From positions 64,001 to 128,000 of the IMG/VR virus record IMGVR_UViG_3300009126_000404: a DNA stretch of 64,000 nt, one strand, 5' to 3'. Shown in pieces: positions 1 through 64,000 of the stretch; within the stretch, counting starts at the first letter, position 1; each line of letters begins with the position of its first letter. Source of the DNA: a virus. The translations under genes and the position numbers were made by a program. The notes below the pieces were generated by a model. It was not told where the DNA came from. It worked only from the letters and a program-made list of their open reading frames with translations, and made no database searches.

Positions 1-112
1 CCTAAACACAAGTATGATCCTAAAGTTATACAACAATATATTAAAGTTACAGAGAATTATGATAAACATAGGGGACACGATATTAACAAAGTGTCACCAG
101 AATTTTCTAGAC

Positions 113-943
113 TTAAAAATATTTAATACGTTCTGCTATACATAGCTCAGGTTTGAGCAAACTCTCATTTAATATATCAGCTTCAAAGCATTGTAACTTT
201 GTGCCATATACAATTTGGTGTGTAATCCATTGTGCATTAAAGAACCAAATATCACCTGGATCAAATGTAATATAATGTAACGGGTGATGAAATTGATCCC
301 ATTTCTGTTCGTTCCAAACACAACGATTACGAATTTCTGTTATAAAAGAATGTATATTTTCTTTATCAAGTTCACCTAATTTAAAGTCATCATAATATTC
401 TTTATATAGTTGTTCTACGTCTGGACCAAATGTTAGTACTCTTGAACGTTTTTTGTCTAGTTGTACAAACATACGTATTTGTTGCTCGTTGCCAGTATGC
501 TGTTCGTCTAGTTCATCTAAATGTAATTTATTTTCTACTAATGTATTATATCTATGACTAAGCATACGTTCACTTGTTTTATAATGTGGGAACAACATAT
601 TAAATATTTCATTCCAGCCTTCTTGTGATTGTTTATGTTTTTTATGAAATACATCTATTTGTTCTTCAGTCCAATCACGTTCATCACGTAGTCTGTCACG
701 TTTTTTAATATGACTATTATACCATGGCATAATCCATTTATTATCTGGAATAGTCCAATCTGGTAAGTCGTCATAGTATTCGTAGTCTAGGTTTGGTATA
801 GTTAGATTCTTAATAACTACAGGCCAGCCGCTCTCAAAAGCAGTATACAGCCTATAATTGTCTTCTAAATCTTGGGTGTTAGCGTCGAATATATTGACGA
901 TAAAATCATCTTTTGCTCTAATATCTTTAGCAATACGGGTCAT
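113..943 (-). CDS. KdoO (Kdo hydroxylase)-like Fe(II)-dependent dioxygenase, cupin fold
   Basis: LHLD...QIRMFVQLD...RVLTFG and FDPGDIWFFNAQWITHQIVYG resemble the HxD...H metal triad and surrounding pattern of the Kdo_hydroxy family. Confidence 0.55.
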   Translation of the reverse strand: MTRIAKDIRAKDDFIVNIFDANTQDLEDNYRLYTAFESGWPVVIKNLTIPNLDYEYYDDLPDWTIPDNKWIMPWYNSHIKKRDRLRDERDWTEEQIDVFHKKHKQSQEGWNEIFNMLFPHYKTSERMLSHRYNTLVENKLHLDELDEQHTGNEQQIRMFVQLDKKRSRVLTFGPDVEQLYKEYYDDFKLGELDKENIHSFITEIRNRCVWNEQKWDQFHHPLHYITFDPGDIWFFNAQWITHQIVYGTKLQCFEADILNESLLKPELCIAERIKYF

Positions 944-964
944 ATAACCTCCATTAAATCTTTA

Positions 965-986
965 GATAAATACTAATATATTTATG
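965..986. promoter_or_regulatory. Back-to-back T4-late-like promoters (GATAAATA + at 965-972; CATAAATA - at 979-986)
   Basis: NATAAATA octamers on each strand in the intergenic gap between divergent genes; similar to the T4 late consensus TATAAATA. Confidence 0.6.
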
Positions 987-1039
987 CAAGTAAATTCTGG
1001 GCGTCAACCATTAAATAATTCAAACATAAAAGAGAAAAT

Positions 1040-2125
1040 ATGACAAAAGCAGTTAACGTATGGAGTGAATTTCAACCACTTAAAAAAATAATACTTGGTG
1101 CACCGTTTCCACCTGAAACATTTGATTGGCATAAAGACGAGGAAACTCGTACTGTTATGCGTCAAATATTCAAAGAAACCGCAGAAGATATTGAAATACT
1201 TGCAAAATTATTAGAAGATAGAGGTATTGAGGTACTGCGTCCTAGTAATATTTTTACAATTACAGGTGAAGAACAAATACAATTACCTTGGATGCATTGT
1301 GGATTTCCTAACCACCCACTAATGCCACGCGATACATTAATGCCTTATGGTAACAGTATATTTGAATTATTTACAGGTAGCGATAATCGTTACTTTGAGA
1401 ATCTGGCTTACTATGATCATTGTTCGCAATGGTTTAAAGAAGGAGCCGATTGGGTTAGTATGCCAGGAGTATTAGTAGAGAGTGGTAAGAAATATGACCA
1501 CTTTGTTGCAAACGATCGAGTACTTTATCACGCGGCAAATATGATAAAGTGCGGACGCCATGTGTTATTCAGCCAGCCGTATGAGGGCGATAGCAAACGT
1601 GGTAGGGGTACGGAACTGGGCCGTGAATGGATCCAACGTGAAATAAAGTTGAGATATCCTAATACCGAATTTTTGGACATTCCAGTAGGAGGACACATCG
1701 ACGGCAAGATAGCTCTACTAAAACCTGGTGTACTAATGACTTGGAATAGAAATTGGGTACCTGATGAAATGAAGCATTGGCACATTATTGAAGTAGCAGA
1801 TGATTTTGATATGCCTGAAGACTTTCAACAAACTCGTAAACGTAGATTCCACAAAGACTATGTAAGCAAATGGTTAAGCCATTGGGTAGGTTGCCCAGAT
1901 GAAAGTGTGTTTGATGTTAACGTATTATCGTTAGATGAAAGCACTGTTATTTGTACAGGCAAAAATGAACAAGCATTTGCAGAAATGGAAGCACATGGAA
2001 TTGAACCAATATACTGGAACTTTAGACATCAGTACTTTTGGGACGGAGGCATACATTGCCTAACAAGCGATATTGTAAGAGAAGGCAATTGCAACGATTA
2101 CATAACTAACAAGAGATATTATTAA
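1040..2125 (+). CDS. Amidinotransferase (glycine/inosamine-phosphate amidinotransferase family)
   Basis: VNVWSEFQPLKKIILG, PRD, GHIDG and C-terminal GGIHCLT (catalytic Cys) motifs. Confidence 0.9.
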   Translation: MTKAVNVWSEFQPLKKIILGAPFPPETFDWHKDEETRTVMRQIFKETAEDIEILAKLLEDRGIEVLRPSNIFTITGEEQIQLPWMHCGFPNHPLMPRDTLMPYGNSIFELFTGSDNRYFENLAYYDHCSQWFKEGADWVSMPGVLVESGKKYDHFVANDRVLYHAANMIKCGRHVLFSQPYEGDSKRGRGTELGREWIQREIKLRYPNTEFLDIPVGGHIDGKIALLKPGVLMTWNRNWVPDEMKHWHIIEVADDFDMPEDFQQTRKRRFHKDYVSKWLSHWVGCPDESVFDVNVLSLDESTVICTGKNEQAFAEMEAHGIEPIYWNFRHQYFWDGGIHCLTSDIVREGNCNDYITNKRYY

Positions 2126-3225
2126 TGAACTGGTATAGACAAATACATAAACTACAAATAGACGTAACTAGTCACTGTAATGCAAGATGTGGTGCATGTA
2201 TAAGAAATATAAGTGGCGGGAAAACAAGACCTGGATTAAAACTATCTCATTTTGATCTTGATGTATGGAAAAGAATGGCAAGAGAAGATACCAAAGGTTG
2301 GTGGGTTAGACAATTAACATTAAATGGAAATTGGGGCGACCCGATGATGCACCCAGATTTAGTAGAAATGCTAGAATTTTGGATAGATCAACATCCAGAA
2401 AGTTTTATTTCAATTGCAACAAATGGAAGTATGCGTGGAACTCAATTTTGGGCAGACCTTGCTAAAGTATTAAGACAAGGTTCTCATCATAAAATTGATT
2501 TTGCTGTAGACGGAATGGAAGATACTCATCATTTATATAGAAGAAGAACCGTGTTTTCTAAATTAACAGAAAATATTAAAAGTTTCACTGACGCAGGTGG
2601 AAACGCAAATGTACAAATGACTATGTTTGAACATAACAAACATCAAATTGAAGAAGTTAAAGAATTATCAAGGCAGTTAGGAGTACGAGAGTTTGTCGCA
2701 AGAAGAAGTCACAGTGCAGAAATGCAAATTATAGATGAGGGTGAAGACTATCATATAAGTGGATATTATCCATCAAATGATAAAAATTATATTGTTGGAA
2801 CCGATAAACCGCAAATGTCAGCACGGTTTGAAGAAAATGACCATCCAGTAAGTGATAATAGAGATAGAATATGGCTAAGGGCAAATGACATATTTGAAGA
2901 ATTAAACGAAAATCATATACCAAGCAAATGTCCATGGAAGGACGAAGGTGAAGTACAAATTGATCCATGGGGTACTGTATGGCCGTGTTGTCATATAAGT
3001 TTATATGGTGGCGATAGGGCATCAGAATCTATGTCTATAGCTAGTGACTTTAGCCAAGAAGCAGAAGATGATAATTTAATTAATAAAGGTCAGAGAGATA
3101 ATAACTTACATGATAATTCGTTAAAAGATATATTAAACGGCTATTGGTTTAATGATATATTAAACAATGCAATAGAAAATGCAGATTGGAAAGTATGTAG
3201 AAAGAATTGTGGGGTGTGTAAATAA
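2125..3225 (+). CDS. Radical SAM protein with C-terminal SPASM/twitch domain
   Basis: CNARCGAC; GNWGDP; C-terminal CPW...IDPWGTVWPCC...CRKNC. Confidence 0.9.
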   Translation: MNWYRQIHKLQIDVTSHCNARCGACIRNISGGKTRPGLKLSHFDLDVWKRMAREDTKGWWVRQLTLNGNWGDPMMHPDLVEMLEFWIDQHPESFISIATNGSMRGTQFWADLAKVLRQGSHHKIDFAVDGMEDTHHLYRRRTVFSKLTENIKSFTDAGGNANVQMTMFEHNKHQIEEVKELSRQLGVREFVARRSHSAEMQIIDEGEDYHISGYYPSNDKNYIVGTDKPQMSARFEENDHPVSDNRDRIWLRANDIFEELNENHIPSKCPWKDEGEVQIDPWGTVWPCCHISLYGGDRASESMSIASDFSQEAEDDNLINKGQRDNNLHDNSLKDILNGYWFNDILNNAIENADWKVCRKNCGVCK

Positions 3226-4475
3226 TGTACGTTAATCCAATGTTAAACGATACTCGCTATCCAACGTGCCTTGCACCTTGGAACGCATTGACTATTAAAT
3301 GGGGTGGTAATGTATTGCCGGACATTATCTATAATGGAAAATTTGGTAACATTACAAAACAAACATTACCTGAAATTTTGAATAGTGACGAAGCAGTAGC
3401 ATTAAGAAAGTCACACGCAGATAGAATAGTACCTAAGGCATGTTTGGCGTGTACTAAAAAAGAACAAAGCGGCAAAAGCCGTAGAATGTATTTTTGGGAT
3501 AAACTAGATGAAGATGTAAAACGTGGTAGTATTAAAAATACCGTAGACAGTAAGCCCGATATACGTTATTTAGACTTTACAATTAGTAATAAATGCAACC
3601 TAGCATGTATACATTGTAACCCATTTGTTAGCACAGGTTGGACCAAAGACGGAAAGAAATTAAACAAAGAAGCACCAGAATACTGGACTCAACAACAAAT
3701 TGGTTATCACGGTGTGGAAGATATGTCATTCCTTGATAACTTATTTGCAGACCCAGAATATTTTCGTAACTTACAGTGGGTAGCACTAAGAGGCGGCGAA
3801 CCTTTATATGATGAAAGTTGTAAAGCAATATTACAATGGTTTATTGATCAAGGACTAGCAAAAAACATTATGTTAGATATTAGTACAAATGCAACAGTAT
3901 TTGATGAAGATTTTCAAAAAATATTTAAACATTTTAAGCACATTGAATTACTTATTAGTATAGAAGCAGTTGACGAATTATATAGTGTAGTACGTGGTGG
4001 ACAATACACATTTGAAGATTTAGAAAGAAACATAGAAAAGTTTTACGAATACCCAAACATTGAAGTTGTGTTTGCCGTGACAGTTATGCTAACAAATGTA
4101 TTTGGGTTAGATAAAGTATGGAATTGGTTTAAAGAAAAACATGTACATAGAGCAAGTATAAGCATGAGCAACGTAGTAGTAAATCCTACATACCTCAATA
4201 TTGCATTCATGCCAGACGTATTAAAGTACATTATGTATGATAAATTACTACAGATTCCAGATCAAAGCATTTGGCCTAAAGGAAGTTATCATGCAGATGA
4301 AATACATTATCAAACAGGCATCCATGCTATTCGTGACGGATTACAAGTTGAAGTAGACGAAGCAGAACAAAAAAAGCAATGGAATTGGTTTGTTAAGTAT
4401 ACTGAAGACTTGGATAGATTACGTGGCACAGACACGTTTGCACTAATAAAGGAATTAAAATTATATAATGAATAA
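3225..4475 (+). CDS. Radical SAM protein with N-terminal twitch-like domain (PCC replaced by PDI)
   Basis: CNLACIHC, GGEP; N-terminal CLAPW...CLAC. Confidence 0.9.
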   Translation: MYVNPMLNDTRYPTCLAPWNALTIKWGGNVLPDIIYNGKFGNITKQTLPEILNSDEAVALRKSHADRIVPKACLACTKKEQSGKSRRMYFWDKLDEDVKRGSIKNTVDSKPDIRYLDFTISNKCNLACIHCNPFVSTGWTKDGKKLNKEAPEYWTQQQIGYHGVEDMSFLDNLFADPEYFRNLQWVALRGGEPLYDESCKAILQWFIDQGLAKNIMLDISTNATVFDEDFQKIFKHFKHIELLISIEAVDELYSVVRGGQYTFEDLERNIEKFYEYPNIEVVFAVTVMLTNVFGLDKVWNWFKEKHVHRASISMSNVVVNPTYLNIAFMPDVLKYIMYDKLLQIPDQSIWPKGSYHADEIHYQTGIHAIRDGLQVEVDEAEQKKQWNWFVKYTEDLDRLRGTDTFALIKELKLYNE

Positions 4476-5373
4476 CCCAGACTTTGGAAAAACAGGAAAC
4501 AGTGTATGGAACCAACCATATTTTGATTATTTAAATGAAACATTCTTTCCTAATATAGATATATCAACACTAGCTGATGAATCTAACATTATGTTGGATA
4601 GATATCAAGGATGGATTGAAAGCAGTAAACTAAACAAGTTTAATGGACTAGATGCATTTCCTTATCGTTTTGCAAGTGTAGGAACTACACAAACATTAGA
4701 TTGGTGGCATTACTATTGCTCAGTAAATAATCTTAACCTTAAAATGTTTAGAGGCGAGTACCCGTATAATAGAGATGTTTATATGCAAAAGAAAATAGAA
4801 TGGTCACATAGTATTGACGACATAGGATTAACACAAGGCGATGCAGTTTTAGTAAGTGTACCATTTAGTGGTACTGGGCGTGTTCCTGAAAGGTGGAACG
4901 ATATAATTAAAATATGTAATCAATTAAAAATTCCAGTACTAGTAGATTGTGCATGGTTTGGAACTTGTTTTGATATTGAAATAAATTTAGATGAACCGTG
5001 TATTAAAATGGTTGTGTTTAGTACTACAAAAGGATTAAGTTGTGGTAACTGGCGTAGTGGTATTGTATTCTCACGTATAAACGAAGGTAGTTTAGAAGTA
5101 CAAACAGATTGGAATCATGGAAATCATTTAGCGACAGCAATTGCTAACAGGCTTATGGAAAAATTTGGACCCGACACTATTCCTAAAAAATATTTAGATT
5201 CACATATTGCTGTATGTGAACATTATGGATTTGAAATGACAAACACAGTACATATTGCACTAGCACCAAAAGGACCTAAGTATGATGAGTTTCATAGAGA
5301 TGGAATATATAACAGAATTAATATTGCAAAAGCATTAAAACGTCACAAAACAAAAGGAAACTTTTATGAATAG
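4468..5373 (+). CDS. Compact PLP-dependent (fold I aminotransferase-like) enzyme
   Basis: VLVDCAW (Asp contacting PLP) and FSTTKGL...RSG (PLP-lysine) motifs. Confidence 0.7.
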   Translation: MNNPDFGKTGNSVWNQPYFDYLNETFFPNIDISTLADESNIMLDRYQGWIESSKLNKFNGLDAFPYRFASVGTTQTLDWWHYYCSVNNLNLKMFRGEYPYNRDVYMQKKIEWSHSIDDIGLTQGDAVLVSVPFSGTGRVPERWNDIIKICNQLKIPVLVDCAWFGTCFDIEINLDEPCIKMVVFSTTKGLSCGNWRSGIVFSRINEGSLEVQTDWNHGNHLATAIANRLMEKFGPDTIPKKYLDSHIAVCEHYGFEMTNTVHIALAPKGPKYDEFHRDGIYNRINIAKALKRHKTKGNFYE

Positions 5374-6505
5374 ACTACCTAGTAATGCCTGTGCTTATCC
5401 ATTTAAAGCAGAGATGCTTATGCATGGACAACCTTCTACACCTTGTTGTAGATTCCATAATAGGTTTCTTACAGATAGAGGGTTTGATGAGATACGTGAA
5501 ACAATGATGCGTAACGAATGGCACCCTGGTTGTTATAAATGTAAGTCAGATGAAGAAATGAAAGGTAGCAGTATGAGAACTGAAGCTGATGAATTCTTTG
5601 ATGACTTTACAGATACAATACGTTTAGAATATTTAGAAATAACAGTAGGTAGGCTTTGTAACTTGGCTTGTTTAAGTTGCGGAAGTGACTTTAGCCACAC
5701 CTGGGATAAAGATGAACTTGCATTAGGTATTAGTGATGAGGCAAAAATAAAGAAGTTAAAGGAAGTACAAGAATACGACTTAGATAATTTAGACTTAGGT
5801 AAATTAGAGCATGTTAAGTTTATTAAAGTAACAGGTGGAGAACCATTTTTGCATAGACAGTTTTTAAACTTAGTCGTTAGATTAGCGGACAGCGGACTAG
5901 CAGGACAGATCGACTTAGAAATATTTACAAACTGTACATGGTATCCAGCAAAACTAGAATTAGATGCATTGTTAAAATTTAAACGTATACAACTAAGTCC
6001 TAGCATTGATGGAGTTGAAAGTACAAACGACCTTCTACGTTACCCTAGTAAATGGAATAAAATTGAGACTACACTTGACAAGTGGATAGAGCTTAAAGAC
6101 GCTACAGGACGCTTAAAAATAGCTACAGCCACCACTATAAGCGTCATTAACGCTCCACAGATGCATGAGTTTATACATTGGGCAAGAGTGCATAAAGGAA
6201 TAGGAGTAATGCTACAAACAGTATATGAACCTCATTATTTAAGTGTTGAGCATTGGAGCAATGAATATAGAAGATTATTAAAACTAACAATAGATCAACA
6301 ATACATGGGTTTTAATAAAAATAGCAATAAGTTTGATGCTAGTTATAAACTATTAAACAATTTGTGTTCTGTTGTAACTAATGCACAGAATGATAAAACA
6401 GAAGAATACATAATAGAGCTAAAAAGAATATTAGCACATCGTGGACAAGATATAAGCATGGCTCCTAAGTTTGCTAATATATTAAAGTATATGAATTATG
6501 ATTAA
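5366..6505 (+). CDS. Twitch-domain radical SAM protein
   Basis: N-terminal CAYPF...PCC...CYKC; CNLACLSC; TGGEP. Confidence 0.9.
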   Translation: MNRLPSNACAYPFKAEMLMHGQPSTPCCRFHNRFLTDRGFDEIRETMMRNEWHPGCYKCKSDEEMKGSSMRTEADEFFDDFTDTIRLEYLEITVGRLCNLACLSCGSDFSHTWDKDELALGISDEAKIKKLKEVQEYDLDNLDLGKLEHVKFIKVTGGEPFLHRQFLNLVVRLADSGLAGQIDLEIFTNCTWYPAKLELDALLKFKRIQLSPSIDGVESTNDLLRYPSKWNKIETTLDKWIELKDATGRLKIATATTISVINAPQMHEFIHWARVHKGIGVMLQTVYEPHYLSVEHWSNEYRRLLKLTIDQQYMGFNKNSNKFDASYKLLNNLCSVVTNAQNDKTEEYIIELKRILAHRGQDISMAPKFANILKYMNYD

Positions 6506-7727
6506 TAAAGAAAAACTAAAACAAAGTAAAACATTTTGTATGTTACCATTTATGCATATCTACGGAACTGCAGGTGGAAACATAGTGCCTTGCTGTGAGG
6601 CGCAGGAGATACCATTGAATAAGAAGAATGAAAGTGCTCTGGATAGTTGGAATAATGAAAACTACCGAGAGCTAAGACGTGCTCTGGCATCGGACGAAAG
6701 ACCAGAACGCTGTAACGTGTGCTGGCACAACGAGGATAGTGGCATTGTGAGCAATCGTCAACAATGGGAAGATGACAATTGGGATGAATTTGCCAATGTC
6801 ATAGAAGTTAATGATGACTATAGTGTTAACAATAGCCCTAAGTGGATTGAACTCAAAGTTAGTAACTTCTGTAACCTAAAGTGCATTATGTGTAGCACAC
6901 ACAGCTCTTACAAACGTGTTAAGGATTTAGATATAATAACAAAGTATCAAGAAGCTGGGCACGAAACTAGATTACTAAGGCCAACAACACTATTTGACAG
7001 TTTAAATGAATGGCCCGAACTATGGGACCATGTTCATACATTACAATTTACAGGTGGTGAGCCTATTATTAATAAAGAGCATTATGACTTATTAGATTCT
7101 ATACCTCAGCAATTAAAGAAAAATATTAAATTACGTTATGCTAGTAATTTAAGTTATATAAAATTTAAACAATATGATTTAGTTAAAATTTGGAATGAAT
7201 TTAAAAGTGTAAATATTAAAGTAAGTATGGACGGTATTAAAGGTGTGTATAACTTTATACGCCAAGATGGTGATTGGGATAATGTATATGCTAATATGCT
7301 GGTCCTTAACGCCGAACCAACAATAGACGTAGCGGCTGGTATTACAATACAAGCACATAATATATTTCACTTACCAGAGTTTTATACATTTTGGAAAAAC
7401 AGTGAAGTTGATTTGAGATTTATTACTGCTAACATTTTGCAAACACCTAGATACTTAGCACCAAGTGTCTGGCCAGCAGAATACAGAGAAGCAATTATTA
7501 ATAAGTTAAAAAGTGCATTAAATGAACATCCAGAAATGCAAAAGTTTATAACGTATATGGAAAACAACCAGCCTAACATACGTGACTATGCAAAGATGAG
7601 AAAATATAATAGAGATTTAGAAGAAAGATACCCAAAGGATATAACATTAAAATCAATGGTAAATGACCATTTGGGTATGCAACCAGAAGATATGAAAGCA
7701 GTACATGAAAGGCTAACAAATGATTAA
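6498..7727 (+). CDS. Twitch-domain radical SAM protein
   Basis: CMLPF...PCC...CNVC; CNLKCIMC; TGGEP. Confidence 0.92.
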   Translation: MINKEKLKQSKTFCMLPFMHIYGTAGGNIVPCCEAQEIPLNKKNESALDSWNNENYRELRRALASDERPERCNVCWHNEDSGIVSNRQQWEDDNWDEFANVIEVNDDYSVNNSPKWIELKVSNFCNLKCIMCSTHSSYKRVKDLDIITKYQEAGHETRLLRPTTLFDSLNEWPELWDHVHTLQFTGGEPIINKEHYDLLDSIPQQLKKNIKLRYASNLSYIKFKQYDLVKIWNEFKSVNIKVSMDGIKGVYNFIRQDGDWDNVYANMLVLNAEPTIDVAAGITIQAHNIFHLPEFYTFWKNSEVDLRFITANILQTPRYLAPSVWPAEYREAIINKLKSALNEHPEMQKFITYMENNQPNIRDYAKMRKYNRDLEERYPKDITLKSMVNDHLGMQPEDMKAVHERLTND

Positions 7728-8001
7728 AGTATTTTTTATAGCAAAGATTAAAAATTTTAACGATGACTATTATGATTATAGTAAACGGGTCAGAGAAAAA
7801 GCAGAAACACTTCCTGGCTTCATTGATATAATATCTGAAGAAAAAGATGATGTTGAAATAACAATTAGCTCATGGAAAACTAAAGAAGATGTTGAAGCCT
7901 GGAGAAAAGATCCTTTACACATGGAAGCAAAAGCAAGAGCACATGAGTGGTATTATTGGGTTAAAGGAATACATGTAGAGGCAGTAGATGAAAAAAGGTG
8001 A
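7720..8001 (+). CDS. Antibiotic biosynthesis monooxygenase (ABM) family protein
   Basis: 93 aa; LPGFI...ITISSWKTKEDVEAWRKDPLH pattern typical of ABM/dimeric alpha-beta barrel proteins. Confidence 0.8.
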   Translation: MIKVFFIAKIKNFNDDYYDYSKRVREKAETLPGFIDIISEEKDDVEITISSWKTKEDVEAWRKDPLHMEAKARAHEWYYWVKGIHVEAVDEKR

Positions 8002-9274
8002 GAAGGATTGGGATTATCAATTTGTTAGTGACTGTGAAGTTGTAAATGTTTTTATACCAAAAAACACACACCTTAGCGGACATGAAGAATTAAAACAAAA
8101 ACTACAAATGCTACAGCAAGTAGAGTGTGACAATCACTTGACTTCTAGCATAGTGAATTTGTATAATACTAGTAGCATTGAATGGATAGAACATGTTAGA
8201 AAAATGGGACACAAATATGTTGCATTTTGGTTCGACGGATGCTGGCCTAAAACGGATGGACTTGAAAAGAAAATATTAAACTATATAAAACGTTTGGAAA
8301 AGAAAGACTGGATTACAGCAGTACATCCAAAGTTTTTAGATAGTTTAATGTTGTTGAATATAGATGAATTTATTGCCTGGCCAGCTAAAGCACCTAACTT
8401 TGGAAATTATGAGTTTTGGGCGGAAAATTGGATAAGTGATTGTACTGTAGAATTAAGTCTAACAATACAAAGAAACATTGTAGTAGGTGCTCCACAAACA
8501 GATCCACAGAACTTTTTAAATGGGTTAATGGGTAAAAAGTACACAGATCACACGATAGCAAGAGGGGCCAGAGTTATTATTAAACGTAAGAATATACCCA
8601 GTAGCCCTGTATATTTTGTTAATACAGAGCCAAGTAGTCCTAAGGTAGCAGAACACATAAAAAACACGGTATTTAAGCAATATGTGGGTGCTACAGCCGG
8701 GTTTAAACTGCTATATTACGCATATACGTACGGTTTAGATATAGATAGTACAAAGTTCGTATGGTACGATTTTGACGCACACAGCATTGAATTTAAGCGT
8801 CTAATGGTGGAAAAATGGGACGGAAATGACTATCCAACGTTTGTTAAACAATGGTGTGAAGATAACCCTGATGCAAATACACAATTATTGCGATTTGTGA
8901 GTAAACAATGGTTAAATATAGTAGAACAGTTCGGTGGTATGGATAACTGGCTGGATTTTTGGATACAAGTAAAACTATGTAAACATGAATTTTTAAAGGT
9001 AGATCTTGTCCAAGATCATGACAAAATAACAAAATTATTAGACAATAATTCAAGTACGTTTTTCTGGGCAAGTAACATATACAGTTATGTATTATTAAAA
9101 GTTATGAGTGAACCATTTACACTAGAAAACAGTTTTGCTAATCTAATAACAAGATTACAAGAAATAAACAAATGCTGGTTTTCAGGTACAGACCCCAATG
9201 ATAATGATTTAACCTGTGATGTAAAATGGGTACTTGGATACAGTACAAATGATAGTATAGGAACAGGAATATAA
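7988..9274 (+). CDS. Hypothetical protein (paralog of 9274..10677)
   Basis: 428-aa ORF coupled to its neighbours; shares blocks with the next ORF. Confidence 0.7.
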   Translation: MKKGEKDWDYQFVSDCEVVNVFIPKNTHLSGHEELKQKLQMLQQVECDNHLTSSIVNLYNTSSIEWIEHVRKMGHKYVAFWFDGCWPKTDGLEKKILNYIKRLEKKDWITAVHPKFLDSLMLLNIDEFIAWPAKAPNFGNYEFWAENWISDCTVELSLTIQRNIVVGAPQTDPQNFLNGLMGKKYTDHTIARGARVIIKRKNIPSSPVYFVNTEPSSPKVAEHIKNTVFKQYVGATAGFKLLYYAYTYGLDIDSTKFVWYDFDAHSIEFKRLMVEKWDGNDYPTFVKQWCEDNPDANTQLLRFVSKQWLNIVEQFGGMDNWLDFWIQVKLCKHEFLKVDLVQDHDKITKLLDNNSSTFFWASNIYSYVLLKVMSEPFTLENSFANLITRLQEINKCWFSGTDPNDNDLTCDVKWVLGYSTNDSIGTGI

Positions 9275-10677
9275 TGGCATCAGAATCAAAACTAACAATA
9301 AGAGAAAAAGAGATATGCCACATATCACTGGAAGGTGTAATGTGTAGAGAGCTTGAAGAAAAAGCATCTGATGATTATATATCTGTGTTAAAAATGGCAA
9401 CTGATTGGAATATAAATCTTAGTACAAATGGGTCTTATATACATAGAGTTATAATAGAACAAATAGATTCAGTACTATTAGATTTAAAACACCTTGGGTT
9501 TAAAGTAGCGGTATTTTGGGCAGAAGGCAGTTGGCCAGATGATAATGATATTGACAAAGAAATATTAAAATCAGTTAAAGAATGGGATAAAGAAGAATGG
9601 GGCTGTGCAGGACATATTTTAGATAGGCCGGGCAGATGTAGACCTACGTTCCACCATCAATGTGTTATTGTTAATTTACGAAAACTTACAAAAAGTATAC
9701 AATGTCCTGTACCTCTATATGAAGCAAGTAAAGAGCACTTTCATGATGACTATACTCCTAAATGGATTAAACCAGTATCAGAAAAATATTTACCAGATAG
9801 TAATTGGAAAAGTTACGAAGAAGCGAAGAAGCCATATAACTTGTTTAACTGTTTCTTACGAACATCATTGGAATATGGACTAAAAGTTTTTAACGTAGAT
9901 TATAATATACGAGGTCTTAAAGTATGCACATATCCTGAAGATGACATTGAATGGACAGAGGGTGAAATATTTAAAAAGTATCTTCATGCAGATAGTATAT
10001 ACGACATACAAGATAACTATCCAGATAAGAAACCTTTACTTGAATTTAAAATACAAGATTCGGCTGTTTTATATGTTCTTAATACCGAGACAGTACCACA
10101 TGTAATTGTAGATGATATACAAGTAATGGTATGCCCATGTAGTGGATTACATCAATTTAAATATATGGAACCAAGTCTTAATGTCATGGAAAAAGTAATA
10201 TGGGCAGACTACAGTCCATACGCAGTTAAGTGGATGGAAATATTAGTATACGAATGGGATGGAAAAGATTTCCATAAGTTTTTTGAAAATAATAAGAGTA
10301 GACTGAACTTTGACGGCACTTGTCATTATGGTTTTGGAACCTGGGAAAAGTTTTTAGATAGCTTTGAAAACGAAAACAAATGGTTATCAGTATGGAGTAA
10401 AATAAGAAATTTAGAACATCAATTTGAAGTAGTTGATCTTATTAATGATTATGATAAGATTGTAGAAATGATACCACATAATAAAAATGTTTTATTACAA
10501 TGTAGTAATATATTCTTATATGAATCAAACTATTTTAATAAAGGACTTCAAACAACTTTTAATGGAATAGATTATGTAAGAAAAGTACAAAGTATTTCAA
10601 ATATAGTTTATCTTAATGGCGACCTAAATGGAAATTACTATAATATGACAAATATAAACAGGCAGAAATGGATATGA
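9274..10677 (+). CDS. Hypothetical protein (paralog of 7988..9274)
   Basis: 467-aa ORF; VAVFWAEGSW, EWDGKDF, VDLIND, SNIFLY match blocks in the preceding ORF. Confidence 0.7.
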   Translation: MASESKLTIREKEICHISLEGVMCRELEEKASDDYISVLKMATDWNINLSTNGSYIHRVIIEQIDSVLLDLKHLGFKVAVFWAEGSWPDDNDIDKEILKSVKEWDKEEWGCAGHILDRPGRCRPTFHHQCVIVNLRKLTKSIQCPVPLYEASKEHFHDDYTPKWIKPVSEKYLPDSNWKSYEEAKKPYNLFNCFLRTSLEYGLKVFNVDYNIRGLKVCTYPEDDIEWTEGEIFKKYLHADSIYDIQDNYPDKKPLLEFKIQDSAVLYVLNTETVPHVIVDDIQVMVCPCSGLHQFKYMEPSLNVMEKVIWADYSPYAVKWMEILVYEWDGKDFHKFFENNKSRLNFDGTCHYGFGTWEKFLDSFENENKWLSVWSKIRNLEHQFEVVDLINDYDKIVEMIPHNKNVLLQCSNIFLYESNYFNKGLQTTFNGIDYVRKVQSISNIVYLNGDLNGNYYNMTNINRQKWI

Positions 10678-11438
10678 TAAACTATAATAGATTAGCATAC
10701 TACGAAGAAGCAAATACTGAAACTATAGAACATTTTGAAACATGGGAAAACATAGATGGTTACTTTGACCGTAACCCAGCAGTAGCAGATAAGTATCAAC
10801 TTCCAAGTAATGGTAACATTAATAATATTATGGATAATACAAATGTGCCATGGGTTCATATTCCAGAAATACCAGTACCGTGGAAAGATATACAGAAAGA
10901 AGCAATGCATTTATTAGAAACAGAATGTTTTAGTTTGCATAGAGCAAACAGTGGCGGAGGTTGGTTAAGTCTATGTATTCATGGAATGAGTAGTGTACAT
11001 ACTAACGTTCCTGAAGATTACAATTTACCAGATAGTGCAGAAGAGGATCTAAGCACTTGGACTGATATTGCAAAATTTTGTCCAATAACAAAAACATGGA
11101 TGGAAGACGAGATGTTATATGATAAATTTACTCGTGTTAGATTTATGGCAGTGTTGCCAGGCGGATGGATTATGCCACATAGTGACACTGATAGACTAGC
11201 AGGATTAGGAGCCACTAATGTAGCAATTAATAACCCAGATGGTTGTGCGTTAGTTATGGAAGAATATGGCACGATGCCATTTACACCGGGTAGTGTTTTT
11301 AAAATAAACACAGGACATGTACACTCGGTATGGAATCGCAGTGACGAACCTCGAATACATATGATATTTGATGGTGATACAAGTGATGAATTTAAAAATA
11401 AAGTGAATGAGAATTATGCCAAAATGTTTAATGTTTAA
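10668..11438 (+). CDS. Aspartyl/asparaginyl beta-hydroxylase-like 2OG-Fe(II) oxygenase
   Basis: RVRFMAVLPGGWIMPHSD...HVHSVWNRSDEPRIHM (HxD...H...R). Confidence 0.85.
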   Translation: MDMINYNRLAYYEEANTETIEHFETWENIDGYFDRNPAVADKYQLPSNGNINNIMDNTNVPWVHIPEIPVPWKDIQKEAMHLLETECFSLHRANSGGGWLSLCIHGMSSVHTNVPEDYNLPDSAEEDLSTWTDIAKFCPITKTWMEDEMLYDKFTRVRFMAVLPGGWIMPHSDTDRLAGLGATNVAINNPDGCALVMEEYGTMPFTPGSVFKINTGHVHSVWNRSDEPRIHMIFDGDTSDEFKNKVNENYAKMFNV

Positions 11439-12468
11439 AAATGGAATGACTATAGGTCCTATTGGTAACGTTAGGCCTTGTTGTATGTATATAAACACAG
11501 ATATCAGACAACGATATAATGAACATGGTTGGCGGGAAAAGTTTGACGAATTATATGAACAAAGTCTCGATAAATGGTTGCCTAACTGTTATGAATGTAA
11601 AGCAGAAGAAGATCGAGGAAAACAAAGTTTAAGACAACGAGCAAATGAATGGTTTGATGGAGAAGAAGGAATACAATATTGGGATTTAAAATTACATAAC
11701 ACTTGTAATCTTACTTGTGTAATGTGTAATCCAGTAAGCAGTAGTAAGTGGCAAAAGTTAGTTACTGAAAACCCAGACGAAGAATGGTTAGATATTGTAA
11801 AAAAAGACGCTAAGATGAAAACAGGGTGGCATAAAAATATACTTCCATTAATTATGGAACGACTTTATGACACAAAATATTTAAAATTTACAGGTGGTGA
11901 GCCTTTATTAATTCCACACGTAAGAAAGATTATTAAACGTTTATATGACGATGGAATATCTCCAGGTGTGCATTTAAGTATTATTACTAATGGTACTATT
12001 CCAATAGATGAAGAAATGTTAAAAATGCTATTAACATTTAAACAGGTTTCTTTATTAGTAAGTATAGATGGTATTGAAGATAGATTTGAATATATTAGAG
12101 CAGGTGCTAATTGGAAAGAAGTAGAAACAAACTTGAAAGAATTTAGTAATATCTCAAAACAAAATAATAATTTTGCTCTATGTATACTTTACTTGCCTAT
12201 GACAATAAATGCGGCACAAAATGAGACATCAGCACAATGGGCAAAAGATCTCGACATTACATTTTCTAAAAGTGTAGAAATTTATAAACCTGAATATTTG
12301 ACTTATCGTAGTTTAAACAATAAACTAAGAGAAAGATACAATATAAAAACTGATTATGAATATGATGAGAACGTATTTAAGGAGTTACTTAAACACATGG
12401 AAATTAAAGATAGATTAATGGGTACTAACTTTAGAAGTGCCTGTCCGGAGTTATTTGAAGATGAGTAA
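11407..12468 (+). CDS. Twitch-domain radical SAM protein (start may be 11416)
   Basis: C...PCC...CYEC; CNLTCVMC; TGGEP. Confidence 0.9.
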   Translation: MRIMPKCLMFKNGMTIGPIGNVRPCCMYINTDIRQRYNEHGWREKFDELYEQSLDKWLPNCYECKAEEDRGKQSLRQRANEWFDGEEGIQYWDLKLHNTCNLTCVMCNPVSSSKWQKLVTENPDEEWLDIVKKDAKMKTGWHKNILPLIMERLYDTKYLKFTGGEPLLIPHVRKIIKRLYDDGISPGVHLSIITNGTIPIDEEMLKMLLTFKQVSLLVSIDGIEDRFEYIRAGANWKEVETNLKEFSNISKQNNNFALCILYLPMTINAAQNETSAQWAKDLDITFSKSVEIYKPEYLTYRSLNNKLRERYNIKTDYEYDENVFKELLKHMEIKDRLMGTNFRSACPELFEDE

Positions 12469-13678
12469 AAAATTACCAAGCGATACATTTTGTGTATTAC
12501 CGTTTATGCACGTAGCAGTTAATCCTGGCGGAGGGTTTCGTGTGTGTTGTAACAGTAACCCACAAAACAATAAAGTATTAAAAGATGATGGCAGTGGAAA
12601 AGCATATCGTATATTTAAAGATGATGTCAACGAGATGTGGAGCAGTCAATGGATGAAAGATATTCGTAAACAATTCATAGATGGAGAACGTCCAAAAACA
12701 TGTCAACGTTGTTTCCGTGAAGAAGATGCAGGCATACGTAGTCCACGTATTGGATACAATGAAAAGTGGTATAAAAAAGATGTAAAAGTAGCAGAAGAAA
12801 TTCCATTAGATATACGTTATGTAGATTTACGTTTAGGCAACTTATGTAACTTAAAATGTCGTATGTGCAATCCGTGGAGTAGTAGTATGTGGGTTAAGGA
12901 TTGGAATAAAGTAACAGGTACAGCAAAACTTGAACCAAACGATCCATTAAACAAAGAACAATTAGAATGGTTAGATGTTATGCAACAGTGGCCAGATCGT
13001 GAACAAACAGGATTAAACTTTGTTGAAATTGCACACACCATTGAAGAAATTTATTTAACTGGCGGAGAACCCACACTTGCTGTAAGTCAATATGCATTAT
13101 TTGATTATTGTATTAAAAACGATTTAGCAGGTAACATTAGATTAAAATATAATACTAACCTTACAAATATTCCACAAAAAATGATAGATTACTGGAAACA
13201 CTTTAAAGGAGTACAACTTAATACAAGTATTGATGCAACTGGTGCCAGAGATAGATATGTTCGCTATCCAAGTAACTGGGCTAAAATAGAAGAAAACTTT
13301 GACAAGTTAAATGCACTACCAAACGTATATATTCAAGTACATTGTACAGTACAAGTATTAAACATGTGTGCAATGAGTGAACTGTTTGATTGGACACGTA
13401 GTAAGGGTGTTCCCGATAAAGATATATATTTGAATATTCTTAATCATCCAGAAATGTATAACATTCGCACATTACCATTAATGTTAAAACAAATAGCAGA
13501 AGATCGTTTACAACCTTACTTGGATATTCCAAAAGTAGCAGATACAATAAAATATATGTGGGCTGAGAACTGGTATGAAGATAAGTGGCAAGAATTTATT
13601 GATTATAATAAGAAAACAGATGAATTACAAAAAGGTAATTTACTAGATGTATGTCCGGAGTTCAAACCTTATGTCTAA
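12461..13678 (+). CDS. Twitch-domain radical SAM protein
   Basis: CVLPF...CC...CQRC; CNLKCRMC; TGGEP; start moved to the MSKK ATG overlapping the upstream stop. Confidence 0.92.
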   Translation: MSKKLPSDTFCVLPFMHVAVNPGGGFRVCCNSNPQNNKVLKDDGSGKAYRIFKDDVNEMWSSQWMKDIRKQFIDGERPKTCQRCFREEDAGIRSPRIGYNEKWYKKDVKVAEEIPLDIRYVDLRLGNLCNLKCRMCNPWSSSMWVKDWNKVTGTAKLEPNDPLNKEQLEWLDVMQQWPDREQTGLNFVEIAHTIEEIYLTGGEPTLAVSQYALFDYCIKNDLAGNIRLKYNTNLTNIPQKMIDYWKHFKGVQLNTSIDATGARDRYVRYPSNWAKIEENFDKLNALPNVYIQVHCTVQVLNMCAMSELFDWTRSKGVPDKDIYLNILNHPEMYNIRTLPLMLKQIAEDRLQPYLDIPKVADTIKYMWAENWYEDKWQEFIDYNKKTDELQKGNLLDVCPEFKPYV

Positions 13679-14813
13679 AACATATTGCAACGAACCATGG
13701 AAAACAATTCACTATGATAATATTGGATCATTGGGACCTTGTTGTACATACAGAGGCAAAAGAGATAAAAGTCTAGAAAGCGTACAAGATTATTTAAACA
13801 GTGATTGGTTAAAAGAACTTAAACGTAAAATGCTTAATAACGAAAGAGATGAAGGTTGCTATAACTGTTGGGTTAAAGAAGATAAAGGTGAAGATAGTCA
13901 ACGTTTACAACAAAATAGAAAAGACGGCGTATTAACTGAAACAGACATAAAAAGAGTTTGGTTAAGTTTTGGAAACATATGCAATAAAAATTGCAATATA
14001 TGTAGGCCAGCTAGAAGTAGTATAATAGCAAAAGAATATAAAAAATTAGGCAGTGATCATGAGATATATTCTATAGATAAAGATCCTGCAATATTACAAA
14101 AAGATTTTAGTGGTATATATTTGGACAAATGGGAAAATTATATAGATGCATTAGACAATGCTCACACAATAAACTTAGATGGCGGCGAACCATTTTTTAC
14201 AAAGCAGTGTACAACTATATTAGAGACTCTTATTAAAAAAGGATCTACTAATAAGAAAATAAAATTCTCAACAAACGGAAGTGCAAATGAAAAACATTAC
14301 AAACTACTGAAACAATTTAAACAAGTAGATTTTGGTCTTAGCATAGATGGAATAAGAGAATTATACAGTTTAGTAAGAAGCCCACATCATTGGAATTGGT
14401 GGGAAAAACAACATAGACTAATGGAACAACAAACTAACCTAAGTTGGACTTATCTTGCAGTAGTGCATTGTTTTAACATACATCAACTACCAGAAATGAT
14501 AAGATATTTTATTAAAAATAATCCAAATACAGATTCAAGGTTTCATTTTACAACTATTGTATCAAGACCATATTTAGGTACACATATTGTTCCTAATTAT
14601 ATAATAGAACAAACAATAAAAGAACTCGACTTATTGGAAGGCCAATTACATAAAAAAGAACAAGTAAATATTAATAATGTTAGGCACCACTTAGTGTATA
14701 GTATATTAAATAAATCAACGGAAGATGAGATTAATTTTAAAAAATTTGTAGACATATTTGGTCCTATTAAAAAGTTAGATTATCAAAGTTATTTGCCATG
14801 GAGTATTAAATGA
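13671..14813 (+). CDS. Twitch-domain radical SAM protein
   Basis: CNEPW...PCC...CYNC; CNKNCNIC; GGEP; start moved to MSKTYC. Confidence 0.9.
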   Translation: MSKTYCNEPWKTIHYDNIGSLGPCCTYRGKRDKSLESVQDYLNSDWLKELKRKMLNNERDEGCYNCWVKEDKGEDSQRLQQNRKDGVLTETDIKRVWLSFGNICNKNCNICRPARSSIIAKEYKKLGSDHEIYSIDKDPAILQKDFSGIYLDKWENYIDALDNAHTINLDGGEPFFTKQCTTILETLIKKGSTNKKIKFSTNGSANEKHYKLLKQFKQVDFGLSIDGIRELYSLVRSPHHWNWWEKQHRLMEQQTNLSWTYLAVVHCFNIHQLPEMIRYFIKNNPNTDSRFHFTTIVSRPYLGTHIVPNYIIEQTIKELDLLEGQLHKKEQVNINNVRHHLVYSILNKSTEDEINFKKFVDIFGPIKKLDYQSYLPWSIK

Positions 14814-15376
14814 AAAGCATAATATGTACAGGAAATCCAGAATTTGGCGTAGCAAGTGCAATAGCTGAACGTTGGCCAGAAACAGAATTTGTTAGTAGAA
14901 CTAATTGGGATTACGATTTAACACAAGATAGTTATAAAAAGAAACTAGCAGAAAAGGCTCTTAATTATGACGTCTTTATTAACGGATCTGCACTATGGCA
15001 GTACCATCAAACTTTGCTACTAGATGTAGTCTATAAAACCGCCCAAACCAATCGCAAAAGACTACATATAGTATGTTTAGGTAGTACAACAGACAGAGCT
15101 ACTAAAGGCTCTGATTGGCATTATCAGCAAGAAAAGAAGGCTTTACGTAGTACAAGCAATGCATTAGGCTTAAAAAGCATATGGGCTGGTGGTCCTAAGG
15201 TTAGTTATATTACATTTGGTACATTAGAAAACAATGCACACAAACACCCTGGTCGAAAAGTAATGAAATTAAACGATGCTGTAGATATGATTGAATATGT
15301 AATTAATATGCCATATCATTTAAATGTAAATGAACTTAGCATTGACCCTATACAAACGGAGTGGCCAAATGAATAA
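14810..15376 (+). CDS. Short-chain dehydrogenase/reductase-like protein (short)
   Basis: N-terminal TG...G nucleotide-binding loop; YQQEK (YxxxK); C-terminal PYHLNVNELSI. Confidence 0.7.
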   Translation: MKSIICTGNPEFGVASAIAERWPETEFVSRTNWDYDLTQDSYKKKLAEKALNYDVFINGSALWQYHQTLLLDVVYKTAQTNRKRLHIVCLGSTTDRATKGSDWHYQQEKKALRSTSNALGLKSIWAGGPKVSYITFGTLENNAHKHPGRKVMKLNDAVDMIEYVINMPYHLNVNELSIDPIQTEWPNE

Positions 15377-16196
15377 AATAGGAATATTTGGTGATAGTTT
15401 TGCTGTACCTGATGTAAGGGCGAAATGGGATGGAAATATTGTTAAGATTTCTAATGTTAATTGGATGGAATTAATAGGAGCACAAACATATGCCTATGGC
15501 GGTACTGATGTAGCATATAGTTTTTTAGAATTTGAAAAGCATCATAGTAAATATGATCAAGTTATTTTTGTATTAACTAATCCAGGCAGCAGAATAACTC
15601 TCAAACATCGCGACTTTATACTAAATTCATGTGATCAAGAGTATAGCATTAGAGCCATAGAAAGATTAAAGAAATCAGATGACTATGATCCTATACTTAA
15701 TCATATACATTTATCTTTAATTGAATGGCACAAAATGCAAACACTTGACGCTTTTGCAGAAAGAGAAACTTTATTTTGTAATTTAATGGTAGCACGAATA
15801 AAACAATTAAGACCAGATGTTAAATTTATACAAGCATTTGCTTGGAATAATATTGAACACATTGGCGACAATAAATATATTCCTTCTACTAGTTGTTTAG
15901 TTGACATTACCCATTACGAAAATAAAATATTTAATTGGGAACATCCTACATCAGAAAATAGTGGATGGTATTGCTCTGATAAAAAAGGGGATATTAGAAT
16001 TGGGCATATAACATGTGAGTCACATGTAATTTTAGCAGAACTAATTAAAAAATGGCTAAAAACTGATAAAATGTTTTTTGACTTTGATATAAAAGAATTT
16101 CATAATATTAAACCTGACGAGAAGCTATACAATACGGCTTTTCATAAAAGTTATGAAGACTGGTTAGCATATTGTAAGGAGCATAAAAATGAGTAA
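15369..16196 (+). CDS. SGNH/GDSL hydrolase-like protein
   Basis: N-terminal IFGDSFA; C-terminal GHIT..SH. Confidence 0.6.
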   Translation: MNKIGIFGDSFAVPDVRAKWDGNIVKISNVNWMELIGAQTYAYGGTDVAYSFLEFEKHHSKYDQVIFVLTNPGSRITLKHRDFILNSCDQEYSIRAIERLKKSDDYDPILNHIHLSLIEWHKMQTLDAFAERETLFCNLMVARIKQLRPDVKFIQAFAWNNIEHIGDNKYIPSTSCLVDITHYENKIFNWEHPTSENSGWYCSDKKGDIRIGHITCESHVILAELIKKWLKTDKMFFDFDIKEFHNIKPDEKLYNTAFHKSYEDWLAYCKEHKNE

Positions 16197-17343
16197 ATTT
16201 TGTTATATGCCTTGGAATGCAATCACGTTAACCGCTAATGGTGATATTAAACCATGTTGCCAATTTAGTAATAAAGGACGTATGCCTAATACTGAGCATA
16301 ATACAATAATGGAAAATTTTAATAGTGAACGTATGCAAGGATTACGCAAAGATTTCCTACAAGGTATAGAAAACAATGCATGTAATAGTTGTTGGGAGAG
16401 AGAAGATTTAGTAGGCCAAAGTAGACGCTTATGGTTTAACAAAAAGTTTCTCAATAATGAACCTAAGCCAACTACACATGATGTACCAAACCCTACATTC
16501 TATCAAGCAGATATTAACTTGTCAAATGTATGTAATTTAAAATGTCGTATGTGTGGAAGTTGGGCAAGTAACAGTTGGTTTGAAGAAGAATTAGCGTTAG
16601 CCAAAATAGACAAGCGTTATGAAAAGAATACACGTCCTGTTCCATTACAACAATATGAATTAGAAGATTTACGTAATATGCTACCTCATTTAAAGAAAGT
16701 AAAACGTATAGACTTTAAGGGTGGCGAACCAATGATGGCAAAACATCATAATCAATTTTTGGAATGGCTAATTGAAGAAGATATGACTGACGTAGAATTA
16801 TTCTACACTACAAATGGTACAGTACAAAATCCTAAGATTTTAAAATTATTAAGCAACTTTAAACGTGTCAGCATATGTTTCAGTATAGAAGGCACAGGTG
16901 ATTTATATAGTTATATAAGAGGTGGAAAATATACTATAGAAGATTTTGAAAACACACTAGCAGTATATGATAAATTAGAAAACGTACAAATAATGTTTAA
17001 TGTAACATTGCAAAATTATAACGTTTTCAACTTACCAGACTTGCATTTTTTCTTACATGATTTGGAAGATAAATATGATAGAGTAAGTGCAAATAACAGT
17101 TTCACTACTATCTGTAACAAACCAGCATATTTAAGTCCAATGAATTTACCCGATGATTTAAGAGATAAAGCAATTGGAAGATTATCTTTGTTTAGTGATT
17201 TTGAAAAGTTAGTTGAAAGTATGAAACAAAGAACATTTAATCCAGAGCTATGGGAAGTGTTTATTAACTTTACAAATGATTTGGATAAAATGCGAGGAGA
17301 TAGTGTAGTGAAAGCAGTACCACAACTAAAGGAACATTTTTAA
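16189..17343 (+). CDS. Twitch-domain radical SAM protein
   Basis: CYMPW...PCC...CNSC; CNLKCRMC; GGEP. Confidence 0.92.
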   Translation: MSKFCYMPWNAITLTANGDIKPCCQFSNKGRMPNTEHNTIMENFNSERMQGLRKDFLQGIENNACNSCWEREDLVGQSRRLWFNKKFLNNEPKPTTHDVPNPTFYQADINLSNVCNLKCRMCGSWASNSWFEEELALAKIDKRYEKNTRPVPLQQYELEDLRNMLPHLKKVKRIDFKGGEPMMAKHHNQFLEWLIEEDMTDVELFYTTNGTVQNPKILKLLSNFKRVSICFSIEGTGDLYSYIRGGKYTIEDFENTLAVYDKLENVQIMFNVTLQNYNVFNLPDLHFFLHDLEDKYDRVSANNSFTTICNKPAYLSPMNLPDDLRDKAIGRLSLFSDFEKLVESMKQRTFNPELWEVFINFTNDLDKMRGDSVVKAVPQLKEHF

Positions 17344-18059
17344 TGTTAGTAGGTATAGAAGATAATTTTGCACCCAAAGACGAACTACTTCGTGTAGAAT
17401 GGAACTTGGGTAAACGTTGTAACTATAACTGTAGTTATTGTGGTAATGAATTACACAATAAAACCAGCGACCATATGAGTTGGGAAGTATACACAGGCAC
17501 AATAGATAAAATTGTGGAAGCATCTAATGGTAAGAAAATTAAAATAAGTTTTACTGGTGGTGAACCTTTTGTACATCCTAAGTTTATTGATATGCTAAAG
17601 TACGCTAAAGAAAATGGAGTGTATCGTTGCAGTGTAACTACTAATGGAAGTCCGCCTCCTAAAATATATAAGAAAGCATTAAAATATTTACATTATGTTA
17701 TAATCAGCTATCATTTCGAATTTGCATCTCACGATAAAGTTATTAATAATATTACAGGTATGTGGGAAGAAATACAAGAATACAGAGCCAAAGATCAATA
17801 CAAAGGTATGCACGTACACATTATGGCATTACCTGGGCACATGAAAGAATGGAAAGAAATTATAAACGAATTAAAAGAATGTGGAGTAGAATATACAGTT
17901 AGAAAAATTAGGCCACGTGTTAATGAAGACCGCACAGGATGGAATAAACCATATGCTGACGGTATGCTAGGGCAACATCCCAAGCATGAAGAAACTGAAA
18001 AGTTTGCTGGACAATATTATAGTGCAGAAGAAGAAAAATGGTTAAACGAAAATGTCTGA
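17343..18059 (+). CDS. Radical SAM core domain lacking its C-terminal SPASM domain
   Basis: WNLGKRCNYNCSYC, TGGEP; resembles the N-terminal part of 20852..22021. Confidence 0.88.
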   Translation: MLVGIEDNFAPKDELLRVEWNLGKRCNYNCSYCGNELHNKTSDHMSWEVYTGTIDKIVEASNGKKIKISFTGGEPFVHPKFIDMLKYAKENGVYRCSVTTNGSPPPKIYKKALKYLHYVIISYHFEFASHDKVINNITGMWEEIQEYRAKDQYKGMHVHIMALPGHMKEWKEIINELKECGVEYTVRKIRPRVNEDRTGWNKPYADGMLGQHPKHEETEKFAGQYYSAEEEKWLNENV

Positions 18060-19242
18060 AGATAAAGTAAGAGAGTGGTTAATGAAACCCGGTAATAATT
18101 TTTGTGCGTTGCCATTTACACATATGGCAATAGAAGCCAATGGCGATATAAGACCTTGTTGTATGGGCGATGAATTTGATTTAAACATTAGAAATAAAAC
18201 AATACAACAAGTATACAACGACCCAATAAGACTACAATTTGTAGACAGTTTTAAACGCAACGAACAACATCCTGCATGTCATCAATGTTGGAAAGATCCA
18301 GAAATAAGAACTACTTTTTCAACATCATCTGTTGCTATGGAAGTAACAAAACAAGCAATGAATGGAATAACACCTAAGCATGAATTAAAATGGTTAGAAA
18401 TTAAACCAGGAAATAGATGTAACTTAAAATGTAGAATATGTGGAGTACATAATAGTAGTACCTGGGCAAAAGATACTGCGGCAATGGAAGAGCCCAAAGT
18501 AAAGTTTAAAAACAGCGAGTCATTTAAATATACACAATCGTGTGATTGGATCGATGATCCAAAATTTTGGAATGATGTAAATCAATTAGAATCATTAGAG
18601 TACTTACATTTTATGGGTGGCGAGCCGTTTATGGTTCCTGAGCATTTTCAATTAATAGAACGTTTAGTAAACGATCCTGACATTGATACTAGTAATATTA
18701 TAATAGGATACAATACAAACGGAACATATTTTCCTAGCAAAGAAAACTTTGAACTATACAAGAATTTTAAGCAAGTAAAATTTGCAATAAGCATAGATGA
18801 TATTAATGAGAGATTTAACTATCAGCGTAAATTAGCTGAGTGGGAAGAAGTAAAAAATAATATTAAGAATTTTCAAAAATTAGATAAAAGCCAATATCTT
18901 GCACATTTGGATCCTACTATAAGTATATTTAATATATTTTATTTAAATGAGATTTGTACAGAATTTAATAATTTAGGATATTATGGTTTTACTAACCAAC
19001 GACATTTTGTAAATAGTGGTCCTGATTGTATTCATACGCTACCTCAATATATAAAAGACATTATTACAGAAAAGTATAAAGACAGTGATAACATATGGAT
19101 TAAACGAGCCGTAAACTATATGAATAGTCAAAAATCAGATTATAGCTTATGGGAGGATTTTAAAATAAAGACTAATAAATTAGATTTATTAAGAAAAGAA
19201 AACTTCCAACATACATTTAAGGAATTTTATGAGCAATTTTAA
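18052..19242 (+). CDS. Twitch-domain radical SAM protein
   Basis: CALPF...PCC...CHQC; CNLKCRIC; GGEP. Confidence 0.92.
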   Translation: MSEDKVREWLMKPGNNFCALPFTHMAIEANGDIRPCCMGDEFDLNIRNKTIQQVYNDPIRLQFVDSFKRNEQHPACHQCWKDPEIRTTFSTSSVAMEVTKQAMNGITPKHELKWLEIKPGNRCNLKCRICGVHNSSTWAKDTAAMEEPKVKFKNSESFKYTQSCDWIDDPKFWNDVNQLESLEYLHFMGGEPFMVPEHFQLIERLVNDPDIDTSNIIIGYNTNGTYFPSKENFELYKNFKQVKFAISIDDINERFNYQRKLAEWEEVKNNIKNFQKLDKSQYLAHLDPTISIFNIFYLNEICTEFNNLGYYGFTNQRHFVNSGPDCIHTLPQYIKDIITEKYKDSDNIWIKRAVNYMNSQKSDYSLWEDFKIKTNKLDLLRKENFQHTFKEFYEQF

Positions 19243-19558
19243 AAATATTATTGTACACTATAAAGATGGTACAAGCAAAGAAGATAACGTAAACAGTGTC
19301 ATGGCACGTGATGAAAATGACTTCCGTGGTTGGGAATGTTGGGCAGGTGTACAAAATATTACTATCAGTAATACAGGTGATGTGTTTAGAGCTATATGTA
19401 AAGTAGGAGGCAAACTAGGAAACATTTATGATGGATTCGAAATGCCAAAAGAAACTATTATATGTAATAAGCCTAGATGCATATGTGCGGCAGATGTGCA
19501 ACTATCAAAAGCATTGCCAGATCATGTACATAGATTAAGAGTAGGTAAAGATGGATAA
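19229..19558 (+). CDS. Free-standing SPASM-like Fe-S domain
   Basis: FRGWECWAG...C...GNIY...C...CICAAD matches the C-terminus of 20852..22021 (FKGWECSSG...C...GNIE...C...CVSSAD). Confidence 0.75.
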   Translation: MSNFKNIIVHYKDGTSKEDNVNSVMARDENDFRGWECWAGVQNITISNTGDVFRAICKVGGKLGNIYDGFEMPKETIICNKPRCICAADVQLSKALPDHVHRLRVGKDG

Positions 19559-20855
19559 TTATAAACAATTTTATGATCACGCAGTAGGTAAGTTAAAAGG
19601 TTTACCAGTAGATAAAAATACATTTTGTCCATTACCGTTTGTTCATGTAAGCACTACACCACATGGTGAAGTAAAACTATGCTGTAGATCTCGCCCACCA
19701 AAAGGAGGAAAAAATGTGAATAATCCTAATGTCAAAGATGATAACTTTGATCTTAAAGATTATTGGCATAGTGAGTATATGAATGAAATACGAGATGATC
19801 TTATATTAGGAAATAAACCACAACAATGTCAGAATTGTTGGAAGATGGAAGATATGGATATTGTTAGTCTACGATTAAACAAGCTCACTGATTTAATGGG
19901 CAATAAAACTTATATAAAAAATATAAAACATTACTTAAAGCATAGAGAAGTTGAATTTAAAATTCCTCTTATTGAACTTAAATTAAGTAATGTATGTAAT
20001 TTTAAATGTCGTATGTGCTGGCCAAAAGATAGTTCAAAATGGATGCAAGATTGGGATAAATTAAAAAAATTCTACGATAAAAAAGATCAAACCTTTATTG
20101 AAACAATTATAGATGCAAACGACTTAAGAACAACTAGAGTAATGAATTTATATGAAAAAGATGAACAATTTGTTGGACACTTAGTTGAGCTCATGGAACA
20201 TATTGAAGAACTTGAATTTGCTGGTGGCGAACCTCTAATGGATCCAATCCATTATCGTATATTAGATAGCATACCTCATCCTGAAAATGTAACTTTAAAA
20301 TATAGTACAAATCTAAGCATTATGAAAATGGGTAAACATAGTATAATAGACTTATGGAAGAAATTTAAAAGTATTAAACTCACTATTAGCATAGACGGAT
20401 ATAAGGAACTTAATACTAAAATAAGAAGAGGTTCTGATTGGGACCTGTTAAAAAAGAACATTAAACTTGTAAAAGAGAATTTAGACAATTTAGACGTTAT
20501 TAAAGGAACCACGTGTATAAGTGGAATGAATGCACAAGAATTAGGTAAAACAGCAGAAGCAATTGAGTTTGAATTAGGCATATTATGGCATACAAGCCGT
20601 ATGCAAAGCCCGGATTTCCTACATGCAAATGTTCTGAGCCCTATACAGCTGAAAGAAGGAATAGACGGCTTAAAACGGGTATTTGATAGCTTAAACACGG
20701 CGAAAAACCGCCAATCTGCTGGACGCTTTATGTTAGAAGCTCACTTAAATGGAGCTATTAGTTGGCTACAATCATGCATAGATAATAACAAACATACAGA
20801 GAAATATGAGCAATTTTTAAAGTTTAATAACACGATAGAGGATATGGATAAATGA
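19551..20855 (+). CDS. Twitch-domain radical SAM protein
   Basis: CPLPF...CC...CQNC; CNFKCRMC; AGGEP. Confidence 0.92.
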   Translation: MDNYKQFYDHAVGKLKGLPVDKNTFCPLPFVHVSTTPHGEVKLCCRSRPPKGGKNVNNPNVKDDNFDLKDYWHSEYMNEIRDDLILGNKPQQCQNCWKMEDMDIVSLRLNKLTDLMGNKTYIKNIKHYLKHREVEFKIPLIELKLSNVCNFKCRMCWPKDSSKWMQDWDKLKKFYDKKDQTFIETIIDANDLRTTRVMNLYEKDEQFVGHLVELMEHIEELEFAGGEPLMDPIHYRILDSIPHPENVTLKYSTNLSIMKMGKHSIIDLWKKFKSIKLTISIDGYKELNTKIRRGSDWDLLKKNIKLVKENLDNLDVIKGTTCISGMNAQELGKTAEAIEFELGILWHTSRMQSPDFLHANVLSPIQLKEGIDGLKRVFDSLNTAKNRQSAGRFMLEAHLNGAISWLQSCIDNNKHTEKYEQFLKFNNTIEDMDK

Positions 20856-22021
20856 CAGATAAAGACTTAAAATGGAGTGAATACGATTTTACCGCTACAC
20901 CGTATGATGATATTGTACGAGTAGGGCAACGTACAATGCTGTACCGTGATTTATTTACAGTTAGTTGGTTGTTAGGTAGATTCTGTAATTATAAATGTTC
21001 TTATTGTTGGCCTTATGCTAGAAGTGATAGGAAAGACCATAGACCAACTAAACTTAATTTAAAAACTATTGATGAAATAAAAAGACAAGCACGTGAACGT
21101 GGTTTTAATAGTTTTCATTTTAGTTTAAGTGGAGGTGAGCCAACGTTCCATCCAGGTTATCTTGATATGCTTAAACATCTAAGCGATGATGTACACAATA
21201 CAAATTATACAAGTGTGCATATGACTTCAAACTGTAGCCGTAACATGAAATGGTTCCAAACATATGTAGAATATGCGGCTAAGTTTCACCGTGCAAGTAT
21301 TACAGCAAGTTTACATACAGAGCATGTTAATACACCTAAAAAAATGCAAGACTTTGCAGACAAGTTAATATTTTGCCAAGAACATGACGTGCAGGTTACA
21401 ATTAATCAAGTTATGGTTCCAAATTGGTTTGATAGAGATTGGGAAAATGCATTGTTCTTTCATAATCAAGGAATCAATGTAACACTTAAACCTCAATCAG
21501 ATCCTACTGCAAGTAAAATTGTAGATGGGTATACTGATGAGATGTTAAAAAGATTACATAACGGAATGCCACAACGTGGATACACAGAAGTTAAAGCAAA
21601 ACAAACACAATTAGTAAAACGTCCTAAGCCAGAATTTGAAATTGACTATGATGATGAATATAGAAAACAAAGTGCTAATGTTCCTTGGCATATGCAAATA
21701 GAATTTAGAGATAGCAAAGGTAAACCTTGGTATATGGACCAAGCAGAACGATTCAATGCTTTTAATTTTAATAACTTTAAAGGTTGGGAATGTAGTTCTG
21801 GTTATCGTAGTATAATTATTAGAGAACCCGATGGAAGTGTAAAACGTTCATACAGTTGTATGGATCAACCTTTAGGGAATATTGAAACAGGATTTAAATT
21901 GTTTGATGGCCCTACTAAATGTATAACTGGTGCTTGTGTTTCAAGTGCTGATAGTAAAATACCAAAAAGAGCACCTGGAACTAAAATGGGATTGTGGCCG
22001 GGAGATAAATCATTTGGATAA
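20852..22021 (+). CDS. Radical SAM protein with C-terminal SPASM-like domain
   Basis: WLLGRFCNYKCSYC; SGGEP; C-terminal Cys cluster. Confidence 0.9.
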   Translation: MTDKDLKWSEYDFTATPYDDIVRVGQRTMLYRDLFTVSWLLGRFCNYKCSYCWPYARSDRKDHRPTKLNLKTIDEIKRQARERGFNSFHFSLSGGEPTFHPGYLDMLKHLSDDVHNTNYTSVHMTSNCSRNMKWFQTYVEYAAKFHRASITASLHTEHVNTPKKMQDFADKLIFCQEHDVQVTINQVMVPNWFDRDWENALFFHNQGINVTLKPQSDPTASKIVDGYTDEMLKRLHNGMPQRGYTEVKAKQTQLVKRPKPEFEIDYDDEYRKQSANVPWHMQIEFRDSKGKPWYMDQAERFNAFNFNNFKGWECSSGYRSIIIREPDGSVKRSYSCMDQPLGNIETGFKLFDGPTKCITGACVSSADSKIPKRAPGTKMGLWPGDKSFG

Positions 22022-22271
22022 AGAATGGAAAGATTTTATTGATACACAAAGACGAGGTGAGAATTGGGACCGATCTTCAATCTACGCTGTTGGATTTCCT
22101 AAGGAAATAAGAAAATGGACATGGTTACCAAAACGTATGACTAGTAAAAAAATTGTATGGATTGGATATTATTATGAGATTTTTAAAACTTTTAGTACAG
22201 GTAAATCTGAATATTGGCTTAGAACTAAGTATTCAGAACATGAATATTTTTTTAAGAAATTAAAGAATTAA
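21930..22271 (+). CDS. Hypothetical protein (true start probably near 22014)
   Basis: Open frame filling the gap after the rSAM operon; the 5' part overlaps the previous gene. Confidence 0.4.
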   Translation: MLVFQVLIVKYQKEHLELKWDCGREINHLDKEWKDFIDTQRRGENWDRSSIYAVGFPKEIRKWTWLPKRMTSKKIVWIGYYYEIFKTFSTGKSEYWLRTKYSEHEYFFKKLKN

Positions 22272-22723
22272 ATTTGTGTCCAGGCTTTTTTAGCCCAACC
22301 GTTTTCTTGAGCCCAACGTACGAATAATCCTACTTCCATCCCATTCGCTTCTATTTCCCAAGGTAAATCCCAATAGTCAGTTTTCTCAGGTACAGAAGTG
22401 CCTTTCCACTTATAATATTTTTCATCGTGAACCCAATCGTTCATTTCATTACGTGCATATTGCTTTACGTGAACCATTTCGTGTGCAACAGTTTCGAGCA
22501 TTTTACGTAAACCTTGATTATTACTAATTTCTATTTCAAAATCTCTAGGTGAATTACGTAAACAATAGCCATCTGCATCTTCTTTTTTCTCTATATTTTT
22601 AATTTGAACTTCTATTTCTAAAGTTCGCATTCTAGGCATTAACTTATTAATGCAGTATTCTACCATTGAATGAACTTTTTCTTGCTGGCTTTTAGTGCCA
22701 CCCGTCACTTCGATGTAGTTCAT
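22268..22723 (-). CDS. Zinc metallopeptidase-like (SprT-like) phage protein
   Basis: AHEMVH (HExxH) and PWEIEA. Confidence 0.75.
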   Translation of the reverse strand: MNYIEVTGGTKSQQEKVHSMVEYCINKLMPRMRTLEIEVQIKNIEKKEDADGYCLRNSPRDFEIEISNNQGLRKMLETVAHEMVHVKQYARNEMNDWVHDEKYYKWKGTSVPEKTDYWDLPWEIEANGMEVGLFVRWAQENGWAKKAWTQI

Positions 22724-22728
22724 ATTGC

Positions 22729-22944
22729 TTATCTCTCAAGAACTAGATATTCACCAAAATAATTATCAAAAACTTGAACTAAGTTTTCGTAATCTCCCTC
22801 TGACATTTCTGTTATAATAGTTTTGTAATCTAAACCAAGTTCTTTTCCATATCTTTTAGCATAAGCCATTAAGGCAAATGCATTGCCATCTGGACCAGTT
22901 AAATCTATAACTATCTCATTTTGTGGTTGTTTTTCTCTAATCAT
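22729..22944 (-). CDS. Hypothetical early phage protein
   Basis: IDLTGPDGNAF motif; lies directly under a consensus sigma70 promoter. Confidence 0.65.
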   Translation of the reverse strand: MIREKQPQNEIVIDLTGPDGNAFALMAYAKRYGKELGLDYKTIITEMSEGDYENLVQVFDNYFGEYLVLER

Positions 22945-22976
22945 TTTAACCGTCCTTTTTTAATTTCTATACTACT

Positions 22977-23005
22977 ATTATAACAAGATTTCTTGGCTAT
23001 GTCAA
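22977..23005 (-). promoter_or_regulatory. Sigma70 promoter TTGACA-N17-TATAAT with CAAGAnnTCTTG palindrome in the spacer
   Basis: Exact consensus hexamers at 23000-23005 and 22977-22982. Confidence 0.85.
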
Positions 23006-23015
23006 CCTGTTTAAT

Positions 23016-23046
23016 CACAAAAAAACCCTTGTATATCAAGGGCTTC
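23016..23046 (-). terminator. Intrinsic terminator (CCCTTG/CAAGGG hairpin + U tract) just upstream of the promoter
   Basis: cccttg tatat caaggg stem flanked by an A7 run on + (U tract on -). Confidence 0.65.
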
Positions 23047-23211
23047 TAAATTAAATCATGCTTTAAAATATATATCCAAGCTCTAGCCTGTTCTTTTGTA
23101 TATCCATTTTGACGCATATGCCTATATATTCTGCAAATGTGCATATCACCAGTTCCTAGGGCTTAGTAACCTGTATTCGTTCATCTTGGTAGATAATGTC
23201 TCTGTAGACTC

Positions 23212-23796
23212 TCATGGTATATCATTGTCATTATAATTACGAGGTCTATTTTCGCCTTCATCTGGCTGATCATGTATATTTTCTATCATTCTATGGTCTA
23301 CACCACTATTTTCTAATGTTTGTTTTTTCTCTGGTAATGGATGACGTTCAATATCATCAAAATGTATTCTATTAGGATCATGTGATAAATCTCCTGTATC
23401 AGGCTCTCCCTTTTTGAACTCTCCTTCCATTCGCTGACCTTTCATCATTGCTTTCAGTAATCTATCCATTTCTTTAGCATTGGCAGTTGTATAAGGTATA
23501 ACATAATATGTAGGTTCTGTTTCACCAAGATGTCTTACTGTAAAGAAGATTTCTGGTTTTTGCACTTCTACCCATACAACTTCTACGTTGCCCTCGGGTA
23601 GGCTATTAATAGGAGTTCCTTGTAATGCAAATAGTGTATAACTAGTATATATACTAGCCACTAACGCAAGTGGAATAAGAAAAAATGTTAAAACATTGTT
23701 TTTTCCTAATTGTATTAACGCATATACAGTAAGTACCGCCAATGCAAAAAGCAAACCTATAGATCCATAAATCATATTTCCAGTAAGTATATCCAT
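23212..23796 (-). CDS. Membrane protein, third gene of the ExbB/TolQ-like cassette
   Basis: Two N-terminal hydrophobic helices; operon position. Confidence 0.6.
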   Translation of the reverse strand: MDILTGNMIYGSIGLLFALAVLTVYALIQLGKNNVLTFFLIPLALVASIYTSYTLFALQGTPINSLPEGNVEVVWVEVQKPEIFFTVRHLGETEPTYYVIPYTTANAKEMDRLLKAMMKGQRMEGEFKKGEPDTGDLSHDPNRIHFDDIERHPLPEKKQTLENSGVDHRMIENIHDQPDEGENRPRNYNDNDIP

Positions 23797-23798
23797 TA

Positions 23799-24473
23799 TT
23801 ATTCTCCGCCTACTCCATAGGTTCCTATATAATCTGCATCTACACTTTCTCTACTATGTCCTCTAGTTGGTACTACATCTTTAAAATGTTTAAATATTGA
23901 CCTTACTCTGCCATTAGCTTCTACTGTAAATGCTGGCAATCTATTTATTTCTCTATCCACCATAAGTACTCCACTTAAACTATATAGTTGTCTAAATGGA
24001 TTAACTTTTATAACTGTAACTGTATAAGGAATAGATATTTCTTTTTTATGATATGCATGTACTACAACAAAATAATCACCAGGTACAATACCTCTAATAG
24101 TTGTAGTTTCTCTATTTACCTTAACAATATGTGTAACACCGTCAATAACAATTTTGTCATTTGTTGTACCTAAATCATCTCTGTCTAAATGTAATGGTGT
24201 GTTTTCTCTATTGCTAAATCCTACTGGAAGTTTATCGTCCAACTGGACCCATAAATCCACATCATCTGTAGCATCCTCGTCCCATTCAAGCACAATAATA
24301 AATTCTGCTTTAACTGGAATATCTGCTTTTTTTGCTATAGGATTAATAAGAAGAAATGCTATAACAAATAGCATAACAAAGCCAATTAAAACATTAAATA
24401 AAAGATCATTAAATGCTAAGTTAGAACCTGTTCGTCTTTTTTTTCCTGAAAAGAAGTTTTCGTCTTTATGCAT
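23799..24473 (-). CDS. ExbD/MotB-like single-TM protein with soluble beta domain
   Basis: AFNDLLFNVLIGFVMLF TM segment with conserved Asp; WDEDATDDVDLWV. Confidence 0.55.
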   Translation of the reverse strand: MHKDENFFSGKKRRTGSNLAFNDLLFNVLIGFVMLFVIAFLLINPIAKKADIPVKAEFIIVLEWDEDATDDVDLWVQLDDKLPVGFSNRENTPLHLDRDDLGTTNDKIVIDGVTHIVKVNRETTTIRGIVPGDYFVVVHAYHKKEISIPYTVTVIKVNPFRQLYSLSGVLMVDREINRLPAFTVEANGRVRSIFKHFKDVVPTRGHSRESVDADYIGTYGVGGE

Positions 24474-24906
24474 ATTCTTGCTCTTGTATAATTACTTGCA
24501 CTTTAACACCCAAACTGGCTACCAAGCCACATAATGTTGTTAATAGAGCAGTACTCATACCAGCCGCCATGTCAATAATAACCCGTTTCATGCTTTCTAC
24601 ATTATTAGGGTCTATCTCAGTAAAACTACTGCCAAGCATAAGCATGAAACCAACAACGGTTCCTATCATACCAACGGTCATACATGACTCGCCAATGAAC
24701 CATGGGGTTTCAAAATCATTTCTATCTTTGAAACTTCTGTAGCCGATACTTGCTGTTGCAATTAGCCACATTGTCATAATAACAAAACTTAGTCTTGTTA
24801 TGTCATGTTCTAGAAGGAACGGTATTGCATTATAATAAACTGCGGTTCCAAATCCGATTAACTGCATGACAACAATCAACCACCAAACTAAAAATCTCTT
24901 CTTCAT
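24466..24906 (-). CDS. MotA/TolQ/ExbB proton channel family protein
   Basis: GMIGTVVGF and GMSTALLTTLCGL helices. Confidence 0.85.
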   Translation of the reverse strand: MKKRFLVWWLIVVMQLIGFGTAVYYNAIPFLLEHDITRLSFVIMTMWLIATASIGYRSFKDRNDFETPWFIGESCMTVGMIGTVVGFMLMLGSSFTEIDPNNVESMKRVIIDMAAGMSTALLTTLCGLVASLGVKVQVIIQEQEYA

Positions 24907-24944
24907 TCAACTTCCTCTCATTTAAAAGTAACTTTAGTTACTAA

Positions 24945-24952
24945 TATTTATC
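24945..24952 (-). promoter_or_regulatory. T4-late-like promoter GATAAATA
   Basis: Octamer about 40 nt upstream of the ExbB-like start. Confidence 0.5.
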
Positions 24953-25198
24953 TTATACTTCTTTAGATAAACGAAAAAGCATTGCCTGTTCTTCCTCAAA
25001 CAGTAAATAAACTTGAACAAATGCACTTTGGTCGACACACGTATCAAAGTCTTTATATCTACTAGTTTCAGTAAATATTACTCTTTTAGGTTGATATTCT
25101 TTTACTAATTGCTGTACTTGTTCTATTGTTCCTGAGACCTTGTATGATATTTGCTCTCCAAAGTATTCTAAACTTTTATCAATTTTTATTGGCCTCAT
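24953..25198 (-). CDS. Hypothetical protein
   Basis: 81-aa ORF in operon context. Confidence 0.55.
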   Translation of the reverse strand: MRPIKIDKSLEYFGEQISYKVSGTIEQVQQLVKEYQPKRVIFTETSRYKDFDTCVDQSAFVQVYLLFEEEQAMLFRLSKEV

Positions 25199-26144
25199 TA
25201 CACAATATATTCGTTAAAAAATCGCTTCTAGTAATTATTTTCAATCTATCTTTTGTATCAGCTTTAACAAATATATCATGGAACTCTTCGAGTAATTCGA
25301 GGTTCGGTGAAATCTCTAAGCTGTCACATACGTATTTATAGTATTCAGTACCGGTATTAACATTAGCTGTTAACTCATTTACTTCAAATAATATGACATT
25401 GCTTATCTCTGAAAAATCGTCAATATTCCCTACTGACAAAAATTCTTTGGTGAAAAGGTTTACACCTTCTTCTATTGTGTAATCAAGACCACGCTCTAAC
25501 GCCATATTACATAACGCAATTGGCTTGTCCTTGATAAAGTTGGCTGCCTGACTAGGCTTCCGATGTGATATTTTTCTCCCCATTTTAGACAAAAACATAT
25601 CAAATGATGTATATGTATCTTGATCTAAATTATAACGGAAAGTTAACTTTCCTAGATTATCTTCATTAATAATAGTGGTATTATCTGGATTATACCTAAC
25701 ATTATGATCATATATGTATAATGGGCGTGGTTGCTTTGTAAAATACATACATTGATTAGGGTGTTTAGTTGCTAAGTTACCTATTTCGACACTACCAGGT
25801 AAACAAAATTTAAAATCACTATTTAATATAGGTTCATTTTCTATATCTGTACAATCACTTAATAATTCTTTTAATAATTCTAAATAATTTTCGTGGTTTA
25901 TTGTGTCCGCATAATTAGGTAATAAATTAACAATACCAACTACTCTCTCTGCATTCTGATCAGCATTGCTAATCATTAGCTCTTTATTTCTATATAGAAA
26001 GCATCTTTGTTCTGCTATTTCATTTAGGTGTTGTGGGAACGCTCCTACCTCTTCTGAATAGGTCAATAAGTGTTGTAATATACTTGATTGACCACATGTA
26101 TCTTTGTAGTTTACATTAAGTAAAAGGTTAGGTATTTTTTCCAT
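25179..26144 (-). CDS. Hypothetical protein
   Basis: 321-aa ORF downstream of the clamp loader; no motif recognised. Confidence 0.65.
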   Translation of the reverse strand: MEKIPNLLLNVNYKDTCGQSSILQHLLTYSEEVGAFPQHLNEIAEQRCFLYRNKELMISNADQNAERVVGIVNLLPNYADTINHENYLELLKELLSDCTDIENEPILNSDFKFCLPGSVEIGNLATKHPNQCMYFTKQPRPLYIYDHNVRYNPDNTTIINEDNLGKLTFRYNLDQDTYTSFDMFLSKMGRKISHRKPSQAANFIKDKPIALCNMALERGLDYTIEEGVNLFTKEFLSVGNIDDFSEISNVILFEVNELTANVNTGTEYYKYVCDSLEISPNLELLEEFHDIFVKADTKDRLKIITRSDFLTNILCNEANKN

Positions 26145-27063
26145 TTAGTGTTCTTGCAATTTCTACCATAGTAGCACTTAGATTAATCTCTGGATCTGCT
26201 ACTTGAGTATGTTTAATCATACCCTCTCTAATTGCTAGTACACAACTATCATATTGGAAATTATCATTAGTATACAAATCTAAGTTTCTGTATAACCATG
26301 TAAATATCTCATTGTACTCGTCTGCTCTAGCACTTCCAATAATAAGTTTACGTGCATCTTGTATTTTTCCTTCTTTGAATAATTCTACCATTTTAACACG
26401 CCATTCTGCTGTATTACTACCATCTTCTGGTAGAGTGAGCTCATTATCAATAACACTCATTTGTACTGTATTAATAGTTTTACGTAAATCAGGATAATTA
26501 GCACGAACCATTGCATCTAATGTATCTATATCAAACTTAACATTATTTTCTGCTAAAATTTCACCTACTCTAACAGTAAAATCAGTTTGATCTAATTGTT
26601 CTATATGGAATCCTTGACATCTACTATGCAATGCTGGAATAATCATGTTGGGCCAATTACAAGTTAAGATAAACCTTACACTTGCATGATATTGTTCCAT
26701 TACACCACGTAATGCCGCTTGACCTTCTGGACTAATATGATCGGCCTCATCAAGTAGAATGATCTTAAAGTCACCCCATGGCATAGTTTCACTAAATGCA
26801 CTAATTCTTTTACGAATCATTTCAACACCGTTATCACGACTCGCATTAATATACAGTACATCAGCACCTTCTACTTTAAGTTCTGATATAAGTACCTTTG
26901 CTAGTGTTGTTTTACCTGTACCTGGACTACCACTAAAAAGTAAATGTGGAATGCCTCCATCATCTATCCAACTCTGTACTTGTTTACGTTGTGAATTGTC
27001 TCTAAAGACATATTCTTCGACCTTATTCGGTCTATACTTCTCAACCCACAAATCAGTTGCCAT
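26128..27063 (-). CDS. Clamp loader AAA+ subunit (T4 gp44 / RFC small subunit-like)
   Basis: LWVEKYRP, GSPGTGKTT, LDEAD, SRC. Confidence 0.93.
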   Translation of the reverse strand: MATDLWVEKYRPNKVEEYVFRDNSQRKQVQSWIDDGGIPHLLFSGSPGTGKTTLAKVLISELKVEGADVLYINASRDNGVEMIRKRISAFSETMPWGDFKIILLDEADHISPEGQAALRGVMEQYHASVRFILTCNWPNMIIPALHSRCQGFHIEQLDQTDFTVRVGEILAENNVKFDIDTLDAMVRANYPDLRKTINTVQMSVIDNELTLPEDGSNTAEWRVKMVELFKEGKIQDARKLIIGSARADEYNEIFTWLYRNLDLYTNDNFQYDSCVLAIREGMIKHTQVADPEINLSATMVEIARTLNGKNT

Positions 27064-27066
27064 TAA

Positions 27067-27579
27067 TTATTCCTCTTTTTGCTTGGTATATTTAATATTC
27101 ATTGTTTCATATTTCTCAAAAGGTTGATGAATCCAAGGTGACCCTTTTAAGTAATCTACTGCATAATATGGTTTAAATTTTGATACTGCTTTTGACCATA
27201 TAACCGCTGTTCTAACTTCTTCCATATAAAACCCATAATAATGTTCAAGCCATTCGAGAGTTTTCTCAAGTGTTACACCTGAATCTGCTAAATCATCTAC
27301 TAATAAAACTCTTGAACCTATATTAGGTGTTGTTTTTGCAAGATCTCTGCTAAATGTAATACCACCTTGCTTATCTTTAATACCTGTACCGCTGTATGAT
27401 TCAACTGAAATTATTGCTAATGGTACATCAAAAATACGAGCTAGTACATCTCCCACTCTTAGTCCACCTTTTGCTATACAAACTATTTGATTAAAGTTAT
27501 ATCCATCAGTATGGATTTGCATTGCTAACTCTTCTACTTTTTTATTATATTCATCCCATGTCACATATAAATCTGCCAT
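27067..27579 (-). CDS. Type I phosphoribosyltransferase (xanthine/guanine PRT-like)
   Basis: VLLVDDLADSGVTL PRPP-binding motif; WIHQPFE tail. Confidence 0.88.
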   Translation of the reverse strand: MADLYVTWDEYNKKVEELAMQIHTDGYNFNQIVCIAKGGLRVGDVLARIFDVPLAIISVESYSGTGIKDKQGGITFSRDLAKTTPNIGSRVLLVDDLADSGVTLEKTLEWLEHYYGFYMEEVRTAVIWSKAVSKFKPYYAVDYLKGSPWIHQPFEKYETMNIKYTKQKEE

Positions 27580-27588
27580 GTCTATCTC

Positions 27589-27729
27589 CTACAATAGTTT
27601 ACCTATTTCTATTCCAACAACTAATCCGATTCCACCAACCAGAAGTAGCATCATTTGATTTAATTGTTTATGAATCTTACGAATTTTAGTCATTGTATTA
27701 TCTAAATCTTTAAATTTATCTTCAGTCAT
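27589..27729 (-). CDS. Small membrane protein (46 aa, not in ORF track)
   Basis: MTEDKFKDLD...LLLVGGIGLVVGIEIGKLL; GGAG RBS upstream. Confidence 0.5.
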   Translation of the reverse strand: MTEDKFKDLDNTMTKIRKIHKQLNQMMLLLVGGIGLVVGIEIGKLL

Positions 27730-27743
27730 ATACCTCTCCTTAG

Positions 27744-27923
27744 TTAAATTATGCCGTTTTCCCAATTCTCAGCACAATCTTCTGCGTAACGTTTACTATG
27801 ATCACCCATTGATCTTTCTTCTACCAATTCGTCACCCACATACATTTTTACAACATAATGTGTTTCTTCAACTATTACTGCCTTACGATCTTTTGTTTTA
27901 AATTTTATTGGTCCAGTTTTCAT
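27744..27923 (-). CDS. Small hypothetical phage protein (59 aa, not in ORF track)
   Basis: MKTGPIKFKT...HSKRYAEDCAENWENGII; overlaps the upstream stop. Confidence 0.55.
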   Translation of the reverse strand: MKTGPIKFKTKDRKAVIVEETHYVVKMYVGDELVEERSMGDHSKRYAEDCAENWENGII

Positions 27924-28147
27924 TTCTTATTCCCTTTAAATAAACCTGGAAATACTTTTTCTATAAGTTCCATCATACCCATAATTGCAACTACTGCCCA
28001 ACCTACAGGGCCTGCAAAAAATAAATATGTAAATATTTGCCATGTTTTTGCATCTTTGCCTACAGTTCTTTTAGCAATCATCATAGCAATTATGAACCAT
28101 AACAACATTGCACTCACAATACATATAACTTGAAAAATTAATTCCAT
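27920..28147 (-). CDS. Small membrane protein
   Basis: Two hydrophobic helices in 75 aa. Confidence 0.55.
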   Translation of the reverse strand: MELIFQVICIVSAMLLWFIIAMMIAKRTVGKDAKTWQIFTYLFFAGPVGWAVVAIMGMMELIEKVFPGLFKGNKK

Positions 28148-28157
28148 ATTCTATTCC

Positions 28158-29126
28158 TTATACTTTCTGTGTAAACAAACTGCTTACACTCTCTTCGTTT
28201 GATACTCGCCTAATGGCTTCACCAAACATTGTTGCCACACTTACCATTCGTGTTTTCTTACAATCATTAGGACATCTAAAATCAATACTGTCCGTGATTA
28301 CTAATTCTTCCAATACACTTTTCTCAACTCTTTGACATGCTTCACCAGTTAAAACACCATGTGTAATATATGCTCTTACACTTAATGCACCAGCATCTAT
28401 AATTGCCTTTGCCGCATTACATAATGTTCCACCACTGTCAACAATATCATCAACTATTACTGCATGACAATCTTCCACGTCACCAATAATATTCATAACT
28501 TCACTAACACCCGGTCTAGCTCTACGTTTATCAACAATAGCAATATCTCCACCAAATACTTCAGCGAACTTACGAGCTCTCATAGTACCGCCTGCATCAG
28601 GTGAAACAAATACTGTTTCGAGGTTTTTTATACTAGTTTTTTCTTTCATGCCAAAGGCTTTTTTAATATCCTTTGCAAATGAAATTCTACTAGTTAAGTC
28701 GTCTACAGGAATATCAAAAAATCCTTGGATTTGCCCTGCATGTAAATCCATTGTAAGTATTCTATTTGCACCTGCTTTAGTTATTAAATTAGCAATAAGT
28801 TTTGCTGTAATTGGTGTACGACTTGCACTTTTACGATCTTGTCTAGCATATCCGTAATATGGTATCACTGCGGTAATACGTTTAGCACTACTACGTTTAG
28901 CGGCATCAATCATAATTAATAATTCCATTAAATTATCATTTGCTGGTGCACTAATTGATTGTATTATAAAAACATCTTCACCACGTATATTTTGTAAAAA
29001 TTCTACACTACTTTCGCCATCTGCAAAGGCTTTGATTTCTGCAGGAACAAGGGTCGCAAAACAATACTCGGCAATTTTTTCTGCCATTACTATATTACTA
29101 TTTCCGGATATTATCTTTATTTTCAT
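28158..29126 (-). CDS. prs: Ribose-phosphate pyrophosphokinase (PRPP synthetase)
   Basis: FADGE, YYGYARQDRK, DLHAGQIQGFF, VSPDAGG, VDDIVDSGGTL. Confidence 0.97.
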   Translation of the reverse strand: MKIKIISGNSNIVMAEKIAEYCFATLVPAEIKAFADGESSVEFLQNIRGEDVFIIQSISAPANDNLMELLIMIDAAKRSSAKRITAVIPYYGYARQDRKSASRTPITAKLIANLITKAGANRILTMDLHAGQIQGFFDIPVDDLTSRISFAKDIKKAFGMKEKTSIKNLETVFVSPDAGGTMRARKFAEVFGGDIAIVDKRRARPGVSEVMNIIGDVEDCHAVIVDDIVDSGGTLCNAAKAIIDAGALSVRAYITHGVLTGEACQRVEKSVLEELVITDSIDFRCPNDCKKTRMVSVATMFGEAIRRVSNEESVSSLFTQKV

Positions 29127-29148
29127 TTAAATTCCGTTTTATTATATT

Positions 29149-29177
29149 ATAATACTATAAATTATATGATTTGTCAA
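29149..29177 (-). promoter_or_regulatory. Sigma70-like promoter TTGACA-N17-TATTAT upstream of prs
   Basis: Hexamers at 29172-29177 and 29149-29154. Confidence 0.6.
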
Positions 29178-29186
29178 TAAGATTAA

Positions 29187-29828
29187 TTAATAAGTGTCCA
29201 CAATGGCATCTGCGATTCCGTGCTTAACAGCTTCTTCTGCCGTTAACCAAACGTCTTCAGCTGGTAGTAATATCTCACGTATTTTCTTTTCAGTCATGCC
29301 AGTACATTTTTTATAATGTTCTACCATACGTTTTGATGAAAGTTCAAACTCTTTGACACGTGCAAACAATTCATGTTCTTTACCACCTGAACCCCAACTA
29401 TATTGATGTGATAATATACTTGTGTTTCTTGTTAGCACACGCTTACCTTTTTGTCCTGACATAAATGTAAGAATTCCACATGATGCAATCATTCCTAAGC
29501 CTACAGTTTTAATAGGTAGTGCTGAGCCTTTCATTACATCAATTAAACCAAATGCGGCATGTACACTACCACCTGGGCTATTAATAATAAGGGTAAGCAT
29601 TTTCGGACGTTCGCTATCCGGTAGTAAATTCTTTTCTATAATCCATGCCACTACTGGCTTGGTTGATTCATATGTAAAATTGTCGGCAAAATAATAAATG
29701 CCTGATTCGTATAATACCTGTCCTGGTTGTTTTGGTGGCATCGGCAATGAATTAGGTTGAGCACCACCACCTTCTTCTAATGCTTGTCCCATTTCTCCAA
29801 TTGCTTTATGTAATTTTTCAATATTCAT
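29187..29828 (-). CDS. clpP: ATP-dependent Clp protease proteolytic subunit
   Basis: IINSPGGSV, GMIASCG (catalytic Ser), SHQ, WLTAEEAVKHGIADAI. Confidence 0.9.
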   Translation of the reverse strand: MNIEKLHKAIGEMGQALEEGGGAQPNSLPMPPKQPGQVLYESGIYYFADNFTYESTKPVVAWIIEKNLLPDSERPKMLTLIINSPGGSVHAAFGLIDVMKGSALPIKTVGLGMIASCGILTFMSGQKGKRVLTRNTSILSHQYSWGSGGKEHELFARVKEFELSSKRMVEHYKKCTGMTEKKIREILLPAEDVWLTAEEAVKHGIADAIVDTY

Positions 29829-29831
29829 TTA

Positions 29832-30203
29832 TTATCCTCTCGTTGTGTCGCCCGATGGGCGTTTAGGAATCACTTTACCAGTAACCTGTAACTTTTCATC
29901 ATCCATTGGATTAGTTTCTGATTCTAGTAGGCAATCCTCATTGTCTAGCAAGTAAAGTTTTAAATCATCATCTACTTGCATTCCGTTACTCCAACGTCCA
30001 TGATCAACAAGGACGTACTTTCCTTTTGTAATCCAATCGATGTCATTTCCTACACTGTATACTTTAAACCAACGTGGCCTTACAGCATTTTCTTGTCCAT
30101 CATTTTCAGTAATGATAATCCCACCTGCAGTTTTTTTCTCACCCGGTTTGTCTACCATCTCTGCTAAGATTTTATCTCGCATTGCTCTTATTACTCTAGT
30201 CAT
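29832..30203 (-). CDS. GroES-like co-chaperonin
   Basis: IRAMRDKILAE...KKTAGGIII...VYSVG pattern. Confidence 0.85.
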   Translation of the reverse strand: MTRVIRAMRDKILAEMVDKPGEKKTAGGIIITENDGQENAVRPRWFKVYSVGNDIDWITKGKYVLVDHGRWSNGMQVDDDLKLYLLDNEDCLLESETNPMDDEKLQVTGKVIPKRPSGDTTRG

Positions 30204-30214
30204 GTTCCCTCCAA

Positions 30215-30637
30215 TTACTGATTAATATCTTCCATACTACCATCACTGTACTCTACTTCAAAATATTGAGTACCGTCATCTCTAGTACGTCCTCTACGAC
30301 TTACTTCTGTAACTGGTTCTTTTGTTTTTGGTGTTGCTTTTGCTTTTGGTGTTGCTTGTTTCTTTGGAGCTGGTTTAGGTGGTTCAACAGTTTTCTTCTT
30401 TTCTGCTACTGTTTCATCTTCCTTAATGCTAATTTTTTCAGTGTCTGCTCCAGGTACATTATCTTTATAGAACTCTTTTGAAATCTTCTCTCTGGAGATA
30501 GTAACATTTCCTCTATTATCAATAATATCACCTCGAGCATTCATATTTAAATTGCTTACAGCTCTTGTGTCTTCGTGTTTCGCTGCCAGAGCACCCATGT
30601 CTAACATGCGACCCTTGGCGGTTTTAACTCTTTTCAT
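30215..30637 (-). CDS. Hypothetical protein with Lys/Pro-rich linker
   Basis: 140-aa ORF in operon context. Confidence 0.65.
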   Translation of the reverse strand: MKRVKTAKGRMLDMGALAAKHEDTRAVSNLNMNARGDIIDNRGNVTISREKISKEFYKDNVPGADTEKISIKEDETVAEKKKTVEPPKPAPKKQATPKAKATPKTKEPVTEVSRRGRTRDDGTQYFEVEYSDGSMEDINQ

Positions 30638-31140
30638 TTTAAAAACTCCTTGATATCAAGTTCGTATTTAATGCTGTCTATATGATGTATACCCAGCAAA
30701 TACAGACAGTAACTAGCTACACTACTGCCTCTTCCTACACCTAATACAATGTTATTTTTTTCACATGTCTCTACTAAGTATAGTAAAAATTTCAGCACAA
30801 TAATCATACCGCGTTTTTCATATTCAATAAGTTCGGTATAAACCCTGTCACGTTGTTGTGCTGATGTACAACGTTCCATTAACCATTCTTGTATATTTAT
30901 AGCCATATACTCGTTTGGCATATTCCATTTACGCAAACAATCTTCTACATATGTACTAGTTGTATTTTGCGGTTTTGCGTCAATAAACTGGTCTAAATCA
31001 AATGATTGGCACCATTCGTTATATATATTTATTGGTTTTGTATCTTCTACTACAACATCTGTTACATTGTTGCCAGATAACCACCCTTTAATAATATCCT
31101 GCTCAGATACTACATATTGCTTGTTTTTATTCATTTGCAT
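30634..31140 (-). CDS. Stand-alone fragment of DNA polymerase III alpha (DnaE) palm region
   Basis: GVGRGSSVASYCLYLLGIHHIDSIKYELDIKEFL matches the DnaE GRGS block; the ORF ends before the PDID motif. Confidence 0.75.
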   Translation of the reverse strand: MQMNKNKQYVVSEQDIIKGWLSGNNVTDVVVEDTKPINIYNEWCQSFDLDQFIDAKPQNTTSTYVEDCLRKWNMPNEYMAINIQEWLMERCTSAQQRDRVYTELIEYEKRGMIIVLKFLLYLVETCEKNNIVLGVGRGSSVASYCLYLLGIHHIDSIKYELDIKEFLK

Positions 31141-31152
31141 TCCACTATTATA

Positions 31153-31542
31153 TTACTTTTTCTTGTAAAAGTCAAGTATTTCATCTATTGATTTAGCCTT
31201 ATATGCGGCAAGTATCTTTTTTACGTCTGCTTTAGGCTTAGCCTTAAAATCAGCAAGTATTTTATCTACATTTGGGTTAGTTACAAGATCAGGAGGTATT
31301 GCTATTTCACCTAATTCTAAAACAGTACCATCTTCTTTTTCATTTTTCTTATACGCTTCACTTTCAGCTAATTGCATTTTATGATCTCTGATTAATGCTA
31401 TAAAAATATTAATCTGATCAATAAGTCCTTCTCCCATATGAGCCCTACTAGCCGCTAATACTCTTTTAAGCATTTGCTTCTCAAACTCAATGGTTTCTTC
31501 TAGGTTTAAATCTTCAAGTGGTTTGCCTTTGTAATCTATCAT
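31153..31542 (-). CDS. Hypothetical protein
   Basis: 129-aa ORF. Confidence 0.6.
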   Translation of the reverse strand: MIDYKGKPLEDLNLEETIEFEKQMLKRVLAASRAHMGEGLIDQINIFIALIRDHKMQLAESEAYKKNEKEDGTVLELGEIAIPPDLVTNPNVDKILADFKAKPKADVKKILAAYKAKSIDEILDFYKKK

Positions 31543-31545
31543 AAT

Positions 31546-32139
31546 TTAAATATTAGCATATATATCATCATGCACTCTTTGTACATAATCATTCCAATTA
31601 GCCAACGGTTGTTCATCTAAAAACTCTAACATTAGTTTATACTCTTTTTCATCATTTGTCAATATTTTTCCAATATCTACGTAATGAACTGGAACACTTG
31701 ATTGTTCAAGATAAGGCTTTAGTTCAATACCTTCTCTAAAACAATTAAAGTTGCCATATAAATTTTCTTTCCATTCTGGCCTAATTACAGGCATTCTTTT
31801 TAACATTTTATCCATTAGTATTCCTGATTCAGAAGTAACTACAATAACCTTTTCACATTGTGTATCTTTTAGTAATTGTTCATATTGCTCTTCATATTTG
31901 TGTAAACAATGTGCTGGAAATATTTTTAAATTAACTTTACCTTTTTGTGGAGGAGTAAAAGAATCTCCAATTGTCCATTCGCTACCTAAAACACCGTAGT
32001 CAGTAATTATATTATCTTTCTTTTTTGTTTGCAAAGTAACGTTTAAATTGGCTTTAGCATGTTCAGGATGACTATTAATAAAGTAATTTAGCCAAGTACC
32101 ATGAGAACCTGCATCAAATAAGGTCCAACTTACTGACAC
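31546..32139 (-). CDS. Hypothetical protein (possible remote sulfotransferase/P-loop fold)
   Basis: N-terminal FDAGSHGTWLNYFI loop; C-terminal YKLMLEFLD. Confidence 0.55.
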   Translation of the reverse strand: MSVSWTLFDAGSHGTWLNYFINSHPEHAKANLNVTLQTKKKDNIITDYGVLGSEWTIGDSFTPPQKGKVNLKIFPAHCLHKYEEQYEQLLKDTQCEKVIVVTSESGILMDKMLKRMPVIRPEWKENLYGNFNCFREGIELKPYLEQSSVPVHYVDIGKILTNDEKEYKLMLEFLDEQPLANWNDYVQRVHDDIYANI

Positions 32140-32553
32140 TTATAAATCGCCTGTTTGTCTATTCTCACTGTAATGAACATCAAACTCTCCACCAGGATAA
32201 CGTGATTTTAGTTTGTGTACATTTTCTGCTATGACTTCATTAGGGTCGAGACCCAAAGCCCTACAAGAACTAATCCAATACCACATAATATCACCAAGCT
32301 CTCGTTTAGCATGAAAGATAGTTTCATCGTCCAATGGTTTACCTTGGAATATACATTTTTTAACAATTTCTGCAAATTCGCCTCCTTCACTTGCTATACC
32401 TATTGCACCAGTTAAAAGTGTTGCAATATTAACTCCTGATTCTTCTTCAAGATTTCGAATTTTATTTGCTAAGGCTTCTGTGTTACCACTTTCGCTACTT
32501 GTAACTGCCTCTACAAACTCTTTATATTTATTTAAGTCAATTTGTTTTGTCAT
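32140..32553 (-). CDS. mazG: MazG-like nucleotide pyrophosphohydrolase
   Basis: SEGGEFAEIVKK...ELGDIMWY...ENVHKLKSRYP. Confidence 0.9.
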   Translation of the reverse strand: MTKQIDLNKYKEFVEAVTSSESGNTEALANKIRNLEEESGVNIATLLTGAIGIASEGGEFAEIVKKCIFQGKPLDDETIFHAKRELGDIMWYWISSCRALGLDPNEVIAENVHKLKSRYPGGEFDVHYSENRQTGDL

Positions 32554-32939
32554 TAGTCTACTTTTGGTAATTCTACTATAAATTTTTCATTTGTTGCAAC
32601 TTTGTCCATGTCAAAATTTACACTCTCTCCACATCCACAACTACTTTTAGCTGATGGATTTACTACTTCTAACATAGTTCCAACTATATCATGTTTTAAT
32701 TCAAGTGTTGTACCTACTAAAAACATAATACTTGAACTATCAACAGCCATCTTATATCCATTGTCCATTACAATAACATGATCTGCTTTTGTGTCAAGGT
32801 CTTTCTCTTCTTTTAACTGCCATTCATAACTAAAACCTGCACACCCGCCACCTTTAAGACCTAGTACAGGAATCTTACCTTCGTTTGAATCACTTATTCC
32901 TTTTAGATGCATTGCGGCATCGTTTGTTACATTAATCAT
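32553..32939 (-). CDS. iscA: HesB/IscA A-type Fe-S cluster carrier
   Basis: GGGCAGFSY and NPSAKSSCGCGES. Confidence 0.93.
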   Translation of the reverse strand: MINVTNDAAMHLKGISDSNEGKIPVLGLKGGGCAGFSYEWQLKEEKDLDTKADHVIVMDNGYKMAVDSSSIMFLVGTTLELKHDIVGTMLEVVNPSAKSSCGCGESVNFDMDKVATNEKFIVELPKVD

Positions 32940-33463
32940 TTTTCTATCTCCAGTGATGATATAAGCTCTAATGGCTCAGTATTTAAATACTTGAGGTTAA
33001 TTATTGTTACACCACCTAATACTGTTGCACCTGTTCGCTCAACTAATCGTTTAGTAGCAATCATACTCCCACCTGTTGCAACTAGATCATCTGCTATTAA
33101 AACTCTACTCGTATGTCCTAAAATACCTTGTTGCAATGTAAGTGTAGCCTTACCATATTCTAATTTATAACTTTCTCTTAGTAATCTACCAGGGTATTTA
33201 GCACCTTTTTTACGTACCATAACAAATGGAATATTTAAATCGTACGATAATGCGGCTCCTAGTACAAATCCTCTACTTTCAATACCAACTATATGTGTTG
33301 GTAAACGTTCTAGTCTAGCATCTATCTCATCTGCTAGATTTTGAACTTCTGGTATCCATAAATCACTAGCAAATAAACTATTAACATCATAAAAATTAAC
33401 ACCCTTAATAGGATAATCTTTAACTGTTCTTATATAATCTTTAATATTCATTATATGTTCCAC
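32936..33463 (-). CDS. apt: Adenine phosphoribosyltransferase
   Basis: IESRGF, VRKKG, YKLEYG, ADDLVATGGS. Confidence 0.92.
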   Translation of the reverse strand: MEHIMNIKDYIRTVKDYPIKGVNFYDVNSLFASDLWIPEVQNLADEIDARLERLPTHIVGIESRGFVLGAALSYDLNIPFVMVRKKGAKYPGRLLRESYKLEYGKATLTLQQGILGHTSRVLIADDLVATGGSMIATKRLVERTGATVLGGVTIINLKYLNTEPLELISSLEIEK

Positions 33464-34377
33464 TCCTTATTAATTTTGCCTTCGCTAGGTCCATTTGCTG
33501 TGAATAAGTGTGGCAATTTTGGTGATACTCGGAATCCAGCATATTGGATCCAATCCATCCATAAACTATGTGCTGATGGCACTCTTGGAAAACTGTTAGG
33601 ACCTTTAATATAATTATATAATAATGCTGAAAACATGTCTACTGGTTGTCTTATATATAGTCCATTTTTTGTAAACTCACCTCCATCAAACAAATACATA
33701 TGATCATTAGCATAAGGTGTACTATTATATTCAAAAATACAATCATCTGAACATAAACAACCCGGCACCGTGTACATACCTTTAAATTCACCTTGTTTGT
33801 TTACCCAATTATGCAAAATATCTTTAAACTTTTCTTTATTAGTAGTAACCCATTCATGTCCATTAAAATATTTAATCATCAAATCCCATCTTACTTTTAC
33901 TACAAAACTATAAAAAGTTTTCTGCCAGTGTAAACTAGTTAGTAAAAACGATTCATGTGCTGACCAAACTTGTCCAACTGTTCCCTTTATTCTTTCTTTA
34001 GCAAACTCTATATAATTCGTATCTGATTTGCCTTTAAGCATATCCATATATTCTGGTTTATTATACCATTCTTGGTTTGTTTGAAAAAACTGCTCCCAGA
34101 CAGGAAAATATTGACTGCCATTCATAACATTGTGTATTGGTCTAAGATCTGTAATAGCATCCCAAATTATCTCTTGGTCATCACTTCTATATTCTGTAAA
34201 CTTATCTAATACCTCAGAATGCGGATCTTCATGATCTGCCCAAGTGTGCCCAAACAAGTCATAATCAAATTCATCAAATAAATCGAGAATTTCATAAAAA
34301 TCTTGTGTATACCTTGGATCTTTATTAAAATGTCTGGTTTGCCCACTAAAACAAATTGCTATTTTCTTTTTTTCCAT
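33451..34377 (-). CDS. Hypothetical protein, glycosyltransferase-like
   Basis: KIAICFSGQTR N-terminus and VKVRWD motif, as in phage GT-like proteins. Confidence 0.5.
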   Translation of the reverse strand: MEKKKIAICFSGQTRHFNKDPRYTQDFYEILDLFDEFDYDLFGHTWADHEDPHSEVLDKFTEYRSDDQEIIWDAITDLRPIHNVMNGSQYFPVWEQFFQTNQEWYNKPEYMDMLKGKSDTNYIEFAKERIKGTVGQVWSAHESFLLTSLHWQKTFYSFVVKVRWDLMIKYFNGHEWVTTNKEKFKDILHNWVNKQGEFKGMYTVPGCLCSDDCIFEYNSTPYANDHMYLFDGGEFTKNGLYIRQPVDMFSALLYNYIKGPNSFPRVPSAHSLWMDWIQYAGFRVSPKLPHLFTANGPSEGKINKEWNI

Positions 34378-34710
34378 TTATTTGTCTGCATCATAATCAG
34401 GTGGAAACCCACCATACAACCCTGAAGGGTCTGATGAATAATACGGATCATTAAACATAGGATCATCTTCACTAGTGACGCCTTTAATTTCTGGAATGAA
34501 ATGCATTAATGTACTTTCTATTCCTAGTTTAAGTGTTTCTGTACTACTAGCACATCCACTGCAACTTCCACTCATTTGCATATGTAAAATACCAGTTTCT
34601 TCATCAAAATTTAAGACGTTTACTTGCCCACCGTGTTGTGCTACATTAGGTACAACATACTGTTCCATAACATCATCTATTTCTTTTAATAATTCTTCTT
34701 TAGTTTTCAT
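34378..34710 (-). CDS. NifU/NfuA C-terminal Fe-S scaffold domain
   Basis: PNVAQHGGQV...SGSCSGCASSTETLKLGIE. Confidence 0.92.
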   Translation of the reverse strand: MKTKEELLKEIDDVMEQYVVPNVAQHGGQVNVLNFDEETGILHMQMSGSCSGCASSTETLKLGIESTLMHFIPEIKGVTSEDDPMFNDPYYSSDPSGLYGGFPPDYDADK

Positions 34711-34718
34711 ATCTATTC

Positions 34719-35267
34719 CTATAATATATGTGCATGTTCTAAGGCTTCATAGCCAAACCACATTGCAAATATTAAAAATGCATAACGTGTAATATTAAAT
34801 AATGCACGAGTATCTTTGTAATTCCTTAATACTTTGTATAGCATTGCAACAAATATTACTGCAAAACCTGCACCTGTCCAACTTACTACAGTATTGTTAA
34901 TCGCCTGAAACATAAATGTAAAAACTTCCATGCTTTCGCGAAAGAATATAAACCATACTGTAAATATTCCTGCCCAAAATGTTGCTGTATTATCAGCAAT
35001 TGCTTGAACGTGCCCTTTAATATGTGCTGGTAAATTATTACTAGTAAAAAACAAGTAAAGCATTAGCCCTGATAGCATTGCATACATAATTACTTCGTAA
35101 TTCTCTAAGAATTCACCTAGTAACACACCACCTGCTAATCCACTAAGCAGTCCAACACTACCTGCGGTAATTAATTTCTTATCTAATGAAACTGTTGATG
35201 TAATCATAAACAACAAAAACATCATCTCTAAGGCTTCACGCCCTACATATATAAAACTTGCTAACAT
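34719..35267 (-). CDS. Minimal FTR1-family iron permease
   Basis: Two RExxE motifs (REALE, RESME) in a highly hydrophobic 182-aa protein. Confidence 0.7.
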   Translation of the reverse strand: MLASFIYVGREALEMMFLLFMITSTVSLDKKLITAGSVGLLSGLAGGVLLGEFLENYEVIMYAMLSGLMLYLFFTSNNLPAHIKGHVQAIADNTATFWAGIFTVWFIFFRESMEVFTFMFQAINNTVVSWTGAGFAVIFVAMLYKVLRNYKDTRALFNITRYAFLIFAMWFGYEALEHAHIL

Positions 35268-35271
35268 TGAA

Positions 35272-35622
35272 CTAATCGCCCTTTCCTGGTTTCAATGAGA
35301 GTAATTCTCTCTTATTTGGTTTATCCGCCCATTCTTTTGCGTCAGGCGGAACATCTTCTGGTCTTAGTACTGTAATATTTGGCCAAACTTCCGACATCTC
35401 AGTATTAATCTTCATCCAATAATCTAATTCTGTTCCTTCTAACGCACTGTCTGGAACAATTGCGTCAACAGGACATTCTGGTTCACAGACACCACAATCA
35501 ATACATTCGTCTGGGTTAATTACTAAAAAGTTTTCACCTTCATAGAAGCAATCAACTGGACATACTTCCATACAATCCATATGTTTACATTTAATACATT
35601 CTTCTTTAACTAAGTATGTCAT
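35272..35622 (-). CDS. fdxA: 7Fe (3Fe-4S/4Fe-4S) ferredoxin
   Basis: [21 protein letters not shown]...[17 protein letters not shown]. Confidence 0.95.
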
Positions 35623-36992
35623 TAGTAACTCATATCTTCATCAATATTATACCAAAATATCTTTTCATTAGCAATGATATTAAAAAGTGTTTGCACACCA
35701 AATCCTGCCGCACCTTTTGGAGTAGTTGTTGATCCTTTTTTTGCCCATGCCATGCCAGCAATATCTAAATGAGCCCAAGGTGTTTTCTTATCAACAAAGC
35801 GATATAAAAATTCTGCGGCTGTTGTTGAACCACCATATGCTCCACCAATATTCTGCATGTCAGCTATATCTGAATCAATCATTTTGTTCCAATTCTTGCC
35901 CATTGGCATACGAAAAAATTCCTCATCTACTTTTTTACCATTTAATTTAATTGCTTTTTCTAAATCATTACTGTTTGTAAATAAGCCTGCCATTTCATGT
36001 CCAAGTGTTGCAACAATTGCTCCTGTTAATGTTGCTAAATTAATTATAGCAGATGGCTTATATTCATTTTGTACATAAGTCAATATGTCTGCGAGTACAA
36101 GTCTACCTTCTGCATCTGTATTTAAATTTTCTACTGTTTGCCCACTTAATGATGTAACAACATCACCGGGTTTAATTGCTGTACCATCTGGCATATTTTC
36201 TACTAAACCTACAATACCAACTACATTCTTTTTTATATTTTTTGAAGCAATGGCGTGTAATGCCCCAACTACCGCGGCACTGCCACCCATATCGTATTTC
36301 ATGTCACCCATGTTACGACCTGGTTTAAGACTAATACCACCGGTGTCAAATGTAACACCTTTACCTACTAATGCAAATGGAGCATCTTCTTTAGCACCTT
36401 TCATATATTCCATCACAACTACATAACTGTCTTTTTCAGAACCTTGTCCTACACTTAATAGTAAGTTAAGACCCATTTCTTCTAGTTGTGCTTGATGATA
36501 AATTTTAACTGTAACACCTAAAGGTGAAAGTTGTTCATTAATACGTCTAGCATACTCTGCTGGGTATAAAACGTTACCAGGTTCACTAACTAAATCACGT
36601 GCAAAGTTTACACTTTTTGAAATACCAGAATCTTCTGTTGAAAATTCTACACTTTTTGGATCTGTTTTATATTTGTCAAAATTATAACTTGAAAGTGCCA
36701 TACCTTCATTAATACTATCCATATGTTTTGTGTTAATATCAAAATGAATTTCGTTCGCTACATCCTTAAACTTATTATACATACTACCACCTAATTTACG
36801 TGCTTTATTGGCAGTTTTTGGCAAAGATTTAATTACTGTAATATAATCATAGTCCTTATGAGCGAACTTAATATCAATTGATTTTGTTTTACTCTTAATA
36901 GCAAGTTGTTCTGATGCTCTTTTAACAGAATCACCTAGTTTTTTTGCCTGCTTACTACCTGAAAGTACTATAATTGCTTTGGTTAAAGCCAT
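35622..36992 (-). CDS. pepA: Leucyl aminopeptidase (M17)
   Basis: [40 protein letters not shown]. Confidence 0.96.
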
Positions 36993-37021
36993 AAATCTCC
37001 TTATAATAGAATCTTATACAT

Positions 37022-37050
37022 ATTATAAAAGAAATACCTATTTTTGTCAA
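37022..37050 (-). promoter_or_regulatory. Sigma70 promoter TTGACA-N17-TATAAT for the pepA/Fe-S operon
   Basis: Exact hexamers at 37045-37050 and 37022-37027. Confidence 0.8.
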
Positions 37051-37074
37051 TGATATTCTTTGTTTAATGGGAAT

Positions 37075-37107
37075 ATTTACTTAGCCGCATAGTACGGCTA
37101 AGTAAAT
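37075..37107 (-). terminator. 13-bp perfect hairpin downstream of the 88-aa gene
   Basis: atttacttagccg-catagta-cggctaagtaaat. Confidence 0.7.
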
Positions 37108-37115
37108 TAAGTTTA

Positions 37116-37382
37116 TTAGCCTCGGGAATTAATTACCCAAGATGTTCCTGCACCAGAACCAGGTCCGTCGTCTACAGATGTTTCAGCTTCGTGTGCCGCA
37201 CATTCTGCTTCGTCAGCATACGTTATATTGATAATAACGCCTGTACTGTCTTCGGTTAAAGCGATTGTCGAGTCGAACTCTCTTTGAGTTCCACAAGGAC
37301 CGTGTGCAGTGATCCATGCGTCAGTATCTGCATATACTGTGCCTGCGTCTGATGTAATTGTATAATTTTTAACAAATGCCAT
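37116..37382 (-). CDS. Small acidic protein (88 aa), monocistronic
   Basis: AAGGAG RBS, own late-type promoter (37420-37427) and terminator hairpin; visibly higher GC than flanks. Confidence 0.85.
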   Translation of the reverse strand: MAFVKNYTITSDAGTVYADTDAWITAHGPCGTQREFDSTIALTEDSTGVIINITYADEAECAAHEAETSVDDGPGSGAGTSWVINSRG

Positions 37383-37419
37383 GTTTATTTCTCCTTAAGG
37401 TATATTTACTATACTACAT

Positions 37420-37475
37420 TATTTATGACAATTGGCTAATATACCGATTGACAAACGGATAAATATGTATATAAT
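37420..37475. promoter_or_regulatory. Divergent promoter region: CATAAATA (-, 37420-37427); TTGACA-N16-TATAAT (+, 37448-37475) containing GATAAATA (+, 37458-37465)
   Basis: Motifs read directly in the intergenic gap. Confidence 0.6.
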
Positions 37476-37502
37476 AAAATAACAACAATTGGAGAGATTA
37501 TT

Positions 37503-37793
37503 ATGCAAAAATGGTTTAATTGGAGTCATTTAAGAAACACAGAAAAATATAATACTAAAATCCGTGGAAACGCAATAGTGTTATATTTTAAACATATGTG
37601 GATTGGATTTAGAGAAGCAGGTAAGCAATTATTACTTGCATTTGCTAGTTTTATACATGCTATATTTCCACCATTATTCGATTTTAAGTTATTAGATATA
37701 GTAATTAACCAAACAATTGGATTATATAAGTATCTGCCACACCACCCTGGATGGAAAAGATTAAAAGATGAACTTAAGAACAATTCTAAGTAA
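37503..37793 (+). CDS. Hypothetical protein
   Basis: GGAG RBS; 96 aa; NWSHL...HAIFP. Confidence 0.65.
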   Translation: MQKWFNWSHLRNTEKYNTKIRGNAIVLYFKHMWIGFREAGKQLLLAFASFIHAIFPPLFDFKLLDIVINQTIGLYKYLPHHPGWKRLKDELKNNSK

Positions 37794-38478
37794 TGGATGC
37801 ACAATAAGTACCAGCGGCACCACAGGTCCTAAGAAGCCTATATGGCAAAGCCCAGAAAAGATTTACTTTGCAAACAAAGCGGCCGTAAGATGTCAAAAAA
37901 TTACTGAAAAGAGTAAAATCTTAACAGTATGTACATTAGATCATGCAGGTGGGTTGTTCGCACAAACACTTCCTGCAATAAGTGTTGATGCTCATGTAGA
38001 CATAGAACCATATAACCCATATACATGGATTAAAAATATTCAAAACGGATATACGCATAGCCATTTAACACCTAACATGGCTAGAGGTATTATGGCTACT
38101 AAAACATTTAAAAATGGATTTGATTTTAATGGAATAACTATTATGTGTGGTAGCGATAGAGTGCATAGTAATATTATTAAAGCATTTATTGACAAAGGTG
38201 CTACATTTATCGTTAATTGGGGCATGAGTGAAGTAGGGCCAGTTGCTATTAATAAAATATTTAACAAAGGTGATACAGTAGTAGAACATGAAAGCATTAT
38301 GGGAGACACTATTTACTGTGATACAAAAATCATAGATAATGAACTTCATGTTAAAGGTGACATTTGTGTTTTTGACGATTGGTTTGCTACAGGTGATTTA
38401 GTGGAATACAAAGATAGTACTTATTGGTTTCTAGGAAGAAAAAATAATACAGAGGAGAAACAAAGATGCGTAAATTAA
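37768..38478 (+). CDS. Truncated AMP-binding (adenylate-forming) enzyme
   Basis: STSGTTGPKK (A3), NWGMSE (A5), FATGDL (A7), GRK (A8). Confidence 0.85.
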   Translation: MNLRTILSNGCTISTSGTTGPKKPIWQSPEKIYFANKAAVRCQKITEKSKILTVCTLDHAGGLFAQTLPAISVDAHVDIEPYNPYTWIKNIQNGYTHSHLTPNMARGIMATKTFKNGFDFNGITIMCGSDRVHSNIIKAFIDKGATFIVNWGMSEVGPVAINKIFNKGDTVVEHESIMGDTIYCDTKIIDNELHVKGDICVFDDWFATGDLVEYKDSTYWFLGRKNNTEEKQRCVN

Positions 38479-39251
38479 AAAACAAACATGTATTTGTTAG
38501 TTTTGAACCTGGTGCACGTGGACATAAACTTGCTAGAGTAATAGCAACAATGCCTTGTATGCATTGGTATAGTTGTGAAGAGAATGGAATTAATCCATGG
38601 AATGTGTCTAAACCACATTTATCAGCTAGACAAAGACAATTAAGCAGATACCATTTTGATAGAATAACTCCAAAAGGTAAACTTCCTCCTCCACATGATT
38701 ATGTAGAAAAGTATATGCCTAATGAAAAGCATTATTATAAATTGTTTGATGAATTATTTGAAAAAAATGGCGGTGATGATATTATTAATAATGGTGAAAG
38801 AGTACTATTTTGTACACATAGTATGCCTGCTAAAATACTAGAATATTTTCCTCACAGTTTGATTTTTAATATTATACATGATCCAGAAACTACAACAAAC
38901 AGATATATTGACCTTGTTACGCAATTTCCTGCATATGTTAAACACTATGGCGTAGTTCCAAAGGATAACGAATACTTAGCATTTTTAAAAATATTGCACG
39001 GTAGAAAGAATGATCTAAATGTAGCTGATGTATGGGCATTTGAAAGAAAGAAAAAGTTTTATGAACCTGCAATGGAAGATAGACTTAGAAAAGAAACATA
39101 TGCTAAAATGCTTTCAAGCAACATATTTCGTAAAGCAGTTAATCATGAACGTGTAATGAACATTCCACTAGGTAAATTCAATTATAAAGAACTGAAAGAA
39201 TGGTTAAGGGTTAGAACTACAGAAACAGAAGATCAGGTTCTAATTTCATAA
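38466..39251 (+). CDS. Hypothetical protein (possible sulfotransferase-like fold)
   Basis: FEPGARGHKLARVI N-terminal loop. Confidence 0.55.
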   Translation: MRKLKNKHVFVSFEPGARGHKLARVIATMPCMHWYSCEENGINPWNVSKPHLSARQRQLSRYHFDRITPKGKLPPPHDYVEKYMPNEKHYYKLFDELFEKNGGDDIINNGERVLFCTHSMPAKILEYFPHSLIFNIIHDPETTTNRYIDLVTQFPAYVKHYGVVPKDNEYLAFLKILHGRKNDLNVADVWAFERKKKFYEPAMEDRLRKETYAKMLSSNIFRKAVNHERVMNIPLGKFNYKELKEWLRVRTTETEDQVLIS

Positions 39252-39751
39252 TATCTTTTCTGATTTAACTTCCATATAACTTGTGGTACATAAAAAACTT
39301 CTTCCTCGTTAACATAAGTCAAAACTCCTTGCTTTTCTAAAACAATTGCACTTCTATGTATACGACTCATCTTACCACTTCTATCATTATTATCATATGG
39401 ACTAGTAGTAATATAGATATTAGGATTATTTGCCCATTCAATTTGTAATGGTAAATGATCATTAAATCCATAATTCTGCTTTTGATATTTACTTAATCCA
39501 TCAAGTTTTTTTAATTCAATTTGAGCTCCACGAAACAATGCACGATATCCATCTTTAAAAGGATGTATACCACTAATTGCTACCAAACGATTATTATTAT
39601 ATGTGCCCCACCAACTACCACCAGTTTCCATACACCACTCAAATTTTAGAGCATGTAAACTGTTATTGTTGGTGTAATTTCTGTTATCACATTCTTGCAT
39701 GAAGGTTTCAAGCTCATGTGAATTAGTTAGAATCTGCTTGGTGCTTGGCAT
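39233..39751 (-). CDS. GNAT-like acetyltransferase
   Basis: RLVAISGIHPF...YRALFRG strand/helix pattern; late-type promoter at 39757-39764. Confidence 0.5.
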   Translation of the reverse strand: MPSTKQILTNSHELETFMQECDNRNYTNNNSLHALKFEWCMETGGSWWGTYNNNRLVAISGIHPFKDGYRALFRGAQIELKKLDGLSKYQKQNYGFNDHLPLQIEWANNPNIYITTSPYDNNDRSGKMSRIHRSAIVLEKQGVLTYVNEEEVFYVPQVIWKLNQKRYYEIRT

Positions 39752-39765
39752 ACTGTTATTTATGC

Positions 39766-40602
39766 TTATTTTTGAAGGTAAAAATAACCCGGTGATGTAC
39801 TTCGTTTAACTTTGGTTACTTTTCCAATATGATTAAGATCGAATTGAGTTGATCCTACTTGTATATGTTCCTGTTGTAAGTCTTGCCAAGCATCAATGGC
39901 ATAAGATCTCCACATATTTTTATAATCTAAAAATTCTACGCCTTCACTAAATCTCATAAATTGCCAATACTTATCAGTATGAATATGATTCCAATCCCAT
40001 TCATGATCCATATGTTTTGTTTTTATGCATTCAGTTTCTAATTTAGGAAAAGCCGCATATGTTTCTATTTGAAGTTTATGGCGTGTACTAATACCATGCA
40101 TTTGTGGATTGATATGAAATTCATTATGAGCAGTTTTCCTATCTTTAATAATAAAACAATCACCTGGTGGTTGAAATCCTGGCTCGTCAAAGTGAATGTA
40201 AATAGTTTTTATTTGTTCGTAACCACATAACCATAATGCCATAAGTCTGCCACTACCTGGATGTACTCTATATCTATTATGCCAAGGTTCATGTAAAATT
40301 TGTGGATTATATGTTAATTCGTTATGTTGGATTAATTCGCATAGATAGAATATTTTGCTTACATCTTCCATTACATCTCTATATTCCATTGAATTATCAG
40401 TAATACCTGCATCAGCAAATTCCATTACAGCCTCAAATGGAACACGTCTAAAATCTTCCAATTTACTTACTATATCATCTTCAGGAGAATGTAATATGTC
40501 CCAATCTACATAACTAGACGCAAGAAACCCACCCAATCTGTGATGATTCTTAAGCCAATGATCAAACATGTATTCTCCTGTTATGTCTTTTAAGTGTTTC
40601 AC
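39766..40602 (-). CDS. Hypothetical protein (possible ParB/Srx-like segment)
   Basis: YRVHPGSGRLMAL motif. Confidence 0.5.
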   Translation of the reverse strand: MKHLKDITGEYMFDHWLKNHHRLGGFLASSYVDWDILHSPEDDIVSKLEDFRRVPFEAVMEFADAGITDNSMEYRDVMEDVSKIFYLCELIQHNELTYNPQILHEPWHNRYRVHPGSGRLMALWLCGYEQIKTIYIHFDEPGFQPPGDCFIIKDRKTAHNEFHINPQMHGISTRHKLQIETYAAFPKLETECIKTKHMDHEWDWNHIHTDKYWQFMRFSEGVEFLDYKNMWRSYAIDAWQDLQQEHIQVGSTQFDLNHIGKVTKVKRSTSPGYFYLQK

Positions 40603-41303
40603 CCTTCTGACAAAATTCCAGCTATGTTAGTATGCCAATCTGGTCCAGGATGATCGTTATCTCTTGCCAATGAAAAATTTGCCTTTGACAAGTCAAGTAT
40701 TTCTTTCTGTCTTAATACAATATCATTGTTTTCACAAAAATTAAACAACATTAATTTGTTCTTTTGATAATTATAATGATCACTTTTATCATTCATTAAT
40801 GTTAGATATGAACTTAACCAAGTTGGTGACTTTAATTCTTCTTTAATTGCTTCTTCTGACAAATTTCTAAACTTTTCTAATGCACCGTTTTCGTGTATAT
40901 GCTCTCTACGAGCCTTAAATGTCCACATAACGTATATTTTCTTTGGTTTAAATGTTTTACAATATGTTATGGCTAGCCTTGCTATTTGATCGTTACTAGC
41001 ACCGCTTAAACCGCAATTTACAGCGTCTAAGAGTACAGGATAAGGGTCATTTATACCATATCCAAATGTATAACTACACCCAAATGCCGCTGATGCTCCC
41101 ATTGCTGGAACTAATTCACCTCTATAACGCCAATCATTAATGTAATACTCTACACTCTCTTCTTGCCAACCTGGTGCACAACCTAATTTCTTTTCACCTT
41201 CATCAAGCCAATTTCTAGTACCAGGATCATCATGCCCTAATGTAAATGTACTGAACCAATCTTTTTCAAGATAACGTGCTTCTTTAAAGTCTGTGTGATC
41301 CAT
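40599..41303 (-). CDS. SGNH hydrolase-like protein
   Basis: AFGCSYTFG, GASNDQI, DHPG..WH. Confidence 0.7.
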   Translation of the reverse strand: MDHTDFKEARYLEKDWFSTFTLGHDDPGTRNWLDEGEKKLGCAPGWQEESVEYYINDWRYRGELVPAMGASAAFGCSYTFGYGINDPYPVLLDAVNCGLSGASNDQIARLAITYCKTFKPKKIYVMWTFKARREHIHENGALEKFRNLSEEAIKEELKSPTWLSSYLTLMNDKSDHYNYQKNKLMLFNFCENNDIVLRQKEILDLSKANFSLARDNDHPGPDWHTNIAGILSEG

Positions 41304-42037
41304 TAACTATCTTCCTTATTTAAATTAATATCGCCTTCCTTACCAGCAGTTATAATCTTCTTATAATGCTCAAATGCCTCATCAAACGAATCAAAAACAG
41401 CACGACAATAAAATTTTCGTTCTACAAACTTACCACCAAGTATTTCTTTAAGTATTGATGTTACTTCTGGGTAGTTAGAGAAGTCATCATCTAATGGCTT
41501 TCCTTTAAGTTCAATTTTAACATCAAATTGTCCTTTTGAACCTGAAGCACCTACAATGATATTAAAATTTGAAAACATTGCTCCTGAATATGCCCAAGTT
41601 TGACAAGCAATCTTAAACCATTCAGGATGTTCTTCTTTTTTCTGTTCAAAGAACTCTCTCCAATGATCATTGTCTCTTTCAATCTTACGAACTTTGTTTA
41701 CATCTTCATCACTATCAAGTCCTAAATCAACTTCTGGATATCCACTAATTTCCATAAACTTAGTTCCACGAGCTATTAAAGTTTGATCTTCTTCAGCTTG
41801 ATCGAACCATTCACCATCAAGTCTATTCGGAAGTATTGCGTGTAACTGTTTTTCAACTTTATTTGTGTCGTCACCTGTTTCAAAGGCTTTAACAATAGTA
41901 TAACCTATTGTCATTTTAGTATTATTAAGTTGAGATTCTCGTTGACTAAGATCAACAGTTCTACCTATTTTAATTTCATTAGCATTACTAATGTCCTTAC
42001 CATGCCTGTGAAAGTACTTTCCGAAATAAATGTACAT
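41303..42037 (-). CDS. GIY-YIG-like (T5orf172) domain protein
   Basis: IYFG...IKIGRT...RESQLN...EKQLH...GEWF. Confidence 0.8.
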   Translation of the reverse strand: MYIYFGKYFHRHGKDISNANEIKIGRTVDLSQRESQLNNTKMTIGYTIVKAFETGDDTNKVEKQLHAILPNRLDGEWFDQAEEDQTLIARGTKFMEISGYPEVDLGLDSDEDVNKVRKIERDNDHWREFFEQKKEEHPEWFKIACQTWAYSGAMFSNFNIIVGASGSKGQFDVKIELKGKPLDDDFSNYPEVTSILKEILGGKFVERKFYCRAVFDSFDEAFEHYKKIITAGKEGDINLNKEDS

Positions 42038-42048
42038 TTAACCTCCTG

Positions 42049-42708
42049 TTAATTCCATCTATAAAATATATGTGAACCTATTTGTACAACCTTCATCATT
42101 CCACGATCATTTATCCAATATGGAGAAACAGAAGTAGTATGATAATGTGTTGCTCCTTCTGTAATATCTACTACAGAGTCTGATTCATAAACACTAAGAA
42201 CTAAATGTGCAATTTTTTCTGCTATATGAAGTGATTCTTCATCATACATTGTATCTTCCCTACCATCGCAATACCAACTAAATTGACATTTATTAATAAC
42301 AGGAAAATAAATACGTTCTTCTTCTGCTAAGTCTGTATGTTGTCTAGTTTTCCAACTCTCTCTAGTAGGACCTTGCTTAACAACCTCACAAACTGTATTT
42401 GGATAACGCCAATCTCCAACACGATTCATCACTACCATAGTTGTAGCATACATACCTGCATATCCATCACTACGTGCTTCGTGATACATATTCTCAGTCA
42501 AGCATTTTATATCTGCTTGTGTATAAAATTCAGTATTAAAACTATCATTAAGATAATCATCACTATTGAGAACTTCATGATAATCGGGAGCGATACCTGT
42601 TGTATCTGCGGCTAAGTCTGGTGCAGGCCAAATAAGTGACCCAAATGCGAATATTAAAATAGCAATCATAGTAAGACCGTTAACTGCCCAACCTAGTATT
42701 TTAACCAT
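42049..42708 (-). CDS. Cell wall hydrolase, SleB/Hydrolase_2 family
   Basis: CLTENMYHEARS, VMNRV, CQFSWYCDG, GATHYH, IGSHIFY. Confidence 0.92.
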   Translation of the reverse strand: MVKILGWAVNGLTMIAILIFAFGSLIWPAPDLAADTTGIAPDYHEVLNSDDYLNDSFNTEFYTQADIKCLTENMYHEARSDGYAGMYATTMVVMNRVGDWRYPNTVCEVVKQGPTRESWKTRQHTDLAEEERIYFPVINKCQFSWYCDGREDTMYDEESLHIAEKIAHLVLSVYESDSVVDITEGATHYHTTSVSPYWINDRGMMKVVQIGSHIFYRWN

Positions 42709-42738
42709 AATTTTGCCTCTTTTTTAGTTTATGTGTAT

Positions 42739-42767
42739 ATTATACGGCAAGATATCTTATTTGTCAA
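42739..42767 (-). promoter_or_regulatory. Sigma70 promoter TTGACA-N17-TATAAT with AAGAnnTCTT palindrome
   Basis: Hexamers at 42762-42767 and 42739-42744. Confidence 0.85.
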
Positions 42768-42779
42768 GTTTTTAAACCA

Positions 42780-42818
42780 CAAAAAAACCCTTGATTTGCA
42801 ATACAAAACAAGGGTTTA
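42780..42818 (-). terminator. Intrinsic terminator (AACCCTTG...CAAGGGTT + U tract)
   Basis: Inverted repeat with A run on +; same stem sequence as the 23016-23046 hairpin. Confidence 0.6.
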
Positions 42819-42850
42819 AAAGAAGTTTCGCTCATTAAATGAGCTAACTT

Positions 42851-43072
42851 TTAGTCACGATCAAACAATTTCCACACGATTACTGCAGAAATAAGACCAA
42901 CTAGACCAGCATTCCCAAGTTGTTGAACTATTCCAATGACGGTACCAATCACATCACCACCAAGGAAAGGAACACTACCACCGAATACGACTTGTAAAAC
43001 GATCGCTAAAGATATCAACGAAACGCCAATACCTGTTGCGGCCGCAACGCCGTTTGTGATTTTATCTATCAT
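42851..43072 (-). CDS. Small hydrophobic Gly-rich membrane protein (73 aa)
   Basis: AGGAG RBS; two hydrophobic segments separated by GGSVPFLGGD. Confidence 0.8.
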   Translation of the reverse strand: MIDKITNGVAAATGIGVSLISLAIVLQVVFGGSVPFLGGDVIGTVIGIVQQLGNAGLVGLISAVIVWKLFDRD

Positions 43073-43094
43073 ATGTTTCTCCTATTTTTTTTAT

Positions 43095-43310
43095 TTTAAC
43101 GTAACCATTTTCTTGATTTTTTGTATCTTAGGCTCGGCGGTCACTACCGGCACTTATTCTAACTTACTTTCAATTATAAAAAATCGCTTTTTTACAATCT
43201 ATCCTACGCTTTTTAGTGCGGTCGTTTGGACAAACCCGCCTTCCTTGAACCATAATATTGAGATGAAAAGTATCTCCATCGCAACCATTACGTTTTCTTT
43301 TAAATCTCAG
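43095..43310 (-). ncRNA. Candidate structured RNA or long 5' leader
   Basis: Non-coding, locally GC-enriched, several hairpins, complementary ends (AACGTAA/TTACGTT), begins just after AATAAATA at 43311-43318. Confidence 0.3.
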
Positions 43311-43361
43311 TATTTATTTGCAATTTACCTGAACTTAAATACAGGCTTTATTTAAAATAAA

Positions 43362-43523
43362 CTACTGTGATATCTTCTCTTTTATTTTTTGTGATAATTT
43401 TGCCTCTGCCGCTACTTCTGCTAACAGTTGGACTTCTTTAGGTTTAAGGTGTGGTGACATTTTCTTAATCTTTTTTGTCCACTCCTCAGTTAATTTTTGT
43501 AATTGTTTTTCGTCTTTTTTCAT
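43362..43523 (-). CDS. Small basic protein (53 aa, not in ORF track)
   Basis: MKKDEKQLQKLTEEW...KISQ; start overlaps the upstream stop. Confidence 0.45.
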   Translation of the reverse strand: MKKDEKQLQKLTEEWTKKIKKMSPHLKPKEVQLLAEVAAEAKLSQKIKEKISQ

Positions 43524-44029
43524 TATGCCGCTTTCTTAAATTCGTTTTCCATACTGTATGGAAGACCAAGTGAGAAACAAACATAACCTGCATCGGCTTC
43601 ATCGGCAAGACCTTCGCCTTGTAAAATCCACTTAATAGCAGTTTTACGATCATTTGCTCCATCAATAATAGTTTGAGTAATACGATCTTCAAATTCTTTT
43701 ACACGAACTTTTTCTTCTTCTGCTTCGGCTTCCATTACTTCATCAGCCGCTTTACCATAATGCTCGATTGCTTTTTTAAGTTCAGCATCTGACATAGCTG
43801 AAGTATTTAAACTTCTAGCATAACTCTTAGAATAAGCAGTTGAAGCCAACTCATAAAGAGTAGTTTCGTCTTGATAACGATCATACTCAGCAGGAGTATA
43901 AATTCCATACTCTGCCCAATGTTTAGGATCAGTAACAACCATACCAGACCATCTATTTTTAGGGTCTTCGTCAACCCAAGCCTGGGATTTAACGTTTATT
44001 GCTTCAATGTGTTGTACTAATGCATTCAT
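43523..44029 (-). CDS. Hypothetical early phage protein
   Basis: AAGGA RBS; under a sigma70 promoter; acidic helical protein. Confidence 0.75.
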   Translation of the reverse strand: MNALVQHIEAINVKSQAWVDEDPKNRWSGMVVTDPKHWAEYGIYTPAEYDRYQDETTLYELASTAYSKSYARSLNTSAMSDAELKKAIEHYGKAADEVMEAEAEEEKVRVKEFEDRITQTIIDGANDRKTAIKWILQGEGLADEADAGYVCFSLGLPYSMENEFKKAA

Positions 44030-44057
44030 AATATTTCCTTTTTTTAACTATACTTAT

Positions 44058-44086
44058 ATAATACGGTAAGATGGGTTACTTGTCAA
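44058..44086 (-). promoter_or_regulatory. Sigma70 promoter TTGACA-N17-TATTAT
   Basis: Hexamers at 44081-44086 and 44058-44063; spacer related to the other copies. Confidence 0.75.
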
Positions 44087-44097
44087 CCTTTTTTTAC

Positions 44098-44286
44098 CTA
44101 ATTTCTTACAATTATTAGGTTTTCTTCAAGAATAATCCCTTTATCTTGTGCCTCAGGTACCTCTTTGATACTATCTATAAGGTCTTTTGTAGTAACTTCA
44201 CTAATATTTATAACAAACTTATACACAAGAATTGCTAAAATAACCCCTATAAGTAAGATTAATATTGAGTTAAATTTCTCTATCAT
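44098..44286 (-). CDS. Small membrane protein
   Basis: N-terminal TM helix. Confidence 0.5.
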   Translation of the reverse strand: MIEKFNSILILLIGVILAILVYKFVINISEVTTKDLIDSIKEVPEAQDKGIILEENLIIVRN

Positions 44287-44561
44287 TGAGGCCTACCTAA
44301 ATGTAAAACCACATCATTGTCATAATATACTGCAAATGTATCAGCAAATTCCTTAATCATATGAGATTGAGGTCTATTATAACTAGGTGTACTTGAACCT
44401 CTGAACTTAATTCGCCTATCTTTGCTAGGTAGCAATCTTGTCACTTTACCATACAATGACATAGGAATGCCTTTGAATGTGCTACTCTCAGAATTAGGAC
44501 TAATATACTTTCGTAATAGTTTCTTATTCTCTTCGTTATAGTCTGCCCAAATTGTTATCAT
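44283..44561 (-). CDS. Hypothetical protein
   Basis: 92 aa; ATGA overlaps; contains copy 1 of a 38-bp repeat. Confidence 0.6.
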   Translation of the reverse strand: MITIWADYNEENKKLLRKYISPNSESSTFKGIPMSLYGKVTRLLPSKDRRIKFRGSSTPSYNRPQSHMIKEFADTFAVYYDNDVVLHLGRPQ

Positions 44562-44733
44562 TTTATCTCCTTACTATAATTTTTCCACCACTTCTCAAAA
44601 TAATTCTCAAAGTTAATCTGTTCTGCTTCTTCAGGAATATCAGTTCCACTATACATAAAATCAAATATCATTTGTTTAATTTCTTCTTTGTCCATTACTG
44701 CAAATGTATCAGCAAATTCCTTAATCATATGAG
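44328..44733. repeat. 38-bp exact direct repeat (44328-44365 and 44696-44733)
   Basis: tactgcaaatgtatcagcaaattccttaatcatatgag present twice; encodes HMIKEFADTFAV in two adjacent ORFs. Confidence 0.9.
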
Positions 44734-44779
44734 TTAAACTCCTATTAATTTGGTGCGGCTTATCAGTCTTGGCATACAC
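44558..44779 (-). CDS. Hypothetical protein
   Basis: 73 aa (GTG start); contains copy 2 of the 38-bp repeat. Confidence 0.5.
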   Translation of the reverse strand: MYAKTDKPHQINRSLTHMIKEFADTFAVMDKEEIKQMIFDFMYSGTDIPEEAEQINFENYFEKWWKNYSKEIK

Positions 44780-45154
44780 CTGTTTTAACTGACTAACTTA
44801 GCTCACCCTCATGTGGGCAACACGGCCCGCCTTTGTGAGTACCACATAAACCATTATACTCCTACTCCTAATAATGTTAAAATTATTGATAATGCGATTA
44901 GCGAACCAAATATTATGATGATCCACATCACGTAATAAACAATAGTTTCTATAATAAAATTCATACTAAATTTCCATTGTCATTAATACAACAATAACCT
45001 GCAAGGTTAGTATTATAAGTGCGCCTTCTAACATATTATGCTCCTATGTATGGTGCAAATGCTACTTTGCCCCAAAATATAAATTTTAACATCAGCAACA
45101 TTGCTAATGTTATAAATCCAAGCATAATAAAAATCTTCATTTTTACTGACAATC

Positions 45155-45508
45155 TCATATTGCTTGGCCCTCTGTTTGTTCCTTAATCCACCTTTCAACA
45201 AAAATAGTATCTTCATAGTTTTTTATCTTTACACTATTATCAACTATCTCAGGTGTTATAAGTTTCAACTCTAAAAAATCTACTAGCATATCCTCAAAAG
45301 GAATATTGTTAGATTTTGCCCAACGTAGAACCTTGTGTTCTTTTAAACGGCCTTCAAATCGTTTTTTACCTGTATACTTTTCAGCAAGTTCGCTCATGTC
45401 GTCAACTGACAATGTATCTATAATACAATCAGCAAACAATAATTTTAAGACACTGTGATCATTTCCTGTCCACGTTTTATCTATACCAAATCTTCTATTC
45501 ATACCCAT
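45155..45508 (-). CDS. Hypothetical protein
   Basis: 117-aa ORF with RBS. Confidence 0.6.
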   Translation of the reverse strand: MGMNRRFGIDKTWTGNDHSVLKLLFADCIIDTLSVDDMSELAEKYTGKKRFEGRLKEHKVLRWAKSNNIPFEDMLVDFLELKLITPEIVDNSVKIKNYEDTIFVERWIKEQTEGQAI

Positions 45509-45512
45509 AATA

Positions 45513-45932
45513 TTATCCTACGTGTGAAAGAGATGACATACCTTCTGACATCTCACAAATATATCCGTTAAGAATACTATCTTCGTATTCTTTTGTTCCT
45601 TTAGGTGGCATTGGGTGAAGAACCATGTTCTCGTTCCAATACTTGGTGATTTCTTCATAAGTTTTAAATTTAACTGGTGGGCTTGTATGTCTGCTTACCC
45701 AACTGTTACCTTCAAAAGTTAAAAAACGTCCTGCAACAAAGTCTCCTGTTTCAGCAGGTGTACCTTCGTTTTTTACACTCCACTCAAATACATAAAGACG
45801 ACTTGTTGATTTTTCTAAGCCCAACATTAGAGTTTTAGGAATAGTAACTCCACGTGTTTCATAAACAATTTCAACTTCTGCATAAGAAGGCTTTTTAAAT
45901 AAATCAACAAAAGGTTTAATATCTGCTTTCAT
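45513..45932 (-). CDS. Hypothetical protein
   Basis: 139-aa ORF, GGAG RBS. Confidence 0.65.
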   Translation of the reverse strand: MKADIKPFVDLFKKPSYAEVEIVYETRGVTIPKTLMLGLEKSTSRLYVFEWSVKNEGTPAETGDFVAGRFLTFEGNSWVSRHTSPPVKFKTYEEITKYWNENMVLHPMPPKGTKEYEDSILNGYICEMSEGMSSLSHVG

Positions 45933-45940
45933 ATAATCTC

Positions 45941-46234
45941 CTAAGAAAAAGTAATTCCAAAAAACTCAGTAGCAATACCAATATCTTTAACTGGTGCTCT
46001 ACCATCAGCACAACATACCTCATCATCACCAAATAACTCATCACCTGCTGGTATAACATCTTTAACAATCCAGTCTAAATGTTCAATTGCCGCATCAACT
46101 CTATTAAGTGCATCTTGTATACCAAATGCTTTTACATAAACACTATCAACGTGTGAACAATTCGCTTCTCTAGGGCGAATTCCAACCATATATTTTGTTT
46201 TAAAACTGTTTAAAAATGCTTTTGAGTTTTTCAT
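45941..46234 (-). CDS. Hypothetical early protein
   Basis: 97 aa; first gene after a consensus promoter. Confidence 0.65.
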   Translation of the reverse strand: MKNSKAFLNSFKTKYMVGIRPREANCSHVDSVYVKAFGIQDALNRVDAAIEHLDWIVKDVIPAGDELFGDDEVCCADGRAPVKDIGIATEFFGITFS

Positions 46235-46263
46235 ATCCTTCCTTTATTGTTTAATATAACTAT

Positions 46264-46292
46264 ATTATACGGCAAGATGTCTTGATTGTCAA
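46264..46292 (-). promoter_or_regulatory. Sigma70 promoter TTGACA-N17-TATAAT with perfect CAAGAtgTCTTG palindrome
   Basis: Hexamers at 46287-46292 and 46264-46269. Confidence 0.85.
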
Positions 46293-46391
46293 CCTTTAAC
46301 GGCGGCTACAGCCCTTACTGTATAAGGGCTTTAATTTTTTTTTTGATTTTTTTTGGATTTTTTGGTGAAAAATTGGTGAATTTGGGCAGAT

Positions 46392-46646
46392 TTACCCCCA
46401 ATCTTTTTTATCTCCAGCCGCTTCGTTATCAGCATAGCCGGCTTTATATGCAATAATTTCATCTTCTGTCATATTTTTTTCTTCTACCATTGGACTATTA
46501 TGTGTTCCACCAGTAAAATAGTGTGGGTTGGAACCACGACCATAATAACTATCAGCACCACCTCTGTCATAAGGACCACCATGTCGTCTTTCGTGTTTTA
46601 TAATGCTATCTATTTGTTTTTGTATATCTAACCCTAAATCATTCAT
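46392..46646 (-). CDS. Hypothetical phage protein
   Basis: RHGGPYDRGGADSYYGR motif; GGAG RBS. Confidence 0.7.
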   Translation of the reverse strand: MNDLGLDIQKQIDSIIKHERRHGGPYDRGGADSYYGRGSNPHYFTGGTHNSPMVEEKNMTEDEIIAYKAGYADNEAAGDKKDWG

Positions 46647-47230
46647 ATTATACTCCTTTGTATTAGTTGGTTAAAAAATTCTTTCTTATACAAACCTAGT
46701 ATTACAGATTGTAACAATCTTACATACTCTTTTCCTTGTTCGCTCCAAGGTTCTAAATACAATGTTAAACTCATTGCTAATTTCTCTGATCCAATTTGAA
46801 ATTCTAACTCATTTCTAAAAGGTTCATAAGCAGGATATGTGTTTAAAATGTGTAAATAATGTGTTATACTATCGCACCAGCTTTTATATATTCTTAGCCC
46901 CCATTTTGCATTTGGAGCACCTTTTGCTTTCATTTGTGGGACTGTTTCATCCCAAGTTCTTATACCAAATAAATTGTTTCCTTCTACTGCAAATCTACTT
47001 TTACCCCAGGCACTTTCATGTGCGGCTTGAGCAATAATAAGCTCTAATGGAACTTGCTTAGATAATGGATATTTTTCTTCATCTGTGTATAACTTATCTA
47101 CACAACTTTTAATTTCATATGCGAATTCTTTATTTGTTATTTCGGGTGGTGACAATGCTTTTGCATTTGTATAAAAGAATAAGGCCCACATAACGCCTGC
47201 TAAAATAATTAAATATTTCATTTTATACAT
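46643..47230 (-). CDS. Glucosaminidase (GH73/Bax-like) peptidoglycan hydrolase
   Basis: AQAAHESAWGKSRFA..GNNLFGI...Y..LNTYPAY; N-terminal TM/signal. Confidence 0.88.
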   Translation of the reverse strand: MYKMKYLIILAGVMWALFFYTNAKALSPPEITNKEFAYEIKSCVDKLYTDEEKYPLSKQVPLELIIAQAAHESAWGKSRFAVEGNNLFGIRTWDETVPQMKAKGAPNAKWGLRIYKSWCDSITHYLHILNTYPAYEPFRNELEFQIGSEKLAMSLTLYLEPWSEQGKEYVRLLQSVILGLYKKEFFNQLIQRSII

Positions 47231-47232
47231 AT

Positions 47233-47261
47233 AATATACAACAAATAACCCTATTTGTCAA
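47233..47261 (-). promoter_or_regulatory. Sigma70-like promoter TTGACA-N17-TATATT
   Basis: Hexamers at 47256-47261 and 47233-47238. Confidence 0.55.
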
Positions 47262-47264
47262 TAG

Positions 47265-47453
47265 CTAATTTTTCGCAGTTTTACTGGGTTTTTTATCTAA
47301 ATCTTCCTTTAAATCGCTTAAAATCTTGTGTTTTATGGGTGCTACAGCAACATCTCCAGCAGTAACACTAACTACACCACCTACAGTGAATAAAGTAGGG
47401 CCACAAGCGGTTAGTAGCAATAAAGCCAGTAATATAAAAAATATACGGATCAT
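47265..47453 (-). CDS. Small lipoprotein-like protein
   Basis: Hydrophobic N-terminus ending in a LTAC lipobox. Confidence 0.6.
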   Translation of the reverse strand: MIRIFFILLALLLLTACGPTLFTVGGVVSVTAGDVAVAPIKHKILSDLKEDLDKKPSKTAKN

Positions 47454-50146
47454 TAAAATTCAAATAGATTGTTGAAGGTGTTTTTAGCCGCGGCTTTATC
47501 TAAATCCCACTTCATTACACCTAATAAGTTTTCCAATTTTTTAGTAACTACTACTCTTTCCATATGTTCATCATCAAATGGAAGATCTAAAAACCACTGT
47601 GGAAGCCGTGTTTCATCTGTAGGATAGGCTACACTTGTCATACCTAATGGATTATCTTTTATTCTACAAACAATAGTTTTCATACCATCTGTAATTTCAT
47701 TAGCATAATTATCACTGTTAATTTCACGTAACTTATTCCAATTAAGTGCCGCGGTAACATGGCCAGGCATTGGTGGCTTTTTAATGTCTGCCGTTGTTTT
47801 GTTATTGTTATGTGCTACTTTACGATCTCTTTCAAACTTTGCCATTTTACCTCTATATGCAGTCAAGTTATTAACACGTTTAGGACTACCTTTTTCCCAA
47901 CTAGGCTTGGCTCTATATTCTTTACGAAACTCAATAATTTTATCAATTATTTCTTGTTCTTCACTACCAGTTAGCACATCGAGCAATACGTCTTTTAAAA
48001 AGTCTTGCATCCAAGGTGGAGTATCACTTCTCTTTAAATCTAATCCCATTGCTTTGATATAACCAGGATTACCATCTACATCTTCACGTTTACCTTCGTT
48101 ATCAAATACTAACATTGCGTAACGTTTCTTTGTAATAAAAATACCTGCACTTCCAACCATTTCTTTGTCTGCTTGAATAATACTACCCAAGTCTAATGTA
48201 GTATGAAATGTTCTACTCATAAATCCTGGAAATGTTTTACTTACTTCTTGACATACTGCATCATAATAAGCAATAATATTATCCCTATCCCAATTAATTT
48301 CATTTTTATCAATCTGTTCCTTTAATAAAGGATATGAACTAAAATATGTAGAGTCAGTATCTCCATATACAATTGCTTTACCTTGATGATCATATTCTCC
48401 AGCAATAATTTTATTAATTTCAGCCGCCATATGTCTTGCAATACAACGTCCTGTAAGTGTTGTACTTTGTCCTAATCTACTATCAAAAAATCTACTACCT
48501 GGGTTTAATAATGCACCATACAAACTATTTAAATTAATCTTTTTAACTAACTGTCGTTTGTCCCAAAATGCAAACTCATTGCCGCCTTTTTCACGTGCCG
48601 CTGATGCTTTTGCTTGTAACTCTCTACGATCTGCATACCAACGTTCTAGCAATCCAGGAATAATACCTTTTTTCTCATATGTAAATATTGTACCATTTGC
48701 ACTAATAATCCAAGGTTGCCCACTATTAAAAATAATCTCATATATTTCAGCACCTGTTGCTTTAAAACTAGTTCCATCTTCAAAATCAAGATGTAACATT
48801 TCATCTATATTTTTATCTATTACTAATTCATATTCTCTACACGCGAACTTTCCTTCCCATGCTTCAGCAACTGTTCTTGCATTTTGAATCATTTCTTTTG
48901 TGTGTGTATGGCGAACTTGCCCAACAATAGTTTCTGTACTCATATTGCAACTACGTAAAATACTAGGATATAGACTGTTTAAGTCAATACTACCTATCCA
49001 TTTATGCATTCCTTTTTTAGGATATGCAACATATGCACCAGCCGCCGTTGTTGTATCTCTGTCATAACGTTTATCTGGTACAATCATACCTTTAGTGTGT
49101 GCTTCATTCATAATAGCCTGGTCTGTTTGTGCAACAGCACCCATTGTTGTTTGTAGCAAAACTGTATTAGAATGTGCTAACACATTCGCTAAATCAATAA
49201 ATTGTAATTTAGCATCTAGTTTAACTAATAACTCAACGTCTTGTCTAGAATATGCAATAAACTTTTCAAAGTCATTGTTATAAAGTTGATCTAATGTTCC
49301 TTCGTAATCTACTTTGCGTTCTCCTACTTCGTATTCACCAATTGCATCTAGACTATAACTATGCATTTCATGGTATGTATACTTTCTATACAATTGCATA
49401 TAATCCATATGTACACGACCATATGTATCATATGTTTGTTGCTCTGCACCATAACGTTCGAATTTACGTTCTCTTGGTAACATATCCCATAAACAGAATT
49501 TACGTGTGTGGCTTTTAGACAACACTCGTGATACTCTGTTCACCAAATATGGAATATCAAAACCTTCACTATTCCATCCACTTAAAATATCAGCATCATC
49601 AATTAAATCCAAAAATGCTAATAGCATTTCTTTTTCTGTTGCAAACAAAATAGTATTTTCAAATTTATTAGTAATTTCTTTTGCCTCTTCTAGGTTCATT
49701 GACTTAGGACCAAGAGCAAGACAAATAGTCATATCCATCCAATTACAATGTAAACTAATTGCTGTTAATGGATTAAAAGGATCTTCCGGTGGAGCAAATC
49801 CAACTTCTTTATTAAAATCAGTCTCAATATCAAAAAAGCAAACATTTAACTTAGGAACACTAGTAGGGTCATAATTTTCAGCGAACGTTTTAAAAATAAC
49901 ATTTACATCGCTCTCATATAAACCTTTATGTCCATGAATCTTCTTTTCTGTGTTAAACTTTTTACTTGTGTTACATACAACACGTTCTAATTTCTCACCA
50001 AATATACTTGTGTACTTTCCATTTTGATCTCTATAATAAAATGTATACTTGGCAGGAATTTCTTTAAATTCTCTTTTACCATCTACACGTTCTACTATAT
50101 GTATAATGTCTTTGGCCTTGTCATGAAATGCGTCTACATAACTCAT
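47453..50146 (-). CDS. polB: Family B DNA polymerase (T4 gp43-like)
   Basis: Exonuclease FFDIET/FDIPY; polymerase DLNSLYPS, KINLNSLYG, YGDTDS, KKRY. Confidence 0.97.
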   Translation of the reverse strand: MSYVDAFHDKAKDIIHIVERVDGKREFKEIPAKYTFYYRDQNGKYTSIFGEKLERVVCNTSKKFNTEKKIHGHKGLYESDVNVIFKTFAENYDPTSVPKLNVCFFDIETDFNKEVGFAPPEDPFNPLTAISLHCNWMDMTICLALGPKSMNLEEAKEITNKFENTILFATEKEMLLAFLDLIDDADILSGWNSEGFDIPYLVNRVSRVLSKSHTRKFCLWDMLPRERKFERYGAEQQTYDTYGRVHMDYMQLYRKYTYHEMHSYSLDAIGEYEVGERKVDYEGTLDQLYNNDFEKFIAYSRQDVELLVKLDAKLQFIDLANVLAHSNTVLLQTTMGAVAQTDQAIMNEAHTKGMIVPDKRYDRDTTTAAGAYVAYPKKGMHKWIGSIDLNSLYPSILRSCNMSTETIVGQVRHTHTKEMIQNARTVAEAWEGKFACREYELVIDKNIDEMLHLDFEDGTSFKATGAEIYEIIFNSGQPWIISANGTIFTYEKKGIIPGLLERWYADRRELQAKASAAREKGGNEFAFWDKRQLVKKINLNSLYGALLNPGSRFFDSRLGQSTTLTGRCIARHMAAEINKIIAGEYDHQGKAIVYGDTDSTYFSSYPLLKEQIDKNEINWDRDNIIAYYDAVCQEVSKTFPGFMSRTFHTTLDLGSIIQADKEMVGSAGIFITKKRYAMLVFDNEGKREDVDGNPGYIKAMGLDLKRSDTPPWMQDFLKDVLLDVLTGSEEQEIIDKIIEFRKEYRAKPSWEKGSPKRVNNLTAYRGKMAKFERDRKVAHNNNKTTADIKKPPMPGHVTAALNWNKLREINSDNYANEITDGMKTIVCRIKDNPLGMTSVAYPTDETRLPQWFLDLPFDDEHMERVVVTKKLENLLGVMKWDLDKAAAKNTFNNLFEF

Positions 50147-50259
50147 ATTTTTTTACTCACTTTTTTAAATCCCCAATCAACAAGATATTTGTGTCCACAA
50201 TTAATACATGGTCGAGGCACTGGTGAAACAAACCTATGACCACATTGTAAACATTCCAA
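50143..50259 (-). CDS. Small zinc-ribbon protein (probable TTG start)
   Basis: CLQC...CINC in 38 aa between the MTase and polB. Confidence 0.4.
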   Translation of the reverse strand: MECLQCGHRFVSPVPRPCINCGHKYLVDWGFKKVSKKI

Positions 50260-50260
50260 A

Positions 50261-51379
50261 TCATGTATTATTTTTTTCAAAAACGTATACTCCTTCGAAT
50301 TTTTCTCTACCTTCTGTTTTAAAGTTTCCAACACCAGGACGGGTGTTAAGCAACATCTTAATTGTGTTTGTATGTTTGAATCCAATCTTTTCAGCAAGTT
50401 CAATCCAACGATCTACAACGAAATATTCTTTATTACCATAACTTTTATAGTCTGCAATGTTTGTTGCAAATATTCCATCATCATTAAGACCCTTATGTAT
50501 ATTTTTCATTGTAGGAGCAACATATCCATCAAACCAATCATCCATGCTAGTATATTTAACCATACATTGTGTAGGCTCATCACTGTATTTTTCTAAATTA
50601 AAATAAGGCGGGCTACTAAATGCTAAATCAATATCTTCACATTGATATTCTTCTGATGGCAAACAAATAATCTCAGAACTGTTAGTTAGTAAACTATCTA
50701 AGTATTTTAAATATTCAAATGTTTCTGTATTAGGGTCTGTACCTATATAACTGTAGTTCATATTACTACTTGCTATTCCTATTAACCTTCCACCATAACC
50801 ACAGCTATAATCGTAAATACGACCCCATAGCACCGGACATAAACGTTCTGCAATTGCTCTAGCATGTTGTGGCTTAAAGTTTTGTACATTCTCACCTGTT
50901 ACTAATTCTAAACTTCTACGCATTGCTGTTGGATATACTAATTTATTTCCATCTCTAAATTCAAAGCATATTCTAATAGCTCTACGCAACTTAGCATCAT
51001 CATTAAATCTATCTTTTAAACTATTTGACCCTCTTCCCTTGGGTTCTGCTGTTTGCATATTTGTAAATAAAAATCTACAAAGTGTTTGTCCTAAATTGTT
51101 ACCAAGTCCAATTACATTATTTTCTACATGACTATATGATGCTCGTTTAAATTCTTTTAATGATTGTATTAGTCCATTTTCAGTATAATATATAATTGGT
51201 ACTATACCTCTATTTCTATATATATTAAAAACTTCTTCTATAGTATTTGTAGGATCTTCGTCATATACTTCAGCGGTAAATGTATCCAATTCTGGATACA
51301 AGTCTTCATAACCAGTAAACACATCATTAAAAATATGTTCTGTTCTTATACCCCAAAAATTGTGGATATGATTAATCAC
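50261..51379 (-). CDS. DNA methyltransferase (amino, N4-C/N6-A type)
   Basis: DYSCGYGGRL (motif I) and FSSPPYF (motif IV). Confidence 0.85.
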   Translation of the reverse strand: MINHIHNFWGIRTEHIFNDVFTGYEDLYPELDTFTAEVYDEDPTNTIEEVFNIYRNRGIVPIIYYTENGLIQSLKEFKRASYSHVENNVIGLGNNLGQTLCRFLFTNMQTAEPKGRGSNSLKDRFNDDAKLRRAIRICFEFRDGNKLVYPTAMRRSLELVTGENVQNFKPQHARAIAERLCPVLWGRIYDYSCGYGGRLIGIASSNMNYSYIGTDPNTETFEYLKYLDSLLTNSSEIICLPSEEYQCEDIDLAFSSPPYFNLEKYSDEPTQCMVKYTSMDDWFDGYVAPTMKNIHKGLNDDGIFATNIADYKSYGNKEYFVVDRWIELAEKIGFKHTNTIKMLLNTRPGVGNFKTEGREKFEGVYVFEKNNT

Positions 51380-51382
51380 GTG

Positions 51383-51691
51383 CTAGGCTCCTAGATAAAA
51401 TTTAAGGATTCCTGAAGCCCAAATAAAAATTGCTATGGCATTAAGAAGAATTAATGATCTATCATGCCATAACATTCCAACTACCATCCAGCCAGCGACA
51501 CCAATAAGTGACATAACCATATTCCATGGTTCGTATCCGCCTATTCCTACTAGTGACATGCCAACAAGAAGAAAAATACTAGAGATCCATTTAATGTACC
51601 AAGATAAATCATATCTTGGTGTTACTTTTTTAATTGCTAGTTTTCTCCAATAACCTTTTTCTTCTTCCAATGGTAAATCTTGTTGTTTCAT
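51383..51691 (-). CDS. Small membrane protein
   Basis: YDLSWYIKWISS...GMLWHDRSLILLNA; three hydrophobic helices. Confidence 0.7.
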   Translation of the reverse strand: MKQQDLPLEEEKGYWRKLAIKKVTPRYDLSWYIKWISSIFLLVGMSLVGIGGYEPWNMVMSLIGVAGWMVVGMLWHDRSLILLNAIAIFIWASGILKFYLGA

Positions 51692-51948
51692 TAATCTGGT
51701 CGTCCAACACTTTCAAGTATAGTTTCTACTTGATCAAAAACATCTCTTTGTTTATGTAATTCGCCCTTGTGTGCTACTTTAATGGCTTTATTAATAATAG
51801 CAGGCTTAATGTCCATTTCTTCTGCAACGTGCTTAACTGTATCTCGTAGACCTTCATTAAGAGTCTCAACTTCTGCCATAACATGTATGCCTTCCTGTAT
51901 TAATGTTTTAAGTTTTGCTATATCGTCTTGATTGAATGTAATACTCAT
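51691..51948 (-). CDS. T4 DsbA-like dsDNA-binding protein / transcriptional regulator
   Basis: Helical pattern LRDTVKHVAEEMDIKPAIINKAIKVAHK. Confidence 0.6.
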   Translation of the reverse strand: MSITFNQDDIAKLKTLIQEGIHVMAEVETLNEGLRDTVKHVAEEMDIKPAIINKAIKVAHKGELHKQRDVFDQVETILESVGRPD

Positions 51949-51990
51949 AGATATTCTCCTAGTTTAGTTAATGTTTATTATAGACTATAA

Positions 51991-52860
51991 CTAGGCTAAA
52001 GTCAATTGTTTTCTTATGATATTTTGGGTAACATCTACAACCTGCTGTACATCTTTTAAGTCAATATCGTGTTGTCTACGTACAGATTCTAGTGTTGCTA
52101 GTGCAAATAGCTTCTTTCCTTGGTTTAACTGGAATAAACCTTCATATTTTCCATATATATAACATATAGTTTTTAATTTGTTCACTACATCAAATACCTT
52201 TATATCCCATTCATGAAATCCATTTAGCATTTTATATTCTTTTACCCATGTTTTTATATTATGATTAGGGAATATACTTAATGCAAAATACGTTACATTT
52301 GGGTCGTTTAACCAATCATCCATAGCAAGTACAACGTCTGCGTGTTCAGCCCACATTACATCTTGACCTAAGAATTGGTTATATAAATATTTCCATGTAT
52401 GAGCTAAACTCACAAACTTATTCATCTCATCACTGTATTCTCTTTTTAAAAATAAATCCATATAGCTATAACAATTATTACCCATAATAGTAGTAACTAC
52501 AGTTATAGGAAGTTTGTGTTCATTTCTCCATTTAATAATATCTGCTGTATTTGTTGCATGTGTAAACAATGCTATGTGTTTGCCTGGCTGTAACTCTTCC
52601 CATTTATTACATAAATTTTGTAATGTTTCTAGTTTTATATTCTCATTATTTCTTGCATCGTAATTATATATCTTTGCAAAAGAATCTGAAACATTCCACC
52701 AATCATTAATTACAGTAGCATCTTTAAACTTCGAACCCGCCTCGTCCAGCCATAGATTATTATGTACTACATTGTAGAATTGTGGACTTTGGTTGATTAT
52801 GTATGTTAATGCACTGGCGCTGATTGCACTGCGAGTGCATACAAGGTATATTTGATTCAT
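51991..52860 (-). CDS. Hypothetical protein (possible sulfotransferase-like fold)
   Basis: CTRSAISASALTYIINQSP N-terminal loop. Confidence 0.55.
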   Translation of the reverse strand: MNQIYLVCTRSAISASALTYIINQSPQFYNVVHNNLWLDEAGSKFKDATVINDWWNVSDSFAKIYNYDARNNENIKLETLQNLCNKWEELQPGKHIALFTHATNTADIIKWRNEHKLPITVVTTIMGNNCYSYMDLFLKREYSDEMNKFVSLAHTWKYLYNQFLGQDVMWAEHADVVLAMDDWLNDPNVTYFALSIFPNHNIKTWVKEYKMLNGFHEWDIKVFDVVNKLKTICYIYGKYEGLFQLNQGKKLFALATLESVRRQHDIDLKDVQQVVDVTQNIIRKQLTLA

Positions 52861-52864
52861 ATTA

Positions 52865-53152
52865 CTAACGTCTGTTTGTTTGTTCTAAAAACTTAACACG
52901 TTCATCAAGTTCTTCAATTTTTTTAGATATTTTAGGATTGACTTTTTTCCATGCTTCAGGGTCTTCTTGGAACCAAGTTAAATTAAAACGATTAACAAAA
53001 TAGTCTAATAGTCTTTCCCATTTGCTATATACCCAAAAACTAATTCGGGTGCCACGCATGTATGCGACAAACAATGCACCACAACAGGCTCCACCTATAC
53101 CTGTGTAAATCCACAAGCGATCTGTAGCCATGTTCTGAATTATTTCCCACAT
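52865..53152 (-). CDS. Small membrane-anchored protein
   Basis: N-terminal hydrophobic helix, C-terminal coiled coil. Confidence 0.6.
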   Translation of the reverse strand: MWEIIQNMATDRLWIYTGIGGACCGALFVAYMRGTRISFWVYSKWERLLDYFVNRFNLTWFQEDPEAWKKVNPKISKKIEELDERVKFLEQTNRR

Positions 53153-54249
53153 TATTTAATATACATCTGAGGAAATGGATATTGATCTGGTTTAACCATT
53201 GCAATTACGTATGCTGTATCCATATGAAACCTCATGTCCGTTTTGTCTAAATCACTTGCTTGTTGGATATACACTAACGAATCTTTGTTTTTATCAATAA
53301 ACAAAATTCCTTCCAATGCACCTTTTTCTCTTTTAATGCTAAGATAGTTGTTAACGTTTGCTTGTGCATACAACTGAAGTGCTACACCATTATTACCGTT
53401 TACTATAGCATCTGTAATAGGACCAGTGTCAACACCTTTAGTAAATATATTTTGTAAAAGATTGCTTACGTCTTTTTTAAAGGCTGATTTATGTTTTGGA
53501 TCTGTTAAAGAGTTTGCAAATCCAGTTAAGTGTTTTAGATTCATTCCCGATGCTGGTATTTTTAATCCAGATGCTTCTATTAAATCTTTGTACCTATTTA
53601 TAAATTGGTCAACTAATTGAGTATAATTAGACGTAACACTAACATCTCTATCTGTAAATCTTGCCGCACCTACACTTCTTGTTTTTACTTCTACGTTTTT
53701 GCCATCAATTATTAAATCTCCTGAGCCACCCTGTGCTCCAATGCCAGAAATAGTTTTTGAAAGTACTGCTAATGTAAACTCACCTTCTCCAATTCCATAT
53801 CCTGAAACTTGGTTAAGATCATTTACAAATTCTGTAAATGCAGGGTTTACCCCATATCCTGGAAATATTTCTTCAAATGTTGATGCACCTGGTGATATTA
53901 ATTTACCAGTATTAACTAATTTATTAGCATTCCAGTTTGTAAATAATTCTTTTATTTGAGGTCCGGTGAAATCAATTGCCGCAATAATTTTTGCTATCTT
54001 ATTAGTTGCTTTTTGTACGTCTTCATCATCTATAGCGGTAACTCTATTTAATACACTTGCTACTCTGCCACCTGCTCCAACATCACGTAATGCTTGTTCT
54101 ATTTTATCAATAACGGCGGCAGTTGCTTCACCACCTTTACCATCTACAGGAAGAGCTTGGATCTTATCTATTAGTACTTGTTGTAATTTAAGTAACTCTT
54201 TTGGTGATGCTTCATCTAGTAATTTCTCAAATAAGTGTGTTAGTCTCAT
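53152..54249 (-). CDS. Putative virion internal protein with PD-(D/E)xK nuclease-like domain
   Basis: MRLTHLFE N-terminus; GIGEGE...GDLIIDGKNVEVK. Confidence 0.55.
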   Translation of the reverse strand: MRLTHLFEKLLDEASPKELLKLQQVLIDKIQALPVDGKGGEATAAVIDKIEQALRDVGAGGRVASVLNRVTAIDDEDVQKATNKIAKIIAAIDFTGPQIKELFTNWNANKLVNTGKLISPGASTFEEIFPGYGVNPAFTEFVNDLNQVSGYGIGEGEFTLAVLSKTISGIGAQGGSGDLIIDGKNVEVKTRSVGAARFTDRDVSVTSNYTQLVDQFINRYKDLIEASGLKIPASGMNLKHLTGFANSLTDPKHKSAFKKDVSNLLQNIFTKGVDTGPITDAIVNGNNGVALQLYAQANVNNYLSIKREKGALEGILFIDKNKDSLVYIQQASDLDKTDMRFHMDTAYVIAMVKPDQYPFPQMYIK

Positions 54250-54253
54250 TTTG

Positions 54254-54949
54254 TTAATTCCTATATTTAATAAGATCTTTTAATCTTTGTATATCTTGAC
54301 CTGAATCTTCTTTAACAGAAGACCATAATTTAATTGCTTTGTTAATAATGTTATGAGCATCATCGTCTGAGTCAAACCCATGATGACTAGCAAGGTCAAT
54401 TGAATCAGTATTGTAAATTTGTATGTCTTTAGGAATATTAAGATCTACTAGTGTTTTTACCAGTGACTCTGGGCTTGTTGTTTGATCTTCTAATTTGGTT
54501 TGAACGCCATTCCAAGTATATAATTCAACCATGCCATCATCTGCCTTAAAGGTAATACTTTTAGATGGCCTTGCTTCTTTAAAACCCTTTGTTCTACGGT
54601 CAACCGCTACTGTTTCTTCTAATTCTAAGTCGTAGTGTTTTTTATATGGGCCGGAAGCTATACTTAGGTTGCTAATATGGACTTCTATAAATTTTCCGTT
54701 ATTTAATTTAACATCAACTAATCCACCTCTTCCCATTACAGAAAATACCCTTCCGTTTTTTCCAGACTTAGTTAGAATAACTTTTTGTCCTTTTTTAACT
54801 TTATTAATGGTAAGTGGTTTAGTATTCTTCATTGAAGAATCTTTGTCAAAGTTATATGCAACATTTTTATATTGAGCATGGGTACGAGCCTCATCAATAT
54901 CTGTAGATTCATTTGCCTGCATCCAACGTGTTACTTTATATTTACTCAT
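54254..54949 (-). CDS. Hypothetical (putative virion internal) protein
   Basis: Modular; ANES, LEET, VKED sites. Confidence 0.6.
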   Translation of the reverse strand: MSKYKVTRWMQANESTDIDEARTHAQYKNVAYNFDKDSSMKNTKPLTINKVKKGQKVILTKSGKNGRVFSVMGRGGLVDVKLNNGKFIEVHISNLSIASGPYKKHYDLELEETVAVDRRTKGFKEARPSKSITFKADDGMVELYTWNGVQTKLEDQTTSPESLVKTLVDLNIPKDIQIYNTDSIDLASHHGFDSDDDAHNIINKAIKLWSSVKEDSGQDIQRLKDLIKYRN

Positions 54950-54961
54950 ACTTACGCTCTC

Positions 54962-55219
54962 CTATTTCTTAATTGCTTTCCAAAGTTGATTAACTAACTT
55001 ATCTTTTCTTTCTCTTCTATCTAGCTCAATTCCATAAGTTCTACCAATTTCTTCTAGTTTCACTTTGGTTAATTTTGCTAATTCTTTTTTATTTCTAAAT
55101 GCCGGTTTTATTATTATTGGGTTAGTAACGGTCTTTTTCTTAACTGTGACCTTAGGTTTTGATACAAATACTTGTTGTTTTGCACCATCGCCAAACATTT
55201 TTTTAATCCAATTAAACAT
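54962..55219 (-). CDS. Small protein with Rho-N/HeH-like C-terminal motif
   Basis: LAKLTKVKLEEIGRTYGIELDRRERKDKLVNQL. Confidence 0.6.
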   Translation of the reverse strand: MFNWIKKMFGDGAKQQVFVSKPKVTVKKKTVTNPIIIKPAFRNKKELAKLTKVKLEEIGRTYGIELDRRERKDKLVNQLWKAIKK

Positions 55220-55222
55220 ATT

Positions 55223-56590
55223 TTATTTTTCCCTCTTTCCTTTTATCCACTTAGCCTTTTCAGCTATATGATATGCTTCTTTTTTCTTATCTTCTTCAAC
55301 TCTGTCACTGTCTAAATAATTCCATAATGAATCAAGTTGCATCATTTCTTTTGGTGATAAGCGATCACCTCTTGCTACTAATTCATCAAATACTGCAATT
55401 TCTCTTTTTAATTCTTTTTTAGTCATCGCTCCAGGATGTTTACCTGAAAGTGTCCACGGTGATCTACTTGGATCTATTTCTTTTATAATTGATTCGTTTG
55501 CTCTTTTTAATGCCTTTGCTACACTTGGATGACTTGCTAAACCTTTTGCAAGTTTCTCAATAGCCGCATAAGCACCATCATAATTACCATCTCTATATCT
55601 TGGATCATTTAAAATTCCAAATGCCATTTTAATTTGTTTTGGAGAATATTCATTTAATGTATCGTCATGACGCCTGTTATTTGGTTCGAATCTAAAATCG
55701 TCGCGGTCTGCATCTGCTAACTTTAAATCGTCTGACATTGATTCAGTAGGATGATTTGCATAATTTGCTCTTATAAGACTTGGCTTTAATCCAAGTTCTC
55801 TAGTTCTAATATCATCAACAGCATTTTGAATTCTGTATGCTATCTCATTTTTAAGTTTAGAAGTCATATCTTCAGGCCTATGTTTAAATAATATTTCTAC
55901 ATACTCGTCAATTGTGTTTAAGTATCCTTCCATGTTACCCTTTGGTCCTTCTGTTACTTTTTCTCTAATGCCTCCAGTACCTATTTCATCTCTACAATCA
56001 GAACAAAGAAAATTATAAGGTTCTTCTGAGGCATGATCTGTTGAAGCTGGAATATCTTTACCACATTCTAAACATTTTACAACTTTTTCTTCTTTTACTT
56101 TTTCTGCACTTTCAGTACGATGTCGCCCAATTACAAGTTTGTCAAAAGCACTTTCCATATTGTCAACCATCGTCTCATAGCCACCAAGCATATTTCTAAT
56201 GTCATTAACCATATCGGAACTGTTATCTTTGCCTTCAATGTCTTGTAAGTTAAGAAGTATTTTTCTTACTCGCTTTAATTCTTTTCTTAAATTATGGATT
56301 TGAATACCTTTATAATCATTATAATCTTTACCTGATTTAACATTGTCATGATAAAGATCACTTGCTTCGTCCTCTTTAACACTTTCAAGCATTTTCCAGT
56401 ATTTGTTTACAATACCTCTACGTGCTTCAATTTCGTCTGGAAGAATATGCCCACGAGCATAATGATCTCCTTGAATTTGTAACATTAATTTTAGTTCTTC
56501 TTCTGTACCAAAGGCTCTGGCCATTTCCACACCATTTTCTGTGTGATAATTTTTATCTTCGTTATCTAAAAACTGAGCCTTTGTAAACAT
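55223..56590 (-). CDS. Acidic modular protein, putative prohead-processed internal protein
   Basis: Many [ILVT]-x-E sites; internal CLEC...CSDC zinc motif. Confidence 0.6.
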   Translation of the reverse strand: MFTKAQFLDNEDKNYHTENGVEMARAFGTEEELKLMLQIQGDHYARGHILPDEIEARRGIVNKYWKMLESVKEDEASDLYHDNVKSGKDYNDYKGIQIHNLRKELKRVRKILLNLQDIEGKDNSSDMVNDIRNMLGGYETMVDNMESAFDKLVIGRHRTESAEKVKEEKVVKCLECGKDIPASTDHASEEPYNFLCSDCRDEIGTGGIREKVTEGPKGNMEGYLNTIDEYVEILFKHRPEDMTSKLKNEIAYRIQNAVDDIRTRELGLKPSLIRANYANHPTESMSDDLKLADADRDDFRFEPNNRRHDDTLNEYSPKQIKMAFGILNDPRYRDGNYDGAYAAIEKLAKGLASHPSVAKALKRANESIIKEIDPSRSPWTLSGKHPGAMTKKELKREIAVFDELVARGDRLSPKEMMQLDSLWNYLDSDRVEEDKKKEAYHIAEKAKWIKGKREK

Positions 56591-57627
56591 TATGCTTTCG
56601 CCTCTTCTGGAATACCCATTTTAGCAGCGTCACCATATTTCTTCATAGTCTTTCTTACAATCTTTCCCATTTCCTTACCCACCACTGTTCTATTTGGATG
56701 TACACCTTTTGGTTTCTTTGGCTTTTTGGGCTTTTTTGCAGGTGTAGGAACAGGCTCAACATCTTTAGTTGGAATAAATGTTGTTGTTTGATCTTTGTGT
56801 GGATTACCACTAGTCGGTATAGCACCTGATATAGTAACACCTTCTGCTACTTTTGACTCTTTATGCTTTTTCTTAGCGTTTGCTAACGCATGTTTAAACA
56901 TATCTTTTGCTATTACTTGTAGACTATCATCACGTTTATCATCAAAATCCATACCTTCTGCTACTTCTTCTTTAGGTGTATCTGTTTTTAATTCTTTAAC
57001 TGACTTACTGGAACCAGTATCGCCAGTCTCTTGTAAGTCCAAGTCTTCAGTTTCCTCGGGATGTGAATGTGTGTTTAGTTCCATTCCTTCAGGCTCAATT
57101 TGTGCTTTCATGGCATTATATTCAGTGTAACGACGTACTGCATCCATGTCTTTGCTAGATTGAGCAATTTTACTTTGAACCCAAGGTTCTAAATCATCTT
57201 GGTCTTGAATAACACTATGCAATTTAATTGCATCACGTGCCATAAAGTAAAGTTGACTACGAGCCATAAAGCCGTCTTCATCATCACTATCTAATACACC
57301 TTCTTTAATTGTTTTTTTATTCTCTTGAACTGATTCTTGATGAGCTGGGTGAACGTCATCTTTAGCACCTCGATCATCTACTACGTGACCTATTGTACCA
57401 AAGTGTGCGTCTTCTAAAGCATCATAAAGACCTGCTAATGCTTCTGCTACATCTTTTAAATAAGATGGGTCTCCATCTATTTCCATTACAGCCATCTCTA
57501 GTTGGCCGCCTTGTTTAAAAACTTTTTCAAATTTGTCTATTTCATTCATAATACGATTAAACGTATTATCAATTTTATTATATGTTGGGTGGTTTGTATC
57601 CATGTCGTTACCTCTGTTTAATGCCAC
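56590..57627 (-). CDS. Acidic modular protein, putative prohead-processed internal protein
   Basis: VQE, IKEG, LQE, VAEG x2 sites. Confidence 0.6.
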   Translation of the reverse strand: MALNRGNDMDTNHPTYNKIDNTFNRIMNEIDKFEKVFKQGGQLEMAVMEIDGDPSYLKDVAEALAGLYDALEDAHFGTIGHVVDDRGAKDDVHPAHQESVQENKKTIKEGVLDSDDEDGFMARSQLYFMARDAIKLHSVIQDQDDLEPWVQSKIAQSSKDMDAVRRYTEYNAMKAQIEPEGMELNTHSHPEETEDLDLQETGDTGSSKSVKELKTDTPKEEVAEGMDFDDKRDDSLQVIAKDMFKHALANAKKKHKESKVAEGVTISGAIPTSGNPHKDQTTTFIPTKDVEPVPTPAKKPKKPKKPKGVHPNRTVVGKEMGKIVRKTMKKYGDAAKMGIPEEAKA

Positions 57628-58438
57628 GACTGTTCATACCGCCGCGTCTTCTAATTTCTTCTAATTCGTTGTACGTATCTGTTATTGCTTTTATGAATGC
57701 TTGTATTACACCAGTTTTATTAAGTTGATAATCTATATTATCCCAATCTTTTTTCGTTGCCATATCTTTAAGTGCATTAAATTTACGAACAAGATCATCT
57801 TCTATTTGATTAAGCATAAGTCTTCCATATCCTTGGATTAATACTTCTGGATTCATTGGGTCTTCTTTATTTTTTGCCCAAATGCTTTCGTTTTGTTCTT
57901 CTTTATATTGGCCGAAATCAACTGAGCCTTTAAAATCTTTATCTTTAGCCATCTTTTTACGGAAGTCTGTTACAAAATTATTAATAGTATCAGCATCTAA
58001 ATAACGAACTAAATCTTGAAATATAGGATTTTGTGCTAATTTAATTTCACCTGCACCTAATGAACCAACTAAATCATAAATTGGCTTGGCTTCACCATGT
58101 GTTGCTTCTTTAACCCAATTATCACCACTTGCATCATGTGAATCATATTTACAATCACAACCTGTATCTGGATTATCAATTTGACAACCACAATATTTAC
58201 ATTTACCTACTGCTTCAATGAAATATGGAACCATGTCTTTTGCTTCAGCATTCATAGTTCTTCTAAAACTTTTTTCATTATCCGTAAAACGTTTTCCTGA
58301 TTCTGGAGTTCTACGATGCTCATCTTCACAATCTGCTTTCCATTTTGAATATTTTGCATATTCGTCCGCAGTCATATGACTAATATCATCTTTTGTTGCT
58401 ACGTCACATGGACCTTCGTTTAATTGTGATAATCTCAT
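57608..58438 (-). CDS. Putative virion internal protein
   Basis: MRLSQLNEG N-terminus; CKYCGC motif. Confidence 0.6.
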   Translation of the reverse strand: MRLSQLNEGPCDVATKDDISHMTADEYAKYSKWKADCEDEHRRTPESGKRFTDNEKSFRRTMNAEAKDMVPYFIEAVGKCKYCGCQIDNPDTGCDCKYDSHDASGDNWVKEATHGEAKPIYDLVGSLGAGEIKLAQNPIFQDLVRYLDADTINNFVTDFRKKMAKDKDFKGSVDFGQYKEEQNESIWAKNKEDPMNPEVLIQGYGRLMLNQIEDDLVRKFNALKDMATKKDWDNIDYQLNKTGVIQAFIKAITDTYNELEEIRRRGGMNSRGIKQR

Positions 58439-58629
58439 TTTAATTTCACCTCTTCAGTATAACCTACACTAGATTTTTTACGTTTGCCGCTAGTTAAATA
58501 CCCTTTAGGGTCTACTGCTCTACGTATCATCTTCTTTTTACCAAATAAAGGAAAAGTTACACTAGCAATATTACCTGCCGCTGTAGTTCCTGCATCTGCA
58601 TTTTCAGTTATAATGTCTGTAATCTTCAT
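58435..58629 (-). CDS. Small putative virion protein
   Basis: MKITDIITENAD start lies directly after GATAAATA (58635-58642). Confidence 0.65.
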   Translation of the reverse strand: MKITDIITENADAGTTAAGNIASVTFPLFGKKKMIRRAVDPKGYLTSGKRKKSSVGYTEEVKLK

Positions 58630-58660
58630 ACAAGTATTTATCAAATTCAAGAATTATTGG

Positions 58661-59422
58661 CTAGTAATTAAGGGTGACACTTAATAACTTCATAACATTT
58701 TCCCATGTTTTGGGTATATTCATAACTAAATGCATACTATCATTCTTCCAACTATGGGTTCTATGCGTCTTACGAGTATCTATATAGTATACTCCACCTG
58801 CTTTAACAGGCCAAGTATGTCCGTCTGACACCCATTCATATGCATCATGCCCAACATTTTTCGATACAAATGCACATACTCTAAACGTATCTCTTGTTAA
58901 TATTGGTTGATCTTTATGTGGTGGGAACCATCCGCCAGCACCACTATTAACAATCATTGTACGTCCTAGTGGTTTCCAATAGTCTAACAAAGGATGTAAA
59001 CTTTTACAATCTTTATATAATTGTGTAGGTTCATTAAAATCACATTCACTAAGTTGACGTCCTGTACGTCTCATTGCTTCTGGCATACTTAAACTGTCCC
59101 AAGGTTCATCACCTGGTAGTCCTACTAAACATAGTCCAGTTCTATTGTTTACTACACCTTCTCTACGTAAATATGGGACCCACTTATCGTCATATGCTTT
59201 AATTTCTTTGTTAAACCACCCTAAATCAATTTCCCATTTTAATGGTTCTACTGTACTCATTGCAGATAATTGTAATTCACATTTAATATCTTCTGCAGTT
59301 GGTTCATAAAATTCTGGATGATCTACCCACCATTCATAATGTCCTGCTTGTACTTTTTGATTTGCAGGAGGTGAAATTGATTCTAATTTTTTGCCATCTT
59401 TATCTACTTTTGAAAAATCCAT
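58661..59422 (-). CDS. Aspartyl/asparaginyl beta-hydroxylase-like 2OG-Fe(II) oxygenase
   Basis: GGWFPPHKD...DTRKTHRTHS. Confidence 0.65.
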   Translation of the reverse strand: MDFSKVDKDGKKLESISPPANQKVQAGHYEWWVDHPEFYEPTAEDIKCELQLSAMSTVEPLKWEIDLGWFNKEIKAYDDKWVPYLRREGVVNNRTGLCLVGLPGDEPWDSLSMPEAMRRTGRQLSECDFNEPTQLYKDCKSLHPLLDYWKPLGRTMIVNSGAGGWFPPHKDQPILTRDTFRVCAFVSKNVGHDAYEWVSDGHTWPVKAGGVYYIDTRKTHRTHSWKNDSMHLVMNIPKTWENVMKLLSVTLNY

Positions 59423-59425
59423 ATT

Positions 59426-59818
59426 CTATTCCTTATCTGAGCTAATAAAACTTACTCTTAAATTTGCATTATTAGCTACTTTTAAACTTGCATTATTAGC
59501 AGGATTAATAACACACCAAAGTTGTTTATCTGCAAGTTCTTCCTTACATAATAACACTGCTTGTGTTGCTATTCCTAGATTTCTATACTTTTCATTTACA
59601 AAGTATGCTGTTTCGAAATCTTCTTTTACTTCAACAGCACCTACAAGAATTCCGTTATTAATCCATATACCCCATGTATTATAATTGGAAATGAAAGATT
59701 CTGCAACCTTTTTTGTGAATGGCCACTCTAAATAACTTAATAATGCGGTTTCTTTTGTTAGTATACTTCTTAACTGAAAAATATGTTTTAGCTCGAGTCG
59801 CCTCAACTCTATCTTCAT
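59426..59818 (-). CDS. GNAT (RimJ/RimL-like) acetyltransferase
   Basis: YRNLGIATQAV (AcCoA loop); NPANNASLKV. Confidence 0.85.
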   Translation of the reverse strand: MKIELRRLELKHIFQLRSILTKETALLSYLEWPFTKKVAESFISNYNTWGIWINNGILVGAVEVKEDFETAYFVNEKYRNLGIATQAVLLCKEELADKQLWCVINPANNASLKVANNANLRVSFISSDKE

Positions 59819-59819
59819 T

Positions 59820-60011
59820 TTACTTATCCATCAATTTAACTATTCGAGGTTTGAATAGTTTTTGAGGCCCTTTAGTAGTTTTTAATACTGGTTGGTTATG
59901 ATCATCAATAGTAAATCCTGTTACTACTGCTTTACGATTTTTAAATCTACCTACTAAAACTTCATCGCCGATTTGGATGTTAGGTAGCTGTAATATGTCT
60001 TTTATTTTCAT
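59820..60011 (-). CDS. Small SH3/KOW-like protein
   Basis: IQIGDEVLVGRFKNRKAVVTG; late-type AATAAATA at 60020-60027. Confidence 0.55.
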   Translation of the reverse strand: MKIKDILQLPNIQIGDEVLVGRFKNRKAVVTGFTIDDHNQPVLKTTKGPQKLFKPRIVKLMDK

Positions 60012-60018
60012 TGGAAAT

Positions 60019-60162
60019 TTATTTATTTTCGTTAGTTACTTTAGCTAGTAATTTTTTTAATTCAAGTAATTCTTTTCGTAACTCTTTTATTTCTGCTTGA
60101 GCTTTTTTTAATTCTTCTAAGCCTCGATACCCATACTCTGTATATTCTGCTCGATCATTCAT
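60019..60162 (-). CDS. Small coiled-coil protein (47 aa, not in ORF track)
   Basis: MNDRAEYTEYGYRGLEELKKAQAEIKEL... Confidence 0.4.
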   Translation of the reverse strand: MNDRAEYTEYGYRGLEELKKAQAEIKELRKELLELKKLLAKVTNENK

Positions 60163-60464
60163 TACAAGCCTTTCACAGCACTTTTAATATTAATAATTTG
60201 AAAATCAGGGGATAGTTCTCCTGACTTGTTACCTTCATTTATTTCATATAATAACTTATCATTATTAATATGATCTAATACAAAATCATGTAAATGGAAT
60301 TCATATTCTCCATGTCGCCATTTTACTTCTGCGGCGCCGGCCTCTCGTGCTTTTTTAATATCCGCATAAACTCCAGCCACATATCTGTGTGGATCTAAAC
60401 ATTGAGTTGGTCCTGCGTGATGGGCAGGATCTTTTTTTTCCATTTGTACGATATATACTATCAC
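60162..60464 (-). CDS. Hypothetical protein
   Basis: 100-aa ORF (GTG start). Confidence 0.55.
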   Translation of the reverse strand: MIVYIVQMEKKDPAHHAGPTQCLDPHRYVAGVYADIKKAREAGAAEVKWRHGEYEFHLHDFVLDHINNDKLLYEINEGNKSGELSPDFQIINIKSAVKGL

Positions 60465-62482
60465 CTAAATACCCTTATGTAATCTTTTATGATTTGTTCT
60501 CTATCTTTAATATTTTCAGTAAGTTTATTCTTTTTAATAACATTTATTAATCTTTTCTCAATTGCATCAAGATTTTTTTCATGTACCTTATCTTGTTCGT
60601 CTCTTTTCTTATCACCTGCATATTGCTGATTTAAAGTCTTCTCTGTTTGTGCCATTAATGCCGACATTAAATTATCTGCATGTGGATACTTTGCTTGAAG
60701 AGCCTTTAATTGATATTGAGTTCTTGCATCAAATCCTTTTAAATCTTCTTTGCCATCTCCATCTACATCTGCTTCCATGATTTCTGGGTTAGTATCAAAC
60801 CCTTTATGTGTAAAACCAGTATAATTAGAAAGAAAATTACTTATAAATTCTTCTGTGTCTTCATATGAACCTAAATGCTTACCTGGTACATTAACTATAA
60901 CAGATTTAGGTAAGTCAAGTCCTTCAGGACCTTCACCTGTTGCAGAGTCTGTATCCCATTTAATATTTCTAACCTTAAATACCTTATCTTCGGATAATAA
61001 AGTATATAATAAATGTGGTTTTGATTCTTTAACAATTTTATAATGTCTGTCAATGAAATGTGATACTCTAGATGGATGTACTTTTACAATTTTCCCATCC
61101 TTCTGAAGTGTAACAAAATCTTCCTTAGATTCTTTATAATTAGCCATGCCATATGTTGTATTAGTAGTAGCATTTCCTTGATCATCAAATGATGAAGATG
61201 TGTGTTTACTTCCTATCTTACTCAATTTTTTCAAACCTTTCTTAATTCCTCTGCCCACAGTTCTCTTCAATGATTTATGTTTAACATATGCACTAATAAT
61301 CTTATCATCCATATCGTGTAACTTCTTCCACCATGGATTATCAAGATGAGGTATTGCTATAGGATTTCTTTTATCTGCTTCTATATCACCTTCGCCAACA
61401 ATTGCTCTACCAATAGCCTGCCCAGCTAATCTTCCTTTTTGTTTATGTTTAATGTATGCATCAATAATTTCATCACCCATAAAATGTAAATCCTTCCACT
61501 CTTGAGTGTCAAGATATGGTATAGCATGAGGATTTTTCTTATCTTTTTCCATGTTACCTTCTACTAATCCTAAATTAAACAATTTGTGCGGGTTACTATT
61601 CTTACGTGCTTTAGGCATTAAGGGTTTTATTTTACCATTGCCAAACTTAGCCGCTTCTTTTTCTGTTTGTCCTGGCTTAACATCAACTGTAGTATTAACG
61701 CCTGGAACTATAACACCATCTTCATTAATACCAACTTTTTTCAAATCACTTCTAGTAATATTTCCACCATTTTCGTGGTTTATCTTTTGAAGTTTATGAA
61801 ATTGTTCTCTTGTAGGTTTAATTCCCATTCCTTTTAAATCTGAAATAGTAAATTCTTTTAAGTTTTCTAAAACTGGATCACCATTAACTTTATTAGTTAA
61901 ATCTACATTTTCATCAATTCCTGACTTATTAGCAGTAATAACCCAATCATCATAATAGCCTTCACCATGTTCATCTACAAATGCTTGTAAGATGTCATCA
62001 TAAAGGATTAGGTCAATACTTGCAAAATCTAATGCTACTCTAGTGTCTGCTTGAGATATATCATAATTCATATCATCTTCTTTAACTTCTTGTACTTTTA
62101 ATGCTTTGTTTATATGGTCATGAATAATGTCTTGAACTTGAAATTCAGTTTGATTATCTGTATCCATATCATTAGGAATAAGTCCTTGAGCCACCATTTC
62201 ATCAACACAACGAATAGCAATATCACGTGTGTCATCGTTTGTGATTTTACCTTCGCCTAATTCTTTTTTAAATGCGTCTAAGGCTTTTTTCTTTTTATTT
62301 TTGTTCTTTGCTATATGATGAGCGGCTTGATTTGCTAACCCATCACCTGGTATTAAGTCAGGTGAAACAGTTTTAACTTCTGGCTTAGAAGTTATTTTAG
62401 TAGTTGCTTTTGGTTTCTTTTGAAACCAAGTAAGTGGGTTATACCACTCTTCATCAATTTTTGATATGTCGTCTATTCTCAT
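60461..62482 (-). CDS. Large modular protein, putative prohead-processed internal protein
   Basis: Likely start MRIDDISKIDEE; at least ten [ILV]-x-E sites; internal tandem repeat. Confidence 0.7.
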   Translation of the reverse strand: MRIDDISKIDEEWYNPLTWFQKKPKATTKITSKPEVKTVSPDLIPGDGLANQAAHHIAKNKNKKKKALDAFKKELGEGKITNDDTRDIAIRCVDEMVAQGLIPNDMDTDNQTEFQVQDIIHDHINKALKVQEVKEDDMNYDISQADTRVALDFASIDLILYDDILQAFVDEHGEGYYDDWVITANKSGIDENVDLTNKVNGDPVLENLKEFTISDLKGMGIKPTREQFHKLQKINHENGGNITRSDLKKVGINEDGVIVPGVNTTVDVKPGQTEKEAAKFGNGKIKPLMPKARKNSNPHKLFNLGLVEGNMEKDKKNPHAIPYLDTQEWKDLHFMGDEIIDAYIKHKQKGRLAGQAIGRAIVGEGDIEADKRNPIAIPHLDNPWWKKLHDMDDKIISAYVKHKSLKRTVGRGIKKGLKKLSKIGSKHTSSSFDDQGNATTNTTYGMANYKESKEDFVTLQKDGKIVKVHPSRVSHFIDRHYKIVKESKPHLLYTLLSEDKVFKVRNIKWDTDSATGEGPEGLDLPKSVIVNVPGKHLGSYEDTEEFISNFLSNYTGFTHKGFDTNPEIMEADVDGDGKEDLKGFDARTQYQLKALQAKYPHADNLMSALMAQTEKTLNQQYAGDKKRDEQDKVHEKNLDAIEKRLINVIKKNKLTENIKDREQIIKDYIRVFR

Positions 62483-62483
62483 A

Positions 62484-62924
62484 TTATAACTCCAATGCCG
62501 TTTTAACTGCTGGTGAGGCGATATCCATCGCATATAATCCTGCTAATGCACCACCAAGTATCGTATCTAGACTTAATCCTGCTATTGCTATTGATGGCAA
62601 CATAGGAGATATTAGCATTAACAAAACAACCCCCAATCCTATCATTCTTGGATGGGCACGAAAGAATCCAAAGAATTTTTTTAATGTTGATTTTTCAACT
62701 TTTTCATTGCCGAGCTTCGTTTCTAAGTTTGCCATGTACTCTTGCATCTCTTTAGTCTTTGCCTTGTCAGGCTCTGGCTGTCCTTTAAACTTATGTACGG
62801 CTTTTTGTAAAATTGTTTTACTAAGTGTTTCGGCATCCATACTACCATCTTCAAGCAATGGTGCTTGTTTCTTAGCCCATTGTTCTAGTTCTAATAGTGT
62901 GTTTGTTACTTCATTAATCTTCAT
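62484..62924 (-). CDS. Putative virion protein with hydrophobic C-terminus
   Basis: MKINEVTNTLLE start, GATAAATA at 62944-62951; two C-terminal hydrophobic helices. Confidence 0.6.
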   Translation of the reverse strand: MKINEVTNTLLELEQWAKKQAPLLEDGSMDAETLSKTILQKAVHKFKGQPEPDKAKTKEMQEYMANLETKLGNEKVEKSTLKKFFGFFRAHPRMIGLGVVLLMLISPMLPSIAIAGLSLDTILGGALAGLYAMDIASPAVKTALEL

Positions 62925-62938
62925 TACAGTTCCTTGTT

Positions 62939-64000
62939 TTAACTATTTATCGATTTATGCAATTCAATGAACGTTTCTTTCCAATTTGTTCCTCTTATTT
63001 CATCAAGTTTTTCTAAAAAATCTGTACAATTATAAGAATTACCGTCATAATCTATATTATTGTGTAAATAATTTACTAATTGACGTATACAAAGTTTATC
63101 TATGTGTATTGAGTTAGTATACATATTTATAATATCTAATTTAGCTTGTTTAGGAAGGTGTTTTGCATCTAGCATATCAGGGTTTGATAGTATTCTTATA
63201 TTAACGTGGTAATTATTAAAGTGATCTAATAAGTTTAATATTGTAAATGCATTAAGCATTTGCCAAGTAATACTTATTTCTATCTCTGTATTTGGTAATA
63301 ATTTATTAATACGCTCTATATTTTCATTTAACTTATGCCATTTACTAGGAAAACGTATATAATCATTTTGCTCACCGTAATCATCTATACTACATCTAAG
63401 CATTAACTTTTTAAAGTGTTTCCATTGATCAATTGCACGTTGATGTACATTTGTAATATTTGTGTCGTACTCTAGCACTACATTGTTACTTACACCACTG
63501 TCTATTAGATTTTGCAAAAATTTGTAGTGTGGCTCAACTAACATAGGCTCACCGCCTACTAGATATACATGTTCTAATTGATCTTTATGTTTATCTAACT
63601 GTTCCCAAAAGTGTTCACTTTCCCACCAATCATAATCCGATGCACGGTCTTTCTTTTGTTGTTTGTTTCCGTCCGAGATGTTTATTTTGGTACCGCTGTC
63701 GTAAAAATGATCAGTGGAGTGAACTTTTGCCCAGTCTTTATACCACATACTACTACTTTGAGGTCCGCACATTACACATTTTAAATTGCATAAATTACCA
63801 AACCTTAAATCCCAATAGATAGGCATTTGTGTTGTGCTACCATTAAGTGCTGTTACTTTTACTGCTTTATCGTAATCAAATACATCTTTGTACATTTCGT
63901 TTGTAAATGTACGTCTGCTTTTACCACCGTTATCTTCTTTAACCCAACATGTATTACATTCTACAGGTTTTTCTCCTGCTAAGAATTGCTTACGAATCTT
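62939..64000 (-). CDS. Twitch-domain radical SAM protein (5' end outside the window)
   Basis: Frame is open to the window edge (KIRKQFLAGEKPVECNTCW); CNLKCVMC; VGGEP. Confidence 0.9.
   Translation of the reverse strand, partial: KIRKQFLAGEKPVECNTCWVKEDNGGKSRRTFTNEMYKDVFDYDKAVKVTALNGSTTQMPIYWDLRFGNLCNLKCVMCGPQSSSMWYKDWAKVHSTDHFYDSGTKINISDGNKQQKKDRASDYDWWESEHFWEQLDKHKDQLEHVYLVGGEPMLVEPHYKFLQNLIDSGVSNNVVLEYDTNITNVHQRAIDQWKHFKKLMLRCSIDDYGEQNDYIRFPSKWHKLNENIERINKLLPNTEIEISITWQMLNAFTILNLLDHFNNYHVNIRILSNPDMLDAKHLPKQAKLDIINMYTNSIHIDKLCIRQLVNYLHNNIDYDGNSYNCTDFLEKLDEIRGTNWKETFIELHKSINS

What the first reader, a model, noticed from the sequence alone, without database searches (positions are those of the whole stretch)
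1040..22021. Phage-borne ~21-kb biosynthetic operon with 12 tandem radical-SAM enzymes plus tailoring enzymes
Seen: 12 ORFs with intact CxxxCxxC and GGEP-type motifs, all co-oriented and almost all joined by overlapping stop/start codons. They are interleaved with an amidinotransferase, a PLP enzyme, ABM, a 2OG-Fe(II) hydroxylase, an SDR and an SGNH-like protein, behind one late-type promoter. Established: rSAM-SPASM/twitch enzymes typically modify peptides/proteins or mature cofactors, and phage DNA hypermodification pathways use rSAM, PLP and acyl-transfer enzymes. Inference: a virus-encoded multi-step modification pathway whose substrate (virion proteins, a RiPP-like peptide, glycan or DNA base) is unknown. 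This is the best candidate here for an undescribed system.
Basis: partly seen in the sequence, partly recalled or inferred. Interest (0 to 1): 0.9.

Follow-up and report, generated by a model that had tools for sequence, protein, structure and literature searches.

The report
Phage radical-SAM sugar-tailoring operon
A large marine T4-like phage spends 21 kb on 21 tightly packed soluble enzymes, twelve of them radical-SAM enzymes; the same uncharacterised enzyme set occurs in predatory Bdellovibrio-like bacteria beside sugar-transferring enzymes, so it most likely builds and attaches an unusual sugar whose identity and target nobody knows.

Summary
Window 1040-22021 (+) carries 21 overlapping, co-oriented genes; 12 have CxxxCxxC. 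All genes with orthologues of at least 60% identity are under purifying selection (dN/dS 0.05-0.38). The order is kept in 13 IMG/VR contigs.

Nine of the twelve belong to NCBIfam NF033640 (N_Twi_rSAM), where the auxiliary Fe-S (twitch) domain lies N-terminal to the radical-SAM core. No paper on this family was found. The 184-kb record holds 18 such genes and 25 radical-SAM matches.

The other genes:
- an amidinotransferase (StrB1/AGAT type)
- a short PLP enzyme
- an SDR-like protein
- a 2OG/Fe(II) hydroxylase (PF05118)
- two paralogues whose confident model shows a GT-A-like domain plus a class-I methyltransferase domain; relatives are repeatedly fused to that hydroxylase

Homologues occur in Bdellovibrionota chromosomes, up to 12 N_Twi copies per genome. 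In one cultured isolate they are interleaved with five or six glycosyltransferases.

Best reading (about 0.5): a cytoplasmic pathway that builds, radically tailors and attaches an amino/guanidino sugar. The acceptor is unknown, possibly a virion protein. RiPP, free-metabolite and DNA-modification readings remain open.

This scan found the same system four times on other DNA. Campylobacter phage CP220 (2010) and a marine viral genome (2017) are published precedents for many radical-SAM genes in phages.

The parts
966..972 (+). ATAAATA, a T4-late-type promoter-like heptamer, 68 nt upstream of g01
   Evidence: Sequence read. Genome-wide, 31 of 72 copies lie in the 4.9% of the record that is intergenic. 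Function not shown.
1040..2125 (+). g01, L-arginine:X amidinotransferase (AGAT/StrB1/HsvA/SxtG family), 361 aa
   Evidence: Profile A5 against PDB: 1bwd StrB1 6.5e-35, HsvA 1.5e-34, SxtG 5.5e-31, AGAT 4e-29. Homologues of 39-46% identity lie in Bdellovibrionota clusters L042 and L029.
2125..3225 (+). g02, radical SAM enzyme with a conventional C-terminal SPASM domain, 366 aa
   Evidence: PF04055 5.6e-10 at residues 14-180; SPASM at 269-362. CNARCGAC at residue 18 and a second CxxxCxxC at 358.
3225..4475 (+). g03, N_Twi radical SAM enzyme, 416 aa; its N-terminal domain has only 3 Cys
   Evidence: NF033640 253 bits against a 170 cut-off. Cys15/73/76 and CNLACIHC at 124. 94% identical orthologue in L004, dN/dS 0.06.
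4468..5373 (+). g04, short fold-type-I PLP enzyme (aminotransferase-like), 301 aa
   Evidence: PF00155 2.7e-5, 24 bits against a 19.7 cut-off. D160, K188 and R196 invariant in 12 sequences. Bdellovibrionota homologues up to 43% identical.
5366..6505 (+). g05, N_Twi radical SAM enzyme, 379 aa
   Evidence: NF033640 210 bits; CNLACLSC at 98 and GGEP at 157.
6498..7727 (+). g06, N_Twi radical SAM enzyme, 409 aa
   Evidence: NF033640 314 bits; C14, C32/33, C72, C75, then CNLKCIMC at 125.
7720..8001 (+). g07, small ABM/DUF3291-like protein, 93 aa; variable, seen only in L004 among relatives
   Evidence: PF11695 1.7e-4 and PF03992 4.7e-3, both below cut-off; synteny.
7988..9274 (+). g08, paralogue of g09 (GT-A-like plus methyltransferase-like), 428 aa
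   Evidence: BLASTP g08 against g09 gives 1e-17. Its own AF2 model was poor, pLDDT 54 from a shallow alignment. Conserved in all 13 viral loci.
9274..10677 (+). g09, two-domain protein: GT-A-like fold (about residues 10-258) and class-I SAM-methyltransferase fold (about 259-467), 467 aa
   Evidence: AF2 pLDDT 93, pTM 0.90. VIA-align: majastridin Z 9.4, hyaluronan synthase 9.2 and Mimivirus R699 8.8 for the N-terminal half; 6ulo Z 12.3, INMT 9.9 and PNMT 9.1 for the C-terminal half. The family has 864 representative clusters. Six of 10 long members carry PF05118 and one carries a radical SAM domain.
10668..11438 (+). g10, 2OG/Fe(II) oxygenase of the Asp/Arg-hydroxylase family, 256 aa
   Evidence: PF05118 5.8e-13, 49 bits. 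H171, D173, H219 and R229 invariant. Fused to a g08/g09-type domain in Bdellovibrionota (808-aa protein in L042).
11407..12468 (+). g11, N_Twi radical SAM enzyme, 353 aa
   Evidence: NF033640 194 bits; CNLTCVMC at 100.
12437..13678 (+). g12, N_Twi radical SAM enzyme, 413 aa; the best family match in the operon
   Evidence: NF033640 385 bits. 1313 database homologues, with orthologues of 59-86% identity on contigs up to 249 kb. No PDB sequence match.
13647..14813 (+). g13, N_Twi radical SAM enzyme, 388 aa; variable, present in L001 and L008 only
   Evidence: NF033640 219 bits; synteny.
14810..15376 (+). g14, short SDR-like oxidoreductase, 188 aa
   Evidence: Motifs read in the translation: ICTGNPEFGVAS, GST, YQQEK. 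No Pfam hit. 70-90% identical in 11 viral loci; 27-42% in Bdellovibrionota.
15330..16196 (+). g15, SGNH/GDSL-like protein, 288 aa; variable
   Evidence: GDSF motif near the N-terminus. No Pfam hit. Only 31-35% identical counterparts in L001, L003 and L012.
16189..17343 (+). g16, N_Twi radical SAM enzyme, 384 aa
   Evidence: NF033640 300 bits.
17343..18059 (+). g17, radical SAM core only (238 aa); N-terminal half of a split enzyme
   Evidence: PF04055 2.5e-17. Homologous to residues 1 to about 240 of 338-408-aa Bdellovibrionota enzymes.
18052..19242 (+). g18, N_Twi radical SAM enzyme, 396 aa, lying between the two halves g17 and g19
   Evidence: NF033640 265 bits.
19229..19558 (+). g19, free-standing twitch/SPASM-like Cys domain (109 aa); C-terminal half of the split enzyme
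   Evidence: 49% identical to residues 256-339 of the 353-aa enzyme L025:18025-19086, whose N-terminal part matches g17. 80-94% conserved in 7 viral loci; dN/dS 0.065.
19551..20855 (+). g20, N_Twi radical SAM enzyme, 434 aa
   Evidence: NF033640 298 bits.
20852..22021 (+). g21, radical SAM enzyme of another type (core at the N-terminus, Cys-bearing C-terminal part), 389 aa
   Evidence: PF04055 6.4e-14. 57-66% identical orthologues in more than 25 Bdellovibrionota loci, next to the o59640-type N_Twi gene. No hit in cultured phages.

Best explanation
The operon encodes a cytoplasmic pathway that makes, radically tailors and transfers an unusual amino/guanidino sugar or short glycan. Proposed flow; only the fold and family assignments are shown, the steps and their order are inferred. 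The N-terminal-twitch radical-SAM paralogues each abstract a specific C-H hydrogen of a sugar. The sugar could be a nucleotide-sugar or already attached. The outcomes could be oxidation to a ketone, epimerisation, deoxygenation or C-C chemistry, as the twitch enzyme BtrN does on an aminocyclitol. The SDR-like g14 and the PLP enzyme g04 interconvert hydroxyl, keto and amino groups. The amidinotransferase g01 turns a primary amine into a guanidine using arginine. The 2OG hydroxylase g10 makes a hydroxyl on the acceptor. The GT-A/methyltransferase proteins g08 and g09 attach and methylate the sugar. All 21 proteins are soluble and the operon sits behind a late-type motif. The acceptor is therefore most likely a macromolecule made in the infected cell, with a virion protein as first guess. 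The phage backs the pathway with an Fe-S carrier and a Pfs-like nucleosidase that would clear 5'-deoxyadenosine; a first-stage note, not checked here, also lists a SAM synthetase.
For: 1. g01 is a true small-molecule amidinotransferase: StrB1, HsvA, SxtG and AGAT at 1e-29 to 1e-35.
2. g04 keeps the fold-type-I PLP residues, and g14 has SDR motifs.
3. The g09 model (pLDDT 93) has a GT-A-like domain and a class-I methyltransferase domain. At least 20 of the top 50 structural matches are glycosyltransferases of several families.
4. The g08/g09 family is fused to PF05118 hydroxylases in 6 of 10 long relatives, in both orders, and in Bdellovibrionota. This is the layout of hydroxylase-glycosyltransferase enzymes such as LH3.
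5. In the isolate Bdellovibrio sp. HCB2-146 the orthologous core is interleaved, with overlapping reading frames, with five PF00535 GT2 genes and one Glyco_transf_7C gene. The core there is g21 at 59% identity, the o59640 N_Twi gene at 58% and the o18339 radical SAM gene at 43%.
6. Analogous modules exist in cultured phages. CP220 has five or six radical SAM genes, an amidinotransferase and two nucleotide-diphospho-sugar transferases. S-SCSM2R has its amidinotransferase beside KdsA/KdsB.
7. No Pfam RRE/PqqD hit and no conserved small ORF was found in the operon.
8. No transmembrane segment was found in any product.
9. Support genes: a Pfs-like nucleosidase lies between N_Twi genes and an A-type Fe-S carrier at window 32625-32936.
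Against: - No nucleotide-sugar-forming enzyme (nucleotidyltransferase or 4,6-dehydratase) was identified inside the operon.
- No canonical GT2 (PF00535) exists in the 184-kb record.
- The GT-A assignment is at fold level only, Z 8-9.4, close to the range where matches can reflect a common arrangement. The DxD position is not conserved: it reads WAEG in g09 and WFDG in g08. hhalign against Bdellovibrio GT2s was not significant.
- No N_Twi enzyme has ever been characterised, so their substrate class is pure inference.
- PF05118 enzymes usually act on protein Asp/Asn or on lipid A, which fits a protein acceptor but would also fit a purely peptide pathway.
- The acceptor was not found: the record has no collagen-like repeats and lacks the structural module.
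Confidence: 0.5

Rival explanations
1. Protein or peptide modification done directly by the radical-SAM enzymes. This would be RiPP-like maturation, or cross-linking, epimerisation or C-methylation of virion proteins. The hydroxylase would act on Asp/Asn, and the remaining enzymes would decorate side chains.
For: Secondary NCBIfam hits of the paralogues include peptide maturases (PapB, YhhB, SkfB, CefB, WgkB) at 1e-5 to 1e-8. PF05118 enzymes classically hydroxylate protein or peptide Asp/Asn (established knowledge). The late-type motif fits action on virion proteins.
Against: No RRE/PqqD domain was reported in any of the 22 products. The N-terminus of the nine main enzymes is taken up by the twitch domain. 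No conserved precursor-sized ORF exists: genes overlap throughout, and the small ORFs g07 and g22 are poorly conserved. Amidinotransferases of this family are known only on small amines (established knowledge). The Bdellovibrio context is rich in glycosyltransferases.
Confidence: 0.15
2. A free small molecule: an aminocyclitol or aminoglycoside-like or other guanidino metabolite, made in the infected cell and by predatory bacteria to act on the host, the prey or competitors.
For: The combination of StrB1-type amidinotransferase, aminotransferase-like enzyme, SDR and twitch radical SAM recalls streptidine and 2-deoxystreptamine logic, with BtrN as a twitch dehydrogenase (established knowledge). 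Both a phage and a predator would gain from a host-directed compound. The authors of the S-SCSM2R paper read its amidinotransferase and radical SAM genes as 'antibiotic synthesis genes' (PMC12801897).
Against: No inositol-phosphate or 2-deoxy-scyllo-inosose synthase, kinase, exporter or resistance gene was seen in the operon. The hydroxylase-GT-A fusions suggest a macromolecular acceptor. Eighteen deeply diverged paralogues are many for one metabolite.
Confidence: 0.15
3. Nucleic-acid hypermodification: the enzymes build or decorate a modified base or nucleotide in phage DNA or in tRNA.
For: The same record is reported by a first-stage note (e1-5812820) to hold a 7-deazaguanine system with sugar-transfer genes; this was not re-tested here. 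Weak secondary hits of several paralogues are to nucleotide-using enzymes (MoaA, viperin, QueE, BlsE) at 1e-5 to 1e-10. PP-loop ATPase-like genes lie in one Bdellovibrionota cluster. CP220-type phages have fully modified DNA (own knowledge, not checked here).
Against: Homologous clusters sit in ordinary Bdellovibrionota chromosomes beside GT2 genes. In CP220 and CPt10 the radical SAM/amidinotransferase module differs completely between two phages that are at least 96% identical (PMC2853527); this fits a variable surface-type trait better than a genome-wide DNA chemistry. No DNA glycosylase, TGT or polymerase-linked gene lies in the operon.
Confidence: 0.1
4. Modification or breakdown of host or prey envelope polysaccharide, for superinfection exclusion, receptor masking or nutrient release, rather than decoration of a phage product.
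For: An alginate-lyase-family gene lies 9 kb upstream (PF05426, 5e-9). Both carriers, phage and predator, deal with another cell's envelope. GT2-rich context in Bdellovibrio.
Against: None of the 21 products has a signal peptide-like or transmembrane segment, and no flippase or polymerase gene was seen. Radical-SAM enzymes need a reducing cytoplasm (established knowledge).
Confidence: 0.07

Closest known systems
NCBIfam NF033640, N_Twi_rSAM ('twitch domain-containing radical SAM protein')
   Same: Nine operon genes, and 18 in the whole record, score 194-413 bits against a 170-bit cut-off over the full model. They carry the N-terminal C-x17-CC-x~38-CxxC domain followed by CxxxCxxC and GGEP.
   Different: The family is only a sequence model. 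My literature searches found no characterised member, structure or paper. g03 lacks the CC pair. Here the family is expanded to 18 deeply diverged copies of 23-29% identity.
Bdellovibrionota radical-SAM islands (for example Bdellovibrio sp. HCB2-146 and the complete-chromosome MAGs OZ242254 and CBDCLX010000002)
   Same: Orthologues are shared at these identities: g21 57-66%, the upstream N_Twi gene o59640 55-63%, the radical SAM/SPASM gene o18339 about 43%, g01 39-46%, g04 up to 43%; g08, g10 and g14 also have homologues. There are up to 12 N_Twi copies per genome. 26 of 121 sampled genomes carry the family, against 0 of 14 control genomes.
   Different: The cellular islands carry canonical GT2 glycosyltransferases, PP-loop ATPase-like genes and hydroxylase-GT-A fusions. 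Most N_Twi paralogues are not one-to-one orthologues of the phage ones (tree distances about 3-4 against 0.06-0.37 between phages). The islands have no published function either.
Radical SAM/amidinotransferase module of Campylobacter phages CP220 and CPt10 (Timms et al. 2010, PMC2853527)
   Same: A T4-like phage with 11-12 radical SAM genes. It has an operon of five or six radical SAM genes, an amidinotransferase (24% identical to g01) and two nucleotide-diphospho-sugar-transferase-domain genes. Its function is unknown.
   Different: The CP220 enzymes are of the conventional type with C-terminal Cys-rich domains, 25-29% identical to g02 and its kin, and are not N_Twi. No PF05118 hydroxylase is annotated there.
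BtrN / anSME-type twitch and SPASM radical-SAM dehydrogenases
   Same: A radical SAM core plus an auxiliary [4Fe-4S] domain bound by Cys motifs. BtrN oxidises a secondary alcohol of an aminocyclitol, the kind of chemistry proposed here (established knowledge). anSME is the best PDB sequence hit of g21, but only at E 0.015.
   Different: The domain order is permuted in the nine N_Twi enzymes. There is no significant sequence match to any solved structure. The activity is not tested.
Lysyl hydroxylase/glycosyltransferase LH3 and Mimivirus R699/L230-type collagen-modifying enzymes
   Same: A 2OG oxygenase is combined with GT-A domains in one protein or module. R699 and LH3 appear among the structural matches of g09: Foldseek E about 2e-3 to 6e-3, and VIA Z 8.8 for R699.
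   Different: The hydroxylase here belongs to the Asp/Arg-hydroxylase family, not the lysyl hydroxylases. g09 adds a methyltransferase domain. The matches are weak, and no collagen-like substrate is present in the record.

Membership tests
Radical SAM superfamily (PF04055) | HMM match above the gathering score | tested here: met
   All 12 genes score 30.3-64 bits against the 29.5 cut-off; g05 is marginal at 30.3.
Radical SAM superfamily (PF04055) | CxxxCxxC cluster motif and a GGEP-type SAM-binding motif | tested here: met
   CxxxCxxC is present in all 12. GGEP is present in 11; g02 lacks it.
NF033640 N_Twi_rSAM | Full-length HMM score of at least 170 bits | tested here: met
   g03 253, g05 210, g06 314, g11 194, g12 385, g13 219, g16 300, g18 265, g20 298 bits. 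g02, g17 and g21 score 40-56 bits and are not members.
NF033640 N_Twi_rSAM | Cys-rich twitch-like domain N-terminal to the radical SAM core | tested here: met
   Pfam SPASM matches at residues about 5-97, ahead of PF04055 at about 100-290. The C, CC and CxxC pattern is present in 8 of 9 genes; g03 has 3 Cys.
Conventional SPASM/twitch peptide maturases (RiPP type) | N-terminal RRE/PqqD-like leader-binding domain and an adjacent precursor peptide gene | tested here: not met
   No PF05402-type hit was reported for any of the 22 products at E up to 0.01. No conserved small ORF was found.
Amidinotransferase (AGAT/StrB1 family) | Full-length homology to solved family members | tested here: met
   The profile of g01 plus two homologues hits StrB1 at 6.5e-35, HsvA at 1.5e-34, SxtG at 5.5e-31 over residues 4-356, and AGAT at 4e-29.
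Amidinotransferase (AGAT/StrB1 family) | Catalytic Cys-His-Asp residues | tested here: inconclusive
   H219, D221 and H339-C340 are invariant in the 3-sequence alignment. They were not mapped residue by residue onto AGAT.
Fold-type I PLP aminotransferases (PF00155) | HMM match and the PLP-binding Asp, Lys and Arg | tested here: inconclusive
   24 bits against a 19.7 cut-off, but only residues 125-202 align. D160, K188 and R196 are invariant in 12 sequences. PDB profile hits are only E 0.16. At 301 aa the protein is short for the family.
Asp/Arg beta-hydroxylase family of 2OG/Fe(II) oxygenases (PF05118) | HMM match above cut-off and the HxD...H iron triad | tested here: met
   49.4 bits against a 22.6 cut-off. 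H171, D173, H219 and R229 are invariant in 8 orthologues.
GT-A glycosyltransferases | GT-A fold | tested here: inconclusive
   Residues 10-258 of g09 align to many GT-A enzymes at Z 7.7-9.4 and Foldseek E about 2e-3. The fold is shared consistently, but the scores are only moderately above the background level the tool states.
GT-A glycosyltransferases | DxD metal and nucleotide-sugar binding motif | tested here: inconclusive
   At the position that hhalign places opposite the GT2 DxD, g09 reads WAEG and g08 reads WFDG. A conserved HDD follows in the g09 lineage only. hhalign probability is below 2%.
Class I SAM-dependent methyltransferases | Rossmann-like methyltransferase fold with a Gly-rich motif I and an acidic residue after strand 2 | tested here: met
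   Residues 259-467 of g09 give Z 12.3 (6ulo), 9.9 (INMT) and 9.1 (PNMT), with Foldseek probability 0.94-0.99 for NNMT. G291 is nearly invariant and D312 is invariant in 115 sequences. Activity is not tested.
Short-chain dehydrogenase/reductase (SDR) | TGxxxGxG, catalytic Ser and YxxxK | tested here: inconclusive
   The motifs can be read in g14. There is no Pfam hit, and only a 0.0013 partial NCBIfam hit.

The most novel reading that the evidence does not exclude
The N-terminal-twitch radical-SAM enzymes are a new functional class that edits sugars, or glycans already attached to a protein, by radical chemistry. Phages of this group would use 9-18 of them, with a hydroxylase-glycosyltransferase-methyltransferase module and an amidinotransferase, to coat their virions or another macromolecule with a hypermodified guanidino-glycan. 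Such a glycan would be of a kind not seen in any virus or cell. The toolkit is shared with, and exchanged with, predatory Bdellovibrionota.
Probability: 0.25. Interest if true: 0.9.

Novelty: new variant of a known kind. Interest (0 to 1): 0.72.

Why it matters
If the reading is right, this is the largest concentration of radical-SAM enzymes known in a virus: 25 matches in 184 kb, 18 of one uncharacterised family. It would define the function of NF033640, a family with no studied member. It would also add radical C-H chemistry to the ways viruses build their own glycans, which so far are known mainly from giant eukaryotic viruses. The link to predatory bacteria suggests a shared solution to a shared problem: living at the expense of another bacterium. 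The orthologues are abundant in ocean metagenomes, at 59-86% identity on contigs up to 249 kb, so the product may be common in the sea. Cultured entry points exist: Vibrio phage K566, Campylobacter phage CP220 and Bdellovibrio sp. HCB2-146.

Tried and rejected
- Megablast of the whole operon against cultured phages: no match.
- g12 against PDB sequences: no match.
- The g10 profile and the o15295 profile against PDB: no match. The o15986 profile gave only chance hits, although its motifs look like a class-I methyltransferase.
- First AF2 model of g08 from 7 sequences: pLDDT 54, unusable. It was replaced by g09 with 115 sequences.
- hhalign of the o15295 family and of the g08/g09 family against four Bdellovibrio GT2 proteins: probability below 2%. 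The GT2-like 'G..A...hhhhD.D' stretch lines up for o15295, which is suggestive only. The Atlas feature search for o15295 gave GT2 only as a weak lead, score 0.86.
- Complex prediction for g09 with g10 returned 'no answer'. It is not used as evidence either way.
- The search for related loci with the 9-paralogue alignment failed because the paralogues are too diverged.
- Relatives cannot be drawn for a virus record.
- Collagen-like repeats as a possible acceptor: none in the record.
- Single-copy N_Twi genes in Bacteroidota lie beside PolA-like and other housekeeping-looking genes and gave no functional hint.
- Identity with the published TARA_ERS488813_N000010 (183 kb, 12 radical SAM genes): not established. 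The record has an A-type carrier gene as described there, but no PaaD-type match and no gp23.
- Literature searches for N-terminal twitch/SPASM, NF033640 and Bdellovibrio radical SAM clusters found nothing relevant.

Full report
**What is there.** The window is bases 64001-128000 of a 183,842-bp IMG/VR virus record that CheckV rates 51% complete. A T4-type DNA polymerase lies at window 47453-50146 (phrog_262, 1.5e-196). Its nearest cultured relatives are giant myophages such as Atu_ph07 and the Rak2-like phages, at 44-48% identity. No gp23 match was found, so the structural module lies outside the record.

From 1040 to 22021 the + strand carries 21 genes, and every junction overlaps. The only intergenic space, 944-1039, holds ATAAATA at 966-972. 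In the whole record, 31 of 72 copies of this heptamer fall in the 4.9% of DNA that is intergenic. It is therefore a real regulatory word of T4-late type, but its use here is not shown.

**The twelve radical-SAM genes.** All twelve have CxxxCxxC and pass PF04055. Nine pass NCBIfam NF033640 (N_Twi_rSAM) at 194-385 bits against a cut-off of 170: g03, g05, g06, g11, g12, g13, g16, g18 and g20. In these the Cys-rich auxiliary domain (C-x17-CC-x~38-CxxC) comes before the radical-SAM core, the reverse of BtrN, anSME or RiPP maturases. The remaining three are different:
- g02 is a conventional radical SAM enzyme with a C-terminal SPASM domain.
- g21 is a further type.
- g17 is a bare core.

The nine paralogues are only 23-29% identical to each other. 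Each has a close orthologue in related phages, at tree distance 0.06-0.37 against about 3-4 to any paralogue. Against orthologues in L004 or L001, dN/dS is 0.05-0.38 for every operon gene compared, which is all except g01 and g15. The copies are old, individually maintained and functional. The whole record has 25 PF04055 matches and 18 N_Twi genes. None of 14 control genomes has one.

**Conservation.** Thirteen IMG/VR contigs keep the order g03-g04-g05-g06-g08-(g09)-g10-g11-g12-g14-...-g21. The variable members are g07, g13, g15, g18 and g22. g12 has 1313 database homologues. Orthologues at 59-86% identity come from marine sources including Tara, on contigs up to 249 kb.

**The other enzymes.**
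- g01 is a genuine amidinotransferase: StrB1 6.5e-35, with HsvA, SxtG and AGAT close behind.
- g04 is a short fold-type-I PLP protein that keeps Asp160, Lys188 and Arg196.
- g10 is a PF05118 2OG oxygenase with an intact HxD...H triad.
- g14 has SDR motifs, and g15 has a GDSF motif.
- g08 and g09, which Pfam leaves blank, are paralogues (1e-17) of a family with 864 representative clusters.

A 115-sequence alignment gave a confident model of g09, with pLDDT 93. Residues 10-258 take a GT-A-like fold; the best matches are majastridin at Z 9.4, hyaluronan synthase at 9.2 and Mimivirus R699 at 8.8, followed by many other glycosyltransferases. Residues 259-467 take a class-I methyltransferase fold, at Z 12.3, 9.9 and 9.1, with an invariant acidic D312.

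Six of ten long family members are fused to a PF05118 hydroxylase, in either order, and one is fused to a radical SAM domain. A Bdellovibrionota 808-aa protein shows the same fusion. So g08, g09 and g10 form a hydroxylase-transferase-methyltransferase module. None of the 21 products has a transmembrane-like segment.

**The cellular counterpart.** The upstream N_Twi gene of the record (G000 59640-61061) has 55-63% identical orthologues in dozens of Bdellovibrionota genomes. These include two complete chromosomes and the isolate Bdellovibrio sp. HCB2-146. Beside them lie orthologues or homologues of the following genes:
- g21, at 57-66% identity
- the radical SAM/SPASM gene o18339, at about 43%
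- two small genes found at 15.3-16.9 kb of the phage record
- in some genomes g01 (39-46%), g04 (up to 43%), g08, g10 and g14, together with many more N_Twi genes

Three checked genomes hold 7, 9 and 12 N_Twi copies. In a sample of 121 Bdellovibrionota genomes, 26 carry the family, often in tight arrays. In the isolate the core genes are interleaved with five PF00535 GT2 genes and one Glyco_transf_7C gene, with overlapping frames. This is the strongest contextual pointer to glycan chemistry.

**Precedents in cultured phages.**
- Campylobacter phage CP220 has an operon of five or six radical SAM genes, an amidinotransferase (24% identical to g01) and two nucleotide-diphospho-sugar-transferase-domain genes. 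Its radical-SAM enzymes are of the g02 type, not N_Twi.
- Timms et al. counted 11-12 radical SAM genes in CP220 and CPt10. They noted that this module is swapped between two otherwise near-identical phages (PMC2853527).
- Synechococcus phage S-SCSM2R places its amidinotransferase beside KdsA/KdsB and 2OG oxygenases (PMC12801897).
- Vibrio phage K566 has four clustered N_Twi-like genes.
- Nishimura et al. noted a 183-kb marine T4-like genome with 12 radical SAM genes and an Fe-S carrier (PMC5332604). Whether that is this genome could not be settled.

**Interpretation.** The accessory enzymes are of small-molecule and sugar type. The module g08-g09-g10 looks made to hydroxylate an acceptor and to attach and methylate a sugar. 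The cellular homologues sit among glycosyltransferases. I found neither the domains nor the precursor genes of RiPP systems.

I therefore favour, at about 0.5, a cytoplasmic pathway that builds, radically tailors and transfers an amino/guanidino sugar. The nine to eighteen N_Twi enzymes would each perform one C-H activation step. The acceptor is unknown. Solubility of all products and the late-type motif point to something made inside the infected cell, and a virion protein is my first guess.

The weak points are these:
- No sugar-activating enzyme lies in the operon.
- No canonical GT2 lies in the record.
- The GT-A call is at fold level only, without a conserved DxD.
- No N_Twi enzyme has ever been assayed.

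Direct peptide or protein modification, a free guanidino metabolite, and nucleic-acid modification remain open. The CP220/CPt10 module swap argues against a DNA-wide chemistry.

**Support functions and a curiosity.**
- A Pfs-like nucleosidase lies between N_Twi genes just upstream of the window.
- An A-type Fe-S carrier lies at window 32625-32936.
- g17 (core only) and g19 (Cys domain only) are the two halves of one Bdellovibrionota-type enzyme. g19 is 49% identical to residues 256-339 of a 353-aa homologue whose front matches g17. The N_Twi gene g18 sits between the two halves, and the layout is kept in eight related loci.

**Standing.** The scan reached the same reading four times on other DNA. 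Those notes are not independent evidence. Every point used here was re-derived here.

Noticed in passing
window 17343-19558: g17 (radical SAM core only) and g19 (twitch/SPASM-like domain only) are the two halves of a single enzyme, as found in Bdellovibrionota. They are split by the inserted N_Twi gene g18. The layout is conserved in eight related phage loci, and both halves are under strong purifying selection (dN/dS 0.045 and 0.065).
   Followed up: partly
window 32553-32939 (-): A-type Fe-S cluster carrier (PF01521, 1.8e-11) encoded by the phage. It is a likely helper for the 25 Fe-S enzymes.
   Followed up: no
L017:7296-7871 (G000 62296-62871, just before the window): A Pfs-like PNP_UDP_1 nucleosidase (8e-15) lies between N_Twi radical SAM genes. 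It would clear 5'-deoxyadenosine. Three further N_Twi genes lie at G000 59640-64126, the last ending at window base 126.
   Followed up: partly
L017:116-1147 (G000 55116-56147): Alginate-lyase-family protein (PF05426, 5e-9), 9 kb upstream of the operon.
   Followed up: no
whole record; window 966-972: The heptamer ATAAATA is about nine-fold enriched in intergenic DNA, with 31 of 72 copies in 4.9% of the sequence. It usually lies 6-40 nt before a gene start: a T4-late-like promoter word of this phage.
   Followed up: partly
L014:12405-14648 (G000): A 747-aa protein with a signal-like N-terminus, about ten 'ALYDSGCxGYAxAY' Cys repeats and long acidic EEI/PEP repeats. It is preceded by TctA- and TctC-like transporter genes at 9198-11807 and a Ser/Thr-rich 181-aa secreted-looking protein.
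   Followed up: no
window 113-943 (-): A 276-aa ORF divergent from the operon, with no family match. It has its own reverse-strand TATTTAT 36 nt upstream, so the 96-bp gap looks like a divergent promoter region.
   Followed up: no
window 24466-24906 (-) and 28158-29126 (-): A MotA/ExbB-family protein (PF01618, 1e-6) and a ribose-phosphate pyrophosphokinase (phrog_619, 3e-46), both downstream of the operon on the other strand.
   Followed up: no
L021 (JAUHVL010000001.1, 349.5 kb) and L043 (Dojkabacteria MAG contig, 38 kb): These contigs are filed as bacterial MAGs. They carry several homologues of other genes of this phage around the N_Twi gene, so they may be phage contigs binned by mistake.
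   Followed up: no
L074, L075, L068, L077-L085: Bacteroidota have a single, shorter N_Twi gene (357-371 aa) in a housekeeping-looking context. In two genera it lies directly after a PolA-like gene and a 316-aa gene. This is probably a different function from the expanded arrays.
   Followed up: no
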